A stretch of 64,000 nucleotides of DNA. Source: an uncultured Gammaproteobacteria bacterium (GTDB taxonomy: Bacteria > Patescibacteriota > Microgenomatia > JAMCZE01). The translations under genes and the position numbers were made by a program. Shown here one piece after another: positions 1-64,000 of this stretch (positions within the stretch are counted from its first letter, which is position 1; the number at the start of each line of letters is the position of its first letter). Location of the stretch: NCBI GenBank assembly GCA_964641255.1, contig CAZXMM010000001.1, positions 409,984 to 473,983 on the forward strand. The letters are read 5' to 3'. The notes below the pieces were generated by a model, which had not been told where the DNA came from, ran no database searches, and saw nothing but the letters and a program-made list of their open reading frames with translations.

Positions 1-340
1 TAGTGGCCACAAATGAGAATCAGTTGATCTAGCTCACTGTAGCGTCTGGCGGTTTCTTGTCTAAAGGTTTCTCCCCGGGCATCCATTAAGACCACCTTGG
101 TTCGAACATCCGGTTTCTTTATATCCTTGAGGGCGTTGAAAATAGGCTCGATTTGTAAAACCATGCCGACTCCCCCACCAAAGGGCCGGTCATCAACTGT
201 TCCTCGTTCATCAGTAGCCCACTTACGAAGATCATGGATGTTAATAGTAAGAAAAGAGCGATCTTGGGCGCGTTTAATAATGCTCTGATCAAAAGGGCCA
301 GTAAACATTTTGGGGAAAAGAGTAATTATGTCAATCTTCA
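1..340 (-). CDS. trmD: tRNA (guanine37-N1)-methyltransferase TrmD, N-terminal portion (gene continues past window start)
   Basis: Reverse-complement translation from ATG (complement of 338-340) reads MKIDIITLFPKMFTGPFDQSIIKRAQDRSFLTINIHDLRKWATDERGTVDDRPFGGGVGMVLQIEPIFNALKDIKK... with the conserved TrmD motifs ITLFPxMF and VDDRPxGGGxGMV. Open at the window edge, so absent from the ORF track. Confidence 0.9.
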
Positions 341-364
341 TAAGAATATATTATACTAGTCCTC
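341..364. promoter_or_regulatory. 24-bp divergent intergenic spacer between trmD start and the first glycan gene; AT-rich (aagaatatattatactagtcctc), TATA-like
   Basis: Start codons of oppositely oriented genes at 340 (-) and 365 (+). Only a TATATTATACT stretch lies between them, so the promoters must overlap or sit inside coding sequence. Confidence 0.3.
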
Positions 365-1114
365 ATGAAAAATATTGTGGTGGTAATGCCAACCTATAAC
401 GAAGCCGAAAATATTGGCCGAATGATTGACACGCTTGTTGGAGAGGAATTTCCAAAGATTAAAGACCACAAAATGATGCTTCTTGTTGTTGACGATCACT
501 CACCTGATGGTACTTGGAAGATAGTCCAGGAGAAACAAAAGAAGTATAAAAATATTTTCTTGAGTGATTCAGAAACGAAACGCGGTTTAGGTGGAGCCTA
601 TATTGATGGCTTTGGTTACGCGATTAAGGAATTAAAAGCCGATGGTATCATGGAGATGGATGCCGATTTTCAGCACGACCCCAAAGACGTAAAACGTTTT
701 GTGGCCGAATTTGATAAAGGTTATGACTATATTTTAGGCACTCGCTACATTCATGGCGGGTCAATTCCAAAAAACTGGGGATTTAAAAGAAAGTTTCTTT
801 CGGTAGTTGGTAATTGGTTTGGTCGCACAGCGCTCTTGTGGTTTGATATTCACGACCTAACCACTGGTTATCGTTTGGCTCGTGTTAAGGGATTTTTGGA
901 TCAGATGGATTTCAAACGAATTTTTTCTCGTTCCTATTCCTATAAATGGAGACTTATCTACGAGATGAAAAGTAGACGCGCGAAGATCAAAGAGATCGCG
1001 ATTATTTTTTCCCATCGTGAGAAGGGTTGGAGCAAAATGGATAGCGATGATTTTATTGAGAGTTTAAAAATCATTGGGCAAATTTGGCTGATACGACTTG
1101 GGCTACTTCAATGA
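365..1114 (+). CDS. GT2 polyprenyl-phosphate sugar synthase (Dpm1 / GtrB / CsbB-like)
   Basis: 249 aa with Dpm1-family motifs: VVMPTYNEAENI (N-terminal), VVDDHSPDGT (DxD/DDxS), EMDADFQHDP (DAD), and a C-terminal amphipathic/TM tail. Soluble GT-A size. Confidence 0.85.
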   Translation: MKNIVVVMPTYNEAENIGRMIDTLVGEEFPKIKDHKMMLLVVDDHSPDGTWKIVQEKQKKYKNIFLSDSETKRGLGGAYIDGFGYAIKELKADGIMEMDADFQHDPKDVKRFVAEFDKGYDYILGTRYIHGGSIPKNWGFKRKFLSVVGNWFGRTALLWFDIHDLTTGYRLARVKGFLDQMDFKRIFSRSYSYKWRLIYEMKSRRAKIKEIAIIFSHREKGWSKMDSDDFIESLKIIGQIWLIRLGLLQ

Positions 1115-1851
1115 AAACTCCACTTGTGGCGATAGTTGTTCCGACCCTGAATGAAGAAGGAGCCATTGGGGAGTTTCTTCGGTTACTCTTAATAGTTACC
1201 ACCGCGGAAAAAAAATTCCGCTGGCATCTGGTAGTAGTCGATAGTCAATCAGCGGACCGAACTACTGAAATAATTGACGCTTTTAAGCGAAGACACAAAG
1301 ATTTTTTGACCCTGATTAGTGCTCCCAGGGGTCTCGGGAGAAGTCTATTTTTAGGATTAGATTTTTGCTGTTTTAAACTTAAAGCCGATTATGCTATTAC
1401 TCTTGAGGCCGATCTATCAAACGACCCGAAACAGTTACCAGAATTTATCACCCCACTGACCACTGCCGATTTGGTAGTCGGTAGTCGCTATACAGCTGGT
1501 GGAAGAATTGAACACTGGTCATTTTGGCGCAAATTTCTAAGTTTTAGTGCCAACCTGACCTTACGGCTTTTAGTAGGAGGCAAAATTAAAGAGTACACCA
1601 ATCTCTATCGGAGCCTGCGCCTAACTAGCTGGAGAAAATTGCGACTGGGTTTAGTCAATACTACTGATTGGCTGTTTGTGCCCGCTTTAGTCTTTGAGGC
1701 AATTAGGCTCAAGCTTCGTATCAGTGAGATTCCAATTACTTATGCTGATCGAAGAGCGGGTCAGTCGAAGATGGATACCCCGTCTTATACCAAGAGCTTG
1801 CTCTTAGCTGCGATTCGCTTTAGAATGAATAAACATGGAACATTTTCTTAA
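1111..1851 (+). CDS. Dpm1/GtrB-like GT2 paralog with degenerate catalytic motifs
   Basis: ATG at 1111 overlaps the upstream stop (ATGA). Same fold pattern as the upstream gene, but the motifs are altered: VVPTLNEE, VVDSQSAD (instead of DDxSxD) and LEADLSND (instead of DAD). Confidence 0.7.
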   Translation: MKTPLVAIVVPTLNEEGAIGEFLRLLLIVTTAEKKFRWHLVVVDSQSADRTTEIIDAFKRRHKDFLTLISAPRGLGRSLFLGLDFCCFKLKADYAITLEADLSNDPKQLPEFITPLTTADLVVGSRYTAGGRIEHWSFWRKFLSFSANLTLRLLVGGKIKEYTNLYRSLRLTSWRKLRLGLVNTTDWLFVPALVFEAIRLKLRISEIPITYADRRAGQSKMDTPSYTKSLLLAAIRFRMNKHGTFS

Positions 1852-2299
1852 ATTTTTGGTGGTAGGGACGTTGGGTTTTATTATTAACACTCTAGGGCTA
1901 GTTCTGGGGGTAAAGGCTGGCCTTAGGCCCTCAATCGCTGCCCCAATCGGGTCTGAGGTGGCAATTATTTCCAATTTTATTTGGAATAACTTTTGGACAT
2001 TTTCTGACAAAGTAATTACCTCTCCCCAAGACATAGTCTTTAAGTTTATTCAGTTCAACTTTTTGTCCCTTGCTGCAGTGTTAATCCAGTTTGTGGCACT
2101 AAGACTGGGCGAGTTGCTGTTTGGAATGGTTAAATTCAAAGAGCCGTTTGTTAACTTACCCATTTTTGCTACCCTGCCATTTATCAAAAGGATACCGCTT
2201 GCCAAAAAGTTTTCCCTGTACTTTATCTTTTATATCGGTAGTGTTGGTCTCGGACTGGTGGTTAATTTCACTATGTACAGCCTCATTATTTGGCGTTAG
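1835..2299 (+). CDS. GtrA-family small membrane protein (putative polyprenyl-phosphate-sugar flippase)
   Basis: 154 aa with 4 predicted TM helices. N-terminus FLKFLVVGTLGFIINTLGLVL is typical of the GtrA family. It sits directly downstream of the Dpm1/GtrB-like pair. Confidence 0.8.
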   Translation: MEHFLKFLVVGTLGFIINTLGLVLGVKAGLRPSIAAPIGSEVAIISNFIWNNFWTFSDKVITSPQDIVFKFIQFNFLSLAAVLIQFVALRLGELLFGMVKFKEPFVNLPIFATLPFIKRIPLAKKFSLYFIFYIGSVGLGLVVNFTMYSLIIWR

Positions 2300-2306
2300 T
2301 AGCTAA

Positions 2307-3797
2307 ATGCGAAAACTACTCGGAACTACACTTCTTCCCCTTGTGTCCCTCATAGCTGTTGGGGCATTACTCCGGTTATACCGAATAGGCGACTATATTA
2401 GGTTTCTGGGCGATGAGGGTAGAGATGCGTTAGTCGTTAAAAGAATGATAGTGGAACACGACTGGACACTCCTTGGTCCCAACGCTTCGGTTGGTGGGTT
2501 TTATACCGGTCCAATTTACTATTACTTTATGTTGCCCTTTTTATGGTTGTCCAAGCTTGATCCGATTGGTCCGGCGGTAATGTCTGCTCTCTTTGGACTA
2601 CTAGCCATTGGTCTGATTTATTACTTTTGTCGACTGATCTTTAACCCCCGTGTGGCCCTCGTTGCGGCTGCCATTACTACTTTATCTCCGAAGTTTATCG
2701 AGATTTCGCGTTTTTCTTGGAACCCTAACCCCATTCCTGTCTTTGCACTGATAGTAGTCATCAGTCTCTATTTATCTTTCTTGCGCAAAAAATCTTATTA
2801 TGTTTTCTTTGCCGGTCTTGCTCTAGGGATAATGATCCAACTTCATTATTCGGGGCTAGTGTTTGTGGCAGTAATGGCTCCAATCGTGCTACTAATCCTT
2901 CCCCTTCGCAAGCTGCCCTTGACTATCCTGTTTGCCACTTTGGGTTTTGTTGCGGGTGAGTCACTTTTTTTAGTTTTTGAGGCTCGCCACGGATTTCCTA
3001 ATACTCGGACAGTTCTTGAGTTTTTTACGCGCCGCGATGACGGGGCCACTATTTCAGTCCAATTTGATATTTTAGGCAGCGCCAGAGACGTGCTGCGACG
3101 ACTTTATGAGACGGTGATTGGTACTGGTGGAATAGTGGTCGCTCTTTTGGCGACCTCTTCGTTAGTCGCACTAATTACCTGGGTAATTAGTCAGCGGGGA
3201 AAATTAGCTGACCGAGCCAAGGTAGTAGTTATTTTATCCTGGCTTTTAATGGGAACTTTAGGAACTACACTGTATCGGGGTCAGCTACTTGATCACTATT
3301 TCATTTTCCAATACCCTCTTGTCCCAATTTTTATTGCCCTACTTATTGACCGCCTTTTCAGGCTTAATTGGACAAGGTTTGTCTGTTTGGCGATTTTAAT
3401 ATTGGTATTTTACCTAGAAATTAGCCATTTATTTATTTGGTCTAACCCTAACTTTTTGGTCAGGCAGACAAAAGAGGTAGATAAACTGGTTTTAGATTTA
3501 GCTGGAGAGCGGCCCTACAATTTTGCCCTAATTGCCCCAGGTAATAGTGATCACGCATACCGCTATTTTCTAGAAATTCAAAACCGCAAGCCCGTAGTGG
3601 TGGAACCACCAGAGACCGACCCGATGAGGAATTCAATTACCGACCAGCTAATCGTAGTTTGCGAACAGAGAGATTGTAGTCCGCTGGGCTATCCTTTGTG
3701 GGAAGTCGCCGGTTTTGGGCGGGCGGAAATTGTTGATACGGTGATTGGCCCAGCTGGTATTAAAATTTTTAAACTTATCCACTATACTGGTACCTAA
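2307..3797 (+). CDS. Polytopic GT-C-like membrane glycosyltransferase, family A (ArnT/PMT_2-like)
   Basis: 496 aa with about 11-12 hydrophobic segments. First periplasmic loop reads RLYRIGDYIRFLGDEGRDALVVKRMI (DE motif). Paralogous to 28676-30181(-) and 13244-14812(-). Confidence 0.55.
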   Translation: MRKLLGTTLLPLVSLIAVGALLRLYRIGDYIRFLGDEGRDALVVKRMIVEHDWTLLGPNASVGGFYTGPIYYYFMLPFLWLSKLDPIGPAVMSALFGLLAIGLIYYFCRLIFNPRVALVAAAITTLSPKFIEISRFSWNPNPIPVFALIVVISLYLSFLRKKSYYVFFAGLALGIMIQLHYSGLVFVAVMAPIVLLILPLRKLPLTILFATLGFVAGESLFLVFEARHGFPNTRTVLEFFTRRDDGATISVQFDILGSARDVLRRLYETVIGTGGIVVALLATSSLVALITWVISQRGKLADRAKVVVILSWLLMGTLGTTLYRGQLLDHYFIFQYPLVPIFIALLIDRLFRLNWTRFVCLAILILVFYLEISHLFIWSNPNFLVRQTKEVDKLVLDLAGERPYNFALIAPGNSDHAYRYFLEIQNRKPVVVEPPETDPMRNSITDQLIVVCEQRDCSPLGYPLWEVAGFGRAEIVDTVIGPAGIKIFKLIHYTGT

Positions 3798-3798
3798 G

Positions 3799-4584
3799 AT
3801 GAAAAGTATCTACTTATCAGTCATAATTCCCTCCTACAACGAAACCGAGAATCTGAAGCGGGGAGTTTTGGACCAAGTTAACAGTTATCTTTCCAAGCAA
3901 AGCTATACTTGGGAAGTTATTGTGTCTGATGATGGTTCACCAGCTAAAGAATCTCGAGAGCTCGCTAAAGCCTTCTGTGATAATCATAAAGAGTTCACGT
4001 TTTTAGAGAACGCTCACGCCGGCAAACCCTTTGCTGTCTGGGCAGGCATCCAGAAAGCAAGCGGTAAGATTGTTCTTTTTACAGATATGGATCAGTCAAC
4101 TCCCATTACCGAGCTTTCAAAGCTTTTGCCTTATTTTGACCAAGGATACAAAATAGTCATTGGTAGTCGGGGCAGTGCTCGCAAAAATTCTAGCCCGCTG
4201 CGCTTGTTAGCCTCCACTGTATTTAGGGAAGTGCGCCGGACGTTCCTATTGAGAAATATTATCGATACTCAAGCCGGATTTAAAGCGCTTAATCGGGAAG
4301 TGGCACTAGAACTTTTCCCTCTGCTGCAAATTATCAGGCAGGGCGTCGAAGTAAACACCGGCTGGCGGGTTACTTCTTTTGATGTCGAACTACTCTACGC
4401 TGCGGAACGTAGAGGTTATAAGATAGCTGAGGTACCAGTGATTTGGGAAAACGAAGATTTAGCCATGGATACCAAAAAAAGCAGTAATAAGGGGAAATTT
4501 CTCAAAGAGTCGGTAGATATGCTGGGTGAGATTATCCGGGTGAAGAAAAATGCGATGCAGGGTCTTTACGATAAAAATAAATGA
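3799..4584 (+). CDS. GT2 polyprenyl-phosphate sugar synthase (Dpm1/GtrB-like)
   Basis: ATG at 3799 lies 1 nt after the upstream stop. Motifs LSVIIPSYNETENL, VSDDGSPAKES and FTDMDQSTP. Confidence 0.8.
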   Translation: MKSIYLSVIIPSYNETENLKRGVLDQVNSYLSKQSYTWEVIVSDDGSPAKESRELAKAFCDNHKEFTFLENAHAGKPFAVWAGIQKASGKIVLFTDMDQSTPITELSKLLPYFDQGYKIVIGSRGSARKNSSPLRLLASTVFREVRRTFLLRNIIDTQAGFKALNREVALELFPLLQIIRQGVEVNTGWRVTSFDVELLYAAERRGYKIAEVPVIWENEDLAMDTKKSSNKGKFLKESVDMLGEIIRVKKNAMQGLYDKNK

Positions 4585-5705
4585 TTGCGGTCTATTTGGC
4601 TTTACTGGGACTGTTGGGAATCTACACCTACTCTCAGATTGACCTTAACCTCACCCTTTTTCAGGCCCCTGTTTTTTTGACTTTCCAGCAGTACATGATC
4701 CAGTTAGGCTATTATCAAAGAACCTGGTCGGCAGCCCTTTTCCTTGGTCTCATCATTGGGCTCTTTGCACTTTACGGGTATTTTCTCAAGAATTTGCCCC
4801 TACTCACTAAGCGCCAATGGTTTTGTAGCGGGGTGGTTATTGGAATGGTAACACTTCTCTCTTACCCCGCGTTTTCCTACGATTTTTTTAATTATCTTTT
4901 TGACGCTCGTATTGTTACAGCGTATGGCCAAAACCCCTATTTTTTTAAAGCCCTAGACTTTCCTCTTGATCCCTGGATCCGTTTCATGCACTGGATCCAT
5001 CGCACTTATCCCTATGGTCCGGGTTGGCTCCTTATTACTACCCCATTGTCGTTTCTAGGTTTAGGGAAATTTGTTTTGACCGCTGTTTTATTCAAGTTAC
5101 TGTTTATTGCTAACTACTTTCTGGCATTATTTATAATTGGAAAAATCTACTCAATTATTAACCCCGAAAAAAGAACTTGGGCCCTTGTCTTTTTTGGATT
5201 AAACCCTCTTATTATTATAGAGACCCTCATTAGTCCCCATTTGGATGCAATTATGACCAGCTCTCTGTTATTAGGCTTTTACCTCATTTTAAAACAGCGC
5301 AAATGGCTCGCATTTCTGACCTTGATTTTTTCTGGCAGCATCAAGTTTCTGACTTGGGTTCTCATCCCCTTACACGGCATCAAACTTTCTTTTGAGAGAG
5401 GGGTAGAGCTATCCTTATTCTTATTAACACTAATTCTTGTTCCAGTGATTTTGCAGCGAGAGTTTTATCCCTGGTACGCAATTCCTCTGCTAGCCATAGT
5501 TGCGCTGTTGCCTAAAAGAAAATTTCTTCACTACTTGGCACTAGTTTTGTCCCTGGGGCTTCTTTGTCAGTACGGGTCCTTTCTTTACTTTGGAGAGTAC
5601 ACCACTCTTACTAGCTTGGTAAAACTAGGAGCCCTTTTGTTTCCTCTGGTTACTCTTTTGCCTCTCTATTTCGTTTCTAAGTATCCTTTTTCTTTCAAAG
5701 ATTGA
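4581..5705 (+). CDS. Polytopic membrane protein, candidate GT-C-type (possibly GT87/DUF2029-like mannosyltransferase) - function uncertain
   Basis: 374 aa with more than 9 hydrophobic helices. ATGA overlap with the upstream gene. Family assignment is tentative. Confidence 0.4.
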   Translation: MIAVYLALLGLLGIYTYSQIDLNLTLFQAPVFLTFQQYMIQLGYYQRTWSAALFLGLIIGLFALYGYFLKNLPLLTKRQWFCSGVVIGMVTLLSYPAFSYDFFNYLFDARIVTAYGQNPYFFKALDFPLDPWIRFMHWIHRTYPYGPGWLLITTPLSFLGLGKFVLTAVLFKLLFIANYFLALFIIGKIYSIINPEKRTWALVFFGLNPLIIIETLISPHLDAIMTSSLLLGFYLILKQRKWLAFLTLIFSGSIKFLTWVLIPLHGIKLSFERGVELSLFLLTLILVPVILQREFYPWYAIPLLAIVALLPKRKFLHYLALVLSLGLLCQYGSFLYFGEYTTLTSLVKLGALLFPLVTLLPLYFVSKYPFSFKD

Positions 5706-7366
5706 ACAAGAGCTGAAGCCTTATTTTTTTCAAAGTTGAAGTCTTCATCTAAATTGAAGTCTTGGGTTTTTGAACCTTTAAACTGTAAGCTGGGATTCAC
5801 ATCGTTGAGTCGGACATAGTTCTTGTTCAGAAAATCAATAAAGAAAGCATTATAGTCAGCTGAGCCGCCAAAAGCTGAGAAATAACGCTGGTAGACAATA
5901 ATGTCCGCTCGGTTAGCCGTGTAGTCGGCGATTACGCCGGATAAGAGTTTTGGACTGTTCACAAATTGTGGCAATATCCAATGATACTTAGACGGTACCT
6001 TGCAGTTTAGGTAATAGATTTCTTCAAACTGGAAGGGCCCCACCCAACAATAGTGGTCAGTGGGGACGACGGCATTAATTAGGGGTGCGACTTGGGGGCG
6101 GTCGTAAATAAGGGGCATAGTGCCCATATAGCGATTGTAGGTCATTCTCCAAAGCTCCATCGAGAAAAATAGAGTGGTAAATAGCCAGTAGATAAGGAGC
6201 CCGACAAAGGCAAACTTTAAAAACCCCGAAAATAGTGGTCCGTCTTCGCCTTGTTGGTCTTTGGCTATAAACCAGAAGAAGAAACTCGCATGGAAGAAAG
6301 TAATAAAGAAATACACTGCCGACTGGTAGTCGGTAGTTTGTGATGTGAGGGGATTGCCACGAACGGTACTGTAGACAATTAGTAAAAAGGAGAGTAAGAA
6401 CAATAGAAATTTCCGTTTCCATAGTAGGGTGACCCAAAGGACTACATTTGTCACTCCCATGGTGAGATTAAACGGCGTCATCAGATCTGTTCGGGTGATA
6501 CCAGAGAGTAGTACTTGATAGTTATTTAAGAAGTTATTCAAAATCACGATAGCATAGCGGATGGGGTTAAGGGAGGTTGATCCCGGAGGTCGAGGATAGT
6601 TATAGATGTAATAGTTTTTGTTATAGATGATAGCGTCAAAATAGTAGTCGGCTAAAGAGCCAGTGATTAAAAGATAGAGTAGAAAAAGACCATACGGTAG
6701 GCCAAAGATAAGAGCAAACAAAAGAACTTTTTTCACCAAAGCTTTATCGAGTCTAGTCTTTGTGGCCGTAACAAAAGAGACAAAGGTTACCAGGGTGAGG
6801 ATAATTGATTCATATAAATAGGTTGTCGACATGAGCATGGTGAGCGCGGAAAAGATTGACACGACGATAAGGTCAGCCTTCATCAGGGCTTGCCCTCTGT
6901 ACAATTTGACAAAGAGGAGAGTGTAAGCGGGGATCAGCATGTAACCACTTAGTGGATCGGCCAGAAACATATGACCCCAGAAATAGGTGGAAGCCAGGGC
7001 GATGAGGGGGGCGTAAATAAAAAAGAAGCCAGTATCCTGCCGATTTAACCGCTTTCTTAGTAACCATAGAGTTAACCCAAAAATCCCTAGGTAAAAAATT
7101 GCCGTCATAAGACGAAAACGCACGAACGATTGGTCTGAGAATATGCCTAGTAGCGCAGCAAAAAAGTAAGCTAGCGGGCCGTGGTGCGAAAAGAAGTCGC
7201 GATAAGGAAGTTTTCCCTTCAGAATGTCGTGTCCACCCAAAATATTATCAAATTCATCGGGATAACTATTGTGGACGCTATTAACTAAAAGAACAACTAG
7301 AAGACAAAAAAAGAAACTAAGAATTCTACGGTGTCTCTTTACAAAGTTCCACAAGGTGAGAACCAT
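5666..7366 (-). CDS. Polytopic membrane protein (GT-C-like candidate), unknown family
   Basis: 566 aa and highly hydrophobic throughout. Convergent with 4581-5705, overlapping its 3' end by 40 bp. Divergent from the YfhO gene at 7406. Confidence 0.4.
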   Translation of the reverse strand: MVLTLWNFVKRHRRILSFFFCLLVVLLVNSVHNSYPDEFDNILGGHDILKGKLPYRDFFSHHGPLAYFFAALLGIFSDQSFVRFRLMTAIFYLGIFGLTLWLLRKRLNRQDTGFFFIYAPLIALASTYFWGHMFLADPLSGYMLIPAYTLLFVKLYRGQALMKADLIVVSIFSALTMLMSTTYLYESIILTLVTFVSFVTATKTRLDKALVKKVLLFALIFGLPYGLFLLYLLITGSLADYYFDAIIYNKNYYIYNYPRPPGSTSLNPIRYAIVILNNFLNNYQVLLSGITRTDLMTPFNLTMGVTNVVLWVTLLWKRKFLLFLLSFLLIVYSTVRGNPLTSQTTDYQSAVYFFITFFHASFFFWFIAKDQQGEDGPLFSGFLKFAFVGLLIYWLFTTLFFSMELWRMTYNRYMGTMPLIYDRPQVAPLINAVVPTDHYCWVGPFQFEEIYYLNCKVPSKYHWILPQFVNSPKLLSGVIADYTANRADIIVYQRYFSAFGGSADYNAFFIDFLNKNYVRLNDVNPSLQFKGSKTQDFNLDEDFNFEKNKASALVQSLKEKGYLETK

Positions 7367-7405
7367 ACTCGTATATAATATACTATGTGGGTCGGTTAGT
7401 CACTA
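7367..7405. promoter_or_regulatory. Divergent intergenic region with TATATAATATACTAT element
   Basis: Only 39 bp separate the start codons of 5666-7366(-) and 7406-9790(+). The sequence ctcgTATATAATATACTATgtggg resembles overlapping -10 elements. Confidence 0.3.
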
Positions 7406-9790
7406 ATGGTTTTTGGATTTTCCATGAAACAAGGAGAGAAATCTATTTTAGTTGCAAGTCTGTTTGTGATTTTGGTGTTACTTCTTGGCCACTTAGCACA
7501 ATTCTGGAAATTCTATCTGCTGGGTCTTCTTCCGTTTCCAGGCGATACATTGGTGGCTTTTTATTTTCCTTGGAGTAGCGGGGGGTTTCCTGGATTTGAC
7601 CCCTTTACTCAATACAAGGCACAAAATACTGTCGACGTCATTAAACAAATGTTTCCCTGGCGAGATTTTGCTTTTGAAATGATAGCTAAGGGTCAATGGC
7701 CCCTGTGGAATCCCTACAGTTTTTCTGGCATGCCGCTTATAGCCAATTTGCAATCGGCCGTCTTTTTCCCTGGTCACGCTCTGTCTTTGTTCATCTCTTC
7801 TATTGCCGGGTGGATCACCATCGTTGTGGGTGAGCTGCTTTTCTTCGGATGGACCTCCTACCTCTTCCTTAGATCACAAAAACTTTCTCAAGTGGCGGCC
7901 GCATTTGGAGCTCTGGTTTCTATGGGTTTTTCCTACCTAGCTTTGTGGCACGCCCAACTGGTTATTACCGAGAGCTTGTTATTTTTGCCGCTAATTCTTA
8001 CTCTGGTTAATCGTTACATAAGTAGTAAGAAGCCCCACAACTTGCTTCTTGTTTCGTTTTTATTCACTTTCTGTTTGTTTGGTGGCCATGCTCAGACAAT
8101 TATTTATGTGTACCTAATTTTTTTCCTCTTTGCACTCTACCGTCGGGTTGCACTAGTGCCGCTCATCGTCACCTCACTACTTCCCGCCTTATTGGCTGCC
8201 GTCCAGTTACTACCCTCGCTGGAGGCTTATATGCTTTCGGCGCGAGAGGGTCAAGCTTCAAAGGAGCTTTTTGGACCTTTTATTTTCCAGTGGAAACAGA
8301 TGATTACTGTTGTTGCCCCAGATTTTTTCGGTCACCCAACCACTCGGAATTTTTGGGGACGAGATTATCGGGACTTTAACACTTACTTTGGTGTTACCGC
8401 TTTTGTGTTTAGTCTTACCGCACTTTTTAGTTGGCACCGCTTTAAAGATGTTAAATTTTTTGCATTTCTTGCCGGATTTGGGTTGTTACTTGCCACCTGG
8501 CCGTTGGTTTTTGTTTTTGATATTTTAAGTATTCCCATTCTTTCTTCTGGGGTACCCGCTCGGATGATGTTTTTATTTCAGTACGGAGGTGTGATTTTAT
8601 CAGCCTACGGTTTAGAAGCTATCTTGCGAGAGGATCATAAAAATCTTAGCAGCGCTGTGCACCGTACACTTTTTGTCGTCGTGTTAGTTATCGTGGCAAT
8701 TTGGGTGGTAGCCCTTGGGGAACAGGTCCATTTTGCGGTGACGAGAAACAACTTAGTCTTGCCAACGGCGATGCTTCTTATCACTAGCTTATTGATTTTT
8801 CTGCGTTTTACCCTACCCAAATTTAGAGCGGCCATAATCGTTACTATTTTTGGTCTGGTTATCGTCCAATCCACTTATTTCTTTGAAAAATACACAGCTT
8901 TTTCACCAGTTAAATTTACCTTTCCAACCCATCCCGTAATTACCTTTCTAAAACAATCTGGGGGCATTAATCGTTTTTTTGGCGTCGGTAATGCCTATTT
9001 TAATTACGATTTTTCCGTCTACTACCGTCTTTACGACATTCAGGGCTATGACTCACTTTATCCCAAACGCTATGGGGAATTCTCAGGATCGACTGAAAAT
9101 AACGGGAAAATTCCTGAAGCTGTTATGCGTTCCGATGCCGTTTTCCATCCCTGGAGCGAGTCTTACACCAAACGGGCTTTTGATTTGTTGGGGGCGAAAT
9201 ATTTACTAGAAAAGGATGACGATCCAGTGCAAAAATGGACTACCAACTCGTTAGTTTTTCATCCCGCTGAATATAATTTGGTTTGGCAACAAGATAAATG
9301 GAAGATATACGAACGGTATTCTGCCTTACCACGAGTAGCCCTGATGGATTCCTATATTAAAAGAAGTGATAAACAGGCAATCTTAGACGCTCTTTATGAA
9401 GACGCTTTCCCTTATCGCTCGACCCTCGTTTTAGAACAAGATCCCAAGATTACACCACAAAAAGCGCTGCTTAAAACGCTTACTATACTAAGTTATACAC
9501 CCAATGAAATTCAGGTGAAAACCCAAAGTGATGCTCCACAGCTGCTGTACCTATCCGATAATTTTTATCCTGGATGGTATGCTAGTGTTGATGGTAAGGA
9601 CTCTCCAATTTACCGCGCCAATTATACTTTCCGGGCCGTAGCTTTGCCTGCCGGCGAGCACCAAGTTAGAATGTCTTACGCTCCTCTCAGCTTTAGTCTG
9701 GGACTAGTCACTTCTCTAATCTCAGCTGTCTTAGCTACTGGAGTTCTCGGTTATCTCTTATTAAGAGATCGCCATCTGGGTGGTAGTTAA
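7406..9790 (+). CDS. YfhO-family polytopic membrane glycosyltransferase (GT-C)
   Basis: 794 aa. Many TM helices are followed by a C-terminal extracytoplasmic domain ending ...YLSDNFYPGWYASVDGKDSPIYRANYTFRAVALPAGEHQVRMSY, the characteristic YfhO C-terminus. The true start may instead be the ATG at 7424. Confidence 0.75.
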   Translation: MVFGFSMKQGEKSILVASLFVILVLLLGHLAQFWKFYLLGLLPFPGDTLVAFYFPWSSGGFPGFDPFTQYKAQNTVDVIKQMFPWRDFAFEMIAKGQWPLWNPYSFSGMPLIANLQSAVFFPGHALSLFISSIAGWITIVVGELLFFGWTSYLFLRSQKLSQVAAAFGALVSMGFSYLALWHAQLVITESLLFLPLILTLVNRYISSKKPHNLLLVSFLFTFCLFGGHAQTIIYVYLIFFLFALYRRVALVPLIVTSLLPALLAAVQLLPSLEAYMLSAREGQASKELFGPFIFQWKQMITVVAPDFFGHPTTRNFWGRDYRDFNTYFGVTAFVFSLTALFSWHRFKDVKFFAFLAGFGLLLATWPLVFVFDILSIPILSSGVPARMMFLFQYGGVILSAYGLEAILREDHKNLSSAVHRTLFVVVLVIVAIWVVALGEQVHFAVTRNNLVLPTAMLLITSLLIFLRFTLPKFRAAIIVTIFGLVIVQSTYFFEKYTAFSPVKFTFPTHPVITFLKQSGGINRFFGVGNAYFNYDFSVYYRLYDIQGYDSLYPKRYGEFSGSTENNGKIPEAVMRSDAVFHPWSESYTKRAFDLLGAKYLLEKDDDPVQKWTTNSLVFHPAEYNLVWQQDKWKIYERYSALPRVALMDSYIKRSDKQAILDALYEDAFPYRSTLVLEQDPKITPQKALLKTLTILSYTPNEIQVKTQSDAPQLLYLSDNFYPGWYASVDGKDSPIYRANYTFRAVALPAGEHQVRMSYAPLSFSLGLVTSLISAVLATGVLGYLLLRDRHLGGS

Positions 9791-9791
9791 T

Positions 9792-11354
9792 ATGATTGCG
9801 CTGCTGCGAAAAAATATTGTCTGGGGGATCTTAGTTTTGGCCCTGCTGCCATTTGTAACTCTAATTTTTACTCGCGGGTTTGGGTACACTGATGGTGGGT
9901 GGATGGTGGTACGGCAAATGTCCTTTCACGAGACCCTTCGCAGTGGTCAGTTTCCGGTTCGCTTTTTGGAAAACATCAACCATGGCTATGGTTACCCGGT
10001 GTTGAATTTTTTGTACCCCCTGCCTTTTTACTTGGGTGAGGCACTTCATCTGATGGGAGCGGACTTTGTTACGACTATAAAACTACTTTTTGCCTTGTCA
10101 TTCTTTGGGGGAGCGGTAGGGATGTTGCTGTTTGTCCGGCGGCACTTTGGCGACTGGGCAGGGGTTTTTGCCGCCATAATTTACTCACTCTTTCCCTACC
10201 ATCTGTTCGATATCTTTACTCGCGGGTCTTTAGGAGAGGTGGTAGCGTTTTTTTTCTTACCCCTGGTTTTCTTTTTTGCCGACGGCGTTTGTTATGGGGG
10301 TAAAAGGTCGCTACCAATTGTACTGCTTGGATTTGGTTTGGCTGGACTGATCACTAGCCACAACACCCTTACACTTCTATTTTTACCGGTAATACTCGGC
10401 TATTTTTTCATTCTTATTTACTTCACTCGAGCAGTTGCTGGTCTCATGCTAGCTGGGATTTTGGGATTACTTTTATCCGCTTTTTTTTGGCTCCCAGCTT
10501 TACTGGAACTTTCCCTGACTCGGGCTAGTAGTGTTCAGGTGGCGCAGTATTATAACTATTTTTTAACGGGTGTTAACTTTCCTGATTTATTAGGTGTGCC
10601 GTTTCTTTTCATCGTAATCGCTCTTACTGTTTTGGCAGTCAAAAGAGATTGGAAAATAACAATTACGACTAAGACTGTTGTTTTGACCCTCTTTCTTAGT
10701 GTTTCGCTCATAGCCGTTGCCCTGAGCACTCAATTTTTGGAATTTCTTTGGCAAGCAAAGTTTCTACCACAACTGGTGCAGTTTCCGTGGCGCTTCCTTG
10801 CTGTTCCTACCTTCACACTTAGTGTTATAGGCGGAGTGATTTTGGCACGGGACAAGAGGGTGGGTAGTGTTGCTATTATCCTGCTTGTTTTGGTCCAATT
10901 GGCTCGAATTAAAATAGAGTCAGCGCCAATGGAGGATACTTTTTACCAGTCAATTGACGAAACGACTACAGTAAAAAATGAATACATGCCACTGACAGTT
11001 AAAACTGATCCGCTTTTTCGACCCAACAAACAAATAGAAATTGTCGAGGGAAAAGGCGAAATTAATGACCTAGGAGAAGTTACCGCTAGTACTCCTAGCG
11101 TAGTGCAAATTAATAAAGTCTATTTTCCTGGAACTAAAGTTTTCGTGAATGGACAAGAGACTACTTTTGACTATGAGACCACTGGGTATATTCGTCTGGT
11201 CGTTCCCGCCGGGCGTCATCAAATAGTCAGGAAGTTTTCTGAGACCCCCCTTCGGTTGGCAGCTGATTTGCTTACAGCGCTCGGATTCTTGGTGTCCGGG
11301 GTGATACTAGTTTTGACCTATCGAAAAAACGGTGTCGTTGCCCGCCTGAAATAA
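9792..11354 (+). CDS. Polytopic membrane protein, family D (YfhO-like; tentatively COG5617 / PTPS-related membrane protein family)
   Basis: ATG at 9792 immediately follows the upstream TAA. Conserved N-terminal loop SFHETLRSGQFPVRFLENINHGYGYPVLNFLYPLPFYLGEA. C-terminal domain VYFPGTKVFVNGQETTFDYETTGYIRLVVPAGRHQIV resembles the YfhO C-terminus. Paralogs at 14855 and 34975. Confidence 0.5.
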   Translation: MIALLRKNIVWGILVLALLPFVTLIFTRGFGYTDGGWMVVRQMSFHETLRSGQFPVRFLENINHGYGYPVLNFLYPLPFYLGEALHLMGADFVTTIKLLFALSFFGGAVGMLLFVRRHFGDWAGVFAAIIYSLFPYHLFDIFTRGSLGEVVAFFFLPLVFFFADGVCYGGKRSLPIVLLGFGLAGLITSHNTLTLLFLPVILGYFFILIYFTRAVAGLMLAGILGLLLSAFFWLPALLELSLTRASSVQVAQYYNYFLTGVNFPDLLGVPFLFIVIALTVLAVKRDWKITITTKTVVLTLFLSVSLIAVALSTQFLEFLWQAKFLPQLVQFPWRFLAVPTFTLSVIGGVILARDKRVGSVAIILLVLVQLARIKIESAPMEDTFYQSIDETTTVKNEYMPLTVKTDPLFRPNKQIEIVEGKGEINDLGEVTASTPSVVQINKVYFPGTKVFVNGQETTFDYETTGYIRLVVPAGRHQIVRKFSETPLRLAADLLTALGFLVSGVILVLTYRKNGVVARLK

Positions 11355-13247
11355 GGGGTCAAGCTGTAAATTGTCTTCACAAGGTAGTGATTTACTTGTC
11401 GGGCGAATAAGGATGGTTGCTTGACTAACTTTAATAAGCTTGGCAACCTCAGCACAGTTGGTAGACTCGATGATTGTCTGATTTGCTTTAATCCTTGCCT
11501 CCAGCCCGACTACTCCGTGGTCACTGGTGCCAGCCAAGTAGACCGAGCGTTTAGAAAAGAGTGGTAGGCTCATTGCGGTGGCACTAAATGCTTCATTACT
11601 ACCAATAAGGAGAATGGAGTTCTTTTGGGTGCCATCTGCTAAGAAGGCGGCAATTTTCAGTCGGTCGGAAGAAAACAGGAACTTCTCACGCGTAGAGTAA
11701 CTGATGATATTACCCAGTCCTTCATGGAGAGTGCGGGTGGCGGCCAAAATAATAATTAATCCCAGTAACAATCTAAAAACCAGCTTGGGTAAACGTTTAA
11801 AATGACTGTCTATACTTAGCGCTAGAGGTAGTGCCGCCAAAGTAAGATATTGAATAATGAACTGAATCGTATTGGCGCCGCCAGTTGCTTGTACAAAAAA
11901 CAGACCCAAGAGCAAGCTACTAGTAAGGACTGCCAAATAAAATCCGACTAGCTCCAGGGGAATCCTTTTAAGGGTATGTTTGGTTTGCCAAAAGGCTAAA
12001 AGAGCTACCCCCAGCATGGATATGAGATAGGTTGCCGCATAAAAGAGTTCAATGCCAAGTACTTTTAAGTGCTGGCCTTGACCAATGAGGCTCAGTCGGG
12101 TTAGTTCCAAAGTTTGGAAGTGGAAAATTGATTGAGCCATGAAATTGTCAAATCTCCAGGTGCCAGAAAAAATTAACCCGCCCGCCCTATCGTTTATTGG
12201 TAAAAAGGTAAGCAGGCTAGTCGCCAGTGCTAAGAAAGCTATTCCCAGGGAATACCAGTCTTTTTTGTACAGACGAACTAGTACTAGTGTGCCAAGGCCG
12301 GCAAAGGCCACAATTCCGGTATAGACTTTAAATTCCAGTAAGATTCCGGTAACAATGCCAACTAGCAGGCCCAAAATCAGCTTTTTATCTCTTAACCACA
12401 CAAGAATAAGGGCAACTAATCCCAAAAAAAGCGCCAAGGAAAACGACCTAGGCGGACCCGTTAGTAGCTTACTGGCATCATCAATAATCGTGTAGTCTAA
12501 ATTGATTGTTTTAGTGCGGAGAAAAACAAGGATGTAGAGAAGATCACCGGCAAAAAATGTAAAGAAAAGAAACAGCCGCTGAAAGTTTTTACCTAAAGCT
12601 AGCAGTTGACTGATAGCAATAACAGCGGCTGCCATAAACCCAATTAAAAACACCGATGAGTATTGGTAAACAGTGGGAATGAGGGGGGGTCTGAAAATTC
12701 TCGCCAAATCAGCAAGAGCCAGATTAGATAGATAATGGTAGTTTTTTACTACAATCCCGGCTGACCCTGGCTCCATGGGGGGGAAATGATTGACCAGTTC
12801 GCTGGTGAGTGCTAAATGATAAATACCATCGGGGACACTACGGCAGCAAAAAAGAATATCGCCACTGCTGGTTTGAAATCCCATCAACCACACAGCAGCA
12901 AGCTGTAAGAAGCCACCACTTAAGATAATGACTAGTGAAAGAATATCCAACGTTCCGGGCGCTTTGGGAAAAGTTAGTTTAAATTTTACCCCTCGTTTTA
13001 GTAGCCACAGGCCACTCACAACCAAAAGATAGAGATAAGTTAAATCTCGTAGTCCCAACTGACCAAAGATGAAGCCCTGCAGAGCCCACAAAGCTATTCC
13101 AATTGTGAATGAAAGGGTCACACGCTGTGCAGTGGTCAACGGGACCGTTCTTAGTAGTAAGTCCCCTGGTAAGAAAAATGCTACCACCAGAGCCAAGACA
13201 TAAACGGGAATAAAAAGGAAGAAAGCAGAATCAGGGAAAAGGATCAT
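11307..13247 (-). CDS. Large polytopic membrane protein (GT-C-like candidate), unknown family
   Basis: 646 aa with more than 12 hydrophobic segments. Overlaps the 3' end of 9792-11354 by 48 bp (convergent). Start overlaps the upstream minus-strand gene (ATGA on - strand). Contains two C7 tracts on its coding strand. Confidence 0.4.
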   Translation of the reverse strand: MILFPDSAFFLFIPVYVLALVVAFFLPGDLLLRTVPLTTAQRVTLSFTIGIALWALQGFIFGQLGLRDLTYLYLLVVSGLWLLKRGVKFKLTFPKAPGTLDILSLVIILSGGFLQLAAVWLMGFQTSSGDILFCCRSVPDGIYHLALTSELVNHFPPMEPGSAGIVVKNYHYLSNLALADLARIFRPPLIPTVYQYSSVFLIGFMAAAVIAISQLLALGKNFQRLFLFFTFFAGDLLYILVFLRTKTINLDYTIIDDASKLLTGPPRSFSLALFLGLVALILVWLRDKKLILGLLVGIVTGILLEFKVYTGIVAFAGLGTLVLVRLYKKDWYSLGIAFLALATSLLTFLPINDRAGGLIFSGTWRFDNFMAQSIFHFQTLELTRLSLIGQGQHLKVLGIELFYAATYLISMLGVALLAFWQTKHTLKRIPLELVGFYLAVLTSSLLLGLFFVQATGGANTIQFIIQYLTLAALPLALSIDSHFKRLPKLVFRLLLGLIIILAATRTLHEGLGNIISYSTREKFLFSSDRLKIAAFLADGTQKNSILLIGSNEAFSATAMSLPLFSKRSVYLAGTSDHGVVGLEARIKANQTIIESTNCAEVAKLIKVSQATILIRPTSKSLPCEDNLQLDPLFQAGNDTVFSIGQN

Positions 13248-14812
13248 CTGGCTTTAAGGTGTAACCGCTCAAGAATATAGCTATCAAGCGAGAAGGGTGA
13301 CGGCAGTTTGTTTCGTTCCGACCAGGTAATGAGATCATCGAACAGATCTTCTGCATTGGCTTTATGCCAGTGATCTTGGGTCATTTGACTCGGAGTGGCG
13401 TTTGCAATGTCAACAATTTTATAGTCCTCGAAAGAGACAAGAATAGGGTAGCTCTGACAATTCTCACAGATTCCAATTGGATAGCCACCTGGGGCCGTTA
13501 GCCCGCGATTGTGGGCTAGAAAACTCATAGCTTGGCTAATATGACCGGGTCTGGTGTCCTGGTCATGAATCAAAAACTTTTTATCTGGATAGGTCTTTTG
13601 AAGGATATCAATATTTCGTTCAAATTCAGCGACTCGATTATTTGATAGTTTGGCTTGAGAAACGCTAACCATAAGACTGCCGATGAGAGCTACCATGCAA
13701 ACTAAAAAGCCCAAAGCCCGGTTCAGGCGAATTAAAGAAATGAGTAGGATGGTCGTAAAAATGAGAATAAAAGGAGCAAAATAGATTAAATAGCCCTCGA
13801 ATCGCTCTCCTTTGTAAAAACGGTTGAGAATCAGAAGGAGACCAAAAATTGCTCCAAGAATGTTGAGTGGTGTTCGAGCCAGTTTGGTTGTTATGACTCT
13901 TCCAAGAATGAGTGCTGCTACTCCGCTTAAAAGAGCCATACCTATTAACCAGACTCCTCCTACCACTAAGGCCCAATAGTTGGGGACTGCGGAAAAAATG
14001 AAAAGCTTCCAACTACTGGCGACATAAAACCGATGTTGACCAATTAAAAAGAAGTCCATGATGTTTCTAGTGTTGGCAAAGCTTTGGTTGCTGTCCCAAA
14101 GAAGCAGGGGTAGGGCTGGCACAAGAGATCCCAGCCCCGCCGCAACCATTAAGAATAACCGCGTTTTAAGGGTAGTCTTGGGAATAATTAGGAGGGGTAA
14201 CACTAGCACCATGAGATTGATGGCTTGATAATGAAGACTAATTCCAATCCCCAGAGAGATACCCATGGCAAAGGCAAAAAAAGCGCGTTTCTTTTGCCAG
14301 GCTAAAATTAAAAAGAAAAGTGTAGCGGCTGTCGCAATGCCAACAAACGTATGCTGCGTTAACACCAGTGAGCGATGGACTAGTTGTGGTGACACGGCCG
14401 CGACTAGTCCCATGAGAAGAGCTGTTCGTCTTCCGCCTAACAGCCTCCCAATAGCCACCATTAAAAAAACCAGGGCGAGGCCAAAGCCTAGGGTCACAAT
14501 CCAGGGAGCTGTAGGCACGCTTGGCAGAAGAAGATAAGTTCCCGCTATATACCAATAAAATAACGGACCGAATACAAACGGGCCGGCCGAGCTAAATGAG
14601 CCAATCAGGGGTAAATGCCCCCTCCTTAGAGTTTCTAGACCGATCATTGCATCCCGGGAGTCGTCAGATCCGAGCCCCCAGCGGGTAGGAAACTGGTAGA
14701 CCCGAAGAGCTAGAGATAAAAAAAACAAACAAATTAATGCTACTGGATAGGCATAAAGGGTAATAAAACCCCGAAATCGTACAAGCAGACTCATCACATT
14801 AAATTCTAACAC
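13244..14812 (-). CDS. Polytopic GT-C-like membrane glycosyltransferase, family A paralog
   Basis: 522 aa. N-terminal loop RVYQFPTRWGLGSDDSRDAMIGLETLRRGHLPLIGSFSSAGPFVFGPLFYWY parallels the 2307 and 28676 proteins. Confidence 0.5.
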   Translation of the reverse strand: MLEFNVMSLLVRFRGFITLYAYPVALICLFFLSLALRVYQFPTRWGLGSDDSRDAMIGLETLRRGHLPLIGSFSSAGPFVFGPLFYWYIAGTYLLLPSVPTAPWIVTLGFGLALVFLMVAIGRLLGGRRTALLMGLVAAVSPQLVHRSLVLTQHTFVGIATAATLFFLILAWQKKRAFFAFAMGISLGIGISLHYQAINLMVLVLPLLIIPKTTLKTRLFLMVAAGLGSLVPALPLLLWDSNQSFANTRNIMDFFLIGQHRFYVASSWKLFIFSAVPNYWALVVGGVWLIGMALLSGVAALILGRVITTKLARTPLNILGAIFGLLLILNRFYKGERFEGYLIYFAPFILIFTTILLISLIRLNRALGFLVCMVALIGSLMVSVSQAKLSNNRVAEFERNIDILQKTYPDKKFLIHDQDTRPGHISQAMSFLAHNRGLTAPGGYPIGICENCQSYPILVSFEDYKIVDIANATPSQMTQDHWHKANAEDLFDDLITWSERNKLPSPFSLDSYILERLHLKAR

Positions 14813-14854
14813 ATGTACCGAGCAGGGCTCCTCACAGTAGGATATAATTGCTCA
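14813..14854. promoter_or_regulatory. Short divergent region with TATAAT hexamer (14841-14846) between the minus-strand gene start (14812) and the probable + gene start (14855)
   Basis: The sequence aggaTATAATtgctcaATGtccATG places a -10-like hexamer 8-14 nt upstream of the candidate ATGs. This would imply a leaderless or very short-leader mRNA. Confidence 0.25.
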
Positions 14855-16585
14855 ATGTCCATGACCATCCGGTTTCTTAAGCAGTACGGAGTTTATCTGA
14901 TTCTTTTTGTTGTCAGTTTCTTTACTTGGGCGCCCCTGCTGCAACCAGGTTTTTTCTCTTTCCACGACTTTCAGCACGTAGCTCGGTTGTTTGCAATGGA
15001 TAAGGCACTTTGGGCCGGCCAATTTCCCGTTCGTTTTGTCAGCGGTTTGGGTTTTGGATACGGTTATGCCCTGTATAATTTTTACCCTCCTTTTGTCTAC
15101 TACTTAGGCGAGCTTTTCCACCTTTTTGGAGCCTCCTTTGTCGATTCAATTAAACTTGTCTGGGCCACCGCCCTAATTGGATCGGGACTTACAATGTATT
15201 TTTTAGGGAAAGAGTTCTGGGGAAAATCTGGTGGATTTCTTAGCGCTGTCCTTTATCTTTATATTCCCTACCACGCGGTTGATGCCTATGTCCGTGGCGC
15301 CCTAGCTGAACTGTTTACCTTCGTTTGGCTACCGCTGATTTTGCTCTTTTCTTACAAATTAATTCACACCAGCGAGCGTAAATATCTCTTATGGACCGGT
15401 GTTATCCTAGCCCTGTTAATGATTACCCATAACTTAATTTTTTTACCCTTTTTTGGCTTGTTTACCCTGTGGTTCTTTGCTTTATGTATTTTACATAAGC
15501 GACCCATTGCTCTCTTAGCTGTCCACTTTACGCTATCTGTTTTGGTATGTTTTGGCTTGTCTGCCTTTTTTTGGCTTCCAGCCCTAGCGGAAAAACAATT
15601 CACTCTGGTTGACCAAATTCTGCTTAAGAATCTGGCGTCTTACCAAATTCATTTTGTTTGCCCGGAGCAACTCTGGAACAGCTTATGGGGCTATGGGGGC
15701 TCAACGGCAACTTGTCTTGACGGGTTGTCGTTCAAAATTGGAAAAATTCATCTCCTGCTTGGGGTCGGTACCATTCTAGCCGTCTTAATTGTTACCATCA
15801 AACAAAAAAGTCTGGGGAAAAAGAGTCGGGTGGTTATTCTCTCTCTCGCCCTAGGGCTGTTTTCTGCTTTTATGACTACTGGCCTGTCGGCACCGCTTTG
15901 GACAGTGTTGTCGCCTTTGTGGTATCTACAATTTCCCTGGCGGTTTCTAGTTTTTGTGGCACTTTTTTTGTGTCTAGCAATTGGCATATTGCCTTCGCTT
16001 TTTAAGTGGCAAGCCCACCGTTACATGGCTTTAGTGTTGCTGGTTGGTTTGGTCGTCTGGCACAGTGCTAAAACTTTTCAACCGCAAACTTATTTTCCTG
16101 ACTGGAATGATGACCGAGCGACGAATAATCGAGAAATAATGGAGCGTGTTAGTAGTTCCTCTTTTGAATATTTACCCAAGGGGGTAGCTACCCATTTTGA
16201 TGACAAAGGTGATCTTAAGGTCAATGTCTCTTTCGATTTACGAGACAGGTACGAACTTTATATTGCCAATGATCAGGCAAAAACAGAAGCGAAGATTATT
16301 TTTCCTAATTCTTGGCGAGTTAGGGTAGTCAGTCCTGAGCCAACTACTGTACGATTTCCCATTGCAGTTTTTCCGGGTTGGCGAGCTTATGTTGATGGGG
16401 TGAGCACCCCCATCGAAACTAATAATGATCTAAAATTACTGACCGTACCAGTTGCTAAAGGTACCCACGATATTATTGTCAATTTTCAAGATACCCCAGT
16501 GCGGACAGTTGCCAATTTACTTACACTTAGCACCACCCTAGCGGTGGTAGCGGCTCTTTATGGATCCAGAAGAAGTCAAACATAA
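14855..16585 (+). CDS. Polytopic membrane protein, family D paralog (YfhO-like / COG5617-like)
   Basis: The ORF is open from 14813, but 14855 (MSMTIRF) is preferred because it leaves a divergent promoter. Conserved loop FHDFQHVARLFAMDKALWAGQFPVRFVSGLGFGYGYALYNFYPPFVYYLGE. C-terminal domain FPGWRAYVDGVSTPIETNNDLKLLTVPVAKGTHDII. Confidence 0.5.
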   Translation: MSMTIRFLKQYGVYLILFVVSFFTWAPLLQPGFFSFHDFQHVARLFAMDKALWAGQFPVRFVSGLGFGYGYALYNFYPPFVYYLGELFHLFGASFVDSIKLVWATALIGSGLTMYFLGKEFWGKSGGFLSAVLYLYIPYHAVDAYVRGALAELFTFVWLPLILLFSYKLIHTSERKYLLWTGVILALLMITHNLIFLPFFGLFTLWFFALCILHKRPIALLAVHFTLSVLVCFGLSAFFWLPALAEKQFTLVDQILLKNLASYQIHFVCPEQLWNSLWGYGGSTATCLDGLSFKIGKIHLLLGVGTILAVLIVTIKQKSLGKKSRVVILSLALGLFSAFMTTGLSAPLWTVLSPLWYLQFPWRFLVFVALFLCLAIGILPSLFKWQAHRYMALVLLVGLVVWHSAKTFQPQTYFPDWNDDRATNNREIMERVSSSSFEYLPKGVATHFDDKGDLKVNVSFDLRDRYELYIANDQAKTEAKIIFPNSWRVRVVSPEPTTVRFPIAVFPGWRAYVDGVSTPIETNNDLKLLTVPVAKGTHDIIVNFQDTPVRTVANLLTLSTTLAVVAALYGSRRSQT

Positions 16586-18008
16586 ACTTGTTCGCAGTGT
16601 AGTAGCTCTTACGGGAAGAAGTCTGTTCCTGCAGCTTATTAATGGAGCGGCCCTTTTTTTGTTGGGTGCTTTTCTATCGCCCTCGGCTGTAGGAGTCTAT
16701 CTGGTGGTTTCCGCAGTGATTAGAATTTTTAACCTTTTTACTGATGTGGGTTTAGGAGCCGCTCTAATTCAGAAGAAACAAGATCTCGATGAAAACGATA
16801 TTAAAGTAGCCTTCACTATTCAAGAGATACTAGTCATAGGAACCGTCACTGTGGGTTTTTTGTTAACCCCGGTAGTAAAGTCGCAGGCAAATCTTTCCCC
16901 AGATGGGGTAGTTCTTTACTACGTTTTACTACTGACGCTATTTATTTCTTCCCTCAAAGTGATTCCGTCAATTCTACTAGAGCGGAAAATCGCTTTTGAA
17001 AAACAAATCTTCCCCCAAATCGTTGAAGCGATAGTCTTTGATATTGTGGTAGTGTTTCTCGCAATGCGGGGACTCGAGGTTCAAGCCTACAGCTGGGCCA
17101 TTATTCTATCGGCTCTGGCCGGACTTCCCATCTACTATTTGATCTCACCCTGGCGAATTGGTTTTGCGTTCTCGTGGGCTAAAGCTAAGCATTTGTTTTC
17201 TTATGGCCTTGCCTTTCAAGGTAAAAGTGTCCTGGCGGTCATCAAAGACGATCTGCTCACTTTCTTTCTTTCTGGTCTGGTCGGGACCAGTGGGGTGGGC
17301 TATTGGGGTACGGCTCAGCGCTGGGCTTATTTTCCCTACCGATTTCTTGTCGATTCAATAACCAAAGTCACTTTTCCGGCTTACTCTCGGGTACAGGATA
17401 ACACCGCAGCTTTGCGCTCAGGAATTGAAAAGTCATTGTTTCTTGTGAGCCTAATACTCTTTCCAGTCTTAACTGCCATGATCATGCTCGTTCGTGAATT
17501 GATTTTTCTGATTCCTCGGTACGGCAAGTGGGAGCCAGCACTATTATCATTCTATTTTTTGTGCGCCCAGGCCGGACTGGCAGCTCTCACCAATATCCTG
17601 GTTAACGTGCTTGATGCTACCGGTCGAGTTCGAACCACCCTATACTTAATGGTCTTGTGGATTATTACTACCTGGATTCTTACCATTGTGCTTGTGGGTC
17701 GCCTGGGCTTTACTGGTATTGCCTTGGCCCAATTCTTAGTAGCCTTTTCCCTCATTTTGGTGGTCTATCTTACCAAGCGGGTGGTGGCTTTTTCATTCTG
17801 GGCTCAAGTTTACAAACCATTTATAGCGAGCGTGGTTATGGCTCTAGGTATAGGAATTTTGCAAGGGATCTTACCTAATAGCTCATCTCTTAGTGTTGTC
17901 GCCGAAGCGGTGAGTGGCGCTATAATATATGGGATGGTTATCCTACTGTTAGCCCGGAGACAAATTAAAGAGAATATGCACACCATACTTTCAGCCTACA
18001 AGCACTAG
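16560..18008 (+). CDS. Wzx-type oligosaccharide flippase (polysaccharide biosynthesis protein, MOP superfamily)
   Basis: 482 aa with about 12-14 TM helices. N-terminal LVRSVVALTGRSLFLQLINGAALFLLGAFLSPSAVGVY is typical of the PST/Wzx family. Confidence 0.7.
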   Translation: MDPEEVKHKLVRSVVALTGRSLFLQLINGAALFLLGAFLSPSAVGVYLVVSAVIRIFNLFTDVGLGAALIQKKQDLDENDIKVAFTIQEILVIGTVTVGFLLTPVVKSQANLSPDGVVLYYVLLLTLFISSLKVIPSILLERKIAFEKQIFPQIVEAIVFDIVVVFLAMRGLEVQAYSWAIILSALAGLPIYYLISPWRIGFAFSWAKAKHLFSYGLAFQGKSVLAVIKDDLLTFFLSGLVGTSGVGYWGTAQRWAYFPYRFLVDSITKVTFPAYSRVQDNTAALRSGIEKSLFLVSLILFPVLTAMIMLVRELIFLIPRYGKWEPALLSFYFLCAQAGLAALTNILVNVLDATGRVRTTLYLMVLWIITTWILTIVLVGRLGFTGIALAQFLVAFSLILVVYLTKRVVAFSFWAQVYKPFIASVVMALGIGILQGILPNSSSLSVVAEAVSGAIIYGMVILLLARRQIKENMHTILSAYKH

Positions 18009-18011
18009 ACT

Positions 18012-18824
18012 ATGGCAACGATTTCGGCGATTGTTTTTATCTTTTGGCCAGACGAAAGGGACTACCTAACGGCTTGCTTAGAAAGTGTAAAGTGGACCGA
18101 TGAAATTATTGTTATTGACAACGGCGCCAATGAAGAAACCGTAGCCGTTGCCAAAAAATATTCCAAGAAAATATATAAAACCGAAGATAAAAGCTTTGCT
18201 GGGCGGCATAATTTAGCGAGTCAAAAAGCTACGGGAGACTGGCTTCTTTTTATTGACGCCGATGAACGCATTTCCATGTCCCTTCGGGAAGAGATAAAAA
18301 AGACCATCAGTGAAGAAACGCCTTTAGCCGCTTTTGAGCTTAGACGCGTTAACTATTATTTGGCTAAGCCCTTTCGTTATGGGGATAGATACCCAGATTT
18401 TGTAACCAGATTATTTAAAAAAGATCGGTTACAGAATTGGACAGGAACAATTCATGAGTCTTCACAGGTAGCTGGTAATATAGCCCGACTAAATAGTCCC
18501 TTTTATCATTTCACTCACCGAAACATTGAGACAATGGTACAAAAAACCTTGGTTTTTTCTGATGCCGAAGCTCATCTTCGGCTGGCAGTTAATCATCCGC
18601 CGGTTGTTTGGTGGAGACTAATTCGAGTATTCCTTACCGAGTTTGTAAGGAGACTTTTTAGACTTCAGGGCTACCGAGAGGGCACGGAGGGCTGGATTGA
18701 CGGTATCTTACAGGCCTTTTCATTATTTATTATTTACGCTAGGTTATGGGAATTGCAGCGTAAAGTAAGCCTGGAAGCAAGCTACAAAAAACTTGATAAC
18801 CAGGTGCTTGCTGGAGAGATTTAA
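18012..18824 (+). CDS. GT2 family glycosyltransferase
   Basis: Motifs IIVIDNGANEET and LLFIDADERIS (DxD). Soluble, about 270 aa. Same subtype as 37407-38189. Confidence 0.75.
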   Translation: MATISAIVFIFWPDERDYLTACLESVKWTDEIIVIDNGANEETVAVAKKYSKKIYKTEDKSFAGRHNLASQKATGDWLLFIDADERISMSLREEIKKTISEETPLAAFELRRVNYYLAKPFRYGDRYPDFVTRLFKKDRLQNWTGTIHESSQVAGNIARLNSPFYHFTHRNIETMVQKTLVFSDAEAHLRLAVNHPPVVWWRLIRVFLTEFVRRLFRLQGYREGTEGWIDGILQAFSLFIIYARLWELQRKVSLEASYKKLDNQVLAGEI

Positions 18825-18827
18825 ACT

Positions 18828-19901
18828 ATGACAGTTGGTATCCAAAGTCCTTATTTAGATACTTTGGGCGGTGGGGAGCGTTATATTCTGACCATTGCTG
18901 AGTTTTTTTTGAAGCGTGGTGATAGTGTTGAAATTCTCTGGGATAAGGGCGGGGACCTAGCGAAAATGGGTGAGAGATTTGGATTAGATCTTCGTCGGGC
19001 GCGCTTTGTCCCCAATATTCTTGCAGCGAGTGGAACGCTACTAACGAGGCTGCTCGGCTCGCGCCACTATGATCTAATGGTGATACTATCGGACGGTAGT
19101 GTTCCCCTATGCGCAGCCAAACGCAATTGGATTCATTTGCAGGTTCCGTTTCAAATCTCCAATCGTCCAAAAATTATTAACAAACTCAAGCTTCTGGCTT
19201 ACGAGAGGGTTCTTTGTAACTCACAATTTACTAAAAAAATTATTGATACCACTTTTGGCATAAAAAGCACTACTCTCTATCCACCTGTCGATGTAACTAG
19301 TTTCACCCCGAGCAAGAAAGAGAATATCATTTTATCTGTGGGTCGTTTCTTTTCTCCAGCTCACGTACGAAATTTTGCTCCGAAAAAGCAGAAAGAAATG
19401 ATAGCGATTTTCAAAAAAATGGTAGACACCGGACTGACAGGTTGGGAGCTGGTCCTTATGGGGGCGGCGGCCGCAGGCCACGAGAATGAATTAAAGCAAC
19501 TTCGTCAGCAGGCTAGAGGCTACCCTGTTTCTTTTCTTACGGATGTTACCTACCAAATACTTAGAGAACAATTCGGCAAGGCGAGTATTTATTGGCATGC
19601 AGCCGGCTTTGGTGAGAATCTGGCTAAACATCCAGAAAGAGCTGAGCATTTTGGAATCACAACCGTTGAGGCAATGGCCTCGGGCTGCGTTCCTATTGTC
19701 TTTGCTGGGGGCGGACAAAAAGAAATCATTGTGGACGGGGAGACTGGGTTTTTCTGGACCACCGCCAATCAGTTAATAGTTAAGACTAATGAAGTAATTG
19801 CTGATAAGAAATTGCAAAGTTACATAAGTCAGAGGGCGAAGAACCGCTCACTAGATTTTGGCAAGGAAAAGTTTTATGAGGCACTTTATAAGCTGGCTTA
19901 A
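18828..19901 (+). CDS. GT4 family glycosyltransferase (GT-B)
   Basis: C-terminal EHFGITTVEAMASGCVPIVFAGGGQKEIIVDGETGF is the GT4 E-x7-E signature. Confidence 0.8.
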   Translation: MTVGIQSPYLDTLGGGERYILTIAEFFLKRGDSVEILWDKGGDLAKMGERFGLDLRRARFVPNILAASGTLLTRLLGSRHYDLMVILSDGSVPLCAAKRNWIHLQVPFQISNRPKIINKLKLLAYERVLCNSQFTKKIIDTTFGIKSTTLYPPVDVTSFTPSKKENIILSVGRFFSPAHVRNFAPKKQKEMIAIFKKMVDTGLTGWELVLMGAAAAGHENELKQLRQQARGYPVSFLTDVTYQILREQFGKASIYWHAAGFGENLAKHPERAEHFGITTVEAMASGCVPIVFAGGGQKEIIVDGETGFFWTTANQLIVKTNEVIADKKLQSYISQRAKNRSLDFGKEKFYEALYKLA

Positions 19902-22071
19902 CAAATTGTGGCCGATTATTGTCTTAACTTTGTTTGTGGGGTTTACCTATCGTCAGTTTTTTTGGAACCAGCTTCTACCCATCCCCGCAGACACGATTGT
20001 CGGACTCTACCATCCCTGGCGGGATTTTTATCTGGAACAGTATCCGAGCGGCATACCTTATAAAAATCACTTAGTTACCGACGCGGTGCGTCAACTTTAC
20101 CCCTGGCGGTTTTTGGCTATCTCTCAACTTAAGGAGGGAGTAGCTCCACTTTGGAATTCATTTAGTTTTTCCGGGATGCCACTGGCCGCCAATCTTCAGG
20201 CGGCAACCTATTATCCCCTCAACGGTTTATACTGGTTAACCGACTTTGCTACCGCGTGGAGTTTGCAAGTAGTGTTGCAAACTATCCTGGGGGGCGTCTT
20301 TATGATGCTTTTCTTGCGGCAGCTCAAATTACAGTCGGCGGCTATTGCTCTGGGTACTCTGGCGTGGGTGGGAAGTGGTTTTTTTGTTGCCTGGCTGACT
20401 TCCAATACGCTTGTCCAGGTAGCTATTTGGCTACCGCTTCTTTTTACAGGCATTGAGATTGTCACTAACCAGAAAAAAAACCTCTGGGGAGGAGCCATTA
20501 TCGCAGTGGCAATTTGTTGCAGTTTCCTAGCCGGAGCGCTCCAAATTTTTGGTTACTGCTTGGTGGCTGGTGTGGCTTACACTCTCTACCAGGATTTTAC
20601 TAGGCGCTCAATTAGGACGAGTTCAATTGTTCTCATTGGTAGTGCCTTGGGTCTTGGGTTAGCTTTTCCACAGTGGCGGGTGTTACTGCCCTTTTCTTTT
20701 GAGGTGGTTCGTAGTGTTAGTGATGCCGCCTGGATGGAACCGGGTTGGTTTTTGCCCTGGCAAAATCTAATTCAATTTATAGCTCCGGATTTTTTTGGTA
20801 ACCCGGCTACCCTAAATTACTTTGGGGTGTGGAACTACATGGAGTTTGTAGGCTATGTGGGGCTGGTCCCACTAGTGTTTTCTGTCAGCGCTGCTTTGTT
20901 TCAGTTTAGAAAAAATGTTTTCTGGGTGGGCCTCATAATCATCGCTGTTCTTTTGGCTACACCTAACCCCATTTCTGCTTTGCCGTTTGCCTGGAAATTT
21001 CCTTTTTTCAGTTTGGGACAACCCACTCGTCTCCTCGTTCTCATCGATTTTTCCTTAGCAATCCTCGCTGCGAAAGGATTACAGAGTATGCTCACAAAAG
21101 AGCTTAAGTTAAGTAAAATTATTGCTACCTCTGGGGTTATCGCGGGAATAATTGGTACTTTGTATGGTGTAGCGCTATTTTTTAATTTGGCTGTTAGCCG
21201 GCAAAACCTTATTCTTCCTACCGTACTTATTATTGTTGTTGTCCTACTATTATTTTTAGCAACGAAATCAAAATTTACTTTGGTTGCTGTTAGCTGCTTG
21301 GTAATAATCACGATTGCCGATTTGGGTCGATTTATGACTAAATTCACACCCTTCACTAGCCGCGACCAGCTTTATCCCCAAACACAGATAACAAAGTACT
21401 TATCAGACCAAGCCAAAAGTAACCCAATTCGGGTAGTAGCGCTCGATGATCGGATAATGCCCCCAAATTTCTCCATCATGTACGGCATTCCTATGGCTTC
21501 TGGTTATGATTCCTTTTTCTTAAAAGATTACGCGCTGCTGTTGGGTAAAATTGAAGGCACCAATAACTTTAACCGGATCATTACACCCAAAAACCTTGCC
21601 CACCCTCTATTTCCACTTTTAGGAGTGAACTATGTTTTGTCCTTTGATCCGTTACTACCAAGTGATGGGGCTAGTGGCACTTTTGCGCCTATCAGGTTGA
21701 CGTATACTATGAACGAGGGGCAAACCCATCTTTATCAAGTAATGAGCAGCTTACCGCGAGCTTTTTTTGTCTCAAACATTTTTCCAGAAAGAGACGAATT
21801 TATTCCTAGCGACCAAGCAATTGCGGAGGGGGTAGTGGAACAAGAGTTTTTGCCAGGAGGAATGGCGAAAATTGTTTCTTATTCTAACAACGAAGTAAAA
21901 ATAGAAGTGGTTAATGAAACCGATGGGTTTTTGGTTTTATTGGATACTTATTATCCTTCCTGGCAGGCAACGGTGGATGGAAAACCAACCAAAATCTATC
22001 GGACCGATTATGCTTTTAGAGGAGTTTTTGTGCCAGCAAATAGCCACCAGGTAATTTTTACAGTGAGGTAA
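19858..22071 (+). CDS. YfhO-family polytopic membrane glycosyltransferase (second copy)
   Basis: 737 aa. N-terminal loop IVGLYHPWRDFYLEQY...LYPWRF parallels the 7406 protein (LVAFYFPWSSGGF...MFPWRDF). C-terminus LLDTYYPSWQATVDGKPTKIYRTDYAFRGVFVPANSHQVIF. Confidence 0.75.
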   Translation: MARKSFMRHFISWLNKLWPIIVLTLFVGFTYRQFFWNQLLPIPADTIVGLYHPWRDFYLEQYPSGIPYKNHLVTDAVRQLYPWRFLAISQLKEGVAPLWNSFSFSGMPLAANLQAATYYPLNGLYWLTDFATAWSLQVVLQTILGGVFMMLFLRQLKLQSAAIALGTLAWVGSGFFVAWLTSNTLVQVAIWLPLLFTGIEIVTNQKKNLWGGAIIAVAICCSFLAGALQIFGYCLVAGVAYTLYQDFTRRSIRTSSIVLIGSALGLGLAFPQWRVLLPFSFEVVRSVSDAAWMEPGWFLPWQNLIQFIAPDFFGNPATLNYFGVWNYMEFVGYVGLVPLVFSVSAALFQFRKNVFWVGLIIIAVLLATPNPISALPFAWKFPFFSLGQPTRLLVLIDFSLAILAAKGLQSMLTKELKLSKIIATSGVIAGIIGTLYGVALFFNLAVSRQNLILPTVLIIVVVLLLFLATKSKFTLVAVSCLVIITIADLGRFMTKFTPFTSRDQLYPQTQITKYLSDQAKSNPIRVVALDDRIMPPNFSIMYGIPMASGYDSFFLKDYALLLGKIEGTNNFNRIITPKNLAHPLFPLLGVNYVLSFDPLLPSDGASGTFAPIRLTYTMNEGQTHLYQVMSSLPRAFFVSNIFPERDEFIPSDQAIAEGVVEQEFLPGGMAKIVSYSNNEVKIEVVNETDGFLVLLDTYYPSWQATVDGKPTKIYRTDYAFRGVFVPANSHQVIFTVR

Positions 22072-22072
22072 A

Positions 22073-23737
22073 ATGAGAATCAAACTACTACTTAAAAATC
22101 ACTACCTAATTCTACTTATCATTCTTCTGGGGTTTTTGTTGCGGTTTTATCAACTGGGAAGTACCCCCCCCTCAATGAATATTGACGAAGTCAGTATTGG
22201 CTACAATGCTTATTCAATTTTAAAAACAGGCCATGACGAATTTGGCAAATTTTTCCCCTTATCTTTTCGCTCTTATGATGATTACAAGCCACCGCTTTAT
22301 ATCTATTTGGTGGTGCCCGCGATTGCTATTTTGGGGCTGACTGATTTTGCGGTGCGTTTCCCCGCGGCACTGATGGGAACACTAGCAATTCTTACGACAT
22401 ACTTATTCGTTCGGGAACTATTTCCCCACAAAAAATCGATCGCTATGTTTTCGGCCCTACTTCTAGCCATTACCCCTTGGCATCTGCAGTTTACAAGAAC
22501 CGCGTTTGAAGTCGGAGGCATGGCCTTTTTGACCACTTTGGGACTTTTTCTCTACCTTAAAGGACTGCGAAGAAAACAATTGTTACTTATCGCTCTATCT
22601 GGTCTAATTCTTGCCTTGGAGGGATTTTTATATCAAGCGGCCAGACTGTTTACCCCACTACTGGGACTAGTTCTCTTGGCCATCTATCTCATCCCCCTGA
22701 TCTGGCAAAAGCAGTGGAAAAGACTACTTACTGTGGGATTTAGCTTTGGAATTGTTTTTTTACTTTTATTTGGTCCAATTATTTTCTTGACTCTTAGTCC
22801 AGAGGGACAAGCGCGTTTTCAAGGAACAAGTATTTTTCAGGATTTTGAGCCCCATGCTCAAGGAGTCGCTTTTCAGACCACAGACTGGCTAAGTGCGGAT
22901 CGGCTGGTGGTTTTAGCCTTTCATCAGGAGCCCCTATTCTATCTGCAAAAAATAGCCGTTGGGTACTTTACTCATCTTCGCCTGGATTTTCTTTATCTCG
23001 GTCTGGGAGGAGTCAAGGTTAATCTGATTCCTCATGTGGGTTTGGAGCTTCTTTGGACACTGCCGTTTTTACTCATTGGCCTTTTCTACCTTTTTGACTA
23101 TCACGACAAACGAGTAATTGGTCTTCTTTTGGGCTGGCTACTGATAAGTCCCATTCCTGCGGCATTGACTTGGGACATTCCTACTTCAATTCGTACTGCT
23201 GTTATGCTGCCGGTATTGGAGATTATTGTCTCTCTGGGCATAGTCATGATTGTTTCCAAGCTGCATAAAACACCTCGACTTCGTTTGCCCGCGCTGCTTT
23301 TTATCGCTGCAACCGGGGTTTATTTTTTTGCTTACATGCTTCATATGCTGTTTTTTCACCTGCCCGAGTATCTAAGTAAGCAGTGGTACGCGCCTTACCG
23401 AGAAGTGGTTGAGACAACCATGCGTTTGGCACCAAATTACGACAAAGTAATCGTTGGCACTAATCTTGATCAACCCCATGGTTTTTTTCTTTACTATAGT
23501 CACTATGACCCCAAGACCTACTTGGACAAGGATGGGGGAACGGTATCGGGTAGTTACACCACCACTGCCAATCATCTGGCTAACATCTATTTTGAACATC
23601 TTGGTTTTGATCAGATTAAAGAAAAAAACGTGCTAGTTGTTGGACACCGGGGGGATTTTCCAAGGGAGCTTAAACCACTCTTTGTGTTTCCCGTTGGAAC
23701 TGCTGAAAATGACATCGTAATTGTAGAGAAACAATGA
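22073..23737 (+). CDS. ArnT/PMT-like GT-C membrane glycosyltransferase, family B paralog 1
   Basis: 554 aa. Signature first loop RFYQLGSTPPSMNIDEVSIGYNAYSILKTGHDEFGKFFPLSFRSYDDYKPP (DE motif). Contains a C8 tract at 22164-22171. Confidence 0.7.
   Translation: MRIKLLLKNHYLILLIILLGFLLRFYQLGSTPPSMNIDEVSIGYNAYSILKTGHDEFGKFFPLSFRSYDDYKPPLYIYLVVPAIAILGLTDFAVRFPAALMGTLAILTTYLFVRELFPHKKSIAMFSALLLAITPWHLQFTRTAFEVGGMAFLTTLGLFLYLKGLRRKQLLLIALSGLILALEGFLYQAARLFTPLLGLVLLAIYLIPLIWQKQWKRLLTVGFSFGIVFLLLFGPIIFLTLSPEGQARFQGTSIFQDFEPHAQGVAFQTTDWLSADRLVVLAFHQEPLFYLQKIAVGYFTHLRLDFLYLGLGGVKVNLIPHVGLELLWTLPFLLIGLFYLFDYHDKRVIGLLLGWLLISPIPAALTWDIPTSIRTAVMLPVLEIIVSLGIVMIVSKLHKTPRLRLPALLFIAATGVYFFAYMLHMLFFHLPEYLSKQWYAPYREVVETTMRLAPNYDKVIVGTNLDQPHGFFLYYSHYDPKTYLDKDGGTVSGSYTTTANHLANIYFEHLGFDQIKEKNVLVVGHRGDFPRELKPLFVFPVGTAENDIVIVEKQ
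22164..22171. repeat. C8 homopolymeric tract inside the 5' end (codons about 31-33) of the family B GT-C gene
   Basis: Sequence gtaCCCCCCCCtcaatg, read directly. It encodes the TPPS segment. Confidence 0.9.
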
Positions 23738-25377
23738 AAAAGTTTTTGCTACTAGCATGGGCGATTTTTCTCTTAGGGGCAGTCCTAAGACTATATCGGT
23801 TGCCAACCATTCCAGCTGGCTTAAATCTTGATGAGGTGGCCATGGGTTACAATGCCTATTCCCTTCTTAAAACTGGCCACGACGAATATGGAGCCGTCTT
23901 GCCAATCTATTTTCGCTCGCATGATGATTATAAACCGCCCTTTATCATCTATACCCAGGTGCCATCGGTGGCTATTTTTGGGCTAAATGCTTTAGCCGTC
24001 AGGTTACCCTCCGCTTTAATGGGAATTTTGGGAATTGTTTTGACATACCATTTAGTTACTGAACTGTTTCCGAAGCGGAAAAAAACAGCGCTGCTAGCGA
24101 GCTTTTTGTTTGCCATTTCCCCTTGGGCCCTCCAGTTCAATCGCACGGCCTACGAGGTGGGCATGCAACCGACTCTGACGACAGGTGCTCTCTATTTTTT
24201 CCTTAGCGGTCTGAGACTTAAATCGTGGCTGAGAATGATACTAGCGGGAGTCTTTTTTGGACTGGGACCACATCTTTACACCGCTTCACGGGTCTTTGTT
24301 CCCACTCTTTTGGTGGCAAGCAGTCTCTTGTATCGCAAAGAGTTGTGGGGTAATCGGAAGTTGGCCATCGCTTTTGCTACCGCCTTGCTCATTTTTCTTC
24401 TGCCCGCTTTTTATTTATTAACCACTCCAGCTGGTCAAGTGCGTTTTAAAGGAACCAGTATCTTGCAAGATTATGGCCCCCATGCGCAGAATCTCGCTTG
24501 GCAAACAGCAGATTGGTTGAGGCGAGACCGCATCGGCGCAATGTTGTTTCACTCGGAAAAGATTGAGTTTTATCCTCAGATTCTAAGCGGCTATTTTGCC
24601 CATCTGCGCCTTGATTATCTCTTCTTGGGTAATTCCCACTCCAGCACCAATTATGTTCCCAATGCCGGGCTTATTTACGCGTGGGAATTACCCTTTATAG
24701 TGGCCGGATTTTTCTTTCTCTTTAAACAGAAAAACAAACGCATAGCTCTGTTGTTAACAGCCTGGATTATATTGGCGCCACTGCCAGCTTCTGTCACCTC
24801 GGGTATTCCCAGTTCCATTCGTACCACCATCTTTTTGCCCGCTTGGCAAATTATTTCCGCTTTTGGAATCCTAACACTTTACGCCAGGCTTATTACAGTT
24901 CGGAAAACGGTTAAATTAATTGTTTTGGGAGGATTTTGTGGGGTTGCTACCTACGCCCTTGGCTACTACTTGCACATGTATTACATTCATGCTCCCATAG
25001 CGCGGGGTAAGTTTTGGTACAGTTCTTATCCTGCTGTTGTTACGGTTACACAATCGCTTGCAAGCCAGTACCAAAAGGTCATAGTTTCTAATCGACTTGA
25101 TCAACCCCAAAGTTTTTTTCTGTTTTACACACACTATGATCCTAAGACGTACTTTGAAAAGGATGGTGGCACTGTTTCTGGAAGTTTTTCTGAGGATCGT
25201 AATCATTTCGGAAATTTTGAATTTAAGCCAATTCATTATTCCGAAATGTCTAAGGATACCGACTATTTGTACGTTGGTGTTGCTGACGACTTTCCCAAGA
25301 GTGCGCCATTAATCCAGAAATTCCTTAACCCAGATGGCAGCGACGGGGTCTATATAGTGGGAAATAAGAAAAATTGA
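23734..25377 (+). CDS. ArnT/PMT-like GT-C membrane glycosyltransferase, family B paralog 2
   Basis: ATGA overlap with the upstream gene. Loop RLYRLPTIPAGLNLDEVAMGYNAYSLLKTGHDEYGAVLPIYFRSHDDYKPP. Confidence 0.7.
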   Translation: MKKFLLLAWAIFLLGAVLRLYRLPTIPAGLNLDEVAMGYNAYSLLKTGHDEYGAVLPIYFRSHDDYKPPFIIYTQVPSVAIFGLNALAVRLPSALMGILGIVLTYHLVTELFPKRKKTALLASFLFAISPWALQFNRTAYEVGMQPTLTTGALYFFLSGLRLKSWLRMILAGVFFGLGPHLYTASRVFVPTLLVASSLLYRKELWGNRKLAIAFATALLIFLLPAFYLLTTPAGQVRFKGTSILQDYGPHAQNLAWQTADWLRRDRIGAMLFHSEKIEFYPQILSGYFAHLRLDYLFLGNSHSSTNYVPNAGLIYAWELPFIVAGFFFLFKQKNKRIALLLTAWIILAPLPASVTSGIPSSIRTTIFLPAWQIISAFGILTLYARLITVRKTVKLIVLGGFCGVATYALGYYLHMYYIHAPIARGKFWYSSYPAVVTVTQSLASQYQKVIVSNRLDQPQSFFLFYTHYDPKTYFEKDGGTVSGSFSEDRNHFGNFEFKPIHYSEMSKDTDYLYVGVADDFPKSAPLIQKFLNPDGSDGVYIVGNKKN

Positions 25378-27038
25378 TGAGAAGGATTTTACTGCTCTTA
25401 GCCGTTCTTTTGTTGGCGTTTTTTGTACGACTTTACCAAGTGCAAGTGATTCCGGTCTCGCTCTATTGGGATGAAGTGGCAATTGGGTACAATGCTTATG
25501 CCGTTTCGGAGACAGGCAAGGACGAGTATGGTTCCTCTTTTCCATTGCTGTTCAGGTCTTTTGATGACTATAAACTGCCAGGTCAAGTTTATCTCACGGC
25601 ACCCTTCGTTAAAATATTGGGTCTGAGTGAACTTGCTGTTCGCCTGCCAGCGGTACTCATGGGCACACTTGCTGTTTTAGCAACCTACGCTTTTACTCTA
25701 CAACTCTTTTCAAAACGAACCAAACTGGCACTGTTGAGCGGTTTTTTCTTAGCCATCTCGCCCTGGCACATACACTTTACTCGTGCCTCCTTTGAAGCGG
25801 GAAGTGCCCTGACACTGCTCATAGCGGGTGCTGCTTGTATCCTCAAGGGATTAAAAGCGAGACAACTTCCCGCCCTTATTATTGGCATCCTACTCCTAGC
25901 GGGGAGCACCTATTTTTACCGCTCTGCTCAAGTATTTGCCCCGCTCCTTGTTTTAGGTTTGTTACTTTTTTCGTGGAAGAAAACTATCCTTTCTATTAAA
26001 AAACCGCTACTGGTGGTAGTTATTTTTTCCGCTTTAGTAGCTTTAATTTACTTCGTTTCTTTTTTTGGTGTCGGCAATGTGCGCATTAATCAGGTCGGAG
26101 TAGCAAGTGAAACTTTTGATCAAACTGTTGAGAGTGCCAAACTTATTGAGCAAAGTGGTAGTACCGCACTTTCGCGAATTATCTACAACAGGCGTTTCAT
26201 TTATGCTCTCCAGTTTGCTAAAAACTATGCCGCCCATTTTAATCCGAATTTTCTGTTTTGGTCAGGAGATCCGTTTGGGCGACACCAAACGCCGGGTATG
26301 GGACAACTTTATTTTTGGGAAATTATCACACTGCCCCTTGGCCTTTTGGGCTTGTGGCTGTTTTCTAAAAAGAAGTTTGGGCTTCTTAGTTGGTGGGTTG
26401 TCTCGGCAATTGTTCCGGCAGCCCTTGCCTCACCCAGTCCTCATGCCCTGCGTAGTTTGAATATCCTTCCGATTCCACAAATACTTTCTGCCTGGGGCAT
26501 AATTTTTGTTAGTAGTTTGACAAAGAGTCACTGGGCTAAACTGAGTAGTAGTCTGGCCATAGCTGGAATTATTGCAGTCTTCCTCCATCGCTATTTGTCG
26601 CTTTACTTTATTTTGTCGCCGAGCTACAGTTCCTTTTCCTGGGGGGATCCTAATAAAGAGCTAGTTGCATACTTAACCCCACTGGAGAGTAAATATGACA
26701 AGGTCATTGTCACTGGCTTTAATTGGCAACCCTATATTTATTTTTTGTTTTATCAAAAAGTAAATCCCAAGGAGTTTCAAAACTCAGGAACCAGTTTTGA
26801 ATTTAAAAAGTATTGGTTTGGTTCGCCCGATTGGGACCCCCAAAATCCCTACCGTCAACTGCGTAATATTAATTTGGCCGACTTTAATAGATATGGCCAG
26901 AAGCTGCTTTTTGTGTTGTCTGAGGAAGAATATAAGCTTAAGAAAAGTGAGGTAGCAGTTTTGCGAGAAATGCGGGCTAAAAATAGCAGGTTAGTCTTTG
27001 TGCTAGCGCAGCCGATCACAACCTCAGATCTTCAGTGA
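25374..27038 (+). CDS. ArnT/PMT-like GT-C membrane glycosyltransferase, family B paralog 3
   Basis: ATGA overlap with the upstream gene. Loop RLYQVQVIPVSLYWDEVAIGYNAYAVSETGKDEYGSSFPLLFRSFDDYKLPG. Confidence 0.7.
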   Translation: MMRRILLLLAVLLLAFFVRLYQVQVIPVSLYWDEVAIGYNAYAVSETGKDEYGSSFPLLFRSFDDYKLPGQVYLTAPFVKILGLSELAVRLPAVLMGTLAVLATYAFTLQLFSKRTKLALLSGFFLAISPWHIHFTRASFEAGSALTLLIAGAACILKGLKARQLPALIIGILLLAGSTYFYRSAQVFAPLLVLGLLLFSWKKTILSIKKPLLVVVIFSALVALIYFVSFFGVGNVRINQVGVASETFDQTVESAKLIEQSGSTALSRIIYNRRFIYALQFAKNYAAHFNPNFLFWSGDPFGRHQTPGMGQLYFWEIITLPLGLLGLWLFSKKKFGLLSWWVVSAIVPAALASPSPHALRSLNILPIPQILSAWGIIFVSSLTKSHWAKLSSSLAIAGIIAVFLHRYLSLYFILSPSYSSFSWGDPNKELVAYLTPLESKYDKVIVTGFNWQPYIYFLFYQKVNPKEFQNSGTSFEFKKYWFGSPDWDPQNPYRQLRNINLADFNRYGQKLLFVLSEEEYKLKKSEVAVLREMRAKNSRLVFVLAQPITTSDLQ

Positions 27039-28701
27039 CCTGGGTTTTATCAATGAGAATCTTGGCTCCAATACTTCCGTTGGCCATGGGAATAGGGATT
27101 ACTGTTGCCCAATCGGGCTCGTCACAGTAGGAACTGTCCAGATAAATTTGATACTCGGTGTGTTCCACCATTTTGCTGGCACACGGACCAGCACCAGTGA
27201 AGCGGTAATTAAGAAAACTCATCTCATTATTTTTGGCATTTTTGTAAGCTTCTTGGGCGATTTTTGGATCAATCTTTTCAAAGAACAATGAATATATGTG
27301 AGTATCTAGGAAATAGGTAGTGGCGAGAACTTGATACTTTTTAGGTACTTTACTTAATTTTTGGGCAGCAATTCGGGATGGGTAATTGCGATTTAGCCAC
27401 TCATCTCCCCGTGCGTGGACACTATACTCGTGCCAGAAATATGCAAAGTGCCAAAGGGAGATTCCAAGCAGGAGAACAAAACAAATGCGCTTGAGATTTA
27501 GTTTTATTAAACCAGTAAGAGAACTAAGCCCCATAGCTCCTAAAATAACTAAAGGAACTATCATATTACTGGCCCTACTCATATTAGGATGACCGTCAGA
27601 GGTGATGGCGGCAACAAGAGGACCAACAAGTAGCCAGCCCCCCACAAGAATTAAAATTGGCCGAATTTTTGGTTGTCGCCAGCTGGCGGCGAGGCCCAGT
27701 AGCCAGATACCTATTCCAATTACGGTGACAAAGTTAACTACTCCTGACTTAGGGATTTGATAGCGACCGGCGCTGCCCCCTTCAAACAGCAGGAATTTTC
27801 CACTGAAGTAGTCAGTATAACGTTCAGTCACCGTCTGAAGAATGATTATTGGCTTATTATGAAACAGCCTGGTTACGTATGTAGAAGTTCCGTCTAATTC
27901 TTGGGAGATAAATTTGTCGATTTGCTGCTGGCTATAGAGATTCACTACTTGCCTGGCTCTACTAGTGGCAGGACCAAGAAAAACAATTGTAGCCACTGGA
28001 AAGATCAGATAGGCCGCTACCACGACGAGCCATAGTCTCAGTTTTTTCTTGTTCGAAGCCTTTAGGTAAAGGTAAAGCGTCAAGAAGGGTAAAAAAAGAA
28101 TAATGAACGGATTGGTTCCAGTATAAGTCCAAAAAGAAAGAAGCAGAGTCAGATAAGTAAAAAACCACCAAAATGGTTTCCGCTCGAGCGCAAAGATGGC
28201 CAGATTGGTAATAAGTAGTGTCATAAAGATTCCCACGACTTGCTCGGCGGTGGCTCGGGAAAGAATAATGTGCCAGGGAGAGATAGCGAGGAGGAGGCCA
28301 GACAAAACGGCCACAGATCGCTTTTTAAACAGTTGCCAAACCAAAAAATAAAGCAGGACTGGGCTAAACGCTCCAAAAATTGCTGCCGGTAATCTGACGG
28401 CCTCTTCATTTAGTCCCAGCAGTGCTACCACCGGCACAATTAAATAGACTATCCCCATAGGGCGATAGTCACCGAAAGTATCAACGTATAGAGCCAAGTA
28501 TTGGCTATAAACATTGCTACCGGTCTTTAAGACCGAGTAGGCGTTGTATCCGGCAACCGCCTCATCAAACTGAAAACCAGCGGGTAAGTGGCCTAGATCC
28601 CAAAGGCGGAAAAAAAGGGCAATGCTAAGGATGGCTAGGCAAGCGATTAAATGCTTTCTCATTTTGCTTCTAATCTCATCTAAAGAAAATCCCCAGCTCA
28701 A
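27016..28701 (-). CDS. ArnT/PMT-like GT-C membrane glycosyltransferase, family B paralog 4 (inverted orientation)
   Basis: Loop RLWDLGHLPAGFQFDEAVAGYNAYSVLKTGSNVYSQYLALYVDTFGDYRPMG. 3' end overlaps the convergent + gene by 23 bp. Start may be the internal ATG at 28662. Confidence 0.65.
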   Translation of the reverse strand: MSWGFSLDEIRSKMRKHLIACLAILSIALFFRLWDLGHLPAGFQFDEAVAGYNAYSVLKTGSNVYSQYLALYVDTFGDYRPMGIVYLIVPVVALLGLNEEAVRLPAAIFGAFSPVLLYFLVWQLFKKRSVAVLSGLLLAISPWHIILSRATAEQVVGIFMTLLITNLAIFALERKPFWWFFTYLTLLLSFWTYTGTNPFIILFLPFLTLYLYLKASNKKKLRLWLVVVAAYLIFPVATIVFLGPATSRARQVVNLYSQQQIDKFISQELDGTSTYVTRLFHNKPIIILQTVTERYTDYFSGKFLLFEGGSAGRYQIPKSGVVNFVTVIGIGIWLLGLAASWRQPKIRPILILVGGWLLVGPLVAAITSDGHPNMSRASNMIVPLVILGAMGLSSLTGLIKLNLKRICFVLLLGISLWHFAYFWHEYSVHARGDEWLNRNYPSRIAAQKLSKVPKKYQVLATTYFLDTHIYSLFFEKIDPKIAQEAYKNAKNNEMSFLNYRFTGAGPCASKMVEHTEYQIYLDSSYCDEPDWATVIPIPMANGSIGAKILIDKTQVTEDLRL

Positions 28702-30181
28702 TGTTTTTGTCGTGGGGAATTTTCATTTCTTCCACTGACAAATTGTATCTTAGGAGAGTATAGCCGTTAGGAAATGTTTTGGTAGAGACTGGTGGCTGTT
28801 TGATTCTTACCATGTTTTCAATCCACCACTGATAACCCATGTAGGGGTTATCAACTGGCGGTTGTTGGGCGATGACATAGGTGGTGGGTAGTTTGGTATA
28901 TTCACGACCAAAATTGCCTGCCGTTTCAAAGTTATAAATCATGGCATAACGCGGTTGATAGGCAAAAGCATCTGGTGAGTAGACAAAGTAGCCAAATTCC
29001 TTCCCCTCTTGTCCGGTGAGCACGCTTTTAGCAACTTGCGACAGCCCAAGCCAAGAGTTTGGATCTTTAAAGAAGAAATCCTTTTGCAGCCTTTGTAAAT
29101 AAACTGTGCTGCCTTGTAAATTAAGAGCTACCAAAATTATTGTTAAGCCAATGACAAGTTTTTTTAATCGCCCTTGAGCCAGTGAAACAAACCACAGGGT
29201 CGTTAAGGGCATCATGGGAAAATAGTAGTGATAGAGAAGTGTCCCTTTATTGAAAAATGTTGACCCCATAAATCCAAAATAGCAGAGTGCAAAAAGAAGA
29301 TGAGGTATGCGGCTTTTGACTAGAGTTTTGATTTGAAAAAGCGCACCTAATAGCGTGGTGATAAACAGCCCGAATACTAACTGCGACGGTAACCACCACC
29401 CCAGTTGCAAATTCATTATTTGATTAACTCGCTGACTGACGAAATTTGCGGGAGGCTGGGCTTTTGGGGAGAGGGCATAGTCAAAGAGTGCTTTGGCCAT
29501 TTGGTGATCGTGGCGGAAATCAAAAATTACAAAGTTGACCAACAGCAGGGGGACAATAATAAAAGTGAACCAGTGACGAAAAAGTCTCCTTCGAATTATT
29601 ACGATAGCAGTTACAACAAACGTGATCCCAAAAAGAGGTAGCATTGCCAACATGAACTGAACCATGAGGGCGCAAACAATAATATTAAGAAGCAGGAATT
29701 TCCATTGGGCACTTTGACAGTAACGAAGGAGAGTATAGTAATAAGCCCCACTAAGAAAAACGGTAGCGTGGCCATGAAAGAAGGCGTCATTATTGCGAAA
29801 GATCATGTTGCCTGACAGCAAAATGGCGTAAAGACAAGCGGGGACTAGTCCAAAAAGTTTTTTGGCAATAAAAAATCCCAAAGCAACCATCAAAATTGTT
29901 AATAAAATCCAAAACCAACCCTGGACTACTGGATTACCTTGACCCAGTAAAAAGGTGGGGTAGTTAAGATAGGACCACAGCGGTCCGTGATATAACCCGG
30001 CTATGTTGGAGCGCGGTCCAATAAAGACTAGTGTTTTTTCACTGATCTCCCGGTAAAGAAGAAAATCGCGGGCCACATCATTAAATAAATTAACTTCGCC
30101 GTGCAAGAGAGAGAAACTTGCAAGACCTATATGTAGCGTCGTTAGTATGATGGTTACTCCCAATAATACCTTTTTCCACAT
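28676..30181 (-). CDS. Polytopic GT-C-like membrane glycosyltransferase, family A paralog (inverted orientation)
   Basis: 501 aa. Loop EVNLFNDVARDFLLYREISEKTLVFIGPRSNIAGLYHGPLWSYLNY parallels the 2307 protein. Confidence 0.5.
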   Translation of the reverse strand: MWKKVLLGVTIILTTLHIGLASFSLLHGEVNLFNDVARDFLLYREISEKTLVFIGPRSNIAGLYHGPLWSYLNYPTFLLGQGNPVVQGWFWILLTILMVALGFFIAKKLFGLVPACLYAILLSGNMIFRNNDAFFHGHATVFLSGAYYYTLLRYCQSAQWKFLLLNIIVCALMVQFMLAMLPLFGITFVVTAIVIIRRRLFRHWFTFIIVPLLLVNFVIFDFRHDHQMAKALFDYALSPKAQPPANFVSQRVNQIMNLQLGWWLPSQLVFGLFITTLLGALFQIKTLVKSRIPHLLFALCYFGFMGSTFFNKGTLLYHYYFPMMPLTTLWFVSLAQGRLKKLVIGLTIILVALNLQGSTVYLQRLQKDFFFKDPNSWLGLSQVAKSVLTGQEGKEFGYFVYSPDAFAYQPRYAMIYNFETAGNFGREYTKLPTTYVIAQQPPVDNPYMGYQWWIENMVRIKQPPVSTKTFPNGYTLLRYNLSVEEMKIPHDKNIELGIFFR

Positions 30182-30184
30182 ATA

Positions 30185-31807
30185 ATGTATGGTAGCATGA
30201 AGCTAGTAAAAATACCTTTGGTCCTCATTATTTTTTTAGCCATTCTCCTTCGGCTTTTTCAGCTAAACTCTGTCCCGTTGGGTCTATCTTGGGACGAAGC
30301 CTCCCTTGGCTATAACGCCTATGCAATTGCCACTACGCTTCATGATGAGCACGGGGAATTTTTGCCCGTGGCCAGATTTATGGCCTTTGGTGACTATAAA
30401 CCGCCAGGGTACATTTATGTTTCCGCCGTAGCGGTAAAACTTTTGGGATTGTCGGAGTTTTCCACTAGACTGCCTTCGGCTCTAGCAGGAACGCTTCTGG
30501 TTGTAGTGGCCTACTTTTTAGTCAAAGAACTGCTCAGGCGCGAGTCAGTAGCGCTATTAACCGCGTTTGTAGTCGCGATTTCGCCCTGGGCACTACAGTT
30601 TTCTCATGCCGCTTTCGAGGCAAATTTAGCTACCGCTTTCTCGGCCACTGGCATTTTGTTTTTCTTGGTTGCCCTGCGAAAAAAACCGTGGGTCTTTTTT
30701 TCCTTGGCCAGTGTCTTTCTAGTTGCCTCGACCTATACTTTTAACAGTCATCGCATTTTTGTCCCCCTTATTTTGGTGGCTCTTACGCTTATTTACTTTA
30801 AAGCCGCACTTAAAAATTGGAAAGTTTTTATTGTTTTATACGGACTATTCTTTATTCTGTTCCTGCCCCAAGTACCCTTCCTTCTTTCCCAAGAGGGCAA
30901 GCTCCGCTTTAACGAAGTTGCCTGGATTAATGATCTTGAGCCTCTTGAAGAGGCCAATCTCCGAGTTGCGATAGATGACAATAGTGTCCTGGGGAAAATT
31001 GTCCACAACCGCCGTGTAGTCTATGGACTACAGTTCTTGGAACATTACACTGATACCTTTCGCTCTCAGTTCCTCTTTATCTCGGGCGACGTTAACCCAC
31101 GGTTGTCGATTCAATCTGTGGGAGAAATGTATTTATTAGAACTACCGCTGTTACTTTTGGGGATTTTCTTCTTAGCTAAAAAACACTCTAAATCTGGGCT
31201 CGTTCTTTTAGCGTGGACACTTTTGGCCCCATTACCAGGAGCGTTAGCCAGGGAAACCCCCCACGCCCTACGAACTCTGACCCTGCTACCTGTGCCGCAA
31301 ATATGTGTGGCGGCGGGGGTGTTTTTTTTAGCAGATTTATTAAGGAAATATGGGGCGAGCAAAAAAGTGGCCACCCTAATTATCCTTGGCGGTTATACTA
31401 TCTCGTTTGCTGTTTACTTACACGACTTTTATATAGCTTATCCCCAAATATCAGCTCTAGAGTGGCAATATGGGTATAAACAAATGGTAAAAAAAGTCAG
31501 TAGCCTAGCCAGTAACTACGATTCGATTTCAGTGACTGAGACCTATGGTCGACCCTACATTTACTTTTTGTTTCACGAGAATCATGCACCAAAGGATTAT
31601 TTAATTAGTCGGAATGTTGATCGGGACTGGTACGGATTTTGGTATGTGCGTTCTTTTGGTCCTTATGTTTTTGGCGCCCAAGCTCCTAAAGGGTCTAGGG
31701 TTTTATACGTCAGGGGACCAAACGAACCGGCCGAAAATACTCGGGAAATTGGTACTATTAATAACACCGACGGGGAAGTGATATTTGTTTTATCAGAAAG
31801 TAAATGA
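30185..31807 (+). CDS. ArnT/PMT-like GT-C membrane glycosyltransferase, family B paralog 5
   Basis: Loop RLFQLNSVPLGLSWDEASLGYNAYAIATTLHDEHGEFLPVARFMAFGDYKPPGY. Start is 3 bp from the divergent minus-strand start; an alternative ATG lies at 30197. Confidence 0.7.
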   Translation: MYGSMKLVKIPLVLIIFLAILLRLFQLNSVPLGLSWDEASLGYNAYAIATTLHDEHGEFLPVARFMAFGDYKPPGYIYVSAVAVKLLGLSEFSTRLPSALAGTLLVVVAYFLVKELLRRESVALLTAFVVAISPWALQFSHAAFEANLATAFSATGILFFLVALRKKPWVFFSLASVFLVASTYTFNSHRIFVPLILVALTLIYFKAALKNWKVFIVLYGLFFILFLPQVPFLLSQEGKLRFNEVAWINDLEPLEEANLRVAIDDNSVLGKIVHNRRVVYGLQFLEHYTDTFRSQFLFISGDVNPRLSIQSVGEMYLLELPLLLLGIFFLAKKHSKSGLVLLAWTLLAPLPGALARETPHALRTLTLLPVPQICVAAGVFFLADLLRKYGASKKVATLIILGGYTISFAVYLHDFYIAYPQISALEWQYGYKQMVKKVSSLASNYDSISVTETYGRPYIYFLFHENHAPKDYLISRNVDRDWYGFWYVRSFGPYVFGAQAPKGSRVLYVRGPNEPAENTREIGTINNTDGEVIFVLSESK

Positions 31808-33315
31808 GATTAAAACTTAAACTCTTTTTTTTAAGTCACTGGATTTTTCTAATCCTACTTACTTTGTATTTTGTTACTCGTCTTTACAAGTTGACGATTT
31901 TACCGCTGTTTACGGATGAATCGATCTACCTGTATTGGGCTAAAGTGATCGTTAGTACCAATAGTCAGTTTTTTATCTCTCTGACTGATGGCAAGCCGCC
32001 GATTCTCATTTGGCTCATGGCTTTGTTTCTTAAGGTGTTACCTGCTGACTGGTATCTCGTGGCTGGTAGACTACCATCAGTTCTAGCAGGAAGTGTCGGC
32101 CTGGCCTGTTTTTACGGTTTGGCACTGCAACTTTTTAACAGTAAAAAGGTCGCTGTTATGGCGGCAATTTTGTTGTTGATTTCTCCATTTCAGCTGCTTT
32201 ATGACCGGATGGCGCTTTTTGACGGATTGTTATCAGCAATGCTTCTGGCCACCTGTTTCCTGGCCGTTAAAACGGCAAAAAATCTATCTCTTAAATACAC
32301 CCTCTTATGGGGACTAGCCATTGGTTTGGCACTGCTGTCCAAGCCAACCGCCCTTATTGTCGCGGTCATAACACCGCTCCTGGGACTATTCGGTTTGGAG
32401 CAGGTTCTTGGGGGCAAGAAATTAGAAAAGTTTATATTACTTTCCCTGGTGGCCCTCGCACTTGGCGTAGGGCTTGAATACCTACAGCATTTTTCGTCAG
32501 TGTACTACCTCATGGTGGGCAAGAATGCCCAGTTTCAGCAACCACTCGAGGAGCTTATTCGTTCTCCCCTGGCACTTACTAGCGGGAATTTACAAGGATT
32601 TTTTCAGTGGCTTATCCCCTATTACACTAGTCCTGTTTTCGTTTTGGGTCTACTCAGCTTCGTAATTCTATTTTTCAAAAGATTCCGGCTTGGGCTAATT
32701 CTTCTCTCCTTGTGGCTGCTACCCATTGTGGCCCTAGCTACGGTGGGGCGGATCATTTTCCCCCGCTACATTCTTTTTACCACGCCCTATTTTCTTTTGC
32801 CCATCGCCTACGCGGTAGTCTGTTTGTTGGAACAAAGAAAACCGGTAGTAAAAATTGCCCTAGGAATTATCGTGGTTCTAACTTTCTTGCCCCAACTGAG
32901 TGTTGCTAAATTAATTCTAACTGACCCACCCAAGGCCCCTTTGCCAGACACTGACTATCAACAGTATATTTCTGAGCACCCCTCCGGTTATGGTCTAGAC
33001 CGGATATTTAGTTTCATTGATAAGGAAGCCCAAACAAAGCCGGTAACAGTAGTAACGCAGGGAACATTCGGTTTATATCCCTACGCTTTTACTTTGCACT
33101 ATTGGGGTAGTCCTAACGTGACAATCATGTCCCGTTGGCCACTGTCAGTTATTGATGAAGACATTTATGTCGCCAGCCGAAAAGGCCCGACCTTTATTAT
33201 TCTTAAGGAACATGACACTATTCCGAGTAATTTACCTCTAACACTCGTTTTAAAAAGCGAGAAACCAGGGGGGAAATATCCAATTCTAGTTACTATCCTT
33301 AGCGATCCAAAATGA
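31804..33315 (+). CDS. PMT_2/ArnT-like GT-C membrane glycosyltransferase (divergent subtype)
   Basis: 503 aa and polytopic. Loop RLYKLTILPLFTDESIYLYWAKVIVS (DE motif after TM1), the typical ArnT/PMT arrangement. Confidence 0.6.
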   Translation: MRLKLKLFFLSHWIFLILLTLYFVTRLYKLTILPLFTDESIYLYWAKVIVSTNSQFFISLTDGKPPILIWLMALFLKVLPADWYLVAGRLPSVLAGSVGLACFYGLALQLFNSKKVAVMAAILLLISPFQLLYDRMALFDGLLSAMLLATCFLAVKTAKNLSLKYTLLWGLAIGLALLSKPTALIVAVITPLLGLFGLEQVLGGKKLEKFILLSLVALALGVGLEYLQHFSSVYYLMVGKNAQFQQPLEELIRSPLALTSGNLQGFFQWLIPYYTSPVFVLGLLSFVILFFKRFRLGLILLSLWLLPIVALATVGRIIFPRYILFTTPYFLLPIAYAVVCLLEQRKPVVKIALGIIVVLTFLPQLSVAKLILTDPPKAPLPDTDYQQYISEHPSGYGLDRIFSFIDKEAQTKPVTVVTQGTFGLYPYAFTLHYWGSPNVTIMSRWPLSVIDEDIYVASRKGPTFIILKEHDTIPSNLPLTLVLKSEKPGGKYPILVTILSDPK

Positions 33316-34973
33316 AAAAACATTCAATTGTTTTGCTAACTTTGGTTGTGGTCTTGGGGTTGGTACTGCGCTTTTGGCATTTGGGCCAAGTGCCTCCTAG
33401 CTTGGATTGGGATGAAGCCTCACTCGGCTGGAATGCTTATTCGCTTTTAAAAACGGGGACTGATGAGTACGGGGTGAGCACTCCGTTGACCATTCGCTCC
33501 TTTAATGACTACAAGCCACCGGTTTATGTGTATGGCTTGACTTTGGTGCTCTTTTTTTTGGGACTTTCGGATTTTTCCATCCGTTTTTTATCGGCCCTCG
33601 CCGGGTCACTATCGGTGCTAGGTGTCTATTTTCTCGTTAGGGAATTAGTTCAAATTGGTAGGCGTGACAATTCTGTCACTAGCCTTCCCCTCCTATCTGC
33701 TTTGCTTCTAGCAATTTCCCCGTGGTCGGTCGGTTTTAGTCGCGTTGCCTTTGAGGCCAATCTGGCGCAATTATTTATTATTAGTGGTGCACTGTGGCTG
33801 TTAGTATTTTTGAGAAAACAAGCCTCTTGGCAGCTTTTTTTAGCACTTGGGAGCTACCTTGTTGCTTTTTACTGCTACCACAGCAGCCGCTTATTTGTCC
33901 CTTTGTTTTTGGTAAGTAGTGCACTTTGTTTACCACTTTTAAGTAAAGTTAGAAAACTACTACTCGTTGGGCTGGTGATTTTTGCCCTTTTTTTATTACC
34001 CGCTTTTAAAAGTGTGGTTACGGGGGATGGTACGGCCGCTCGGTTTGGGTCCGTCAGCATCTTTGCCCCGGAAGCCTACAAAGAACAAAAAGCTGTGCAA
34101 GAAAAAAGTTATCAGGAAGCTAAATCCCAGTCTGATCTGATCGGTAGCCTTAAAAATCACCGCTTTACTTTTTTTCCTCGGCAGTTTCTGGCCAATTATT
34201 TGTCCTATTTTGATTTTCGCTTCCTATTTTTACAAGCCGATGATAATAACCGTCATCACGCCCCCGATGTGGGATTACTGCCGCTTTGGGAGTCCCCGTT
34301 TTTAATTCTGGGTTTATTTTTTCTGTTTAGCAAAAGACCAGCCTGGAAAAGATTTCTTCTCATTTGGTTTCTTGCTGCCCCCGTTGCTGGGGCACTCGCC
34401 AGCCCCTCACCCCATGCGATTAGGTCTTTTGTTTTTTTGCCGACTTGGCAAATTATTACCGCTTTTGGGCTGCTATCAATTATCCAGATTTTATTTGGTT
34501 GGAAACGTAAACTTCTTGTTATGGCAATAGCCTGCTTAGCAATTGTTAACATTTATTATTTTGCTCATCAATATTTTATTCATGAACCTAAAGAGTATGC
34601 GGCCGATTTTCAATACGGCTATAAGCAAACTGTTCAAGTCGTAAAACCCCTTGAGCCCAACTACAAGGAAATATTTGTCACCAATTATTATGACCAGCCC
34701 TATATTTATTTTCTCCTCTATGGTGGGAGCGATCCGACTGTTAAAAATGACGGCACACTGGGAGAAAAGTATGGCAAAATTCGCTTTCTTAACTTTAGAA
34801 ATTTAAATAGTGAGGAAAAAAGACAGCTTCCCAAAGACGCTCTTTTTGTTGTCGCTCCTGGGGACGAAATTGCTCTATCGGTTGTAAAGGTTATCGTTAG
34901 GAGCCAGGACGGTAGACCACTCTTTATTGTGGGCGAGCAAGTTACCGATCTTGGATGGGGTAGTAGTCTTTAG
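33312..34973 (+). CDS. ArnT/PMT-like GT-C membrane glycosyltransferase, family B paralog 6
   Basis: Loop RFWHLGQVPPSLDWDEASLGWNAYSLLKTGTDEYGVSTPLTIRSFNDYKPPVY. Confidence 0.7.
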   Translation: MKKHSIVLLTLVVVLGLVLRFWHLGQVPPSLDWDEASLGWNAYSLLKTGTDEYGVSTPLTIRSFNDYKPPVYVYGLTLVLFFLGLSDFSIRFLSALAGSLSVLGVYFLVRELVQIGRRDNSVTSLPLLSALLLAISPWSVGFSRVAFEANLAQLFIISGALWLLVFLRKQASWQLFLALGSYLVAFYCYHSSRLFVPLFLVSSALCLPLLSKVRKLLLVGLVIFALFLLPAFKSVVTGDGTAARFGSVSIFAPEAYKEQKAVQEKSYQEAKSQSDLIGSLKNHRFTFFPRQFLANYLSYFDFRFLFLQADDNNRHHAPDVGLLPLWESPFLILGLFFLFSKRPAWKRFLLIWFLAAPVAGALASPSPHAIRSFVFLPTWQIITAFGLLSIIQILFGWKRKLLVMAIACLAIVNIYYFAHQYFIHEPKEYAADFQYGYKQTVQVVKPLEPNYKEIFVTNYYDQPYIYFLLYGGSDPTVKNDGTLGEKYGKIRFLNFRNLNSEEKRQLPKDALFVVAPGDEIALSVVKVIVRSQDGRPLFIVGEQVTDLGWGSSL

Positions 34974-34974
34974 T

Positions 34975-36693
34975 ATGAATATTTTGTCCTTACTGCGGCG
35001 TCTTTTTCCTGTGACAATCGTTGTAGTGTCTACTCTTTTGGCGCTCCAAGCTAGTATCCAAAATCCTTTTTATACCTCCCACGATGGGTTTTTGCATCTG
35101 GCCAGAATGGCGGCCTACTATCAAAGTCTTGAGGATGGTCAGTTTCCACCCCGGTGGGCCACCGGACTTAACGGCAACATGGGGTCACCTATCTTTGTCT
35201 TTATCTATCCTCTACCGTACCTCTTGGGCGCTTTAACTCACTTCTTAGGGTTAACTTACATTAACTCTTACCAGTTTTGGACAGTTGCCGGGACAGTAAT
35301 TTCCGCCATAGCCATGTACGCTTGGTTGCGGCAATCCTTTGACAGGGTAGCTAGTATGGTTGGAGCGATAGCTTATGTCTGGGTACCTTACCGGTTTCTA
35401 AACCTTTACGTCCGGGGGGCTTTTGCCGAAAATTTAGCTTTCACCCTGCCACCGCTAGTGTTGCTGTGTCTGGGTAACTTACTAAGTCGGAAGAGAAAAC
35501 TCCTGTGGTGGAGCCTATTCTCTTTATCACTGGCTGCGCTACTACTCATGCATAGTCAAATTGCGGCTCTTGCCCTGCCACTCATTATTGGGTTTGGGAC
35601 TATTCAAATGATTATCGCCAGGGACAAAAAAATAGTAGTGCCAGTGGTACTAGCTTTGGTTACCTCGTTTTTACTGGCCAGCTTTGTTTACCTTCCCGAT
35701 TTGTTTGAGCGCTCACTTGTTAACTTTGACAACAGCTTTTTCTTTTACAAAGATTACTTCGTGACTCCCTGGCAACTAGTAAGCAGTCCGTGGGGCTTTG
35801 GTTTTGATCTTCCTGGCACTATCCATGACGAAATGTCCTTTAAAATTGGCCAAACTCAAATTGCTGCCATGTTTGGATCGGCGGTGCTAATTAGTTGGCA
35901 GCTAGTCAAAAGAAAAAAGACTTTAGCTGTCGCAGCGCCTTTGCTTTTTCTGTTAGCCTCACTAGGCGCTCTTTTTTTGATGGTTGAGAGCCTGTTGGGG
36001 AAACTTATCTGGGAGTATTTACCAATTATTAAAACCATTGTTGATTATCCCTGGCGCCTTTTCTTTGTGGTGGTTTTTTCTGGGTCTTTTCTCCTAGCTT
36101 TTGTTCTTAGTCGGTTGTCTTTTAAGTATTTAATGGCCACGGTAGCAATTGTCTTTTTAATAATTTCCAATCGTAACCACACTCGAATTAACCTGCCGCA
36201 AAGTTTTACAAACAAACAGATAGAGAGCTATCGGGGTAGTGCCACAGCCGCAACGAATGAATACAAGCCCAGAGTTCACGTTAACGAGACGTTTGTAGAA
36301 AGACAATCAGCGGTTGAGGCGGTGCGGGGTGAGGTTTTTGTTTCTGGCGTCTGGCAAAGTGCTCTCGGCCTTGGTTTTACGACCCGGGCGACAATGTCTG
36401 GGCTAGTGCGAATTAACCGGTTTTATTTTCCTGAAACCATTATCAAGCGTAGCTCCCAGACCCTAGAATTGGGTCAAGATTATTTTGTGATTACTCCAGG
36501 TAAGACCGTACCAGACAACGACACCGGACTTATAAATCTCCTTGTCGTACCGGGGGAGTCTAGGTATACTCTTTCTTTTGAAGATAGTAAAATTCGTAAA
36601 GTCGGAAATATTCTTAGCCTGATAACCGTGCTGGGACTGGGTAGTATCCTGGCATTTGAACTGGCGCGGTGGGGTTTTTCTAAACGTGTATGA
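34975..36693 (+). CDS. Polytopic membrane protein, family D paralog 3 (YfhO-like / COG5617-like)
   Basis: ATG at 34975 follows the upstream TAG (the ORF is open from 34927). Loop SHDGFLHLARMAAYYQSLEDGQFPPRWATGLNGNMGSPIFVFIYPLPYLLG. Confidence 0.5.
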   Translation: MNILSLLRRLFPVTIVVVSTLLALQASIQNPFYTSHDGFLHLARMAAYYQSLEDGQFPPRWATGLNGNMGSPIFVFIYPLPYLLGALTHFLGLTYINSYQFWTVAGTVISAIAMYAWLRQSFDRVASMVGAIAYVWVPYRFLNLYVRGAFAENLAFTLPPLVLLCLGNLLSRKRKLLWWSLFSLSLAALLLMHSQIAALALPLIIGFGTIQMIIARDKKIVVPVVLALVTSFLLASFVYLPDLFERSLVNFDNSFFFYKDYFVTPWQLVSSPWGFGFDLPGTIHDEMSFKIGQTQIAAMFGSAVLISWQLVKRKKTLAVAAPLLFLLASLGALFLMVESLLGKLIWEYLPIIKTIVDYPWRLFFVVVFSGSFLLAFVLSRLSFKYLMATVAIVFLIISNRNHTRINLPQSFTNKQIESYRGSATAATNEYKPRVHVNETFVERQSAVEAVRGEVFVSGVWQSALGLGFTTRATMSGLVRINRFYFPETIIKRSSQTLELGQDYFVITPGKTVPDNDTGLINLLVVPGESRYTLSFEDSKIRKVGNILSLITVLGLGSILAFELARWGFSKRV

Positions 36694-37406
36694 AGAAGCT
36701 ATCAATTATTATTCCAGTCTATAACGAAGAAGCTACGCTCAAAGCGGTTTTGGAGCGGGTGGTAAGCGTGAAGTATTTAGTCCCGTTTGAAGTAATTATC
36801 GTTAATGACGGGTCTCGAGATAGAAGCGGAGTGATTGCGGAAAAATTCGTCCAAGGTAACAAAAGCGCCCGCTATATTTCCCACGAGAAGAATCAGGGGA
36901 AAGGCGCAGCGGTGAGGACCGGTGCCAAGGCAGCTAGTGGTGATTATCTAATTATCCAAGATGCGGACCTAGAATATGACCCCCAGGATATTGTTCGTTT
37001 GATAAGAGAGCTAGGAAATCATCCAAAAGACGCGGTAATCTATGGGTCCAGACTGATGCAGCCGCCAGTCTTATTTGGACCAGATAAAACCCCATTGCTA
37101 CTCCATTATTTTGGTAACCGCTTCTTAAGTCTAGTGACTAGTCTGCTCTATGGCGAGTGGATCACTGATATGGAGACGTGTTTTAAACTCATTCCTGCCA
37201 GCTTTATGCAAACAGTAAAGCTTAATGCTCGTGGTTTTGAACTAGAACCAGAGCTAACGGCCAAGCTTCTTAAGGGGGGATACGACATTTTCGAGATCTC
37301 TATCCAAACCAAACCTCGCGGGTTTGATGAGGGCAAGAAACTCCGGACTTTTTATGATGGCCGTAAGGCTCTATGGGCGCTCATTAAGTACCGGTTCACA
37401 AATTAG
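36690..37406 (+). CDS. GT2 polyprenyl-phosphate sugar synthase (Dpm1/GtrB-like)
   Basis: Motifs LSIIIPVYNEEATL, IVNDGSRDRSG and IQDADLEYDP. Confidence 0.8.
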   Translation: MKKLSIIIPVYNEEATLKAVLERVVSVKYLVPFEVIIVNDGSRDRSGVIAEKFVQGNKSARYISHEKNQGKGAAVRTGAKAASGDYLIIQDADLEYDPQDIVRLIRELGNHPKDAVIYGSRLMQPPVLFGPDKTPLLLHYFGNRFLSLVTSLLYGEWITDMETCFKLIPASFMQTVKLNARGFELEPELTAKLLKGGYDIFEISIQTKPRGFDEGKKLRTFYDGRKALWALIKYRFTN

Positions 37407-38189
37407 ATGGCTACTTTATCAGTCACCCTAGCCACATTTAACGAAGAAAAATTTTTGGCGCGGTGTTTAAAAGCGGTAAAAAATATTGCCGACGAAATTG
37501 TTGTTGTTGACGGGCACTCTACCGATAAGACAGTCGCGATTGCCAAGAGGTTTGGGGCCAAAGTAATAAGCAAGCCCAACGATCCCATAAATTTTCACAT
37601 TAACAAGCGGGCAGCTAATGACGCTGCTCAATCTGAGTGGATTTTGCAGCTCGATGCCGATGAAGTAGTCAGCCCCGCTTTAGCTAAAGAGATTAAAGAT
37701 AAGATTAGTAGTAATCCTTCTGAAAATGGCTACTGGCTACCCAGAGCCAACTTTTTTTTGGGACGCTTTCTCAGGAAAGGGGGGGCCTATCCTGACTACA
37801 CCATGCGTTTGTACCGGAAAAGTCAAGGTAATTTGCCAGCTTTAAATGTTCATGAACAGGCGGTCGTTAATGGGGCAGTTGGTTTTTTAAAAAATGATCT
37901 TCTTCACTACAGTAACCCAACTTTCGCTGACTATATTGAAAAGCGCTTCAATCGCTATACCGATGTGATGGCTAGAGATTTGCCAGGGGGGTTTGTCCGT
38001 AATGTGATTTGGCGGCCGTTATTTGATCCCCATCAGGGATTTCTTTCAATTTATTTTCGCCATTTGGGGTTTTTAGATGGATTTCCTGGCTATACTTGGG
38101 CTCTTTTTTCTGCTTTGCATTTTCCTATCGCTTATTTCAAAAAATTGGATCTAGAAAGGCTAGGGAAAGATGAAAGTAGCACTCATTAG
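37407..38189 (+). CDS. GT2 family glycosyltransferase (same subtype as 18012)
   Basis: Motifs IVVVDGHSTDKT and LQLDADEVVS. Contains T8 and G7 homopolymer runs (37754-37761, 37779-37785). Confidence 0.7.
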   Translation: MATLSVTLATFNEEKFLARCLKAVKNIADEIVVVDGHSTDKTVAIAKRFGAKVISKPNDPINFHINKRAANDAAQSEWILQLDADEVVSPALAKEIKDKISSNPSENGYWLPRANFFLGRFLRKGGAYPDYTMRLYRKSQGNLPALNVHEQAVVNGAVGFLKNDLLHYSNPTFADYIEKRFNRYTDVMARDLPGGFVRNVIWRPLFDPHQGFLSIYFRHLGFLDGFPGYTWALFSALHFPIAYFKKLDLERLGKDESSTH

Positions 38190-39219
38190 GGCTCCCCAGG
38201 TGCAAAGCCACGTTAGGGGGGTGGGTTTTTACGCCGATCGACTTCTTAGTCATCTTAATACGATTGACGGCGTAGTGGCCAAGCTCCTACCCTTTTCTAG
38301 GAATCCGATTTCCTACCTTTCTTATGATATTGTGCACTACTCGTATTTTGACCTCACCTTTCCAACTTATCTGCCAACTCTAGGTAAACCGACGGTAGTT
38401 ACTCTTCACGATGTTGTTCCCTTGCGGTTCCCCGGGGCTTTTCCGCTGGGGAAGCGGGGCCGGGTGGTTTGGCCAGTGCAGCGGCTACTTCTTAGGACTG
38501 CCTCGGCGGTAATTACTGACTCTAAAACGTCTCAAGTTGATATCGCTGAGTTAGCGGGGGTGCCAAGGAATAAAATTTATCCCATTTATTTGGCGGCGGA
38601 CCCAGCCTATAAGCCAGTAACTAGCGAAATAGTTAAGCAGCAGATTCGTAGGAAGTATCACTTGGGCCAAAACTTTGTGCTGTATGTAGGGGGGGTTAAC
38701 TGGAATAAAAATCTGCCTACACTCGCCAAAGCTTGTGAGCTTGGTCGGCTAGAGCTAGTCATTGTTGGAAAGGAAGCGCTTGGTGAAAGTCTGGATCCGG
38801 CGCACCATGAGAGTCAACCCTTTAGGGAATTTATGACGGTCGCTACCCGGTATCCCCAGATCAAAAGAGTGGGGTTTGTCCCCCTGGAGGAGCTGGCCGC
38901 TCTTTATAGTCTGGCTATGGTCTACGTTCAGCCCTCCTTTTATGAAGGATTTGGACTGCCTGTCCTTGAAGCCATGTCCTGCGGCTGTATCGTCATGAGT
39001 GGGAAAAACAGTAGTTTGGCTGAAATTGGAGGTGAGGCTACCTTATACAGCGATATTGATTCGCCAGAAAATTTGCAAAAAAAGATAGAATTTGTAAAAA
39101 CGCTTAGTCCCAAAGACAGGGCCCTACTTAGTGCTAAGTCCCGCGCCAGGGCGGCCGAGTTTACTTGGGAGAAAACGGCCAAAGAGACCTATGAAATTTA
39201 TAAAAAAGTTTTGGCATAA
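38170..39219 (+). CDS. GT4 family glycosyltransferase
   Basis: C-terminal FYEGFGLPVLEAMSCGCIVMSGKNSSLAEIGGEATLY is the E-x7-E signature. A G6 run lies at 38216-38221 near the 5' end. Confidence 0.8.
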   Translation: MKVALIRAPQVQSHVRGVGFYADRLLSHLNTIDGVVAKLLPFSRNPISYLSYDIVHYSYFDLTFPTYLPTLGKPTVVTLHDVVPLRFPGAFPLGKRGRVVWPVQRLLLRTASAVITDSKTSQVDIAELAGVPRNKIYPIYLAADPAYKPVTSEIVKQQIRRKYHLGQNFVLYVGGVNWNKNLPTLAKACELGRLELVIVGKEALGESLDPAHHESQPFREFMTVATRYPQIKRVGFVPLEELAALYSLAMVYVQPSFYEGFGLPVLEAMSCGCIVMSGKNSSLAEIGGEATLYSDIDSPENLQKKIEFVKTLSPKDRALLSAKSRARAAEFTWEKTAKETYEIYKKVLA

Positions 39220-40303
39220 TTACCATTTTGTCCTTCTCGTCGTTATCGTTTGGCGGGCGTATTTGTTTGCCGTTGGTTTTTTGGGATTTTCTCTACTCAC
39301 TTTCAAAGCCAGTTTCCCCTACATCGACCAACACTTAATTGCCAGCACTTTTCCCCAGTGGTTTTGGCACTGGGGTAATTTTGACGGAGTCCACTATCTT
39401 GATTTAGCTACCCACGGGTATCATGCGCAGGGACTGCACGTATTTTTCCCCATGTACCCCATAATTGTCAGTGGCCTAGAAAAAGTAATCGGTAATTACT
39501 TCTTGGCTGGGTTTATAGTTTCTCATGCCGCCATTGTTCTGGCGGCCCTACTTTTTTACAAGTTTTTAAAGACTTCCTATTCTGAGTCAGTAGCTAAATG
39601 GGCGATTGTTCTTTTGTTTGCCTTTCCGACCTCCTTTTTCTTTGGGAGTTTGTATACCGAGAGTCTATTTTTTCTCTTAATAGTGTTATCAATTAGTACT
39701 ACGGGTTATGTTAGTGCGGTTGTTAATTTTTTTGCGGGACTAACAAGGTTGGTGGGAGTTTTTTTAAGTTTGGGTAGTTTGTGGCCAAAAACCAAATGGA
39801 AATACTTTCTGATTTCTATCTCCGGGTTAATCGTGCTTCTGCTATATAGTTGGTATTTCTACTTTTCACCGCTACTGATTATTTCCGATCAAGCCAATTT
39901 TCAAAATGCCCGGGCTACCACTCTTTCTGGGCTTGTCACTCCCTTTCAGGTAGTGTTTCGCTATCTTAAGATTTTTACGACCGCTAACCCCACCCATTAT
40001 GACTATCTACTCGCTGTTTTAGAATTTTTAGCTTTTGGTCTGGGGACGGTGGTCCTCGCCCTTCTGACCTGGAAACGCAGATTTAAGGCTGAGTGGTTGG
40101 CCTTTGGCTGGTTATCGCTACTGTTACCTACGTTGTCAGGAACATTTTCCTCCATGCCCAGATATCTGCTGATCGTCTTCCCGCTCTTTATTGCCTTTGG
40201 ACAATTAAAAAACCGCTGGCTTAAATTAACAATACTGGCTCTGAGTACAATGCTGCTTAGTGTGTTGACCATGCTTTTCGTACGTGGTTATTTTGTAAGC
40301 TAA
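39191..40303 (+). CDS. Polytopic membrane protein resembling PIG-V / Mannosyl_trans2-type GT-C mannosyltransferase
   Basis: ATG at 39191 (the ORF is open from 39131). Loop FPQWFWHWGNFDGVHYLDLATHGYHAQGLHVFFPMYP matches the DG-HY...GY...FFP pattern of GPI mannosyltransferase 2-like proteins. Confidence 0.45.
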   Translation: MKFIKKFWHNYHFVLLVVIVWRAYLFAVGFLGFSLLTFKASFPYIDQHLIASTFPQWFWHWGNFDGVHYLDLATHGYHAQGLHVFFPMYPIIVSGLEKVIGNYFLAGFIVSHAAIVLAALLFYKFLKTSYSESVAKWAIVLLFAFPTSFFFGSLYTESLFFLLIVLSISTTGYVSAVVNFFAGLTRLVGVFLSLGSLWPKTKWKYFLISISGLIVLLLYSWYFYFSPLLIISDQANFQNARATTLSGLVTPFQVVFRYLKIFTTANPTHYDYLLAVLEFLAFGLGTVVLALLTWKRRFKAEWLAFGWLSLLLPTLSGTFSSMPRYLLIVFPLFIAFGQLKNRWLKLTILALSTMLLSVLTMLFVRGYFVS

Positions 40304-41760
40304 TGAAACGTTACATTCCTTACTGGCTATTTTGGTTATTATTTATTTTTTTAGCTCTAGTTTTTAGAGACTCTTTCACCCACTTCTTCTTGGCAGATGA
40401 CTTTTTTCATATCATTCTCTCCAGAGGTGAAGCGCTCATTGGGGCGTTTAATATCTTTGAGCGCGCTTTTCGGGAGTATTATATTTACCGCCCCCTAACT
40501 ACTCAGTTATTTTGGACGGTGGGAGAGTCTCTCTTTGGATTAAACCCACTCCCTTATCACGTAATAAATTTTGCTTTTTACCTGGTTAATATCATTTTAG
40601 CTTATAAAGTTGGAAGGTTACTTTTGGGGTCGCCGCGCAGAGCCGGGCTAGTCACCCTTGTTTACGCCCTATCAGGGTCTCACTTTTACCGGCTTTTCTT
40701 TCTGTCTACTATTCAGGATACGGTTATGGCCACGCTGGTTATGTCAACACTCCTGCTGTATGCCAAAAACAGGAAGTTAGCTTTTGTGGCCTTTACTTTA
40801 GCACTAACCGCTAAAGAGACAGCGGTGACTACCCCAGCGATGCTTTTTGCTTATGACCTCTTAATCAACAAAAAATTTGCCCCCCGCGTCATTAGCTACG
40901 GCATAATTTCGGTTCTTTATTTTGCCGCCCACAAATACTTTTTTGGATTTTATCAAGGCGGGCTTTACACCTATGAATTTGGCTTACGAAGTACCATCAC
41001 CAATTATCTTTGGTACTACTTCTGGTCATTTGGCCTTCCCGAAGATTTTGTAAACGTTGGAGTGTTATCTCGTACTTTTTTTACGGGGGGGCAAGTACTT
41101 CAGACTTACGGCTGGTTTGGGCAAATCATTTTTTATCTTTTTCTCGCCCTTCAATCTTTGCTGGCTGTTGGGGCAACGCTCTGGTTAAAAACCCGTTTGC
41201 AGTGGCGCACCGTTCTTTTTGGGATAGCTGTGTTTATAGCCTTTGTGTTGCCGGTGGGCTTTTTCCCCTTTCACAAGTTTGCAATTAATTTGGCGGCCCC
41301 GCTGTTGGGGGTGGCACTGGTAGTTAGTGTGATCGTTGGCAGGATAAAATGGCTAACTTTTCTGGTGATTTTAGTTATGGCTATACTCCTTAGTCTTACG
41401 GTCGACTTTAACACTAATAATCACTGGATTAGTAAACGGGGCAAAATAGCCAGGGATACACTTACTCAGCTCAAAGAGCGCTATCCGCAGGGACTGGACG
41501 GCCAAACGATTTACGTTCGCAATAACTTCCAGTATCATTGTAAAATTGACCCAGGCGAGCAAAAGAACTCGGCCGAAATTGCCTATAGCCTGGCCTACCG
41601 CGACGGTCTGGACGTCTTTTATCCGAGAGATAACTTTAGTGTCTATTTCGAGGACTTTGATCAGAATGCCCACTGTGATATGTCTGTCGCCCTCGTTGAT
41701 GGTTGTAGAATTATCCGCACGGTTAAAGCCGATAGGGATCACTGTCCGAAAGGAGAATAA
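40303..41760 (+). CDS. Polytopic membrane protein with C-terminal extracytoplasmic domain, unknown function (GT-C-like or polymerase/ligase candidate)
   Basis: 485 aa. About 11 TM helices are followed by a roughly 130 aa hydrophilic C-terminal domain. TAATG overlap with the upstream gene. Confidence 0.4.
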   Translation: MKRYIPYWLFWLLFIFLALVFRDSFTHFFLADDFFHIILSRGEALIGAFNIFERAFREYYIYRPLTTQLFWTVGESLFGLNPLPYHVINFAFYLVNIILAYKVGRLLLGSPRRAGLVTLVYALSGSHFYRLFFLSTIQDTVMATLVMSTLLLYAKNRKLAFVAFTLALTAKETAVTTPAMLFAYDLLINKKFAPRVISYGIISVLYFAAHKYFFGFYQGGLYTYEFGLRSTITNYLWYYFWSFGLPEDFVNVGVLSRTFFTGGQVLQTYGWFGQIIFYLFLALQSLLAVGATLWLKTRLQWRTVLFGIAVFIAFVLPVGFFPFHKFAINLAAPLLGVALVVSVIVGRIKWLTFLVILVMAILLSLTVDFNTNNHWISKRGKIARDTLTQLKERYPQGLDGQTIYVRNNFQYHCKIDPGEQKNSAEIAYSLAYRDGLDVFYPRDNFSVYFEDFDQNAHCDMSVALVDGCRIIRTVKADRDHCPKGE

Positions 41761-41762
41761 CG

Positions 41763-42455
41763 ATGAATAAAACTAAACCTGCCAAAAACAGCGAAGTTCT
41801 GGTTGTCATTCCCGCTTTTAATGAGGAGCAAACCCTTCCGGGAGTAATCAGGGATTTAAAAGAACACGGCTACTTTACGATCTTAGTGGTTGATGACGGT
41901 TCAGGCGATGCTACCAGTGCTGTAGCAAAAGAAAATGACGTCATGATGGTGCGCCATGTGGTTAACAGGGGTCTCGGAGCTGCTCTAGGAACTGGGTTTT
42001 CTTTTGCTAAACAAAATAACTTCAATTATCTTGTTACCTTTGACGGCGATGGCCAACATGAGGGCCGTAAGGTCAAGAAGCTGCTGGAGCCCATCATTAG
42101 TAACCAGGCTGATGTGGTAATCGGCAGTCGGCTCATTGACAGAAAAAGTGCGCCTTTTAAGATAAGAGTCCTTAATTATATAGCTAACTTGATCACCTTT
42201 GTTTTATATGGGGTGTGGACTACCGACTCGTTGTCTGGGTTACGAGCTTTTAATAAAGTGGCCTTAGAAAAAATTCATATTAAAACCGATCGCATGGAAG
42301 TGAGCAATGAGTTTTTTAAAGAAATCAGGCGTAATAAATTGCGCTTTATTGAAGTGCCGATAAAAGCGATTTATACTGACTACAGTAAAGCGCACACTCA
42401 CAATTTGGATCCGTGGTCAGTAGGGTTTAAAATGGTTTTGCGACTCTTTAGATGA
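41763..42455 (+). CDS. GT2 polyprenyl-phosphate sugar synthase (Dpm1/GtrB-like)
   Basis: Motifs VLVVIPAFNEEQTL, VVDDGSGDAT and TFDGDGQHE. Confidence 0.8.
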   Translation: MNKTKPAKNSEVLVVIPAFNEEQTLPGVIRDLKEHGYFTILVVDDGSGDATSAVAKENDVMMVRHVVNRGLGAALGTGFSFAKQNNFNYLVTFDGDGQHEGRKVKKLLEPIISNQADVVIGSRLIDRKSAPFKIRVLNYIANLITFVLYGVWTTDSLSGLRAFNKVALEKIHIKTDRMEVSNEFFKEIRRNKLRFIEVPIKAIYTDYSKAHTHNLDPWSVGFKMVLRLFR

Positions 42456-42796
42456 CAATGATGGGAATTTTGCAACTGCTACTTTTAATTTTTTTGGCCT
42501 TTGCTTTAAGCAGAGTGGTGCTTCGTTTCAAAGATGGGCTCATTAAACTCCCGGAATTTGTTTTTTGGGGACTGCTTTTTACTTCCGCAATTGTTGGAGT
42601 AGTTCTACCCCAGGAAACCACTAGATTAGCAAAACTACTGGGTATTGGCAGGGGGGCGGATTTGATTGTCTATGCTTCGCTAGCTACATTGTTTTACCTA
42701 GTCTTTCGCATTTATGTCCTGATGGAGGATATTCGCCATGAGATTACTAGTGTAGTTCGTAAGATTGCCCTAGAGAAACAGAGTAAAAGTAGATGA
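42452..42796 (+). CDS. Small 3-TM membrane protein (DUF2304-like), partner of the upstream Dpm1-like GT2
   Basis: 114 aa with three hydrophobic helices. Translationally coupled (ATGA) to the GT2, an arrangement typical of DUF2304 proteins. Confidence 0.5.
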   Translation: MTMMGILQLLLLIFLAFALSRVVLRFKDGLIKLPEFVFWGLLFTSAIVGVVLPQETTRLAKLLGIGRGADLIVYASLATLFYLVFRIYVLMEDIRHEITSVVRKIALEKQSKSR

Positions 42797-43896
42797 ATAT
42801 TCTCTATCTTCTTGATTTTTTTCCAAAGACGAGTAAGGGTGGTGATGAATTGGCAGGTGGCGTCGAATCGCGCTATTTCTATCTAGTAGAGGAACTGCGA
42901 AAAAGGGGACATACAGTTTCTGTTATAGCCCGTTCTGGTTTATTGACCGAAGTGGCAAAGTCATACCAACCAAACATTTTTGATCGTCTCTTTATCTTTC
43001 AGTGGCGAGCCATTAAAGAGGGCTTGGCAATCGATTTTGATGTAGTCGAAGGGGGGAGTTGGATTACCTATTTTGCCGCCTATATGCTCGGGAAATTAAA
43101 GCGAAAGCCAGTAGTCTTTTGCTACCATGATGTAGCCATTGGCAAGTGGTCCATGCTTTTTGGAAAGCTTGGCTTTATCGGAGAACTGGGAGAGCGATTT
43201 ATTCTCGCCCTCAGACCGGACGCTTTTGTAGCTGTTAGCGAAAGCACCAAGGAAGCATTAATCCAAAACGGAGTCGTCGCCAGCCGGGTAAGAGTAGTTC
43301 ATAATGGCGTAAGTTACCAGGATTTAGCTAAGGTTAAAGTAGCAGGTAAAAAGTATGACATTTGCTGTGTGGCCCGCCTGGTGCCTTACAAAAATGTTGC
43401 CGATTTGCTAGCGGCGATTGCCAAGTTGATAAAGCGTCACCCCAAGTTGTCAGTGGCCATTGTGGGCCAAGGCCCACAGGAAAATGAACTTAAAAAGTTG
43501 GCGACAAAACTGGGGATAAGTAAGTTGGTTGATTTCAAGGGTCATCTACCCAGTCACCTTGACGTTTTGCGCCTAATCAAATCGTCAAAGATCTTTTGTT
43601 TACCATCGAGTTTTGAGGGTTTTGGCATCAGTGTCATTGAGGCTCAAGCTTTGGGCGTGCCGGTGGTGGTGTCAGATATCCCCGCCCTTAAAGAAGTAAG
43701 TCAAAATGGAAAAGCTGGCGTGGTGTTTAAACTTGGTGATACCAAGGAGTTAGCCCTAAAACTGGAAAATTTGTTGCACGACCAAAAATTATCACAAAGT
43801 TTGCAAATAGAGGGCCGAAAGAGCGCCCAAAGGTATTCTTGGCCAGTACTAGCAAGGAGGTTGAGTATACTCTATGAAAATTTGCGTACTCACTGA
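42793..43896 (+). CDS. GT4 family glycosyltransferase
   Basis: SSFEGFGISVIEAQALGVPVVVSDIPALKEV (E-x7-E). Confidence 0.8.
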   Translation: MNILYLLDFFPKTSKGGDELAGGVESRYFYLVEELRKRGHTVSVIARSGLLTEVAKSYQPNIFDRLFIFQWRAIKEGLAIDFDVVEGGSWITYFAAYMLGKLKRKPVVFCYHDVAIGKWSMLFGKLGFIGELGERFILALRPDAFVAVSESTKEALIQNGVVASRVRVVHNGVSYQDLAKVKVAGKKYDICCVARLVPYKNVADLLAAIAKLIKRHPKLSVAIVGQGPQENELKKLATKLGISKLVDFKGHLPSHLDVLRLIKSSKIFCLPSSFEGFGISVIEAQALGVPVVVSDIPALKEVSQNGKAGVVFKLGDTKELALKLENLLHDQKLSQSLQIEGRKSAQRYSWPVLARRLSILYENLRTH

Positions 43897-44932
43897 CGCC
43901 TGGACACCGGTTTGGGGTGGTGGCCAGGAGCATATTTGGCAAGTCTACACGCGCTTAGCGGTCCAAGGCCACCAGGTTGATATTGTAGTGCCAAATCTGA
44001 CTGCTCAGGATAAAAAAAACCTTCGGAGAGTGGAAAACCACGGCAATCTACGAATCATCAGGTTTGGCCCTGCTTTTATCTTTCCCAACCTCTTCGGTCG
44101 TTTCCTTTTTGTGCTTAACACTTTCTACTTTACCCTCAGTACTAAATATGATTGGTACCACAGTCATAGCCCATCAACATCACTATGTCTGCCATTATTA
44201 AAATTACTGGGCAGAAGAGTGGCCTATACGGTTCATGGAAAAGGCAAAGATCTTTTGGGGGGTGGGCTAGTTAATAAGTTAGGGGTTCTTTCCCTACTAA
44301 ACAATCTATTGGTTTATTGGATGCCGTATGACGTTCTTTTTTCAGCGGCGGCTTCGTCAATTGAAAGAAAACCCCGTGCCAGAAAGCTTATCATCATTGG
44401 TAATGGCGTAGATGTGGCCGAGTTTGATAAAGAAAAAGCCACTCCCGATCCTAAACATTTTACGATTCTTTGTATTGGTCGGAGAGACCCAGTAAAAGGT
44501 CTGGAACTACTTGAGCAAGCAGTTATTCTAGTGCAAAAGAAGTACCCCCAGGTTAGACTAAATCTTGTTTCCGGGAGAAAAAGAACTGCCAGAGACTTCA
44601 AAACTGCAGACCTGTATGTTTTACCATCACTATCAGAAGGGTTACCCATTGTGATCTTGGAAGCAATGGCTGCCAGTTTGCCAATTGTTGCCACGGCTGT
44701 GGGTGATGTCCCGAAGCTTCTCAGCGAATCAGGTGCGGGTCAAGTAGTTAAACCAGGAGAAATTTCTGCACTCGCGATTGGGATCGAACAAAGTATCAGG
44801 AGGGAAGCAAAACTCAGAGAAATGGGGACCCAAGGCTACCACTACGTCAAAAAACATTTTACTTGGAAAGAAGTAACAAAACTTGTGTTTGAGGGCTATC
44901 AGTCCTTGAAGCCTACAAAGACTAACGAGTAG
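43874..44932 (+). CDS. GT4 family glycosyltransferase
   Basis: PSLSEGLPIVILEAMAASLPIVATAVGDVPKLL (E-x7-E). Confidence 0.8.
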   Translation: MKICVLTDAWTPVWGGGQEHIWQVYTRLAVQGHQVDIVVPNLTAQDKKNLRRVENHGNLRIIRFGPAFIFPNLFGRFLFVLNTFYFTLSTKYDWYHSHSPSTSLCLPLLKLLGRRVAYTVHGKGKDLLGGGLVNKLGVLSLLNNLLVYWMPYDVLFSAAASSIERKPRARKLIIIGNGVDVAEFDKEKATPDPKHFTILCIGRRDPVKGLELLEQAVILVQKKYPQVRLNLVSGRKRTARDFKTADLYVLPSLSEGLPIVILEAMAASLPIVATAVGDVPKLLSESGAGQVVKPGEISALAIGIEQSIRREAKLREMGTQGYHYVKKHFTWKEVTKLVFEGYQSLKPTKTNE

Positions 44933-45675
44933 CTAAGGTATTGGTCTAGTGGGGTTCCTCGCTCTAACTTTAAGCTCTTGATATCCGTGGTCTGTTTCCT
45001 TCCGAGAAGTTTTCTGACGATAACAATAGGATTAATAAAATTAAGCGAGTACCAGAGGTTATCTCCTAAGAATCGGTAGTGTTTTATTCCAAGTTTTAGG
45101 GCCAATTGTCGCCACTCAGATCTAGTGTAGGGATACTCTTCTCCTACTTTCCAAAGTTTGGCCATTTCAGCCGCTACCTTAAAGAAACGATAGGGCAGGT
45201 TATAGGCATTTGGGACCGAGATAATAGCGATGCCCTGTGGTTTGAGCAGATCAAAATGAGCTTGATTGATTGTCAGACGCCTTTCACCACTAAAATGTTC
45301 GGTGAGGCCAAATGACATGGCTATATCAAATTTTCCCTTCAGTTCTTTAGGCAGATTAAGGGCATCGGCCTGAATGAATGTGGCCTGTAGTCCATTATGT
45401 TTAAAGAAGGATTTTGCCCTTGATAGTGCTTTGGGAGAATAATCCAGGATCGTTACTTTAGCGCCGTTTTTGGCCATGAGAGCCGCGTTGGTACCAGCTC
45501 CCGCTCCTATTTCAATCACTTGTAAGTCCTTTGCAAAGCTAAAGTGGCTATTGACTAAGGAAAGAATCCGTTGCCAGCGAATCGACAGTTCTTCTTGAGC
45601 TAAGTTAAATCGGTCTTCATTAGGCGTGACATCTCTCCATAGTTTATCCCATAGCTCAGGTGAGTTTTGTGTCAT
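44899..45675 (-). CDS. Class I SAM-dependent methyltransferase
   Basis: Motif I VIEIGAGAGTNAALMAKNGAKVTILDYS, then FDIAMSFGLTEHF. Start placed at the internal ATG (MTQNSPELW; the ORF is open to 45852) to leave a 51-bp divergent spacer before the ABC permease gene. Confidence 0.75.
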   Translation of the reverse strand: MTQNSPELWDKLWRDVTPNEDRFNLAQEELSIRWQRILSLVNSHFSFAKDLQVIEIGAGAGTNAALMAKNGAKVTILDYSPKALSRAKSFFKHNGLQATFIQADALNLPKELKGKFDIAMSFGLTEHFSGERRLTINQAHFDLLKPQGIAIISVPNAYNLPYRFFKVAAEMAKLWKVGEEYPYTRSEWRQLALKLGIKHYRFLGDNLWYSLNFINPIVIVRKLLGRKQTTDIKSLKLERGTPLDQYLSYSLVFVGFKD

Positions 45676-45726
45676 AAGACTTACTAGAGATAATACACCA
45701 AAATCGCTATACTTACGCCTGAGAAT

Positions 45727-46548
45727 ATGATTAAGCCGATTATCATTCGTCCTAGTGAGCCGTGGTGGAAAATTGATTTTGCCGAAATTTGGCAGTATAA
45801 AAATTTGTTGTATGTTCTGGCTTGGCGTGATGTAACTGTTAGGTATAAGCAAACAGTTCTCGGGATTCTCTGGGCAGTTTTTCAGCCGTTGGTGACGACA
45901 GGTATTTTTAGCATCTTCTTTGGAACCATCGCCAAAATTCCTTCCGATGGACTGCCTTACCCACTGTTCACTTTCATCGGCCTTGCTTTGTGGAATTTTT
46001 TTTCAAGTGGAATAGCAAATGCCAGCAACAGTCTCATTACTAACGCGAGTATAATTACTAAGGTATATTTTCCCAGGTTTTTAGTTCCCTTTGCTTCAAT
46101 TGCTACATCTGGTGTCGATTTTGCCATTACACTTTTATTAGTTCTGGTAGCAATTTTATTATATGGCTACATACCCTCGATCCAAACTTTATACGTCTTT
46201 CCCATGCTTTTAGTAATTCTTGTTTTAGCCATGGGAGGACTGGGTCTAATGACAGCAGCGATCAATATTAAATTCCGCGATGTCCGTTATATTCTGCCTT
46301 TCTTCATTCAAATTGGTTTGTACATTACGCCAATTATTTATCCATTATCTGTGATTCATGATTATAGGCGGTGGATTTTAATGTTGAATCCTATGACGGC
46401 AGTTATTGAGAGTAGCCGTGCTTTGGTTAATTCAGCCTCATTGGATTGGCTAATGATTTCGATTGGGTTTTTAGTTGCCTTGGGGTTATTTATCCTTGGG
46501 CTCTATTTATTTAGGAAAACAGAATATTTATTTGTTGATATATCCTAA
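45727..46548 (+). CDS. ABC-2 type polysaccharide/teichoic-acid exporter permease (Wzm/TagG-like)
   Basis: 273 aa with 6 TM helices. N-terminal WRDVTVRYKQTVLGILWAVFQPL is the ABC-2 family signature. Confidence 0.8.
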   Translation: MIKPIIIRPSEPWWKIDFAEIWQYKNLLYVLAWRDVTVRYKQTVLGILWAVFQPLVTTGIFSIFFGTIAKIPSDGLPYPLFTFIGLALWNFFSSGIANASNSLITNASIITKVYFPRFLVPFASIATSGVDFAITLLLVLVAILLYGYIPSIQTLYVFPMLLVILVLAMGGLGLMTAAINIKFRDVRYILPFFIQIGLYITPIIYPLSVIHDYRRWILMLNPMTAVIESSRALVNSASLDWLMISIGFLVALGLFILGLYLFRKTEYLFVDIS

Positions 46549-46550
46549 CA

Positions 46551-47768
46551 ATGCAACCTATTATTGAAGTTAAAAATCTATCAAAGAAATATAGCTTAGG
46601 TTCATATCAACCTTACGAAACCCTTCGAGATACTATAGTAAGCTTATTTAATAAGCAGGGACTACACTCTAATAAATTAAAAAAACAAGAATTCTGGGCA
46701 CTAAAGGACATTAATTTTGAAGTACAAAAAGGCGAAGTTATTGGCATTATCGGCAGAAATGGGGCAGGCAAAAGTACCCTTCTTAGAATTCTAAGTCGAA
46801 TAACGCTTCCGACAGAAGGCGAAGCAATTATGCATGGACGGGTGGCCAGTCTGTTGGAGGTGGGAACGGGATTTAGTCCCGAGCTAACAGGCCGGGAAAA
46901 CATTTTTTTAAATGGTGCAGTTTTAGGGATGGGGCGCAAAGAAATCCAACGAAAATTTCAGGCTATCGTTAATTTTGCTGAAATAGGCAAGTTCATTGAC
47001 ACACCAGTCAAATACTATTCATCAGGGATGTATACCAGGCTAGCTTTTGCAGTAGCGGCTCATCTAGAGCCCGAGATTTTGATCGTTGACGAAGTATTGT
47101 CAGTTGGGGATTTAAGATTTCAAAAGAAGTCTTTAGGAAAGATTGAAGATTTGACCCATGCGGAAGGAAGGACAGTTTTGTTTGTTAGCCATAATATGGG
47201 AGCTGTAAACCAATTATGTCGTCATACTATTCTTTTGGATGGTGGAAAAGTGGTGTTTTATGGAGCTACAGAGGAAGCCATTCGGTTGTATTCGCTGCAG
47301 AGCTTTGATAAAAACCAATTTAAAACTGTGCTTCAGGGGGATTTAGCGACTACACTAAAGCTAACCCAGATTTTTATTAACAATAAAGAGGCTAATAATC
47401 AGGTGCTATTGCCGAATCAAAGCATTGAATTTAAGGCGAAATTTAAGAGTAAGAAGAAAAACTCTAACCTAGTCATTAATTTTTCGTTATATAAAGATGG
47501 TCAGAGGCTTTTTACATTAAGTGATACAGAAAACCCGAGAGATCAACCCACAGGAAATTTTATCTCCGAATTTCAAATTCCAAGCTACTTATTACGTCCA
47601 GGTTATTATTCCATTGCCTTGGGTGGGTATCGTGTGGGCAGTGGTGAGTGGTGCTGGGGTACCGATTTAGCAGGATTTACCATAGCAGAGGTTTGGGACA
47701 GGAAAAATATACAAACTAACTTAGGAATTTTCAATCTACCCAATTATGGGCAACGAAAAAATGAATAA
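46551..47768 (+). CDS. ABC exporter ATP-binding protein (Wzt/TagH-like) with about 150 aa C-terminal extra domain
   Basis: Walker A GRNGAGKST, signature YSSGMYTRLAFAVA, Walker B ILIVDEVLSVGD. The C-terminal 150 aa (YKDGQRLFTLSD...GYYSIALGGYRV) is beta-rich, as in Wzt carbohydrate-binding domains. Confidence 0.8.
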   Translation: MQPIIEVKNLSKKYSLGSYQPYETLRDTIVSLFNKQGLHSNKLKKQEFWALKDINFEVQKGEVIGIIGRNGAGKSTLLRILSRITLPTEGEAIMHGRVASLLEVGTGFSPELTGRENIFLNGAVLGMGRKEIQRKFQAIVNFAEIGKFIDTPVKYYSSGMYTRLAFAVAAHLEPEILIVDEVLSVGDLRFQKKSLGKIEDLTHAEGRTVLFVSHNMGAVNQLCRHTILLDGGKVVFYGATEEAIRLYSLQSFDKNQFKTVLQGDLATTLKLTQIFINNKEANNQVLLPNQSIEFKAKFKSKKKNSNLVINFSLYKDGQRLFTLSDTENPRDQPTGNFISEFQIPSYLLRPGYYSIALGGYRVGSGEWCWGTDLAGFTIAEVWDRKNIQTNLGIFNLPNYGQRKNE

Positions 47769-48492
47769 ACAAAGAAAGGTAATTACGAGAAGAACATGCT
47801 TTCCCCTTTGGGATGTAATTTTATTACACAACAAAATAGAAAACTTACCTCGTTTATTTAGGGCTATGGAATTATTTTTATGGGAATTCGCCTTCTTTAC
47901 CAGCGTCAATCGTCACGAACCAGTTGATAAAAACTTACAGCCTGTCCCGTGGTTAACGTATCCTGCTATCGAATTTTTAAACAGATTAAATTTTAAATCT
48001 AAATCGGTTTTTGAATTTGGGGCAGGTAATTCCTCACTTTATTTTTCAGGAAAGGGTGCTAGTGTTTTCAGTGTTGAGAGTGATTTACACTGGTATAATA
48101 GGCTTAGTCTCAGGATAGCTAATAATAACAAGCTTTATTACGCCAAAACCAAGAAGGAATATCTAGAGTCAATTAAAAAACCAAGGACAAAATTTGATGT
48201 AGTTCTAATCGATGGGCTTTATAGGTATAGCAGTTCTTCATTAGCAATCAAATATCTCAAACCAACCGGTTTTATTATTTTGGATAATAGCGAGTGGTTT
48301 CCTAGGGCGTTTGCCCAGCTCGAAAGTTGTGGGTTTACGCACGTCGACTTTAGTGGCTTTAGCCCATTTAATGACTACACACTTACCACCTCAATTTTTT
48401 TTAAAAAGTCTAGTTCCTTTGATTTTGATTCTGATAAAAATGCTCACTACTCGATTGGCTCGATAAAGCACATTTCCCCCGAGGACCGTTAA
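47761..48492 (+). CDS. Putative SAM-dependent methyltransferase (class I fold)
   Basis: FEFGAGNSSLYFSGKGASVFSVESD (G-x-G motif I) and VVLIDGLY (motif post-I/II). ATG at 47761 overlaps the ABC ATPase stop (ATGAATAA). Confidence 0.5.
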   Translation: MNKQRKVITRRTCFPLWDVILLHNKIENLPRLFRAMELFLWEFAFFTSVNRHEPVDKNLQPVPWLTYPAIEFLNRLNFKSKSVFEFGAGNSSLYFSGKGASVFSVESDLHWYNRLSLRIANNNKLYYAKTKKEYLESIKKPRTKFDVVLIDGLYRYSSSSLAIKYLKPTGFIILDNSEWFPRAFAQLESCGFTHVDFSGFSPFNDYTLTTSIFFKKSSSFDFDSDKNAHYSIGSIKHISPEDR

Positions 48493-48502
48493 GTTATTAA
48501 TC

Positions 48503-49375
48503 ATGAAGATTTATATTTTGCCAGTCGATAAGGAATTGCAACCGCACAAACAACCTTTTAAGTATCCAAAACATAACAATTTTTATGGTGTTGAGCAGGA
48601 CTTTTATGCATTTTTAACTACACATCGTCAGTTGTTGACAACTGATGAAAATAAGGCTGATTGGCATTATCTACCGATTTATTGGACACGACGACATCAT
48701 AATAAAGGTACTAGCAATGCGGCCCTTAAAGAATTGCAAGAAAAAGTTGACAAAATCATAGTAAACTCAAAAAAAACCTTTACCATTTGCCAGTATGATG
48801 ATGGACCTATGGTCAAATTAGGCAAAGGACAAGTTTTTCTATCCTCAAGAAAGTCGTACGTTGGCCTTGATATTCCTTTATTATCCGCGACTCATCGGTT
48901 TCCGCTGTTTAAACAATCAAAAAAGTATTTAGCTTCCTTCGTTGGAAGATTCTCAACACACCCTATACGACAGAGAATGGCTGAAAAGCTGAGTAACAGA
49001 CCTGGTCTTTTTATTAAAGACGGTGAGATCTCAGAAGGCGACTTTGTTAAGTTGATTCTAAGATCATATGTTTCGCTTTGCCCCCGAGGCTATGGGGGAA
49101 GTTCTTTTAGATTTTTTGAATCTCTGCAGTTAGGTGTTGTTCCTTTAATGATAGGTAATGTAGATACGAGACCCTTTAAAGAGTTTATTGACTGGAATGC
49201 TATTTCTTTTTTTGCTCGCGACGAAAACTCTGCCCTAGCTATTTTAGAAAAAGCAAATCTTAAACAGCTACTCAATATGGGTCAGAGAGCGCTGTCATTT
49301 TATCGATCAGATCTAGACTATGGCAAATGGTGTAAATACGTTATTATGGAACTGAAAAGGAGACAGTCTCAATAG
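48503..49375 (+). CDS. Exostosin-like (GT47 family) glycosyltransferase
   Basis: C-terminal LCPRGYGGSSFRFFESLQLGVVPLMI matches the exostosin-family consensus C-P-x-G...S-x-R-x-x-E-x-x-x-x-G-C/V-x-P-V. Confidence 0.5.
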   Translation: MKIYILPVDKELQPHKQPFKYPKHNNFYGVEQDFYAFLTTHRQLLTTDENKADWHYLPIYWTRRHHNKGTSNAALKELQEKVDKIIVNSKKTFTICQYDDGPMVKLGKGQVFLSSRKSYVGLDIPLLSATHRFPLFKQSKKYLASFVGRFSTHPIRQRMAEKLSNRPGLFIKDGEISEGDFVKLILRSYVSLCPRGYGGSSFRFFESLQLGVVPLMIGNVDTRPFKEFIDWNAISFFARDENSALAILEKANLKQLLNMGQRALSFYRSDLDYGKWCKYVIMELKRRQSQ

Positions 49376-49496
49376 TCTAGACCTTACTAAACATTATCGC
49401 CGGCACATGCCAGCAAAATTGTGAAAGTTCGAGTCCTGAAAAGAAATATAAAATAATTGTTATTAGTCAAACTGTTTTTATAGAAATCATAAAAAG
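49376..49496. promoter_or_regulatory. Largest intergenic spacer in the locus (121 bp, AT-rich); putative internal promoter / operon boundary
   Basis: Sequence ...gaaatataaaataattgttattagtcaaactgtttttatagaaatcataaaaagATG. The flanking genes are otherwise overlapping or separated by fewer than 15 bp. Confidence 0.35.
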
Positions 49497-50366
49497 ATGA
49501 TAAATCTAAGTTTTTTTATCCCTGCCTATAACTGCGCGACAACCATTGCAGAAGCTGTTGATTCAATTTTCAAGGCTAATTTTGTTAAGGGCGATGAAGT
49601 AATTATTGTGGACGACTGTTCAACTGATCGGACACTAAGAGCTATAACGGCTCAGATGAAAAAGCACCCCGAAATTTTATTGCTAAAACATCCGTTCAAT
49701 AAGGGCGCTGGTGCGGCACGGAACACGGCAATTGAACAAGCTCGGAACAAGCTAGTCTTTTGTTTAGACTCGGACAATTTGCTAGTTCCCAATAGCGTAA
49801 GACCGCTACTTGCCTATCATATCGAAACTAAGTCTGACGCCAGTGCCTTTCAACAGTTGCATTTTTTCAAGAAAACTCCCAGGCATGTTACCCATAAATG
49901 GACATTTCATCCTGGTGTGTATACTCTATCTGAACATCTTTCAAAGTCACAGCTTCCTGGAGCAAGTGGTAATTATTTATTCTCGAAGCAGGCTTGGCTT
50001 AGGGCGGGTCGTTATCCAGAGTTTGTTGGGGCATTAGATTCTTGGTCTTTTGGCTTGCGTCTTCTCGCCACCGGTTCGAAGATGTCAGTCTTTGAGAATA
50101 CGCATTACTTCCATCGCTTTGGCCATGAATCAGATTGGGTGCGGTATTCTCAAAAAAAACACTTTTTTTCTTTAGCTGCTTTGCAGGTAATTATTCCTTT
50201 CCTGGACTTGCTTGATCCGAAGGACATTGAATATATTATGAGTAAAAAAGGAAGGTACAATTGGTTTGAGCACATAGAAAAAAGGCCAATTCGCCTCAGA
50301 AAAACACCGATACAAAGTAGCCGTATCAGAGAGCTAATAAATAAATTAGGTAGTATTAAATCATGA
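49497..50366 (+). CDS. GT2 family glycosyltransferase
   Basis: FIPAYNCATTIAEAVDSI, VIIVDDCSTDRT and CLDSDN. Confidence 0.75.
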   Translation: MINLSFFIPAYNCATTIAEAVDSIFKANFVKGDEVIIVDDCSTDRTLRAITAQMKKHPEILLLKHPFNKGAGAARNTAIEQARNKLVFCLDSDNLLVPNSVRPLLAYHIETKSDASAFQQLHFFKKTPRHVTHKWTFHPGVYTLSEHLSKSQLPGASGNYLFSKQAWLRAGRYPEFVGALDSWSFGLRLLATGSKMSVFENTHYFHRFGHESDWVRYSQKKHFFSLAALQVIIPFLDLLDPKDIEYIMSKKGRYNWFEHIEKRPIRLRKTPIQSSRIRELINKLGSIKS

Positions 50367-51010
50367 GACTACATTTAGGATGTGGAGAAAATTATTTGAA
50401 GGGCTATTGTAATATCGATTTTTCATCGACGCATCATACAGTTCAAAAAAAAGGTGTGGCTGACAGATATGCCAATATTCTCAACTTAAAATATAAGAAA
50501 AGTTCAATTGAAGAAATACGACTGCATCATGTTTTTGAGCACTTTTCTCGAGCTATAGCTTGTGCATTATTGGTTAGTTGGCATTCATGGCTAGAGATTG
50601 GGGGACTTCTCAGAGTTGAAGTTCCTGATTTTGAAAATACTAGTAAGATTTTTGGTAGACTCCTTTCTACTGAACACCAAAGAAATGTCGCAATGCGACA
50701 TATTTTCGGGTCACAGGAAGCTAGCTGGGCAGTGCATTATACAGGTTGGACTGAAAAGACCCTGACTGCTCTTCTTAATAAGCTCGGGTATTCCATTGAG
50801 AAAGTAAATAGATTTACATACAAAGGAACATCAAATCTGGAAGTTTTCGCGCGTAAAGCGCAAAATGATCTTTCAAACGACGCTTCCACTAAAGTAGTCA
50901 AAAGTTTTCTGAAATCTTTCACTCTTGACGGATCTACATCTGAAAAAGAGATTTTATCTGTTTGGCTAAGTGAGTTTAAAAGCCAAGTAGCTAAAGGAGT
51001 ACGGAAGTGA
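50363..51010 (+). CDS. Putative class I SAM-dependent methyltransferase
   Basis: N-terminal MRLHLGCGENYLKGYCNIDF (LxLGCG motif I), then HVFEHF. Confidence 0.5.
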   Translation: MRLHLGCGENYLKGYCNIDFSSTHHTVQKKGVADRYANILNLKYKKSSIEEIRLHHVFEHFSRAIACALLVSWHSWLEIGGLLRVEVPDFENTSKIFGRLLSTEHQRNVAMRHIFGSQEASWAVHYTGWTEKTLTALLNKLGYSIEKVNRFTYKGTSNLEVFARKAQNDLSNDASTKVVKSFLKSFTLDGSTSEKEILSVWLSEFKSQVAKGVRK

Positions 51011-51741
51011 AAGGTGTCAGCGTGGTTATCCCCACTTATAATCGGGAAAAGTTTTTAACGGCAACCATAAATAGTGTACTTAAACAGACTGTCCCCGTTT
51101 TGGAGATTCTGGTTTGTGATGATGGGTCAATGGACCACAGTCGTCAGGTGATAAAGAAAATTGGCAGTACAAAGGTCCACTGGATTGCTGGATCCCACAC
51201 CGGATTGCCAGCTGTAGCAAGAAATCGAGGTATTGAACGGTCAAAAGGGGAGTTGATTGCATTTTTGGACAGTGATGATACCTGGCTACCAGAAAAAATG
51301 GCCAGGCAACTACCTTTTTTTGACGACCCCAAAGTACTAGGGGTAAGCGCGAATGCTTTACGGATGGTGAAAACTATTGAGAGTGGTCGTGTTATCGTTG
51401 GAAACAATAGCAATCTTTCTGTTGCTTCTCTTTTGTTCCAAAATTCAGTCATCTGCAGTTCAATGGTGGTTCGTCGATCTGCCTTGGAAGCTACTGGGGA
51501 CTTCTCTGAAAAAAATTCACTACGAGGATTTGAAGACTATGCCCTTTGGCTTAGGGTGGCAGCCCTTTTTCCGATCAGCTTTGTTGCCGAGCCGCTAGTT
51601 CGTTATCGTGACGAGTTTCAAGACAGTCTGCGTTATGAGTCCGAAAGGGATGTTGTGAAGCAAAAACTTGAAGTATTAAAAAATTTTCTTCCCTGGCTAA
51701 TTTACCATTTTCCATTAATTATTTCATACCACATGCAATGA
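51007..51741 (+). CDS. GT2 family glycosyltransferase
   Basis: GTG start. VSVVIPTYNREKFL, LVCDDGSMDHS and FLDSDDTWLPEK. Confidence 0.75.
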   Translation: MKGVSVVIPTYNREKFLTATINSVLKQTVPVLEILVCDDGSMDHSRQVIKKIGSTKVHWIAGSHTGLPAVARNRGIERSKGELIAFLDSDDTWLPEKMARQLPFFDDPKVLGVSANALRMVKTIESGRVIVGNNSNLSVASLLFQNSVICSSMVVRRSALEATGDFSEKNSLRGFEDYALWLRVAALFPISFVAEPLVRYRDEFQDSLRYESERDVVKQKLEVLKNFLPWLIYHFPLIISYHMQ

Positions 51742-53450
51742 TTGAGATTGGATTATTGGTTGTGGCAACAGGTAAATATATTCAATTTGTCGATCCTTTA
51801 TGGAAGTCAACTAAAAGGTACTTTCTTAAGCAACGCAATATCAGAGTAACTATGTTTGTTTTTACTGATTCTGATACTGTTCCAGCTGGAACTAAACGCC
51901 TGTTTTGGGAACATCGCGCCTTCCCCTTCGCCACTCTTCTTAGGTACCATGTGTTTACAAAGTACCAAAAGACCCTAAAGAAGATGGACTACCTCTTCTA
52001 TTGCGATGCTGACATGGAATTTGTTTCACTAGTAGGCGAAGAGATTCTTGGTAAACGAGTCGCCACCCTTCACCCAGGCTTTTATACTAAAGCTCGAAAA
52101 GATTTTACTTATGAAAATAATTCTAAGTCGACTGCCTATATTTCTCCTGATCAAGGGAAAGCGTATTATTGCGGTGGTTTCAATGGGGGAGAGGTAAAAG
52201 AATTTTTGAATATTGCCCGGATTCTAAAAAGGAATATTGATAAAGATTTGAAAAATGGCATTATCGCTTCACATAACGATGAAAGCCACTATAATTGGTA
52301 TCTCGCTAAACACCTTCCCACGTTGGTTCTTTCACCCTCATACTGCTATCCAGAAGATCTCTTACCAGCGGTTCGGGCGAAAGATCTGAAAAGCGGGATT
52401 AATAAGTTAATTTGGTTTCCGAAGCAACTGTTGGAACTAAAACCAAAATTAATCGCCAGAAGCAAAGACCATAGCAAAATTCGGTATACCGGGATTCGAC
52501 TGTTAATCGAAACACTTATCCAGTCTAAAGAAGTTCTTTTCCTGAAGGGTTTTACTATTCTTAACAGGGTTAGAGTTGAATGGGTTAGGCTAAAATGGCA
52601 CTACTTAAGATTGAAGGAGCAAAGCTATCGTAATTATCTTTTGCAACCGCCTATAAAGGTTATTCAGGTCTCACAAAATAGCGCTGCTAACAGAATGCTC
52701 CTCGTCACAGTGGCCTTTAATTGCGTCTGGACTATAGAGGCGCAAATAGATGCTTTAAAAAAGAACCTTCAGGATCCTTTTACTCACATAATAATTGATA
52801 ATTCTAGTGATAGTGCTAGACGATCAGAAATAGAACAAGTGGCTCGCACAAAGGGGGTGGGTTACATCTCTTTGCCGAAAACACCTTCACATATTTCACC
52901 GAGCATGTCTCATGGACTAGCTCTCAATTATGCTTGCAACTGGACTAGTAAGCACCTTGCGAAGTATGTAGTAATTGGCTTTTTGGATCATGATATTTAT
53001 CCATTCAAGTCGACAAATCTATTTCCAATTATGAAAAAGCAGCCCTTTTACGGCCTCTTACAAAATAGAGAAGAAAAGTGGTACTTATGGCCGGGCTTCA
53101 TGTTTTTTAATAGAGATTTCAGCAACAGTAAGCAAATAAATTTTCTTCCTCAAAATGGTCTTGATACTGGTGGAAGGAATTGGGAATCTATCTACCGCCA
53201 CATAGAAAAATCTTCAATTGAATTTCCCCAGCAGTTTTACGTATCCCTCAGTGACTATAAAAAGCTTCGCAATATTAATGCATTTCCTAAAATACCAATT
53301 TCCAAAAAGAATCAGCTAGTGAAAAAAGATCAATTAATAGAGATAATAGATAGCTGGGTGCATGTGTTTAATGCGTCGAATTGGCGAAAAGCAAATGATA
53401 AGGAAAAAGAAGTTAAAGAATTCTTACTATGGCTAAACAAGCATTCATAA
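51738..53450 (+). CDS. Two-domain glycosyltransferase: N-terminal GT6 domain (ABO blood-group / alpha-1,3-Gal(NAc) transferase family) fused to a C-terminal GT-A (GT2-like) domain
   Basis: N-terminal half aligns motif by motif with mammalian/bacterial GT6: FVFTDSD, DYLFYCDADMEFVSLVGEEILGKRVATLHPGFY, FTYENNSKSTAYISPDQGKAYYCGGFNGGEV and NDESHYNWYLAKHLPTLVLSPSY. C-terminal half (from about aa 300) reads LLVTVAFNCVWTIEAQI...IIIDNSSDSARR...YVVIGFLDHDIYPF, which looks GT-A. Confidence 0.8.
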   Translation: MIEIGLLVVATGKYIQFVDPLWKSTKRYFLKQRNIRVTMFVFTDSDTVPAGTKRLFWEHRAFPFATLLRYHVFTKYQKTLKKMDYLFYCDADMEFVSLVGEEILGKRVATLHPGFYTKARKDFTYENNSKSTAYISPDQGKAYYCGGFNGGEVKEFLNIARILKRNIDKDLKNGIIASHNDESHYNWYLAKHLPTLVLSPSYCYPEDLLPAVRAKDLKSGINKLIWFPKQLLELKPKLIARSKDHSKIRYTGIRLLIETLIQSKEVLFLKGFTILNRVRVEWVRLKWHYLRLKEQSYRNYLLQPPIKVIQVSQNSAANRMLLVTVAFNCVWTIEAQIDALKKNLQDPFTHIIIDNSSDSARRSEIEQVARTKGVGYISLPKTPSHISPSMSHGLALNYACNWTSKHLAKYVVIGFLDHDIYPFKSTNLFPIMKKQPFYGLLQNREEKWYLWPGFMFFNRDFSNSKQINFLPQNGLDTGGRNWESIYRHIEKSSIEFPQQFYVSLSDYKKLRNINAFPKIPISKKNQLVKKDQLIEIIDSWVHVFNASNWRKANDKEKEVKEFLLWLNKHS

Positions 53451-54070
53451 ATGTAACATACGAATCTCTTGTCACACCACCACTTGCTATTGGTGCGTGG
53501 ATACGAAAGGATTTTCCTGGTTTTGATAGGGATTACTTGGCAATCCATTGTTTAATCAGAAAGTATCAGCCCAAAACTTTCCTTGAAATTGGAACAAGCA
53601 CGGGGTTGGGAACCAAAGTAATTTGTACAGCTATTGGGATTAGGAAAGCCCATTGGTGGAATTTATTTGGTTCCCACGACGTATCAACACCAAAGGTTTT
53701 TTCAATCGATGTACCTCCAGGTACTGATCCAACAATTATTTATCCCGCAAAAGAAGACGGTCACCCAGATAAGACAGGAAAATACTGCAAATTTCCCTTC
53801 ACGCAGCTATTTGGCGACTCCCAAACATTTAATTTTAAACCGTACTATCCATTAGATGGTTGGTTCATCGATGGCAAACATAACTTTGAATTTGCTAGTA
53901 AGGATACAAGACAGGCTTTGAAGGCTAAAGCTAAGATAATTATCTGGCATGATATGCAAATCGAAGATGTTGCTCGTGCTGTAGAAATCGTTATGAGAAA
54001 GCAGAAACGATATAGCTGTTATCGTGTTGCGCAAACTCGAATCGCTTTCGCTGTACGCAAGATATCATAA
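53429..54070 (+). CDS. Class I SAM-dependent methyltransferase (CmcI/TylF-like O-methyltransferase fold)
   Basis: FLEIGTSTGLGTKVI (motif I), DGWFIDGKHNFE and IIIWHDM. Confidence 0.55.
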   Translation: MAKQAFINVTYESLVTPPLAIGAWIRKDFPGFDRDYLAIHCLIRKYQPKTFLEIGTSTGLGTKVICTAIGIRKAHWWNLFGSHDVSTPKVFSIDVPPGTDPTIIYPAKEDGHPDKTGKYCKFPFTQLFGDSQTFNFKPYYPLDGWFIDGKHNFEFASKDTRQALKAKAKIIIWHDMQIEDVARAVEIVMRKQKRYSCYRVAQTRIAFAVRKIS

Positions 54071-54957
54071 TGATTATTGTCAAATTAGTGGGTGGCCTGG
54101 GAAACCAAATGTTTCAATACGCGACCGCCCGCGCTCTTGCCGAAAGACACCGTTGTGAATTAAAGCTAGATACTAGTTGGTTCCGCAAGCCTGGATCAGA
54201 TACCCGCCGTTCTTACGGTCTAAGAGTTTTCAATACCGTTAAGGCCCAAGCCACGAAACGGGAAATTAATGCTGTCAAACATCGGAGCGGAAACAAATTG
54301 GACCGAATATTAAGAAGCCATTTTCGGGGTTTTTTTCCGTTGCGTAAAAGCTATTTCTTTGAAGAAAGCGCTCTTCATTTTAGCCCGGAAGTCCTTAAAC
54401 TGACCGATAATTCTTATTTGGAAGGCTTCTTTCAGTATTTGGCGTATTTTCAATCGATTGAAAAAATATTGCAGGATGAATTTCAGTTTATTAAGCAACC
54501 CAACAAGAAAAACAAGCTAATTTTAGATAAAATAGAGATACAAAATTCAGTGTCTGTCCATATCAGGAGAAAAGACTATATTTCTAATAAAAATTATCGT
54601 AGTTATTTTGCCCATCCTAGTAGGCTATATTATAAAAAGGCTATGGAAATGATTAATCGAAAAGTGCCCAGTCCTGACTTCTATATTTTTTCTGATGATA
54701 TACCTTGGGTAAAAAAGCATTTTAAAAATAATCATAACATGCATTTTATTTCCCATAATAAAGGGAAAAACGATTTTGAAGACATGAGACTTATGCAAAG
54801 CTGTAAACACAATATCACTGCCAATAGCTCCTTTAGCTGGTGGGCAGCATGGTTGAACCAAAATCCTCACAAGATCGTAATTACCCCCCGTAAATGGTAC
54901 CAAGACAAATTAGCCGAAATGACTGGGAAGTTTCCTCCTAATTGGACAAAGCTATAA
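54070..54957 (+). CDS. GT11 family alpha-1,2-fucosyltransferase
   Basis: Diagnostic GT11 motifs: MIIVKLVGGLGNQMFQYATARALA, SVHIRRKDYIS and ANSSFSWWAAWLN. Confidence 0.85.
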   Translation: MIIVKLVGGLGNQMFQYATARALAERHRCELKLDTSWFRKPGSDTRRSYGLRVFNTVKAQATKREINAVKHRSGNKLDRILRSHFRGFFPLRKSYFFEESALHFSPEVLKLTDNSYLEGFFQYLAYFQSIEKILQDEFQFIKQPNKKNKLILDKIEIQNSVSVHIRRKDYISNKNYRSYFAHPSRLYYKKAMEMINRKVPSPDFYIFSDDIPWVKKHFKNNHNMHFISHNKGKNDFEDMRLMQSCKHNITANSSFSWWAAWLNQNPHKIVITPRKWYQDKLAEMTGKFPPNWTKL

Positions 54958-54960
54958 ATT

Positions 54961-55764
54961 ATGAAACCACTCATTTCTTATAAGAAAAACGTGTTCTCCC
55001 AGAATGGTGAAGACGGAATTATTGCAGAAATTTTTAGACGTTTGAGGGTGGATAGTGGAGTTTGTATCGAATTTGGGGCTTGGGATGGAATTCATCTAAG
55101 TAATATCCGTAATCTGGTTATAAACGGTTGGACTGGAATATTTATTGAATCCGATAAGGAAAGGTTTAATCAACTAAAAAAGAATTATGCACAAAATAAA
55201 AATGTTATAAGCATTAACGCTACTGTCGGCTCTGGTATAAATAGCCTCCGAGCTATCTTTAGAAGAAAAGGTATCTCACTTTATTTAAATAAAATAGATT
55301 TTTTGAGCATAGATATTGATGGCCTGGATCATCATATTTTTGAGTCGTTAGATTTTAATCCTAAATTAATCTGTATTGAAGCAAATTCTGCCTTTTCACT
55401 AAATGAAAGTCTAAACCAAACTCTCTATTCGAAGGAAACGGGGAGATCTCTTCAATGCTTAACCACGATTGGTGAGTCTAAAAACTATGTTCTCATTTGC
55501 TTCACGGGCAATTGCCTTTTTTTAAGAAAGGATTTATTGGAGCAAACCAATTTGGAAGAGTTGTCTGTTAAAGAAGCTTACACAGCTTTCTTGGACTACC
55601 TAACAGAAAATGAGCGCCAATGGTTATTTCTAGTAAATCTAGGTTTAGTATTTCCGTACCGCCATTTCAAAAATACTTATCTTTCTCTTCAAAGTTTACA
55701 TTTATTGCCTCATCAAATTGCCCTCGCTATTGGCAAACTCTTAAGAGCTAAATTACTCGGATAA
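54961..55764 (+). CDS. FkbM-family methyltransferase (putative)
   Basis: N-terminal FSQNGEDGIIAEIF...GVCIEFGAWDG resembles the FkbM-domain start (SQxGED...DxGA). Confidence 0.45.
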   Translation: MKPLISYKKNVFSQNGEDGIIAEIFRRLRVDSGVCIEFGAWDGIHLSNIRNLVINGWTGIFIESDKERFNQLKKNYAQNKNVISINATVGSGINSLRAIFRRKGISLYLNKIDFLSIDIDGLDHHIFESLDFNPKLICIEANSAFSLNESLNQTLYSKETGRSLQCLTTIGESKNYVLICFTGNCLFLRKDLLEQTNLEELSVKEAYTAFLDYLTENERQWLFLVNLGLVFPYRHFKNTYLSLQSLHLLPHQIALAIGKLLRAKLLG

Positions 55765-55771
55765 TGGATTT

Positions 55772-56848
55772 ATGAATCGTTTTAAACCAGTAAAACTATC
55801 GGTAATAATGCCTGTATATAATGGTGCACTTTATCTACGAGAATCTATTGATAGCGTTCTTCGTCAGACCTTCACAAATTTTGAATTCATCATTATTGAT
55901 GATGGTTCTACTGATAAAACACAAGAAATTGTTGAGTCTTATTCTGATTTACGAATTAAGCTAGTAAAAAACTCTAAGAATTTAGGAATAGTTGACAGCC
56001 TGAATATTGGTCTGGTTAAAGCAACTGGTGAGTACGTCATCAGAGTAGACGCCGATGATATCTGTGTTAGAACTCGTTTTGAGAAGCAGGTTAAGTTTAT
56101 GGATGGTCACCCTACAGTGGGTGTTTGTGGAAGTGCCATAAGGATTTTTTCTAGAATTCCTGTGATTGGTATGACAATTGTAAAGCCTGTTAGCCATCGT
56201 GAGATCGTCTCGGAAATGCTTTTTCGCAATGTTATCCAACACCCAACTGTCATTTTGAGGAAAAACCTTTTCCAAAAGTACAAGCTTCGCTACCGGAGTT
56301 TATATCCACATGCGGAAGATTATGATTTGTGGTCCCGGGCCGGTAGGCTTTTTGATTTGGCAAATCTTCGTGAAGCCTTGTTGTATTACCGCTATCATTC
56401 AAAATCGATAGGCGCTACTTCTAATATCGTTCAACAAGCTAATGTTAGACAAGTCAGGCAAGAATATTGGAAATCATTGGGCATCAAACTTGATCCCGAC
56501 GAAATTGCTTTATTGCACAGTGTCTGCGACCTGTCTGTTGCTCCGATAGACGAGTTTACAGCTGCAAAGGTAGGAGCAGCCTTGTTAAGCTTTCAGTCCC
56601 AAGTGAATAAAAAAAATCTCTTTCCGCCGAAGTTTATTTCTAAACATACCTCCAAGCAGTGGTACGCTTTTTGTGCCAAACTCTCCACTCTTGGCCTAGT
56701 GGCCTGGAGATTATATTGGCAGTCTCCTCTTAGCAAAGCGGCAGCTTTGAGCATTTCAGATCGATTAATTTTCCTAATGCATTGTTCATTAAAAATGAGC
56801 GACTTTACTCTCCAAAGGAAACTTGCCAGACTGATTGCCGGTTGGTAG
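55772..56848 (+). CDS. GT2 family glycosyltransferase with about 120 aa C-terminal extension
   Basis: LSVIMPVYNGALYL, FIIIDDGSTDKT and RVDADDI. Confidence 0.8.
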   Translation: MNRFKPVKLSVIMPVYNGALYLRESIDSVLRQTFTNFEFIIIDDGSTDKTQEIVESYSDLRIKLVKNSKNLGIVDSLNIGLVKATGEYVIRVDADDICVRTRFEKQVKFMDGHPTVGVCGSAIRIFSRIPVIGMTIVKPVSHREIVSEMLFRNVIQHPTVILRKNLFQKYKLRYRSLYPHAEDYDLWSRAGRLFDLANLREALLYYRYHSKSIGATSNIVQQANVRQVRQEYWKSLGIKLDPDEIALLHSVCDLSVAPIDEFTAAKVGAALLSFQSQVNKKNLFPPKFISKHTSKQWYAFCAKLSTLGLVAWRLYWQSPLSKAAALSISDRLIFLMHCSLKMSDFTLQRKLARLIAGW

Positions 56849-56857
56849 TCTCAATAT

Positions 56858-58033
56858 ATGAAAATACATACGATAGAGAAAATTGGCTCCGAAAACAGTT
56901 TACGGCTGCAATTTCCCATAACCTTTGACGGCAAGGAAAGGAACTTCCCTACTGCTTTGTATTATCAAATAGAGAAAAAATTTGAATCCTTGTTAAGTTT
57001 AAATAGCGACAGTGCTCTGGTGGCCATGCTCCTTTTGGCAATGAACCTTAAAGAGGATATCTTTGTGGAAGGATCCGTTTCAGAACAATTGATTAATAAT
57101 TTGCTGAAATATCAAGATATTGTTCATGAATGGTTTCCCAAAACCTTCTACAAAATAAAAATATCTGCCGAGCACATTGTTAGCGAAACTAAATTGAAGA
57201 ACAAAGCCGTGGGGATGGGTTTCTCTGGAGGTGTAGATTCCTTCTACACTCTTTGGAGCCATCTTGCCCCGCAAGAAAAAGATGCTTCAAAGAGGGTGAC
57301 CCACGGGATCTTTGTTCATGGTTTTGATTTTTCTCTGCCTAAAAGAGCCAGCTATGATCGCGCCTATGAGGCCTACAAGGTAATGCTTGAAAGCCTTGGC
57401 CTTACTCTAATTGGTGTGGAGACTAACATCAGGCAGTTCACTGATTATTACAGTTGGGAGATGGCCCATGGCTCCGCCCTGGGAAGTTGTGCCTTACTGT
57501 TTGAAAAAGTTTTTGGCACTTTTTACATTGCCTCGTCAGATGTTCCAGCGGCACTTAAGCCACTTGGCTCGCACCCCGACCTTGATCCACTGTTATCTAG
57601 CAATCAGATGACGGTAGTTCATGATGGATTGCAAAGTTCAAGGGTAAAAAAGATAAAAGCCCTTATCACCTGGCCACTCACTTACGATAATCTTCGGACT
57701 TGTTGGAGAAATCAGGACGGAGTGAAGAATTGTGGGCGGTGTGATTATTGTCTGCGGGTAATGGCAATCCTGGAAGCATTTGGAGTTTTAGGAAAGTACA
57801 CAACCTATCCTCCCTCGTTCTCTTATAACAGCTTAATAAATGCTCAATTTGTCTCAAAAAATCGCCAAATAATTGCCGACGAGATTATTGCTCTGGCTAA
57901 GAAGAATCATAATGAAAAACTCGCCGGTGCAGTAAAACGGGCTAAAGAGCGTGGTGCCCTGCTTTTTAAAATCAAACCACTTACTGACTTTGTTGACCAG
58001 ACGATTTATCACCTTATGCATAAGTACCAATGA
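56858..58033 (+). CDS. QueC/ExsB-like PP-loop ATP pyrophosphatase with C-terminal Cys cluster and about 110 aa N-terminal extension; putative sugar amidotransferase/amidoligase
   Basis: PP-loop GMGFSGGVDSFYTL (SGGxDS). C-terminus TCWRNQDGVKNCGRCDYCLRVMAILEAFG matches the QueC zinc-site pattern C...CGxCxxCxxR...G. Confidence 0.5.
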   Translation: MKIHTIEKIGSENSLRLQFPITFDGKERNFPTALYYQIEKKFESLLSLNSDSALVAMLLLAMNLKEDIFVEGSVSEQLINNLLKYQDIVHEWFPKTFYKIKISAEHIVSETKLKNKAVGMGFSGGVDSFYTLWSHLAPQEKDASKRVTHGIFVHGFDFSLPKRASYDRAYEAYKVMLESLGLTLIGVETNIRQFTDYYSWEMAHGSALGSCALLFEKVFGTFYIASSDVPAALKPLGSHPDLDPLLSSNQMTVVHDGLQSSRVKKIKALITWPLTYDNLRTCWRNQDGVKNCGRCDYCLRVMAILEAFGVLGKYTTYPPSFSYNSLINAQFVSKNRQIIADEIIALAKKNHNEKLAGAVKRAKERGALLFKIKPLTDFVDQTIYHLMHKYQ

Positions 58034-59223
58034 CAATCATTCTTGACTGTGGTAGTTATCATTTGCAAAACCTCGGTGATATCGCCATGCTCCAAGTGAC
58101 TGAGCAGCAGATGAGAAAGTTTTGGCCCGAAGCAGGGATCTATGTTCTGACTCTCGTCCCCAAACGGTTGGCAGAATTTTGTCCACTAGCTTTGCCCTTG
58201 TCCACAGCGAGCCGTTATTTGTGGTTGGAACAACACCTCAAACGCATCAGCCATAAAGAACAGTGGGAGCAATTTCTTCATACCGCTGGTGCTCAAATTA
58301 CGGCTAAACCTGAAGAATTTAACCAAGTTTTTGCAAAGACCGATGCGGTAGTAGTCAGTGGCGGGGGCTTTATGAACGACATTTTTATCGATCACGCCAT
58401 TGATGTTTTAGATATGCTTGGGGAAGCCCAAAATCAGGGAAAGTGTACCGCGATGTTTGGTCAAGGATTTGGACCAGTGACTAATCCTGCTTTACTTGAG
58501 CGGATGAACCAGGTATTACCCCGTCTGGCAGTAGTAGGGCTACGGGAGAAATTATCCGGTCGTTCCTTAGTTAAAAATTTGGGGGTAACCGATCCCCAGA
58601 TTTTTGTGACCGGGGACGACTCTCTGGCTTTGGCTCCAAACAGAGAAAAACCAGGGGAGAGTATTGGGGTCAACTTGCGACTCTCCTACTATTCTGAGGT
58701 GACCCATAATCAAAGGCGAGCGGTAAAAGAAGCTGTTTTGGCTTTAACCGGGGAACTAGAAACTAAACTCGTTCCCTTGCCCATCTCTTTTTACCCGCAA
58801 GAGTCAGATGTTAAGAGTTTAACGTCTCTGTTTCCGGCCCAACTCTATCGCTACCCACTAGAGCGGGACGAAGAGTCGACTGTTCAATCAGCCTTGGCGC
58901 GCGCAGCTAGCTGTCGTACTGTTATTACTGGGAGTTATCATGGGGCGGTGTTTGCCCTGGCTTGCGGGGTTCCAGTAGTGGCACTGTCAGGCTCAACCTA
59001 TTATTTGGATAAATTTTTGGGTTTGGCAGATTTGTTTCCCGAAGGAGCGGTTCAAATTGTAGGTTTGGCCGATCGTTTTTTGCGTCTAAATCTGCAGTCG
59101 GCGACCAGAAAGGCCTGGGCTAAAGCCCATCTGCTAAAAGAGAAAATTTTACAAAGCGCAAAAGAACAAGCCCAACTGAGAGACCAAGCATATGAGAGGT
59201 TTTACGCTATACTTGAGCCATGA
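58030..59223 (+). CDS. Polysaccharide pyruvyl transferase family protein (CsaB/WcaK-like)
   Basis: N-terminal YHLQNLGDIAMLQV, then DAVVVSGGGFMNDIF. Both are characteristic of the PS_pyruv_trans family. Confidence 0.5.
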   Translation: MTIILDCGSYHLQNLGDIAMLQVTEQQMRKFWPEAGIYVLTLVPKRLAEFCPLALPLSTASRYLWLEQHLKRISHKEQWEQFLHTAGAQITAKPEEFNQVFAKTDAVVVSGGGFMNDIFIDHAIDVLDMLGEAQNQGKCTAMFGQGFGPVTNPALLERMNQVLPRLAVVGLREKLSGRSLVKNLGVTDPQIFVTGDDSLALAPNREKPGESIGVNLRLSYYSEVTHNQRRAVKEAVLALTGELETKLVPLPISFYPQESDVKSLTSLFPAQLYRYPLERDEESTVQSALARAASCRTVITGSYHGAVFALACGVPVVALSGSTYYLDKFLGLADLFPEGAVQIVGLADRFLRLNLQSATRKAWAKAHLLKEKILQSAKEQAQLRDQAYERFYAILEP

Positions 59224-60683
59224 AATCATTTTGGTTTGTTGCGCTTCTTTTGGTGGTCTCATTTAAACAATTGTTGTGGATTTCTGCTCTGCCAATCTTT
59301 CAGACGCCCGATGAACAGGCACACCTTGCCCAGCTGGCGTACTTAGCCGAACACCAGGTAACTAAAGTGCCAACCAATGTCGATTTATCCTTAGAAATTG
59401 CCACCACAGAAGAACTGCTTGGTACAAGACGTGATTCGTACGGCAATAATAAATTTACCTATCACCCTGAATTTAATATTACCTACAGTAAGGACCAAAC
59501 TGGAATCTTTGAAGTGGCGATGGCTACCCTTTCTGGGTCAGCAAGAACGGTATATGTGGGTGGGGAAGCAGCTCACTATCCACCACTCGGCTATGTGACT
59601 TCTCTACCATTCTATTATTTAGCCTATGATAGCTCGCTTATTGAGCGAATCTTTGCCTCTCGACTTCTTAATCTGATCATCCATCTTCTTCAGGTGCTGG
59701 TCGCCTATAAAATAGGTAAAACCATTTGGAAAAAGGAAAGGGAGGCTCTAGTGTTAGGCATTCTGGTTTCTTTTCAACCAATGATCTCCTTCGTGGCAGC
59801 GGGAATTCATCCGGATAACCTGCTTAATCTTTTGTACAGTTTGGGACTACTGTTTTTGTTGCGAGTTATCCGTGACGGGCTGCGCCTAAAACATCTTGTC
59901 GGCCTGGGTATAGTTCTAGTACTGGGTTTTTACACCAAACAACTCATTTTTCCGTTTTTTCCCCTAGCTCTGGCGACTCTGACCTATGTTCTACTTAAGA
60001 AAAAACGCCTGTTAGCTCTCGGCAGCTCCTTAGTCGTTCTTTTGGGACCAATCCCGCTATTTTTTGTTCCCATCTCGCTGCCCTATCTGCCTTTGGCTAC
60101 GGTCCATCATATTACGTTGCCCGAGTACCTTAATTTCCGGCTTAAGCGCCTAGTGTTTGAAATGTGGCCTTGGTACTGGGGAGTGTTTCGCTGGTTAAGT
60201 CTCGCCTTGCCCCGAGAAGTCATGCGACTAATTACCCGGGTGGCCCTGCTGGCAAGTGTAGGAATAGGTATCTATTTTTTGAAAGTAGTCACTAAAAGAC
60301 AACCGCTAACTTTTGAGGCCAAGGCGGCGATTCTTTTTCTGGTCTCGACCCTAACCTATATTATTTACCTATTCCTATGGGATTTTCGCTTAATGGACTA
60401 CTTGGGTTTTTCTCAGGGCCTCCAGGGCCGTTATCTATTCCCCAATATTGTGGCTCATCTAGCCCTGTTCCAACTAGGAATCATGACCTTGTTTAGCTTT
60501 AGAAAAAGACTGCAACAAGCGGTACTGGGTGTTTTAGCTGCCGCGATGGTGGGGCTAAATGTCGTTTCTTGGTGGCTCCTCTCCACGAGCTATTACGGAA
60601 CTGAGTGGCAGATGTTTCTGTTGCGCGCCTCACAGTACAAACCCGACTGGATTAAAGAAATGATCGGACTCCTGATACAATAA
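59220..60683 (+). CDS. Polytopic membrane protein (GT-C-like; PDE-motif loop), unknown family
   Basis: 487 aa with about 11 TM helices. First loop LPIFQTPDEQAHLAQLAYLAEHQ has the D-E pair typical of GT-C first loops. Confidence 0.4.
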   Translation: MKSFWFVALLLVVSFKQLLWISALPIFQTPDEQAHLAQLAYLAEHQVTKVPTNVDLSLEIATTEELLGTRRDSYGNNKFTYHPEFNITYSKDQTGIFEVAMATLSGSARTVYVGGEAAHYPPLGYVTSLPFYYLAYDSSLIERIFASRLLNLIIHLLQVLVAYKIGKTIWKKEREALVLGILVSFQPMISFVAAGIHPDNLLNLLYSLGLLFLLRVIRDGLRLKHLVGLGIVLVLGFYTKQLIFPFFPLALATLTYVLLKKKRLLALGSSLVVLLGPIPLFFVPISLPYLPLATVHHITLPEYLNFRLKRLVFEMWPWYWGVFRWLSLALPREVMRLITRVALLASVGIGIYFLKVVTKRQPLTFEAKAAILFLVSTLTYIIYLFLWDFRLMDYLGFSQGLQGRYLFPNIVAHLALFQLGIMTLFSFRKRLQQAVLGVLAAAMVGLNVVSWWLLSTSYYGTEWQMFLLRASQYKPDWIKEMIGLLIQ

Positions 60684-60688
60684 CTTTA

Positions 60689-61906
60689 ATGCGTAGTCTG
60701 ACTCAAAGCATCATCCTAACCGGCGGTACCGTCGTTAACTCTGTCTTGGGATTAGTATTTTACATTGTTATCGGCCGCACACTTTCTCTTGAGGCAGTAG
60801 GTTATTTTTCCTTTCTTTTAGGAATTGGGGTGCTTGCCGCTGACATTGGCGATCTAGGGGTGAGCCCCAGCATTATCCGCTTTGGACACGGTGACAGATT
60901 CCGAGCGGTTTTTTCAGTCGCTCTCCTTCAGCGAACTATGGTTGGTGCCATTTTTTTTGCCACTGCGCTGATAGCCCAACAATTCTATCCCGCTAATTTC
61001 TTTCTATCAGCGCTAGTGGCCTCATGCTTACTGCTCCTTTCTACAATCCTGCAGTCATTTTTAGCCAAACAAAGGTATGGTCTTTATGTTGGCGCCAGTC
61101 TTCTGAGCAATATTTTTCGCTTAGGAGCGGTACTAGGGCTCATCTCAGGGAGTCTGCTGACGATAGACAGCGCCCTCCTAGCTATGGTGGCCGCCAATCT
61201 CCTAGCTCTTAGTCTTGGGTTTATCGCCCTTTGTCTTTTAGAGAGAGGGCTTCCTTTGGTAAGGTCGGGTTTGAGCAAAATGTTGGGAGAAATGGCCCGT
61301 TTTGGCAGCTTTCTCGGTTTTTCGCTTTCGGTTAGCGCCCTAGCCTCCAAACTGGATAATCCCTTAGTCTTTTCGCTGGCTGGTCCCCAAGCGGCGGGGC
61401 TGTATTTTACCGCTCAGCGCTTAAGTTCCATTGTTCCCCAGGTAGCCGGCTCTCTTGATGGTGTCTTTGCCCCGAAGTTTTCTAAAGGCGAGGAAATTCG
61501 CAAACACTTTCGGGAATACGTGCTTTTTGCCGGTGTAGCAGCGCTAGGAATCTTGGTCGTGGTACCTTTCACTCCCTTGTTGCTTGCCTTTATCTTCGGT
61601 CCCAAATACGAGCTGGCAGCTCGGCTGCTTCAGGTTCTGTTTGTGGGAATGAGCCTTTTTATCTTTTCTGGTCCCTTCACTTCCTCACTGATATACCGGT
61701 TTAGTCAGACCAAGCTCCATTTTTTTACATCTCTTGTGCAACTGGCACTGAGCGTCGCCTTTATGGCTCTGCTAATTCCCCATTTTGCGGCCACTGGGGC
61801 GGCTTTGGCCTTTGTCATTGTCCAAGGACTGGATCTAGTAGCCATGATCAGTTTATATATAATCTTTAATTCGCGTGATCAAAATAACCACTCACACTCT
61901 CGTTAA
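60689..61906 (+). CDS. Wzx-type flippase / polysaccharide biosynthesis membrane protein (second copy)
   Basis: 405 aa with about 12 TM helices. N-terminus SIILTGGTVVNSVLGLVFYIVIGRTLSLEAVGYFSFLLGIGVLAADIGDLGVS is typical of the Wzx/PST family. Confidence 0.6.
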   Translation: MRSLTQSIILTGGTVVNSVLGLVFYIVIGRTLSLEAVGYFSFLLGIGVLAADIGDLGVSPSIIRFGHGDRFRAVFSVALLQRTMVGAIFFATALIAQQFYPANFFLSALVASCLLLLSTILQSFLAKQRYGLYVGASLLSNIFRLGAVLGLISGSLLTIDSALLAMVAANLLALSLGFIALCLLERGLPLVRSGLSKMLGEMARFGSFLGFSLSVSALASKLDNPLVFSLAGPQAAGLYFTAQRLSSIVPQVAGSLDGVFAPKFSKGEEIRKHFREYVLFAGVAALGILVVVPFTPLLLAFIFGPKYELAARLLQVLFVGMSLFIFSGPFTSSLIYRFSQTKLHFFTSLVQLALSVAFMALLIPHFAATGAALAFVIVQGLDLVAMISLYIIFNSRDQNNHSHSR

Positions 61907-62663
61907 AAACGAGGAAAACTTTATCTGGTTTGCCCTCAATTCCGTTCGCAAATTCGCCACTGAGATGCTCGTCTTTGATGATAATTCCACTGACAAGACC
62001 GCTGAAATTTTGAACTCAATCCGCGACCCTAAACTGAAAGTTACTAGAGGGACCTTAACCACGGCAGGAGACATTCGTAATACTATGCTTAAGGAAACCA
62101 AAACAGATTGGTTTCTTTTGCTGGATGGAGATGAAGTCTGGAATGAAAAGACACTTGAGAAACTACTGGATTTCTTGGAGGATTGTCCTCGGGATGTTTG
62201 GGGAGTTGTGATGAGAACAAGAAATTGTATCGGAGACGTCTATCATTATCAGCCCGAAAGTGCGGGACAATACACCCTGTTAGGTAGAAAGGGTAATCTA
62301 AATATTCGCGCCTATCGGAAACTTCCCAACCTACAGTGGTGTTGGGATTATCCCAGGGAAACTTACTGTGATTTGAGAGAAAATCCTATCAATAACCAAG
62401 ATGCTCATTTGCGTTTTTTTGATGACCACTATTGGCATATGACCTATTTGCCAAGGACGAGTAGCACGGCAGAGCGCAAACATCCCCAGCGACTCAAGAC
62501 GGAATGGGGAATTAAAATTAAAAATGTATCGGAATTACCAGAAGTTTTTTTTGTTGATCGGCCGTCCATGGTTCCTAATCCCTTACAAAATAGGAGGTCT
62601 AGCTACACATTGCGTGCCAGCCTAGTGAGCCCACTGTTGCGCTTGAAAAGGAGTCTACAATGA
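61875..62663 (+). CDS. GT2-like (GT-A) glycosyltransferase
   Basis: HTLVKNEENFI, LVFDDNSTDKT and LLLDGDEVW. Confidence 0.65.
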   Translation: MIKITTHTLVKNEENFIWFALNSVRKFATEMLVFDDNSTDKTAEILNSIRDPKLKVTRGTLTTAGDIRNTMLKETKTDWFLLLDGDEVWNEKTLEKLLDFLEDCPRDVWGVVMRTRNCIGDVYHYQPESAGQYTLLGRKGNLNIRAYRKLPNLQWCWDYPRETYCDLRENPINNQDAHLRFFDDHYWHMTYLPRTSSTAERKHPQRLKTEWGIKIKNVSELPEVFFVDRPSMVPNPLQNRRSSYTLRASLVSPLLRLKRSLQ

Positions 62664-63445
62664 AACGAGCGGCGATTAAGAGAAAGATTTGGCAAAATGA
62701 AAGGTATTACCAACATATTGCCACCATTGACCGATTTGATCATCCGGGATTTCTTTTCATAAAAGCGAAAAGTAAAACTGCTAGTGCCATTTTAGATGTA
62801 GGCTGTGGTGATGGCAGTAAATTGTCGAATTTCGGAAGCGCGCAGTCTCGCTTATTTGGGTGTGACATCAGCAGTGCGGGGATTGCTCGGGGGAAAAAAT
62901 TGTATCCCCAAATCAAGTTTTCGGTATTTGACGGGCTGACACTGCCGTACGAGGATAATTTCTTTGATTTGGTGACGACGATGTTTGTTTTGGAACACAC
63001 CAGCAATCCAGAGCCATTAATTAACGAAATGGTAAGAGTGACAAAAATAGGTGGCTATATAGCCTTTCTGGCACCTAATTTTGGCGCTCCCAATAGAGCC
63101 TCGCCAAACTTTGTGGGATCAAGATGGAAAAAACTAGCTTGTGGACTGCTTAATTTCTTTTTGATCAGTGGGAAAAACTTAAACTGGCAACTTGTCGAAC
63201 CCAAGGCGCTATCTATGGATTCATTTACTATTGACAGTGATACGACTGTCGAGCCTTATGTTTACTCGCTGCAGCATTTTGTAAAAAATTTAAATTGTCA
63301 CATTGTTTTTAGCTCCTCTTATTGGGAAATGGAGCAACCGGGGGCAAAATTTCTGCAAAGACTGTTTAAATTCTTAGGAACGAGCGGGCTTGCCCCATTT
63401 AAATATTTCGGCCCCCACCTTTTTGTATTTGCACAAAAGAAATGA
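62660..63445 (+). CDS. Class I SAM-dependent methyltransferase (Methyltransf_11-like)
   Basis: ILDVGCGDGSKLSNF, LFGCDIS and FDLVTTMFVLEHT. Confidence 0.8.
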   Translation: MKRAAIKRKIWQNERYYQHIATIDRFDHPGFLFIKAKSKTASAILDVGCGDGSKLSNFGSAQSRLFGCDISSAGIARGKKLYPQIKFSVFDGLTLPYEDNFFDLVTTMFVLEHTSNPEPLINEMVRVTKIGGYIAFLAPNFGAPNRASPNFVGSRWKKLACGLLNFFLISGKNLNWQLVEPKALSMDSFTIDSDTTVEPYVYSLQHFVKNLNCHIVFSSSYWEMEQPGAKFLQRLFKFLGTSGLAPFKYFGPHLFVFAQKK

Positions 63446-64000
63446 AAATAGCCTTTTTAAGCTTATATATGGGACATGTACCAAGGGGGGTAGAAACTTT
63501 TGTATTTGAAGTAGCTAATAGGCTCGCTAAAAAACACGAGGTGACCGTTTATCAGGGTGGACCCACGCTAAAAGGTGCGGTCTACAAAACAGTGGAAGTA
63601 ACTACAGAAATTGATTGGAACCAAAAAGATTCTCGAGGAACCCTATTGAAATTGTTTTTAATAGATTACTGGAGCCTTCTTCTTAAAAAATTCACCCTGG
63701 CAACCCTAAAGCTGTTCGATTCCTCTGTAGACATCGTCTTCCCCACGAATGGAGGCTGGCAAAGTGTGTTGATCAGGCTCTGGTCTATGGTAAAAGGTAT
63801 ACCCATGGTCATTGCCGGCCAATCTGGTCCCGGAGTCGATGATAGGATTAATCTCCTCTGTCGTCCCAATACCTTTATCAGTTTGACAGACTATCAAAGC
63901 CAGTGGGCCAAGCGAAATGGTTTCGGTGTTCCGGTAATAAAAATTCCGAATGGAGTGGATTTAGGGGTGTTTAATCCCAAGATTACACCAGCCAAAGTCG
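63442..64000 (+). CDS. GT4 family glycosyltransferase, N-terminal part (continues beyond window end)
   Basis: ATG at 63442 overlaps the upstream TGA (ATGA). Open frame to the window end, MKIAFLSLYMGHVPRGVETFVFEVANRLAKKHEVTVYQGG..., typical of a GT4 N-terminal domain. Not in the ORF track because it is unterminated. Confidence 0.6.
   Translation, partial: MKIAFLSLYMGHVPRGVETFVFEVANRLAKKHEVTVYQGGPTLKGAVYKTVEVTTEIDWNQKDSRGTLLKLFLIDYWSLLLKKFTLATLKLFDSSVDIVFPTNGGWQSVLIRLWSMVKGIPMVIAGQSGPGVDDRINLLCRPNTFISLTDYQSQWAKRNGFGVPVIKIPNGVDLGVFNPKITPAKV

Follow-up and report, generated by a model that had tools for sequence, protein, structure and literature searches.

MptA and MptB, membrane enzymes with a counterpart of the GT-C type in the locus described here, act on lipomannan. 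The characterised bacterial YfhO and PMT_2 enzymes listed in PMC8035078 target teichoic acids and cell-wall polysaccharides, and two gene architectures, the GT2+DUF2304 pair and the GT2-GtrA-PMT_2 triplet, are set out there, both of which are found in the window, that is, the whole 64-kb stretch of DNA analysed. No close relative of any enzyme of the locus has been characterised, and no description of such dense arrays of membrane glycosyltransferases was found in the literature. An uncultured Microgenomates (CPR) bacterium with a tiny genome commits a 64-kb stretch to 54 sugar-handling genes, about 21 of which encode membrane enzymes that would add sugars outside the cell.

The window makes up about 7% of one 0.95-Mb (950,062-bp) contig and is given over to sugar-handling genes; its proteins are identical to those of this contig and their named relatives belong to Microgenomates/Patescibacteria, in agreement with the small-genome organism proposed in the initial annotation. 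The ORF listing contains 54 genes from 365 to 64000, including 53 complete non-nested ORFs and one truncated by the right edge, the same count as suggested earlier, and the left boundary, outside the locus, is

1..338 (approx.), minus: trmD, N-terminal 113 aa only (PF01746, E 9.8e-19)

The ORFs were annotated by Pfam/NCBIfam profile searches using NCBIfam equivalog cut-offs and Pfam gathering scores. By profile or fold searches, 50 of the 54 genes were assigned to glycan-related families (GT, GT-C, flippase, exporter and sugar modifiers), so the view that every gene except trmD is glycan-related stands for these 50, the role of g32, g38, g41 and g48 being suggested by context alone. This is the opposite of the outcome named in the initial annotation as grounds for rejection, namely profiles leaving most ORFs unassigned. 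The packing is extreme, with a gap of no more than 10 nt or an overlap at 44 of the 45 same-strand junctions, but the ATGA coupling ascribed to most genes is less common than claimed, as just 16 of the 45, about one third, show a start/stop overlap of 4 nt. No initiating phosphoglycosyl transferase, nucleotide-sugar gene, recognisable Wzy polymerase or ligase, or candidate acceptor protein was detected in the window with the Pfam/NCBIfam profiles.

The window contains a set of 21 polytopic GT-C candidates, 20 of them supported and one (g30) probable, which agrees with the earlier estimate of about 20:

2307..3797, plus: g04, PMT_2, family B (PF13231 3.5e-10; DE at residues 36-37)
4581..5705, plus: g06, MptA/B-like (GT87-like; NCBIfam TIGR03459 MptA 3.4e-10, partial coverage)
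5666..7366, minus: g07, predicted GT-C fold, Patescibacteria family without Pfam model (AF2 pLDDT 92.4)
7406..9790, plus: g08, YfhO, family C (PF09586 5.2e-22)
9780..11354, plus: g09, PTPS_related, family D (PF10131 7.6e-12)
11307..13247, minus: g10, predicted GT-C fold, orphan family, AglB-like C-terminal globular domain (AlphaFold model)
13244..14812, minus: g11, PMT_2, family B (PF13231 4e-08; DD at residues 50-51)
14813..16585, plus: g12, PTPS_related, family D (PF10131 3.3e-10)
19858..22071, plus: g16, YfhO, family C (PF09586 6.3e-34)
22073..23737, plus: g17, PMT_2, family A (PF13231 2.1e-08; DE motif)
23734..25377, plus: g18, PMT_2, family A (PF13231 7.9e-14)
25374..27038, plus: g19, PMT_2, family A (PF13231 2.2e-08)
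27016..28701, minus: g20, PMT_2, family A (PF13231 3.2e-10)
28676..30181, minus: g21, divergent family B relative (hhalign against family B 99.7%, E 3.5e-26, 451 columns; no Pfam match)
30185..31807, plus: g22, PMT/PMT_2, family A (PF02366 1.3e-10; PF13231 2.4e-10)
31804..33315, plus: g23, PMT_2, most divergent member of family A (PF13231 7.9e-15)
33312..34973, plus: g24, PMT_2, family A (PF13231 2e-08)
34927..36693, plus: g25, PTPS_related, family D (PF10131 8.5e-09)
39131..40303, plus: g29, PIG-V/GT76-like (via homologs; no direct Pfam match)
40303..41760, plus: g30, polytopic membrane protein, probable GT-C (family-B HMM E 1.4e-6, 53-sequence search)
59220..60683, plus: g50, DUF2142 (PF09913 1.3e-16; DE at residues 31-32)

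Fifteen of these (g04, g08, g09, g11, g12, g16-g20, g22-g25 and g50) pass the Pfam gathering scores of GT-C-clan families, namely PMT_2/PMT (about 10), YfhO (two), PTPS_related (three) and DUF2142, and five (g06, g07, g10, g21 and g29) are supported by other evidence. Orthologs of g06 in the related loci L004 and L063 match PF26314 (MptA_B_family). Without a Pfam match, g07 has at least 325 homologs and an invariant YPDEFD motif, and the best Foldseek matches of its model are ArnT, STT3, PglB, AglB, Pmt4 and AftA, while g10 resembles oligosaccharyltransferases and DPY19; the high-confidence AlphaFold models of both match GT-C structures only, which points to a GT-C fold. By sequence, no solved structure was matched with the profiles built for g07, g10, g29 or family A. 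The protein g29 has 6437 representative homologs; 17 out of 35 match PF04188 (PIG-V Mannosyl_trans2) and others PMT_2, GT87 or ALG10, and its true start is probably 39191, as an identical database protein begins at residue 21. The evidence for g30 as a probable GT-C protein is weak, since besides the family-B HMM match it includes an hhalign probability of just 29% against family B and DD at residues 32-33, after TM1, with no match in Pfam, NCBIfam or PDB.

The GT-C proteins span at least nine sequence families, comprising paralog families A (seven genes), B (two, plus g21), C (two) and D (three) and five to six singletons, in line with the four or more paralog families predicted. A putative catalytic-type DE/DD motif is located directly after TM1 in 12 of them (all seven of family A, g04, g07, g11, g30 and g50).

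Eleven GT2 genes are present (g01, g02, g05, g14, g26, g27, g31, g40, g42, g47 and g52), and all their NCBIfam matches are below the equivalog cut-offs. For five of them the top matches are the polyprenyl-P-sugar synthases PgfS, ArnC, AglJ and PpgS, which fits the five Dpm1/GtrB-like synthases listed before; the GtrA protein listed there is confirmed as well. These five and the small membrane proteins are:

365..1114, plus: g01, GT2, polyprenyl-P-sugar synthase-like, no TM helices (PF00535 9.1e-27; PgfS/AglJ/ArnC/PpgS top, below cut-off)
1084..1851, plus: g02, GT2 resembling polyprenyl-P-sugar synthases, 31% identical to its paralog g01 (PF00535 5.6e-14; ArnC, AglJ top)
1835..2299, plus: g03, GtrA/DPMS-TM family small membrane protein (PF04138 2.3e-14)
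3745..4584, plus: g05, GT2, polyprenyl-P-sugar synthase-like (PF00535 3.9e-23; ArnC, PgfS top)
36690..37406, plus: g26, GT2, polyprenyl-P-sugar synthase-like (PF00535 1.1e-35; AglJ full-length 1.1e-23)
41763..42455, plus: g31, GT2, PpgS/AglJ-like polyprenyl-P-sugar synthase (PpgS 3.4e-40 full-length, below cut-off; AglJ 1.2e-37)
42452..42796, plus: g32, DUF2304 small membrane protein (PF10066 2.5e-19; ATGA overlap with g31)

The g03 protein may be a flippase or a membrane partner of g01/g02, as PF04138 also includes the DPM-synthase membrane domain, and g32 is likely the partner of g31, the two resembling GT2+DUF2304 pairs of the GacI/GacJ or PpgS/Rv3632 type. The five synthase-like GT2, the GtrA-family protein, this pair and the roughly 20 GT-C proteins, 12 with DE/DD after TM1, agree with the proposed extracytoplasmic use of polyprenyl-phosphate-linked donors.

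The remaining genes code for soluble transferases, transporters and modifying enzymes:

16560..18008, plus: g13, Wzx/MOP-family flippase (PF13440 1.5e-48; PF01943; MurJ)
18012..18824, plus: g14, GT2 (PF00535 1.3e-14)
18828..19901, plus: g15, GT4 (PF00534 2.3e-17)
37407..38189, plus: g27, GT2 (PF00535 1e-19)
38170..39219, plus: g28, GT4 (PF00534 7.3e-20)
42793..43896, plus: g33, GT4 (PF00534 4.4e-43)
43874..44932, plus: g34, GT4 (PF00534 1.9e-22)
44899..45852, minus: g35, class I SAM methyltransferase (PF13649 2.9e-17)
45727..46548, plus: g36, ABC-2 permease, Wzm-like (PF01061 3.6e-20)
46551..47768, plus: g37, ABC ATPase, weak Wzt_C-like C-terminal domain (PF00005 1.3e-22; PF14524 1e-3, below cut-off)
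47746..48492, plus: g38, possible methyltransferase (sole match Methyltransf_24, E 0.15)
48503..49375, plus: g39, GT47, exostosin-like (PF03016 4.8e-20)
49497..50366, plus: g40, GT2 (PF00535 5.8e-29)
50363..51010, plus: g41, possible methyltransferase (LHLGCG motif; no family match in profile searches)
51007..51741, plus: g42, GT2, TuaG/EpsE-like (PF00535 1.7e-30; TuaG 1.4e-28)
51738..53450, plus: g43, GT6 domain (residues 2-210) and 360-aa C-terminal part (PF03414 7.8e-43; NF041524 5.4e-58, below cut-off)
53429..54070, plus: g44, probable methyltransferase (PF13578 E 6.3e-4, below cut-off)
54070..54957, plus: g45, GT11, alpha-1,2-fucosyltransferase family (PF01531 5.7e-35)
54961..55764, plus: g46, FkbM-type methyltransferase, marginal (PF05050 22.7 bits, exactly at the cut-off)
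55772..56848, plus: g47, GT2, EpsE-like (PF00535 1.2e-37; EpsE 1.5e-42)
56858..58033, plus: g48, protein with PP-loop motif SGGVDS at residues 123-128 (QueC E 0.15; no PDB relative)
58030..59223, plus: g49, polysaccharide pyruvyl transferase (PF04230 3.2e-31)
60689..61906, plus: g51, Wzx-type flippase (PF01943 5.3e-13)
61875..62663, plus: g52, GT2 (PF00535 1.1e-20)
62660..63445, plus: g53, class I SAM methyltransferase (PF08241 8.1e-20)
63442..64000, plus: g54, GT4 truncated at the end of the window, N-terminal part present (PF13439 1.2e-06; ATGA overlap with g53)

The profiles recovered the expected five GT4 (g15, g28, g33, g34 and g54), GT6, GT11, GT47 and pyruvyl transferase, both Wzx flippases and the ABC-2 exporter (permease and ATPase). 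Instead of about eight further GT2 there are six, or seven if the C-terminal part of g43, with its weak GT-A similarity (GT2, E 0.034), is included. Among the six methyltransferases named, g35 and g53 are firm and g44 and g46 marginal, whereas g38 and g41 were not confirmed, and of the PP-loop amidoligase the motif in g48 stands, with weak family support. The locus is composite, consisting of the GT-C array, an ABC-transporter cluster whose GC content is lower, and a cluster for Wzx and pyruvylation.

The best reading of this gene content is a transmembrane glycosylation system coupled to Wzx- and ABC-dependent glycan pathways. We consider it likely that this conserved Microgenomates envelope-glycosylation locus is a greatly expanded multi-component system of that kind whose main acceptor is an envelope glycopolymer or lipoglycan. 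Such an acceptor is favoured over proteins because the Wzx, ABC exporter, GT4/GT2 and pyruvyl transferase genes are polymer-pathway genes, and because MptA/B act on lipomannan. The characterised bacterial YfhO and PMT_2 enzymes compiled in the literature, too, modify teichoic acids and cell-wall polysaccharides (PMC8035078). It is possible, though a good deal less probable, that the array serves chiefly protein glycosylation, with the PMT-like family A using polyprenyl-P-sugars to O-glycosylate Ser/Thr residues in pilus, S-layer or secreted proteins, g10 (perhaps g07) transferring Wzx-flipped oligosaccharides to proteins in an oligosaccharyltransferase-like manner and the other GT-C extending the protein-linked glycans, as suggested by the match of family A to PMT (GT39 protein O-mannosyltransferases) and by the resemblance of g10 to oligosaccharyltransferases and DPY19.

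The gene order from trmD onward through the family A block is shared with two relatives and was found in one JGI contig and one Logan contig from differing samples; trmD also adjoins the locus in L063. Orthologs in two other assemblies show 42-75% identity (60% for g17 in L001) versus 23-45% among in-window paralogs, and the order is the same as well; the paralogs are old and each individually retained. In the two closest relatives, L001 and L004, which carry additional PMT_2 genes, g02, g20 and g25 have no one-to-one ortholog. This, together with the GC content of 0.36-0.40 at 46-56 kb versus 0.43-0.45 elsewhere in the window and the typical strain variability of GT6/GT11-type clusters, might suggest interchangeable variable cassettes, a hypervariable serotype-like region for phage escape or host switching with few genes active at once. 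That explanation is unlikely, as one-to-one orthologs of most GT-C genes, closer than any in-window paralog, lie in conserved order in two independent assemblies, all ORFs are intact with catalytic motifs retained, and the paralog identity of 23-45% implies no repeats or invertible elements.

Beyond these relatives, 58 other loci were retrieved, 55 bacterial and three archaeal, the lineage-named bacterial ones all being Microgenomates (Gottesman-, Levy-, Roizman-, Woese- and Daviesbacteria). The bacterial loci typically have 5-11 genes of the families described here per 21.6 kb. The locus is not a one-off, and dense GT-C arrays are widespread in the class Microgenomates. A chance juxtaposition or assembly chimera of unrelated clusters, suggested by the three pathway types and the GC step near 46 kb, is highly improbable given the repeated order in the JGI and Logan contigs, the location of all window proteins on a single contig and the dense GT-C neighbourhoods in 50+ genomes.

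In the preferred envelope-polymer system, g01, g02, g05, g26 and g31, judged by their best family matches, would charge polyprenyl phosphate with single sugars taken from nucleotide sugars, on the inner side of the membrane, g31 probably together with g32, and g03, perhaps also g13, would bring these lipid-linked sugars across to the outer side. The GT-C enzymes, each presumably with a separate linkage or acceptor specificity, would pass them to extracytoplasmic acceptors, an activity that we infer from their identity, and some of them, such as the OST-like g10 and the PMT-like family A, may target proteins. Cytoplasmic GT4/GT2 with g13 and g51 would assemble and flip lipid-linked oligosaccharides, the cluster at 45.7-56.8 kb (Wzm/Wzt, GT47, GT2, GT6, GT11 and methyltransferases) would produce a second, ABC-transporter-dependent glycan, and the third cluster at 56.9-64 kb would contribute pyruvylation. 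The glycopolymer or lipoglycan would be built up and decorated step by step on the outside of the membrane, as mycobacteria make lipomannan, LAM and arabinogalactan and as Gram-positive teichoic acids and secondary cell-wall polysaccharides are decorated.

The 54 genes of the window, numbered g01 to g54 from left to right, occupy positions 365-64000 and consist, according to the six-frame ORF listing, of 53 complete non-nested ORFs and one ORF truncated by the right edge, with practically no non-coding DNA. No tRNA (ARAGORN) or RNA family (Rfam) was detected in the window. The GC content is 0.42-0.46, save for a drop to 0.36-0.40 at 46-56 kb. At 44 of the 45 same-strand junctions the genes either overlap or are separated by a gap of at most 10 nt. 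The initial annotation had most genes coupled by ATGA overlaps, but 4-nt start/stop overlaps were counted at only 16 of the 45, about one third. Other junctions overlap by 11-126 nt when longest-ORF starts are used, and at the g28/g29 junction (39131-39219) the database protein for g29 begins 20 codons downstream, at 39191; several other genes thus probably also start further downstream than listed, and some of the long overlaps may in fact be short ones. A scan for promoters and terminators between 44 and 64 kb gave a signal no higher than that of shuffled controls and yielded no operon boundaries.

Family assignments in the window (GT-C families by Pfam; soluble and transport genes by Pfam and NCBIfam scans)
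First ~338 bases, minus strand: trmD N-terminus at the left edge, outside the locus (PF01746, E 9.8e-19)
g04, g11, g17-g20, g22-g24: PMT_2/PMT, Pfam gathering score passed
g08, g16: YfhO, Pfam gathering score passed
g09, g12, g25: PTPS_related, Pfam gathering score passed
g50: DUF2142, Pfam gathering score passed
g01, g02, g05, g14, g26, g27, g31, g40, g42, g47, g52: GT2 (11 genes)
g15, g28, g33, g34, g54: GT4 (five genes)
g43: GT6, fused with a second, weakly GT-A-like domain
g45: GT11
g39: GT47
g49: polysaccharide pyruvyl transferase
g03: GtrA-family protein
g32: DUF2304 protein
g13, g51: Wzx-type flippases
g36, g37: ABC-2 permease (PF01061, 3.6e-20) and ATPase (PF00005, 1.3e-22)
g35, g53: methyltransferases, firm
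g44, g46: methyltransferases, marginal

The locus encodes 21 polytopic proteins, which are 374-794 aa long and each contain 6-12 hydrophobic segments. Fifteen of them score above the Pfam gathering thresholds for GT-C families, among which YfhO, PTPS_related and DUF2142 are taken here to be members of Pfam's GT-C clan, and six (g06, g07, g10, g21, g29 and g30) have no Pfam match. Grouping by BLAST and HMM comparison gave four paralog families: the PMT_2-type families A (seven members, 27-45% identical) and B (g04 and g11), family C with the two YfhO proteins and family D with the three PTPS_related proteins. Within family A, g22 alone passes the threshold of PF02366 PMT (41.7 bits), and precomputed annotation gives PF02366 for many family A homologs. 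The family A profile found no Pmt structure among PDB sequences at E ≤0.01, and the profiles of family A, g07, g10 and g29 had no GT-C match there. Since hhalign probabilities among g07, g10, g29 and families A-D were low, these three proteins were treated as representing families of their own. The tally comprises 20 supported GT-C proteins and one probable (g30), belonging to at least nine sequence families, in good agreement with the approximately 20 transferases in at least four paralog families proposed in the initial annotation. A DE or DD pair just after TM1, within residues 31-70, is found in 12 of the 21 proteins; the loop-1 DE is present in all seven family A paralogs, with D38 and E39 invariant. 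The retention of these pairs argues that the paralogs would be catalytically competent, and the presence of ArnC/PpgS/AglJ-like GT2 genes in the same locus speaks for the predicted use of polyprenyl-phosphate- or diphosphate-linked donors.

As for the proteins having no Pfam match, g06 shows a partial match to the MptA model, and its orthologs in two relatives match PF26314 (MptA_B_family), in keeping with an MptA/B-like GT-C protein. The alignment of g21 and its orthologs with family B has an hhalign probability of 99.7% over 451 columns. g29 belongs to a large family of 6437 representatives, 17 of whose 35 sampled members match PIG-V Mannosyl_trans2, the others matching PMT_2, GT87 or ALG10. 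A role of g29 as Wzy polymerase or O-antigen ligase was rejected because its relatives match PIG-V, PMT_2 and GT87, not Wzy_C. The case for g30 is weak, consisting of a DD pair after TM1 and a match to the family B HMM (E 1.4e-6 in a 53-sequence search; hhalign 29%); as no relatives were found in Pfam, NCBIfam or PDB, nor any match in a metagenome scan with g30 as query, it is graded as a probable GT-C protein.

At least 325 homologs belong to the g07 family; where a source is named it is almost always a Patescibacteria lineage, and among the homologs listed a single one, P0255, bears a Pfam domain (PF26265). The YPDEFD motif after TM1 (D37 E38) is invariant in the family. The AF2 model of g07 (pLDDT 92.4, pTM 0.91) has ArnT, STT3, PglB, AglB, Pmt4 and AftA as its best Foldseek matches. 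Both g07 and g10 are linked to GT-C by fold comparison only, and their models predict that they are GT-C proteins by fold. Outside Patescibacteria, to which the g07 family is otherwise confined, distant members sharing 22-26% identity (E 1e-15 to 2e-24) were found in the methanogen-related archaea Methanoperedens, Methanolinea and an uncultured archaeon (loci L060, L061 and L062), with no GT-C array around them.

g10 (11307-13247) represents an orphan GT-C family with 42 homologs in an index of 5.8 billion proteins, none of them carrying a Pfam domain. Its invariant residues (G111, D140, P156, P157, Y170, K307, Y309, N352, G413 and Q453) fall in motifs such as CCRGVPDAIYH and NFPPxEPG, and its C-terminal domain structurally resembles that of AglB-S2. 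Compared with STT3/PglB/AglB and DPY19, g10 has no detectable sequence similarity, and its structural scores to ALG12, AftA and ArnT are equally good. No match to Pfam, PF02516 STT3 included, appeared at E up to 10, and the family profile found no oligosaccharyltransferase among PDB sequences. Since a WWDYG-type motif (W[WYF]D[YFWH]G) is present in none of 36 family members, g10 was not taken to be a true oligosaccharyltransferase.

The top NCBIfam matches of five GT2 proteins (g01, g02, g05, g26 and g31) are the polyprenyl- or dolichyl-phosphate sugar synthases PgfS, ArnC, AglJ and PpgS. The highest score is that of g31 against PpgS, 137.8 bits with an equivalog cut-off of 370, and the other four score 45-84 bits versus cut-offs of 325-529, so that none of the five reaches the curated equivalog cut-off of the characterised ArnC/GtrB/DPM1/PpgS-type families; by these scores they are relatives of PgfS/ArnC/AglJ/PpgS, not identified orthologs. 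Where about eight further GT2 genes had been listed, six were found, or seven if the weak C-terminal domain of g43 is counted, and of the six methyltransferases named at the same time two (g35 and g53) are firm, the remaining four being either marginal or, as with g38 and g41, having no significant family in Pfam or NCBIfam. g48 (56858-58033, 391 aa), translationally coupled through ATGA to the pyruvyl transferase gene g49, had been called a PP-loop amidoligase; the PP-loop motif SGGVDS is indeed seen at residues 123-128, and the protein also contains a cysteine cluster CGRCDYC, but the motif is the sole basis for the name, with no significant relative in Pfam, NCBIfam or PDB. ABC-2 permease and ABC ATPase, the combination that marks Wzm/Wzt-type export, are both present as g36 and g37, the tail of the latter matching Wzt_C under the cut-off (E 1e-3).

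Among the 54 genes no initiating phosphoglycosyl transferase (Bac_transf or MraY/WecA-like) and no nucleotide-sugar synthesis genes were detected, nor was any Wzy-type polymerase or ligase, although two Wzx genes and an ABC exporter are present. In the closest JGI relative (locus L063, 19554-21707) trmD again borders the locus, and genes coding for an RmlD-like epimerase/reductase and an RmlC-like dTDP-sugar isomerase are located directly beyond it. From this one may suspect that the locus is fed with dTDP-rhamnose-type sugars, and by likeness to this relative, rml-like genes may also lie just left of the window in the source genome.

Within the low-GC segment (46000-56000; GC 0.36-0.40 versus 0.43-0.45 elsewhere) the genes g43-g45 are found at 51738-54957. 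g43 codes for a 570-aa protein in which a DAD-containing GT6 domain is followed by the weakly GT-A-like one, and g45, two genes away, belongs to the GT11 (alpha-1,2-fucosyltransferase) family. In E. coli O86, GT6 and GT11 together produce blood-group A/B/H-like epitopes; such a pairing is, to our knowledge, unusual for a CPR (candidate phyla radiation) genome. The low GC content suggests that this sub-cluster was acquired separately or is variable.

Database proteins 100% identical to g07, g08, g10, g17 and g43 are carried on a 950,062-bp contig (NCBI and Logan). The named homologs of the window proteins come from Microgenomates, the host's group within CPR, namely Gottesman-, Curtiss-, Levy-, Roizman-, Woese- and Daviesbacteria, and the gene order is retained in two independent assemblies, a 203-kb JGI contig and a 95.5-kb Logan contig. 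The common order starts with trmD, GT2-GtrA-PMT_2-GT2-MptA/B-like, g07, YfhO, PTPS_related and g10 and continues with PMT_2, PTPS_related, Wzx, GT2, GT4 and YfhO up to the family A block. Most GT-C paralogs have one-to-one orthologs in two relatives, and these are 42-75% identical, whereas paralogs within the window share 23-45%, so the duplications are old and most copies have been kept in these relatives; the source genome has three additional copies (g02, g20 and g25), and the two relatives own extra PMT_2 genes. The paralogs might alternatively be regarded as variable cassettes, and this explanation could still hold for the low-GC segment at 46-56 kb; in the left 45 kb it is disfavoured, as one-to-one orthology contradicts it. 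A chimera or chance juxtaposition is ruled out by the synteny in independent assemblies.

A search of species-representative genomes with the g07 family found 58 loci, for each of which the matches to the HMMs of families A-D, g07 and g10 were counted within ±10 kb; a search of contigs of such genomes with g17 as query gave no match. Full-length loci mostly carry 5-11 GT-C family genes per 21.6 kb, one example being a complete 762-kb Levyibacteriota chromosome, and the array is absent from three distant archaeal loci. By these counts, dense arrays of predicted GT-C genes are widespread among the sampled Microgenomates genomes, the window being a large example. Among L006-L057, many TPA metagenome-assembled genomes with a Microgenomates-type locus bear the title 'uncultured Gammaproteobacteria bacterium' and others 'Deltaproteobacteria' or 'Acidiferrales', labels that appear to be wrong.

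In multi-component transmembrane glycosylation a GT-A enzyme makes a C55-P-sugar, a GtrA- or Wzx-type protein flips it and a GT-C enzyme, which bears an acidic motif in an outer loop, attaches the sugar to a wall polymer, as in CsbB/GtcA/YfhO, GtlA/GtcA/GtlB, GacI/GacJ/GacK/GacL and CsdAB/CD/EF with CflA (PMC8035078). Some of the GT-A enzymes are soluble and need a separate small membrane protein, and a single flippase, such as CflA of L. lactis, can serve several GT-C enzymes (PMC8035078). The co-occurrence of GT2 synthase, GtrA/Wzx flippase and GT-C by which such systems are defined (PMC8035078) is found in the window, where g01/g02, g03 and g04 (GT2, GT2, GtrA and PMT_2) are adjacent, g31-g32 form a GT2 and DUF2304 pair and there are two Wzx genes. 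Judging from its gene set, the locus most likely codes for a system of this type. With five synthases and one GtrA for approximately 20 GT-C proteins, several GT-C enzymes would share each polyprenyl-P-sugar donor and differ in acceptor or linkage.

Cytoplasmic GT4 and GT2 genes together with Wzx are located inside the GT-C array and to its right, followed by an ABC-transporter-dependent cluster at 45.7-56.8 kb and a pyruvylation/DUF2142/Wzx cluster at 56.9-64 kb. We infer that the main acceptor is an envelope glycopolymer or lipoglycan, which is favoured because Wzx, ABC-exporter and pyruvyl transferase genes belong to polymer pathways and because the characterised bacterial YfhO and PMT_2 enzymes act on polymers (PMC8035078). 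A much bolder proposal, to which we give little credence, is that Microgenomates, perhaps CPR generally, build their main surface glycoconjugate almost wholly outside the cytoplasm with an assembly line of approximately 20 GT-C enzymes, which would correspond in bacteria to the ER-lumenal ALG/PIG/PMT/OST machinery and would include at least two unclassified GT-C families (g07 and g10, the latter having a C-terminal domain like that of AglB), with g10 proteins forming a new kind of oligosaccharyltransferase lacking WWDYG.

The mechanism class is already known, and the locus is an expansion of it; what looks new is how large and contiguous the array is, that it is conserved in many Microgenomates genomes and that two of its GT-C families have no Pfam models. 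No description of GT-C arrays in CPR or Microgenomates was found in open-access papers and preprints, the literature covered. Few CPR bacteria have been cultured. Their genomes measure about 1 Mb and they presumably live attached to other cells, for which reason the chemistry of their surface is likely to be central to how they live. One glycosylation locus taking up approximately 7% of a 0.95-Mb contig, with most of its GT-C paralogs kept as one-to-one orthologs in two relatives, argues for an envelope glycan that is complex, conserved and functionally important. Striking for both glycobiologists and CPR researchers, the locus provides a testable parts list of five candidate lipid-sugar synthases, approximately 20 GT-C proteins and two families that lack Pfam models and have high-confidence structure models, of use in glycobiology as a source of new GT-C specificities, in the design of lectin or antibody probes for capturing Microgenomates and in the annotation of g07- and g10-type proteins now labelled 'hypothetical'.

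The Gram-positive systems and GtrABC have the same parts as the window, a GT2 synthase, GtrA or Wzx and a YfhO- or PMT_2-type GT-C with an acidic motif in a predicted outer loop, and the soluble GT2 with a small membrane partner in GacI/GacJ recurs in g31 and g32. The reviewed species, however, have one to three GT-A/GT-C pairs scattered in the genome (PMC8035078), whereas the window brings together five synthases, one GtrA and approximately 20 GT-C proteins contiguously in a genome of about 1 Mb and adds PTPS_related, MptA/B-like, PIG-V-like, DUF2142 and two unclassified GT-C families. No window member is near enough in sequence to the characterised Gram-positive enzymes to infer the sugar or acceptor.

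The cluster at 45.7-56.8 kb shares an ABC-2 permease, an ATPase and several GT2 genes with ABC-transporter-dependent (Wzm/Wzt) O-antigen or glycan clusters; its methyltransferases could cap the chain as in ABC-dependent glycan clusters, and GT6 lies near GT11 as in blood-group-like clusters such as that of E. coli O86. Unlike in O-antigen clusters, the host is a monoderm-like CPR bacterium with no LPS, and in contrast to O86-type clusters the GT6 domain is fused to a second GT-A-like domain and GDP-fucose genes and an initiating transferase are absent from the window.

In mycobacteria, many GT-C enzymes and few polyprenyl-P-sugar donors take part in the stepwise assembly of lipoglycans and cell-wall polysaccharides outside the membrane, with polyprenyl-P-mannose serving PimE, MptA/B/C and Pmt, and the mycobacterial and corynebacterial set comprises PimE, MptA/B/C, EmbA/B/C, AftA-D, Pmt and Rv3779 with PpgS/Rv3632. 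The window resembles this assembly in the MptA/B-like g06, in g31 and g32, which recall PpgS and its DUF2304 partner, and in g07 and g10, whose models superpose on AftA. The mycobacterial genes are dispersed across a genome of 4.4 Mb, most of them being members of other families (GT53, GT85, GT87 and GT89), whereas in the window the arabinose-donor (DPA) pathway genes are absent, the genes are contiguous, and PMT_2, YfhO and PTPS_related dominate.

Follow-up and report, generated by a model that had tools for sequence, protein, structure and literature searches.

A candidate multi-donor, GT-C-dependent envelope glycosylation supercluster with a single GtrA module in a Microgenomates-like Patescibacteria genome

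Gene content of the envelope-sugar locus

The window analyzed here is a 64,000-nucleotide stretch of a Microgenomates-like Patescibacteria genome of ~0.95 Mb, in which envelope-sugar genes fill ~60 kb, or roughly 6-7% of the genome. Gene map, Pfam and NCBIfam assignments, which are mutually consistent, place 11 GT2 open reading frames in the window (365, 1084, 3745/3799, 18012, 36690, 37407, 41763, 49497, 51007, 55772 and 61875), exactly five of which are Dpm1/GtrB/ArnC-like and are referred to below as synthases A to E. Between positions 365 and 42796 these five are accompanied by one GtrA, one DUF2304 protein and 19 supported GT-C genes plus an uncertain one. The counts of the original prediction (five Dpm1/GtrB/CsbB-like GT2 genes, one GtrA at 1835, a small DUF2304-like membrane protein beside the last synthase and about 20 GT-Cs) thus hold, and the ratio of synthase to flippase to GT-C in this range is 5 : 1 : 19-20, as against the 1:1:1 of the classical module. 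The features are as follows, in window coordinates:

365..1114, + strand: synthase A, Dpm1/type-III-DPMS-like GT2 catalytic subunit, 249 aa, without transmembrane (TM) helices (5mlz E 6e-25, residues 4-237)
1084..1851, + strand: synthase B, divergent Dpm1-like GT2, previously placed at 1111 (5mlz E 7e-17, ArnC E 3e-11)
1835..2299, + strand: GtrA-like four-helix membrane module, 154 aa (PF04138, 54 bits, cut-off 26.1; 4 predicted helices)
2307..3797, + strand: GT-C, PMT_2 group B, conserved beside GtrA (Pfam)
3799..4584, + strand: synthase C, GtrB/ArnC-like GT2 without C-terminal TM helices (GtrB sll0501 E 8.5e-13; also 5mlz, ArnC); frame opens at 3745, gene-caller start 3799
4581..5705, + strand: GT-C, MptA/MptB-like, nine predicted helices (precomputed PF26314, MptA_B_family), syntenic in L003-L010
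5666..7366, - strand: GT-C of a family without a Pfam model (AF2 pLDDT 92; Foldseek)
7406..9790, + strand: GT-C, YfhO family (Pfam)
9780..11354, + strand: GT-C, PTPS_related, PF10131 (Pfam)
11307..13247, - strand: DUF6541-like membrane protein, ~15 predicted helices, GT-C status uncertain
13244..14812, - strand: GT-C, PMT_2 group B (Pfam)
14813..16585, + strand: GT-C, PTPS_related (Pfam)
16560..18008, + strand: MOP/Wzx-type flippase, an alternative flippase candidate (Polysacc_synt_3 E 1.5e-48)
19858..22071, + strand: GT-C, YfhO family (Pfam)
22073-23737, 23734-25377 and 25374-27038, + strand: three tandem GT-C, PMT_2 group A (Pfam)
27016..28701, - strand: GT-C, PMT_2 group A (Pfam)
28676..30181, - strand: GT-C, distant relative of PMT_2 group B (hhalign 92.6%)
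30185-31807, 31804-33315 and 33312-34973, + strand: three tandem GT-C, PMT/PMT_2 (Pfam)
34927..36693, + strand: GT-C, PTPS_related (Pfam)
36690..37406, + strand: synthase D, Dpm1/AglJ-like GT2 without TM helices (5mlz E 1.4e-15, full length; AglJ 84 bits)
39131..40303, + strand: GT-C, Mannosyl_trans2, PIG-V-like (PF04188 on the 60%-identical L082 orthologue)
40303..41760, + strand: GT-C, divergent PMT_2, directly upstream of synthase E (AF2 pLDDT 89.6; Foldseek; hhalign)
41763..42455, + strand: synthase E, PpgS/GacI-like GT2 without TM helices (PpgS 138 bits, AglJ 130 bits; 5mlz E 9e-10)
42452..42796, + strand: DUF2304 three-helix protein, GacJ/Rv3632-type (PF10066, 69.9 bits; 3 predicted helices)
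45727..47768, + strand: ABC-2 permease and ATPase, Wzm/Wzt-like polysaccharide exporter (Pfam)
59220..60683, + strand: GT-C-like DUF2142 protein, outside the 365-42796 range (hhalign 85.6% to PMT_2 group A)
60689..61906, + strand: second MOP/Wzx-type flippase (Pfam, NCBIfam)

Fourteen of the in-range GT-C genes are assigned by Pfam (nine PMT_2, three PTPS_related and two YfhO), and those at 4581, 5666(-), 28676(-), 39131 and 40303 bring the number to 19; together with 59220, 20 are recognized by Pfam, profile or fold. The tandem group A paralogues at 22073-27038 are 31-45% identical. For 5666(-), the best 16 Foldseek matches are all GT-C enzymes, including STT3, ArnT, PglB, Pmt4 and AftA (best E 8.6e-5, at probability 1.0), and a P-D-E-x-D motif in the first loop is invariant across the family. 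The 40303 protein matches ArnT, PglB and AftB by Foldseek and group A by hhalign (94.9%), six of its 30 homologues match PMT_2, and D32-D33 is >90% conserved in its family. A Pfam search with the 39131 protein itself gave no match, and the L082 orthologue of 28676 (59% identical) has no Pfam match on record. The uncertain case, 11307(-), reaches only 30% against PMT_2 group A in hhalign; five of its 42 homologues match DUF6541 and a PDB search returned no match.

At least eight other genomes show synteny with this locus at 43-75% amino-acid identity, and the order GT2-GT2-GtrA-GT-C-GT2-GT-C is kept as an operon in L002-L008 and L010; on this basis, the arrangement is not a chance pattern.

Descent of the lone GtrA module from a synthase

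The first 17 nt of the GtrA gene are shared with the end of 1084, which is read in a different frame. When the window and 8 kb upstream of it (72 kb) were scanned in six frames with a GtrA-domain HMM, GtrA itself was recovered at E 4e-47 and no second GtrA was detected, the next best match having an E value of 0.021. In 39 of 47 related loci (L007, L008 and 37 further), a GT2 domain and the GtrA domain share a single frame, the latter forming the C-terminal part of proteins of ~380-430 aa. The syntenic relatives L007 and L008 have the 1084 orthologue fused to GtrA, and the C terminus of window 1084 and the N terminus of GtrA are colinear with these fused proteins; GtrA is a separate gene in the window and in L002-L006. 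Six genomes show the split and their junctions differ, so a sequencing error is not the cause. These comparisons indicate that the window GtrA arose when a GT2-GtrA fusion split and is probably not a flippase gene in its own right, and they mark synthase B as its predicted cognate partner; by descent and operon linkage, it is probably also a partner of synthases A and C. The 5:1:20 ratio would then be largely a counting artefact, since the lone GtrA represents the detached membrane domain of one synthase.

The sole PDB match of GtrA is the TM domain of Pyrococcus furiosus DPMS (PfDPMS, 5mlz), at E 2e-6 with the single sequence and E 9e-17 as a profile. Residues N18, N47 and N144 align to Asn248, Asn277 and Arg341/Asn of the PfDPMS polar pocket (PMC12992685), the pocket asparagines being invariant across the window GtrA's family, and the gating Phe338 is replaced by Leu141. 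PfDPMS catalysis proceeds without the TM domain (PMC12992685), which fits the persistence of that domain as a separate gene. Flipping by the GtrA family is itself a hypothesis, and its members are flippases by inference only.

Five divergent synthases and their predicted membrane partners

The closest solved relatives of all five synthases are PfDPMS (5mlz), ArnC and GtrB sll0501, and their top NCBIfam families are PgfS, AglJ, ArnC and PpgS, with none of the five at an equivalog cut-off (closest, synthase E to PpgS at 138 vs 370 bits). TM helices are predicted in none of them; P..NE, DxD and GSR motifs are found, with EAD for DAD in 1084. The control GT2s behave differently, 18012 and 37407 matching GmaR/SunS protein glycosyltransferases, unlike the five, and 49497, 51007, 55772 and 61875 matching TuaG/EpsE-type enzymes. 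Best match and motif content therefore support a Dpm1/GtrB-type polyprenyl-phosphate glycosyltransferase assignment. The five share only 24-33% identity and each has conserved orthologues, consistent with ancient paralogues. This divergence fits several different lipid-linked donors supplying a large GT-C set, so that between the two options originally offered, a promiscuous flippase or several donors, the second agrees with the data.

Synthases A and B were compared with type-III DPMS by motif and spacing rather than by residue-level alignment to 5mlz. On this basis, A carries DADFQHDP (7/8 to DADxQHPP), TRY for SRY, and RKFLS at Arg131 and Ser135, nests within the clade of GtrA-fused catalytic domains (neighbor-joining tree, no bootstrap) and has orthologues in L002-L008 that are 59-69% identical. 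Synthase B has EADLSNDP in place of DADxQHPP and E/N-L for the D..G motif, substitutions that may alter its activity. L022 carries a 39%-identical homologue of synthase C joined in one protein to a GtrA domain. No obvious membrane partner of synthase D lies within the window, and all 120 homologues among the matches listed are GT2 domains only, of 224-253 aa, labeled dolichol-phosphate mannosyltransferase in several JGI records; its gene overlaps the PTPS_related GT-C gene 34927 by 4 nt, a pair kept in L082.

Synthase E, whose PpgS and AglJ scores both lie under the equivalog cut-offs, is kept adjacent to the DUF2304 gene in L082 as well. DUF2304 proteins constitute the GacJ/Rv3632 family, which stimulates the TM-less synthases GacI and PpgS, and 42452 shows the features of these activators: a PF10066 match, three helices and a position adjoining a TM-less polyprenyl-P-HexNAc-type GT2. 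It is thus assigned by sequence as a GacJ/Rv3632-type partner of synthase E, from a family of synthase activators and not of flippases. The imbalance originally reported is right as a count; as a tally of flippases it misreads the locus, where DUF2304 belongs to an activator family and two MOP/Wzx-type flippases are also encoded. The first of these, 16560, scores 108 bits to the NCBIfam MOP flippase and 91 bits to the O-glycosylation flippase models, and the flippase proposed for GacI/J/L, GacK, is of the Wzx type. The two Wzx proteins of the window may do no more than translocate PP-linked oligosaccharides.

A modular reading of the locus and its alternatives

The same three roles are found in CsbB-GtcA-YfhO, GtlA/GtlB-GtcA, L. 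lactis CsdAB/CD/EF-CflA and phage GtrABC, where a GT2 synthesizes the C55-P-sugar, a member of the GtrA family is implicated in moving it across, and transfer of the sugar on the outer side falls to a GT-C. The original prediction took known modules always to pair one synthase with one flippase and one GT-C; this is contradicted by CflA, a single GtrA-type protein serving three GT-A/GT-C pairs in L. lactis, and by Listeria GtcA, which handles both C55-P-Gal and C55-P-GlcNAc for two pairs (PMC8035078, PMC7389260). The window differs from these systems in scale (five synthases and ~20 GT-Cs vs at most 3 + 3), in the apparent fission origin of its GtrA and in that every synthase, unlike CsbB/GtrB, is without membrane helices.

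The 40303-41763-42452 module, a TM-less GT2 beside DUF2304 and a GT-C, resembles GacI-GacJ-GacK-GacL of S. pyogenes and PpgS-Rv3632 of M. tuberculosis, the latter going with the GT-C Rv3779. As in rhamnose-polysaccharide clusters, GT4 genes and an ABC exporter lie alongside it, with rmlABCD upstream; unlike the Gac system, no Wzx gene adjoins it, and synthase E falls well short of the PpgS cut-off. The closest parallel to the GtrA end is type-III P. furiosus DPMS (5mlz/9ep0), with 365 corresponding to the catalytic and GtrA to the membrane domain, except that these form one polypeptide in type-III DPMS (PMC12992685) and are split in the window. Patescibacteria relatives are often fused like the archaeal enzyme. 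Further differences are that the window host is bacterial, that Phe338 is not conserved and that the published definition covers hyperthermophilic archaea only (PMC12992685). Finally, as general background (see also PMC3485146), the Ppm1-dependent GT-C set of mycobacteria and corynebacteria and eukaryotic DPM1-3 likewise have one lipid-monophosphate sugar donor serving many GT-Cs, and catalytic subunits that can be TM-less and rely on a membrane partner; the window departs from them in lineage, in having several predicted donors and in its GtrA-like and DUF2304 partners.

We therefore favor, with a probability of about 0.6, a modular, multi-donor, GT-C-dependent envelope glycosylation supercluster, not built from 1:1:1 triplets, that would be conserved in Microgenomates-like Patescibacteria as a variant of already known glycosylation systems. 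Five TM-less Dpm1/GtrB-type subunits would synthesize polyprenyl-phosphate monosaccharides on the cytoplasmic side. GtrA, which keeps the asparagines that hold the flipped Dol-P-Man headgroup in Pyrococcus DPMS, could plausibly dock the catalytic heads and move what they make through the membrane; synthase E would work with its own DUF2304 partner and synthase D without a visible one. Some 20 GT-Cs would use the flipped donors outside the membrane to decorate surface proteins and/or an exported polymer, for which the locus also encodes ABC and Wzx routes; the ABC exporter at 45727..47768 might supply the acceptor polymer. A further step, that one GtrA module born by type-III-DPMS-like fission acts as a common dock and translocator for interchangeable soluble heads in Patescibacteria, is offered tentatively: for synthases A and C, phylogeny and synteny are what suggest the sharing.

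A conceivable alternative, though not the favored one, is that the imbalance reflects a one-window view and that GtrA, SMR-like or other small flippases elsewhere pair with the remaining synthases. The window covers <7% of the 950,062-bp contig and GT2-GtrA fusions are common in related genomes; a pattern scan of the 709-kb L005 contig found one GtrA locus, weak counterevidence because such a scan finds close matches only. Somewhat less probable is a GtrA that only anchors the synthase or presents the lipid, with MOP proteins, GT-Cs or another scramblase translocating. For Rv3789, a member of the GtrA family, a role as flippase has been disputed in the literature, and MOP flippases lie within the cluster, but the invariance of the pocket asparagines speaks against a mere anchor, and from catalysis without the TM domain the authors of the PfDPMS study argue for a TM role other than supporting it (PMC12992685).

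That a single free-standing, promiscuous GtrA flips the products of all five synthases is unlikely: the one GtrA in 72 kb and the CflA (three pairs) and GtcA (two sugars) precedents would favor it, yet a covalent fusion ties GtrA orthologues to one specific synthase, 35-40 kb separate GtrA from synthases D and E, E is set up like GacI/GacJ, whose counterpart uses a Wzx flippase, and two MOP flippases are present. We equally doubt that 36690, and perhaps the EAD variant 1084, use another acceptor, as the sub-equivalog scores of every synthase, the many ordinary GT2s matching the N-terminal half of 36690 nearly as well and the non-canonical motifs of 1084 might suggest, given that alignments spanning the whole of 36690 are limited to PfDPMS and AglJ, that it overlaps a GT-C gene in a conserved pair and that 1084 orthologues are fused to the GtrA/DPMS membrane domain.

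Under the favored supercluster reading, the locus bears on the long-standing question of who flips polyprenyl-phosphate sugars in bacteria, archaea and eukaryotes. The lineage holds natural fused and split versions of one synthase/GtrA pair, which suit asking if docking, lipid presentation or translocation is the role of the GtrA domain. For annotation, a flippase tally based on 'GtrA' genes is misleading wherever the domain usually belongs to a synthase. If the shared GtrA dock is real, one small membrane protein could supply several polyprenyl-P-sugars to ~20 GT-Cs, and the synthase-plus-flippase architecture ascribed to hyperthermophilic archaea would be widespread in Patescibacteria. Finally, the devotion of 6-7% of a genome to extracytoplasmic glycosylation points to a heavily decorated surface in these episymbiotic Patescibacteria, and the cluster provides a defined gene set for studying that decoration.

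Predicted polyprenyl-phosphate sugar synthases of the window

Glycosylation genes are densely packed throughout the window, where Pfam matches PF00535 to eleven ORFs. Polyprenyl-phosphate glycosyltransferases are the top solved relatives for only five of these eleven GT2s, and these are the five that the original prediction had named as Dpm1/GtrB-type synthases:

365: best solved relative PfDPMS, the Pyrococcus furiosus Dol-P-Man synthase (E = 6e-25)
1084: PfDPMS (7e-17) and ArnC (3e-11)
3745/3799 (ORF opening at 3745, called start at 3799): GtrB (8.5e-13), PfDPMS and ArnC
36690: PfDPMS (1.4e-15), aligned over the full length
41763: PfDPMS (9e-10) and ArnC

The class assignment holds, as the solved-structure matches agree with the top NCBIfam families (PgfS, AglJ, ArnC and PpgS) and the other GT2s in the window differ: the controls 18012 and 37407 resemble GmaR/SunS protein glycosyltransferases, and 49497, 51007, 55772 and 61875 resemble TuaG/EpsE. 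All five synthases carry the P..NE, DxD and GSR motifs, with EAD replacing DAD in 1084, and transmembrane helix prediction found no helix in any of them. None reaches an NCBIfam equivalog cut-off or comes near one (41763 scores 138 bits against PpgS), so that sugar assignment from the active sites would be guesswork. Pairwise identity among the five is just 24–33%; they are ancient paralogues, as would fit the use of different donor sugars.

Two side observations concern the GT2 repertoire. In the clade formed by 1084 and its orthologues in the related loci L002–L008, the metal motif has changed from DAD to EAD (EADLS[N/C]DP) and the D...G(F/Y)(R/K) motif to E(Y/F)TNLYR, the latter kept in the aligned orthologues (window, L007 and L008); both changes may mark an altered donor or mechanism. 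Furthermore, the paralogues 18012–18824 and 37407–38189 are 30% identical and each adjoined by a GT4. Their best solved relatives are protein/peptide glycosyltransferases, Listeria GmaR and the SunS type, and 61875–62663 shows a weak SunS match as well, which suggests cytoplasmic protein glycosylation in parallel with the GT-C (multi-helix membrane glycosyltransferase) system.

GtrA and its relation to the synthases

The window encodes one PF04138 protein, the small membrane protein GtrA (1835–2299), and a family HMM applied to all six reading frames of the window and of 8 kb of upstream sequence recovered no second copy, bearing out the earlier count of one. We retrieved 80 loci encoding GtrA relatives, 47 of which had a solid match (best match to the window GtrA, 59%); in 39 of the 47, the GtrA-like segment shares one open frame of ~380–430 aa with a Dpm1-like GT2 domain. 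The gene order GT2(365)-GT2(1084)-GtrA-GT-C(2307)-GT2(3799)-GT-C(4581) is syntenic in L002–L008 and L010, and the 1084 orthologue and GtrA form a single protein in L007 and L008 (open frames of 399 and 377 aa) and two genes in the window and L002–L006. In the alignment, the window 1084 C-terminus (...AAIRFRMNKHG) followed by the GtrA N-terminus (MEHFLKFLVVG...) is colinear with the L007/L008 fusions, the break falling in the linker ahead of the first membrane helix. A frameshift artefact is ruled out, since the split occurs in six genomes and its junction differs among them, with a 17-nt overlap in the window and abutting genes or gaps of ~60–110 nt elsewhere; the split is therefore real.

In a neighbour-joining tree (no bootstrap support), 365 and its orthologues, which have no transmembrane helices, nest within the clade of GtrA-fused catalytic domains, beside fusions from Amesbacteria and Levyibacteriota, with the 1084 clade as a sister group on a long branch. 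In L022, a 3745-like domain is likewise fused to a GtrA domain. Together, the fusions, the tree and L022 thus provide 365, 1084 and 3799 with "Rosetta-stone" links to the GtrA module; these are three of the five synthases and exactly those of the GtrA operon. Judged by these sequence comparisons, the window GtrA is a synthase domain now encoded by a gene of its own, in effect a piece of a synthase.

Searched alone or as a family profile, GtrA has a single PDB match, the membrane domain of PfDPMS (chain positions 254–373; E = 2e-6 and 9e-17, respectively). PfDPMS is a type III enzyme, with the catalytic and GtrA-like membrane domains in one polypeptide, a type described as archaeal and hyperthermophilic; its membrane domain is dispensable for catalysis and proposed to translocate the product, and a 2026 paper places flipped Dol-P-Man in a polar pocket of Asn248, Asn277 and Arg341 (Asn in other type III enzymes), gated by Phe338 (PMC12992685). 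Positions in the PfDPMS chain run 22 ahead of the UniProt numbering, an offset confirmed by N248, N277, F338 and R341 falling on the correct letters. At the three polar positions, the window GtrA has N18, N47 (family-invariant) and N144 (invariant), and it has Leu at the Phe338 position. 365 carries DADFQHDP, TRY and RKFLS, matched by motif and spacing to DADxQHPP, SRY and R131...S135 of the type III enzymes. From the likeness of GtrA and 365 to PfDPMS, the window would therefore hold a bacterial, split, type-III-like arrangement, the fused version of which is encoded by many Patescibacteria.

The GT-C battery and its surroundings

Pfam alone clearly identifies fourteen GT-C genes, and gene-specific evidence was gathered for the following:

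4581: MptA/B-like GT-C (precomputed Pfam)
5666–7366 (−): GT-C fold without a Pfam family (AF2 model, pLDDT 92; top 16 matches all GT-C folds)
11307–13247 (−): uncertain GT-C, 646 aa with ~15 predicted helices
28676 (−): GT-C related to PMT_2 group B (hhalign 92.6%)
39131: GT-C (60%-identical orthologue with PF04188)
40303: divergent PMT_2 GT-C (PMT_2 model matched by 6 of 30 homologues; hhalign 94.9%)

Single-sequence hhalign was uninformative for the orphan membrane proteins 5666, 11307 and 39131; 5666 was settled by structure prediction and 39131 by its orthologue's Pfam match. The AF2 model of 40303 (pLDDT 89.6) best matches ArnT, PglB and AftB. The 5666(−) family, of ~570 aa, is well conserved in Patescibacteria (321 homologues at E ≤ 1e-5, 38–66% identical) and shows P-D-E-x-D as an invariant loop motif alongside an HH pair; its modelled fold makes it a candidate around which a new GT-C family could be defined. 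The 11307(−) family comprises 805 cluster representatives at E ≤ 0.001; its profile search against the PDB gave no relative, DUF6541, found in 5 of 42 homologues, is its sole Pfam match, and hhalign gives 30% to PMT_2 group A. The total between 365 and 42796 is 19, plus the uncertain 11307(−), plus a DUF2142 protein at 59220, so that the predicted "about 20" was accurate across Pfam, hhalign, AF2 folds and orthologue matches.

L082, the closest relative of the cluster's right-hand half, encodes two proteins that the window lacks, a further GT2 (6692–7453, 29% identical to 41763) and a DUF2079 membrane protein (12546–14060); the battery gains and loses members among close relatives. The nearest relatives of GtrA, 5666 and 40303 come from MAGs named Patescibacteria, Microgenomates, Amesbacteria, Levybacteria and Shapirobacteria, so that the window probably belongs to a Microgenomates-like bacterium of the Candidate Phyla Radiation, its genome measuring ~0.95 Mb. 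Several MAG records with "uncultured Gammaproteobacteria" or "Pseudomonadales" in the title (L002, L003, L005, L006, L007 and others) carry the same Patescibacteria-type operon at 43–69% identity, and on that resemblance their titles look like taxonomic mislabels.

Two neighbouring regions hold further sugar genes. Between 46000 and 56000, G+C falls to 0.36–0.40 against ~0.44 elsewhere in the window, and this stretch, which may be a horizontally acquired island, encodes GT47 exostosin-like, 570-aa GT6 (E = 8e-43) and GT11 fucosyltransferase-like (E = 6e-35) proteins (48503–49375, 51738–53450 and 54070–54957; Pfam), adjoined by methyltransferases and Wzm/Wzt. Blood-group A/B-like epitopes are made by a GT6 and a GT11 acting as a pair. 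At 58030–59223, beside DUF2142 and the second Wzx, lies a polysaccharide pyruvyl transferase (PF04230, E = 3e-31); pyruvylated secondary cell-wall polymers anchor S-layer proteins, and the gene hints at a polymer of this kind.

A proposed multi-component donor system

The DUF2304 protein at 42452 (42452–42796) was confirmed. Its family is that of GacJ, a partner that binds the helix-free membrane-sugar synthase GacI and stimulates it, as Rv3632 does with PpgS. In the Gac system, the Wzx-type GacK is the proposed flippase and GacL the GT-C; the window encodes two MOP/Wzx proteins (16560 and 60689). After the block 40303-41763-42452, which is conserved in L082, come two GT4s, a methyltransferase and Wzm/Wzt; tsaE, an rmlABCD-like set and trmD are encoded just upstream of the window. 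The block and its surroundings resemble clusters for rhamnose polysaccharides that include a GacIJL-type side-chain module. Moreover, in L. lactis one GtrA-type protein, CflA, serves three GT-A/GT-C pairs, Listeria GtcA serves two different C55-P-sugars, and reviewers have explicitly changed "three-component" to "multi-component" (PMC8035078, PMC7389260).

The 5:1:20 counts of synthases, GtrA and GT-Cs stand, and their reading against 1:1:1 modules holds only in part: the sharing of GtrA-type proteins is already known, as are DUF2304 partners and Wzx alternatives, and with GtrA part of a synthase the ratio is no paradox. Building on the observed homologies, gene fission, synteny and counts, we infer a model for the sugars, GtrA sharing, flipping and acceptors in which catalytic heads without transmembrane helices would produce several polyprenyl-P-sugars. 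The GtrA module would be the partner of 1084, and probably also of 365 and 3799, and may move what these make to the outer leaflet, whereas the partner of 41763 would be DUF2304. For 36690, all 120 of whose closest homologues listed have no transmembrane helices, no partner is visible. The ~20 GT-Cs would then transfer sugars from these donors to exported polymers or to proteins.

A literature search on Candidate Phyla Radiation/Patescibacteria with GT-C, PMT_2 or GtrA returned nothing relevant. What is new is how large a GT-C battery a 0.95-Mb genome carries, and that type-III-like synthases occur naturally in bacteria in both split and fused form.

Follow-up and report, generated by a model that had tools for sequence, protein, structure and literature searches.

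A conserved tandem array of GT-C glycosyltransferase paralogs sharing a first-loop Asp-Glu signature in Microgenomates

An Asp-Glu pair in loop 1 is a hallmark of the protein O-mannosyltransferases (PMTs), and the eukaryotic PMTs also carry a MIR domain in a long outward loop. Multi-member sets of GT-C enzymes are represented by mycobacterial Emb/Aft/PimE and PpgS/Rv3779, eukaryotic ALG3/9/12/6/8/10, and Rhizobium RgtA-D. In Gram-positive bacteria, a GT-A-type C55-P-sugar synthase, a GtrA or Wzx flippase and a GT-C transferase of the PMT_2 or YfhO type decorate LTA, WTA and wall polysaccharides (PMC8035078), and a second paper gives the same precedent for GT-A/flippase/GT-C glycosylation (PMC11127046). 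In the PMT_2-type GT-Cs, one of the extracellular loops bears an acidic motif, and the top structural matches of these enzymes are ArnT, STT3, AglB and PglB (PMC8035078).

The window, which means the whole 64-kb stretch of DNA that was analyzed here, holds 15 genes of GT-C-type Pfam families and, in addition, a probable GT-C gene designated X. The sequence-only reading had described a tandem array of seven ArnT/PMT-like GT-C paralogs in it, and all seven ORFs (A1, A2, C, R, D, E and F) were found to be present and to exceed the gathering cutoff of PMT_2 (PF13231; 26.1 bits). The count of seven falls short, however, because the array also includes X and is flanked by YfhO and PTPS_related membrane proteins, as listed below.

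19858..22071, plus strand: YfhO-family membrane protein (PF09586, E 6e-34), abutting the array upstream
22073..23737, plus strand: copy A1, 554 aa, PMT_2 35.0 bits, signature residues D38-P73
23734..25377, plus strand: copy A2, 547 aa, PMT_2 52.6 bits, motif D33-P68 (nt 23830-23937)
25374..27038, plus strand: copy C, 554 aa (553 aa if the start is ATG 25377), PMT_2 34.9 bits
27016..28701, minus strand: copy R, inverted, 561 aa from TTG, PMT_2 40.9 bits
28676..30181, minus strand: X, 501-aa polytopic membrane protein within the array, Pfam orphan
30185..31807, plus strand: copy D, 540 aa, PMT_2 41.3 bits, PMT (PF02366) 41.7 bits
31804..33315, plus strand: copy E, 503 aa, distant PMT_2 paralog, 55.9 bits, short first loop TDE...DGKPP
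33312..34973, plus strand: copy F, 553 aa, PMT_2 35.1 bits
34927..36693, plus strand: PTPS_related membrane protein (PF10131, E 8.5e-9), abutting the array downstream
36690..37406, plus strand: small DPMS-like GT2 (PF00535, E 1e-35)

For copy R, NCBI gives a version of 548 aa, whose start would be ATG 28662. The A1/A2, D/E and E/F junctions have ATGA start/stop overlaps, indicating co-translation. Promoter and terminator scans of 18000-37500 gave results at or under shuffle expectation, and no tRNA genes were found in the window.

Six of the ORFs (A1, A2, C, R, D and F) are full-length homologs: pairwise blastp alignments of 463-573 residues show 27-45% identity (E 1e-36 to 1e-161), with 45% between A1 and A2. 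The similarity is far above chance, it reaches beyond low-complexity TM segments, and the protein alignment runs end to end. Immediately past TM1, the six copies have in common the extended loop DE..GYNAY..TG.DEYG..P..FRS.DDYKPP. The first-loop signature reported for them is therefore real, but its written form is a consensus, the strict pattern being exact only in the 23734 protein (A2), with deviations at one to about ten positions in those of 22073, 25374, 30185 and 33312. The inverted copy at 27016 is the loosest match, as had been noticed, with NVY in place of the second DE and VDT in place of FRS. The gene at 31804 (copy E) had been called related with a different loop, which agrees with the retention of DE and D.KPP and the loss of the middle of the loop; its homology to the family is restricted to the N-terminal ~200 residues (hhalign probability 96%, residues 12-194). 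The Asp-Glu pair (D33-E34 in A2) lies right behind TM1 in all six copies and in copy E, and among 125 homologs D33 and E34 are each conserved at 90% or more, as are 20 of the 48 columns of EL1.

The AF2 model, which was made for copy A2, has about 11-12 long helices ahead of residue 424, and a hydropathy scan gave 8-12 membrane segments. In A2, TM1 corresponds to helix 2-20 and is followed by D33/E34, and the Lys/Arg-rich stretches, including the N-terminal one (2-3, 111-117, 333-336 and 386-392), fall in alternate, would-be cytoplasmic loops. Given the positive charge of the N-terminus, the first loop is predicted to face outward, as it does in all solved GT-C enzymes, and the proposed placement of the DE motif in the first outward loop after TM1 is thus supported, with the side indicated by the positive-inside pattern and the fold match. 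The ArnT/PMT-like GT-C identity was likewise borne out by the Pfam matches and by the fold, which resembles those of solved GT-C enzymes, the best structural matches being ArnT and STT3; these two, not PMT, also gave the sole significant sequence matches to solved structures. Orthology to ArnT was rejected, because the PDB profile match to ArnT reached only E 0.001 over 164 positions, the identity in the structural comparison was ~14%, and none of the NCBIfam ArnT-type models was matched, the sole match being TIGR03663, far under its cutoff. The DE-loop genes represent a Microgenomates-specific subfamily on the PMT/PMT_2 (GT39/GT83-like) border, with at least 6,816 cluster representatives (50% identity clusters, E<=1e-30), in which the subfamily and its arrangement are uncharacterised and the kind of enzyme is already known.

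Further genes of the window include donor-synthase and flippase candidates, as follows.

365..3797, plus strand: three-component-type cassette, separate from the array, with DPMS-like GT2s (365-1114 and 1084-1851), GtrA (1835-2299; PF04138, E 2e-14) and a PMT_2 GT-C (2307-3797)
16560-18008, 18012-18824 and 18828-19901, plus strand: Wzx-type flippase, GT2 and GT4, a conserved upstream block
60689-61906: second Wzx-type flippase

The GT2 at 36690..37406 is a candidate polyprenyl-phosphate sugar synthase for donor supply. Two GT2s were searched against solved structures: this one had dolichol-P-mannose synthase (5mlz) as its best PDB match (residues 3-234, E 1.4e-15), and that at 365-1114 matched 5mlz over its full length (E 6e-25). 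Homologs of the 36690-type GT2 were found in 34 of 82 related loci, immediately 5' of an A copy in three of them (L002, L003 and L009). At least four or five GT2s in the window are donor-synthase candidates (365-1114, 1084-1851, 3745-4584, 36690-37406 and 41763-42455), and the paralogs therefore need not share one donor, the single kind of lipid-linked sugar supposed earlier for all copies having found no support; one window GT2 is PpgS-like (3e-40, under the curated cutoff). The order of the Wzx-GT2-GT4 block was matched in L002, L009, L082 and L083; 60 of the 82 loci have a YfhO homolog no more than 10 kb from the array, and the PTPS_related protein, which has paralogs at 9780 and 14813, was found in 46 of them. 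The window also carries an ABC Wzm/Wzt module and a pyruvyl transferase.

The reading to which we lean, with somewhat better than even confidence, is that the products of the six DE-loop genes, along with those of E and probably of X, are GT-C transferases with non-redundant roles outside the cytoplasm, which depend on polyprenyl-phosphate sugars and act on an envelope glycoconjugate. The homology, the GT-C fold, the loop position, the ancient paralogy with its conserved orthologs, the clade-wide arrays and the co-located donor-synthase and flippase candidates were established here, whereas we infer the donor class, the catalytic roles of residues, the acceptor class and the division of labour. 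Cytoplasmic small GT2s of the DPMS/PpgS type would put a monosaccharide on polyprenyl phosphate, and the lipid-linked sugar would be turned to the outer leaflet by GtrA- and/or Wzx-type proteins. Each GT-C paralog would hold the lipid-phosphate-sugar in its membrane cavity; if ArnT and PMT are a guide, the phosphate may be gripped by the lysine of KPP together with conserved arginines, and the first-loop Asp-Glu may activate the acceptor hydroxyl. The sugar would be passed to a cell-envelope glycopolymer, which could be a secondary wall polysaccharide or a teichoic-acid-like polymer of a monoderm-type cell, each paralog serving its own acceptor site or linkage by decoration or by stepwise extension.

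Regions of the proteins were also compared. The mean pairwise identity was 49% in EL1, 35% in TM2-8, 30% in TM9-12, 26% in the C-terminal domain and 24% in EL4, and the earlier statement that everything outside the loop had diverged strongly is right only in part, the proteins aligning over their full length. The identity within orthogroups versus that between paralogs was 57% versus 23% in EL4, 50% versus 24% in the C-terminal domain and 75% versus 53% in EL1. The suggested combination of variable outward regions and a catalytic loop that is conserved was thus recovered, EL4 and the C-terminal domain being ~2-2.5 times better kept within orthogroups than between paralogs. Because these two regions are the main differences between paralogs, each paralog may have a different acceptor site or linkage, and a specificity particular to each is consistent with the sequence pattern. 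To call the array a combinatorial toolbox is an overstatement, as the data are consistent with non-redundant steps in a fixed set, in which accessory copies are modestly gained and lost.

Among the alternatives, the one that survives best, although we regard it as rather unlikely, is that the paralogs glycosylate proteins, as O-glycosyl (O-mannosyl-type) transferases comparable to Pmt/PMT or to the GT-C enzymes of streptococcal Pgf, and that each paralog, or a heteromer such as yeast Pmt1-Pmt2, serves its own secreted or surface proteins, for example, S-layer proteins, pilins or Ser/Thr-rich disordered regions. The loop-1 Asp-Glu is in line with this, and so are the PF02366 (PMT) match of copy D (41.7 bits versus a cutoff of 22.7), which it has in addition to PMT_2, and the precomputed PF02366 matches of many homologs; on the DE motif and the match of copy D, protein O-mannosyltransferases suit as well as polymer-modifying enzymes. 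PF02366 was passed by copy D alone, the other five DE-loop copies having no match at E<=0.01, and the ArnT and STT3 matches described above argue against a PMT. The public name of family members at NCBI, "glycosyltransferase family 39 protein," agrees with protein O-glycosylation, and the most frequent array types (DA, RDA and DAA) put D right next to A, as would suit a heteromer. GT-C-dependent O-glycosylation of disordered regions is documented in bacteria (PMC11092751). Nevertheless, the neighbours are of the polysaccharide type (Wzx, GT4, YfhO, ABC Wzm/Wzt and pyruvyl transferase), and no candidate glycoprotein gene was seen within the 64-kb window; nor was an acceptor gene or motif of any kind identified from sequence.

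A more doubtful reading is that at least one of the array proteins, R in the first place and X perhaps as well, has a GT-C fold but no catalytic activity and assists the catalytic copies as a scaffold, in recognizing the acceptor or in handling the lipid carrier. It is in line with the speculation in the review by Rismondo et al that small GT-C enzymes may require an acceptor-recognition partner (PMC8035078). Copy R is the most divergent DE-loop copy, and it may not be catalytic, because it keeps 49 and loses 30 of the 79 family-conserved columns, with D50N, R61D and K67R in the signature loop; these losses are exaggerated, however, because the alignment from which the columns were taken had A-type sequences at its centre. 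Furthermore, R retains D46 and E47 (the first DE), D65 and the DY(R)P element, and its clade is large and itself conserved (69 sequences in 39 loci, NJ tree), which speaks against a non-catalytic role. L082 and L083, which are the closest relatives, have no R at this position of the array. As for X, no match to Pfam or NCBIfam was obtained, and its 207 homologs are for the most part named "hypothetical protein" of Levy- and Gottesmanbacteria. Its alignment to the DE-loop family is weak, with a probability of 3% by single-sequence hhalign and of 77% (E 2e-5) by profile-profile comparison, in which the register matches TM2-6. D35, R38 and D39 are invariant just behind TM1, and this D..RD could be an altered form of the acidic motif of GT-C enzymes. 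X is probably a very divergent GT-C; its orthologs in L082 and L083 occupy the corresponding array position. The idea of an invertible or mobile segment at 27016-30181 was rejected, as the inverted repeats at its boundaries did not rise above chance-level matches of 14-22 nt.

The array was concluded to be ancient, as had been claimed, from one-to-one orthologs, from NJ clades across many lineages and from the short patches to which blastn between copies was confined. A1, A2, C, X, D, E and F all have one-to-one orthologs in L082 and L083, with 42-60% identity (A1, 57-60%; C, 46-54%; D, 51-59%; F, 42-48%, including L002), and the orthologs of E come after copy D in L002-L011, L082 and L083. 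In the NJ tree, which carries no support values, A1 is sister to A2 and the clades span many Microgenomates lineages: those of C (8 sequences, from 7 other loci) and F (10 sequences in 8 loci) are small, and that of D (69 sequences, 68 of 80 other loci) is a near-universal single-copy orthogroup. Tandem arrays of 2-7 copies are present in 75 of 80 related loci, which indicates that such an array is the norm in the clade; the loci were chosen via the A-type motif, and the high frequency of A copies is therefore partly by construction. The clade-wide layout is a D copy (30185-type) beside A copies (22073/23734-type) with variable accessory copies, and the number of copies varies from 1 to 7 per locus. 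Thus, the array is a real and typical locus, predicted to serve cell-surface glycosylation, and is not special to this genome. Literature searches for CPR/Microgenomates GT-C, PMT_2 or GT39 arrays yielded nothing specific. The moderate nucleotide identity that had been pointed out was also seen, the quoted strings being found at 22196 and 23841, and recent amplification or gene conversion was rejected because blastn gave only short patches of 66-84%. That the copies are largely redundant and recently amplified or in fast turnover, for dosage or antigenic/phase variation, is very improbable and largely refuted, since the variable copy number, the absence of R from L082 and L083 and the comparatively young A1/A2 duplication are outweighed by paralog identities of 27-45% without long nucleotide matches, by an ortholog lineage for each copy over large distances (the A1/A2 pair also being present in L082 and L083), by the lack of flanking inverted repeats around 27016-30181, and by EL4 and C-terminal regions that are conserved in orthologs and divergent in paralogs, as expected of fixed, distinct roles.

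A bolder proposal, which we consider improbable at present, is that a heteromeric GT-C core, as in Pmt1-Pmt2, is made up of D and the A copy beside it, perhaps joined by E, and that up to ten GT-C genes constitute an assembly line for a Microgenomates-specific surface polymer, which would be built stepwise outside the cytoplasm from polyprenyl-phosphate monosaccharides, the gain and loss of accessory R, C and F yielding lineage-specific glycans. If so, such glycans could be relevant to attachment or host recognition in small-genome bacteria. CPR/Microgenomates genomes are ~1 Mb, with 950 kb in the source contig, and the GT-C content represents a very large outlay on outward-facing glycosylation for such cells, whose way of life is presumed to rely on contact with other cells and whose envelope chemistry is little known. 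The general understanding of GT-C enzymes is unchanged by these findings, and the D orthogroup with the accessory clades, the EL4 and C-terminal regions particular to each paralog, and the linked DPMS-like GT2 should serve as starting points for work on surface display and for the choice of genes to express heterologously.

The array differs from each of the known systems. ArnT (undecaprenyl-phosphate-L-Ara4N:lipid A transferase, GT83; PDB 5ezm/5f15), at ~14% identity to the array copies, lacks their extended DE..GYNAY..DEYG..FRS loop in the alignment and is normally encoded by a single copy, unlike the array here. CPR bacteria are generally reported to be without LPS and lipid A, and the acceptor would therefore have to differ from that of ArnT. 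Compared with PMT/Pmt (GT39), the MIR-like insertion is absent, the EL4 region being ~80 residues, and five of the six DE-loop copies are under the PF02366 threshold. The mycobacterial, ALG and RgtA-D sets belong to other GT-C families with low sequence relation to the array copies. The Gram-positive multi-component systems (CsbB/GtlA, GtcA and YfhO/GtlB/GacL) have equal component classes in this locus, namely, DPMS/GtrB-like GT2s, GtrA, Wzx flippases, and PMT_2 and YfhO GT-Cs, and they resemble the compact GT2-GT2-GtrA-PMT_2 cassette at 365-3797. However, those systems have one GT-C per GT2, whereas here up to ten GT-C-type genes run over 19858-36693 with few GT2s among them, and the subfamily, the loop signature and the conserved order of paralogs are, unlike the Gram-positive systems, specific to Microgenomates.

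The array of glycosyltransferase-like genes proved to be real, typical for the clade, and more general than the sequence-only reading had supposed. The seven ORFs described there as ArnT/PMT-like paralogs were all present in the ORF listing, as follows.

22073-23737, forward strand, copy A1, 554 aa
23734-25377, forward strand, copy A2, 547 aa
25374-27038, forward strand, copy C, 554 aa
27016-28701, reverse strand, copy R, 561 aa
30185-31807, forward strand, copy D, 540 aa
31804-33315, forward strand, ORF E, 503 aa
33312-34973, forward strand, copy F, 553 aa

Every one of them exceeded the gathering score of the Pfam family PMT_2. The six copies with the DE signature in the first loop (A1, A2, C, R, D, and F) could be aligned end to end, with pairwise identities of 27-45% across 463-573 residues by blastp (E 1e-36 to 1e-161), indicating homology well past hydrophobic low-complexity matching. 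For ORF E, homology extended across the ~200 residues at the N-terminus (hhalign probability, 96%), and its loop keeps DE and D.KPP and lacks the middle part. The first-loop signature, which had been described as shared by the six copies, holds as a consensus, but the 23734 protein (A2) is its only exact match; four other copies deviate at one to ~10 positions, and copy R has NVY for the second DE and VDT for FRS. ATGA overlaps were found at the A1/A2, D/E, E/F, and PTPS_related/GT2 junctions. The start codons of D and of X, a membrane protein gene within the array (28676-30181, reverse strand), are divergent and 3 bp apart (CAT ATA ATG), leaving no room for an intergenic promoter, and the 3' ends of the convergent genes C and R share 23 nt. 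Copy R comprises 561 aa from a TTG start and 548 aa in the NCBI version. Scans for promoters and terminators were uninformative.

The AlphaFold2 model of the A2 protein, built from a 125-sequence alignment, had a mean pLDDT of 95.5 and a pTM of 0.93, and a Foldseek search against the PDB placed ArnT (5f15/5ezm) at the top, followed by AglB, STT3, PglB, PMTs, and ALG enzymes. Judged by fold and by the Pfam threshold, the proteins belong to PMT_2 and to the GT-C superfamily, and the DE-loop paralogs are almost certainly GT-C transferases. In a search of the PDB with the family profile, ArnT was the sole significant match, the motif KPP being paired with the KPP of ArnT; a six-sequence profile search gave no match, and the PMT model was reached by copy D only. 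ArnT orthology of the DE-loop copies was rejected, because the profile match was marginal (E 0.001) and NCBIfam gave only TIGR03663, which was sub-threshold. In the A2 model, D33/E34 are located directly after TM1 (helix 2-20), which is preceded by a Lys-rich N-terminus, and short Lys/Arg-rich loops alternate as expected of an N-in protein. On that pattern, the first loop with the DE signature (EL1), the long loop EL4 (about 231-312 in A2), and the C-terminal domain (about 425-547) are predicted to face outward. The DE motif is thus predicted to lie in an outward-facing loop, and the outcome that would have refuted the sequence-only reading, a motif outside such a loop, was not obtained.

Conservation differed between regions of the proteins, the identity averaged over all pairs of the six copies being 49% in EL1, 35% in TM2-8, 30% in TM9-12, 26% in the C-terminal domain, and 24% in EL4. 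We also compared orthologs with paralogs, using the window and its two closest related loci (L082 and L083).

Identity by region in the window, L082, and L083
EL4: within orthogroup 57%, between paralogs 23%
C-terminal domain: within orthogroup 50%, between paralogs 24%
EL1: within orthogroup 75%, between paralogs 53%
TM regions: within orthogroup 47-52%, between paralogs 31-44%

Thus, EL4 and the C-terminal domain are constrained within each ortholog line and different between lines, a signature that would be expected of specificity determinants. The earlier argument from a conserved catalytic loop and variable C-terminal regions is therefore supported at its core by the region identities, with EL4 added as a second variable region. 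The paralogs are quite likely to be non-redundant. Copy R keeps 49 of the 79 family-conserved columns and carries D50N, R61D, and K67R, with the first DE and D65 retained; its activity may be changed or lost.

Public records already carry generic annotations for the DE-loop genes, which are very frequent in metagenomes. The database search yielded more than 545 close relatives, the named ones being listed as 'glycosyltransferase family 39 protein' or as 'ArnT-like' in CPR bacteria of the Microgenomates group. An exhaustive profile search gave 37,051 representatives at E<=1e-3, of which 6,816 remained at E<=1e-30, and a motif scan with one genome per species gave at least 598 stretches. Named records among the matches listed were mostly those of Chisholm-, Gottesman-, Levy-, Curtiss-, Woese-, and Roizmanbacteria; a homolog, P0082, is labelled Pacearchaeota archaeon. 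Microgenomates-type arrays in synteny with the window also occur in many MAG records (loci L002, L003, L009, L012-L014, and others) under the title 'uncultured Gammaproteobacteria' or 'Pseudomonadales', and these titles are probably placeholders or wrong taxonomy.

When family ORFs were counted in 80 loci with an HMM made from the six window copies, 75 loci had 2-7 copies, the commonest number being 4 where the locus measured 20 kb or more. Same-strand, directly adjacent pairs were present in 72 of the 80 loci, and opposite-strand copies were rare (9/270). In a neighbor-joining tree of 272 ORFs, drawn without support values, the window copies fell into separate clades. The loci were retrieved via an A-type motif, so that the frequency of A copies, not that of D, is partly by construction.

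Clades of the DE-loop family
Clade D (window copy 30185): 69 sequences, 68 other loci, essentially single copy
Clade A (window copies 22073 and 23734, sisters): 102 sequences, 76 other loci
Clade R (window copy 27016, reverse strand): 69 sequences, 39 other loci, 0-4 copies per locus
Clade C (window copy 25374): 8 sequences, 7 other loci
Clade F (window copy 33312): 10 sequences, 8 other loci

The array types most often seen were DA, RDA, and DAA, the window being AACrDF. L082 (59% identity) and L083 (56%) have the same gene order as the window, PMT_2(-)/PTPS_related/Wzx/GT2/GT4/YfhO/A1/A2/C/X(-)/D/E/F/GT2/PTPS_related, with 1:1 orthologs of array members at 42-60% identity, indicating that the array is old and that each member has been kept as its own lineage. 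Copy R is missing from both, so that copy number differs between relatives mainly via accessory copies. The two nucleotide strings quoted in the sequence-only reading were located at 22196 and 23841, and similarity between copies was confined to short patches (66-84% identity), which, with the orthologs and the separate clades, upholds its view of an old array.

X (501 aa) had no match in Pfam but belongs to a conserved 500-aa family with 207 matches, in which D35 and R38-D39 after TM1 are invariant, and its alignment with the DE-loop profile keeps TM2-6 in register (probability 77%, E 2e-5). Judged by this alignment, X is probably a very divergent GT-C. The family is conserved in Levy- and Gottesmanbacteria, and the homolog P0234 (752 aa) has GT2-family Pfam domains, which suggests a fusion to GT2.

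The entire 64-kb window is a glycan locus. Apart from the DE-loop copies, it encodes the following Pfam-assigned proteins, of which we take YfhO, PTPS_related, DUF2142, and PMT_2 to be of the GT-C clan.

31804 (E), 2307, and 13244 (reverse strand), PMT_2
7406-9790 and 19858-22071, YfhO
9780-11354, 14813-16585, and 34927-36693, PTPS_related
59220, DUF2142
1835-2299, GtrA

With X counted as a probable member, all ten genes in the run 19858-36693 are of GT-C type. The YfhO pair (E 2e-77) and the PTPS_related trio (E 1e-36 to 1e-43) are diverged paralogs, and the PMT_2 genes at 2307-3797 and 13244-14812 (reverse strand), of a second type, are paralogs of each other (E 2e-24). Dolichol-phosphate-mannose synthase was the best PDB match, over the whole catalytic domain, of the GT2s at 365-1114 (E 6e-25) and 36690-37406 (E 1.4e-15). 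These small GT2s, a PpgS-like GT2 at 41763-42455 (3e-40, below cutoff), GtrA, and two Wzx-type flippases are donor-side candidates. In L002, L003, and L009, a GT2 of the 36690 type is encoded immediately upstream of the family's first copy. Within 10 kb of the arrays, YfhO was found in 60 of 82 loci, the 37407-type GT2 in 54, PTPS_related in 46, and the 36690-type GT2 in 34. The region 365-3797 is a compact three-component-type cassette (DPMS-like GT2, second GT2, GtrA overlapping the latter, and PMT_2 GT-C), of the same layout as mycobacterial PpgS/Rv3632 with a GT-C. Large ORFs without a Pfam match (5666-7366 and 11307-13247, both reverse, 39131-40303, 40303-41760, 4581-5705, and 56858-58033) could be additional unrecognised glycan-assembly proteins; those compared, all but 56858-58033, had no detectable similarity to the window's other membrane proteins.

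The segment 45727-56848, with a GC content of 0.36-0.40 compared with 0.43-0.45 elsewhere, is an ABC-transporter-type glycan module with Wzm, Wzt (with Wzt_C), a GT47 exostosin-like protein, several GT2s, and the following two proteins.

51738-53450, GT6-domain protein (E 8e-43)
54070-54957, GT11 fucosyltransferase-like protein (E 6e-35)

H and A/B blood-group-like epitopes are the products of GT11 and GT6 enzymes, an unusual combination in a CPR genome. This segment may be a horizontal acquisition.

The best-supported model is that described for multi-component transmembrane glycosylation systems in the review by Rismondo, Gillis and Grundling (PMC8035078); PMC11127046 describes a similar three-component pathway. 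A GT-A/GT2 enzyme would form C55-P-sugar, a GtrA- or Wzx-type protein would flip it, and a PMT_2- or YfhO-type GT-C would attach the sugar, outside the membrane, to a wall polymer, each paralog performing a transfer that differs in acceptor site or linkage, on an envelope glycoconjugate; the copies may use one donor or several. The rival explanation is that the acceptors are proteins, as for PMT; a polymer is preferred owing to the Wzx, GT4, YfhO, and ABC-transporter context. The full statement, non-redundant GT-C transferases acting on an envelope glycoconjugate with a polymer as acceptor, has in our judgment slightly better than an even chance. In the literature searched, no description was found of this DE-loop subfamily with its extended first-loop signature or of its organisation across the clade as a conserved array of several paralogs, made up of core and accessory members. 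The predicted outward layout of EL1, EL4, and the C-terminal domain matches that of the solved GT-C enzymes, these proteins would work like ArnT, PMT, and PMT_2 GT-C enzymes, and, mechanistically, the DE-loop array represents an expected use of GT-C enzymes.
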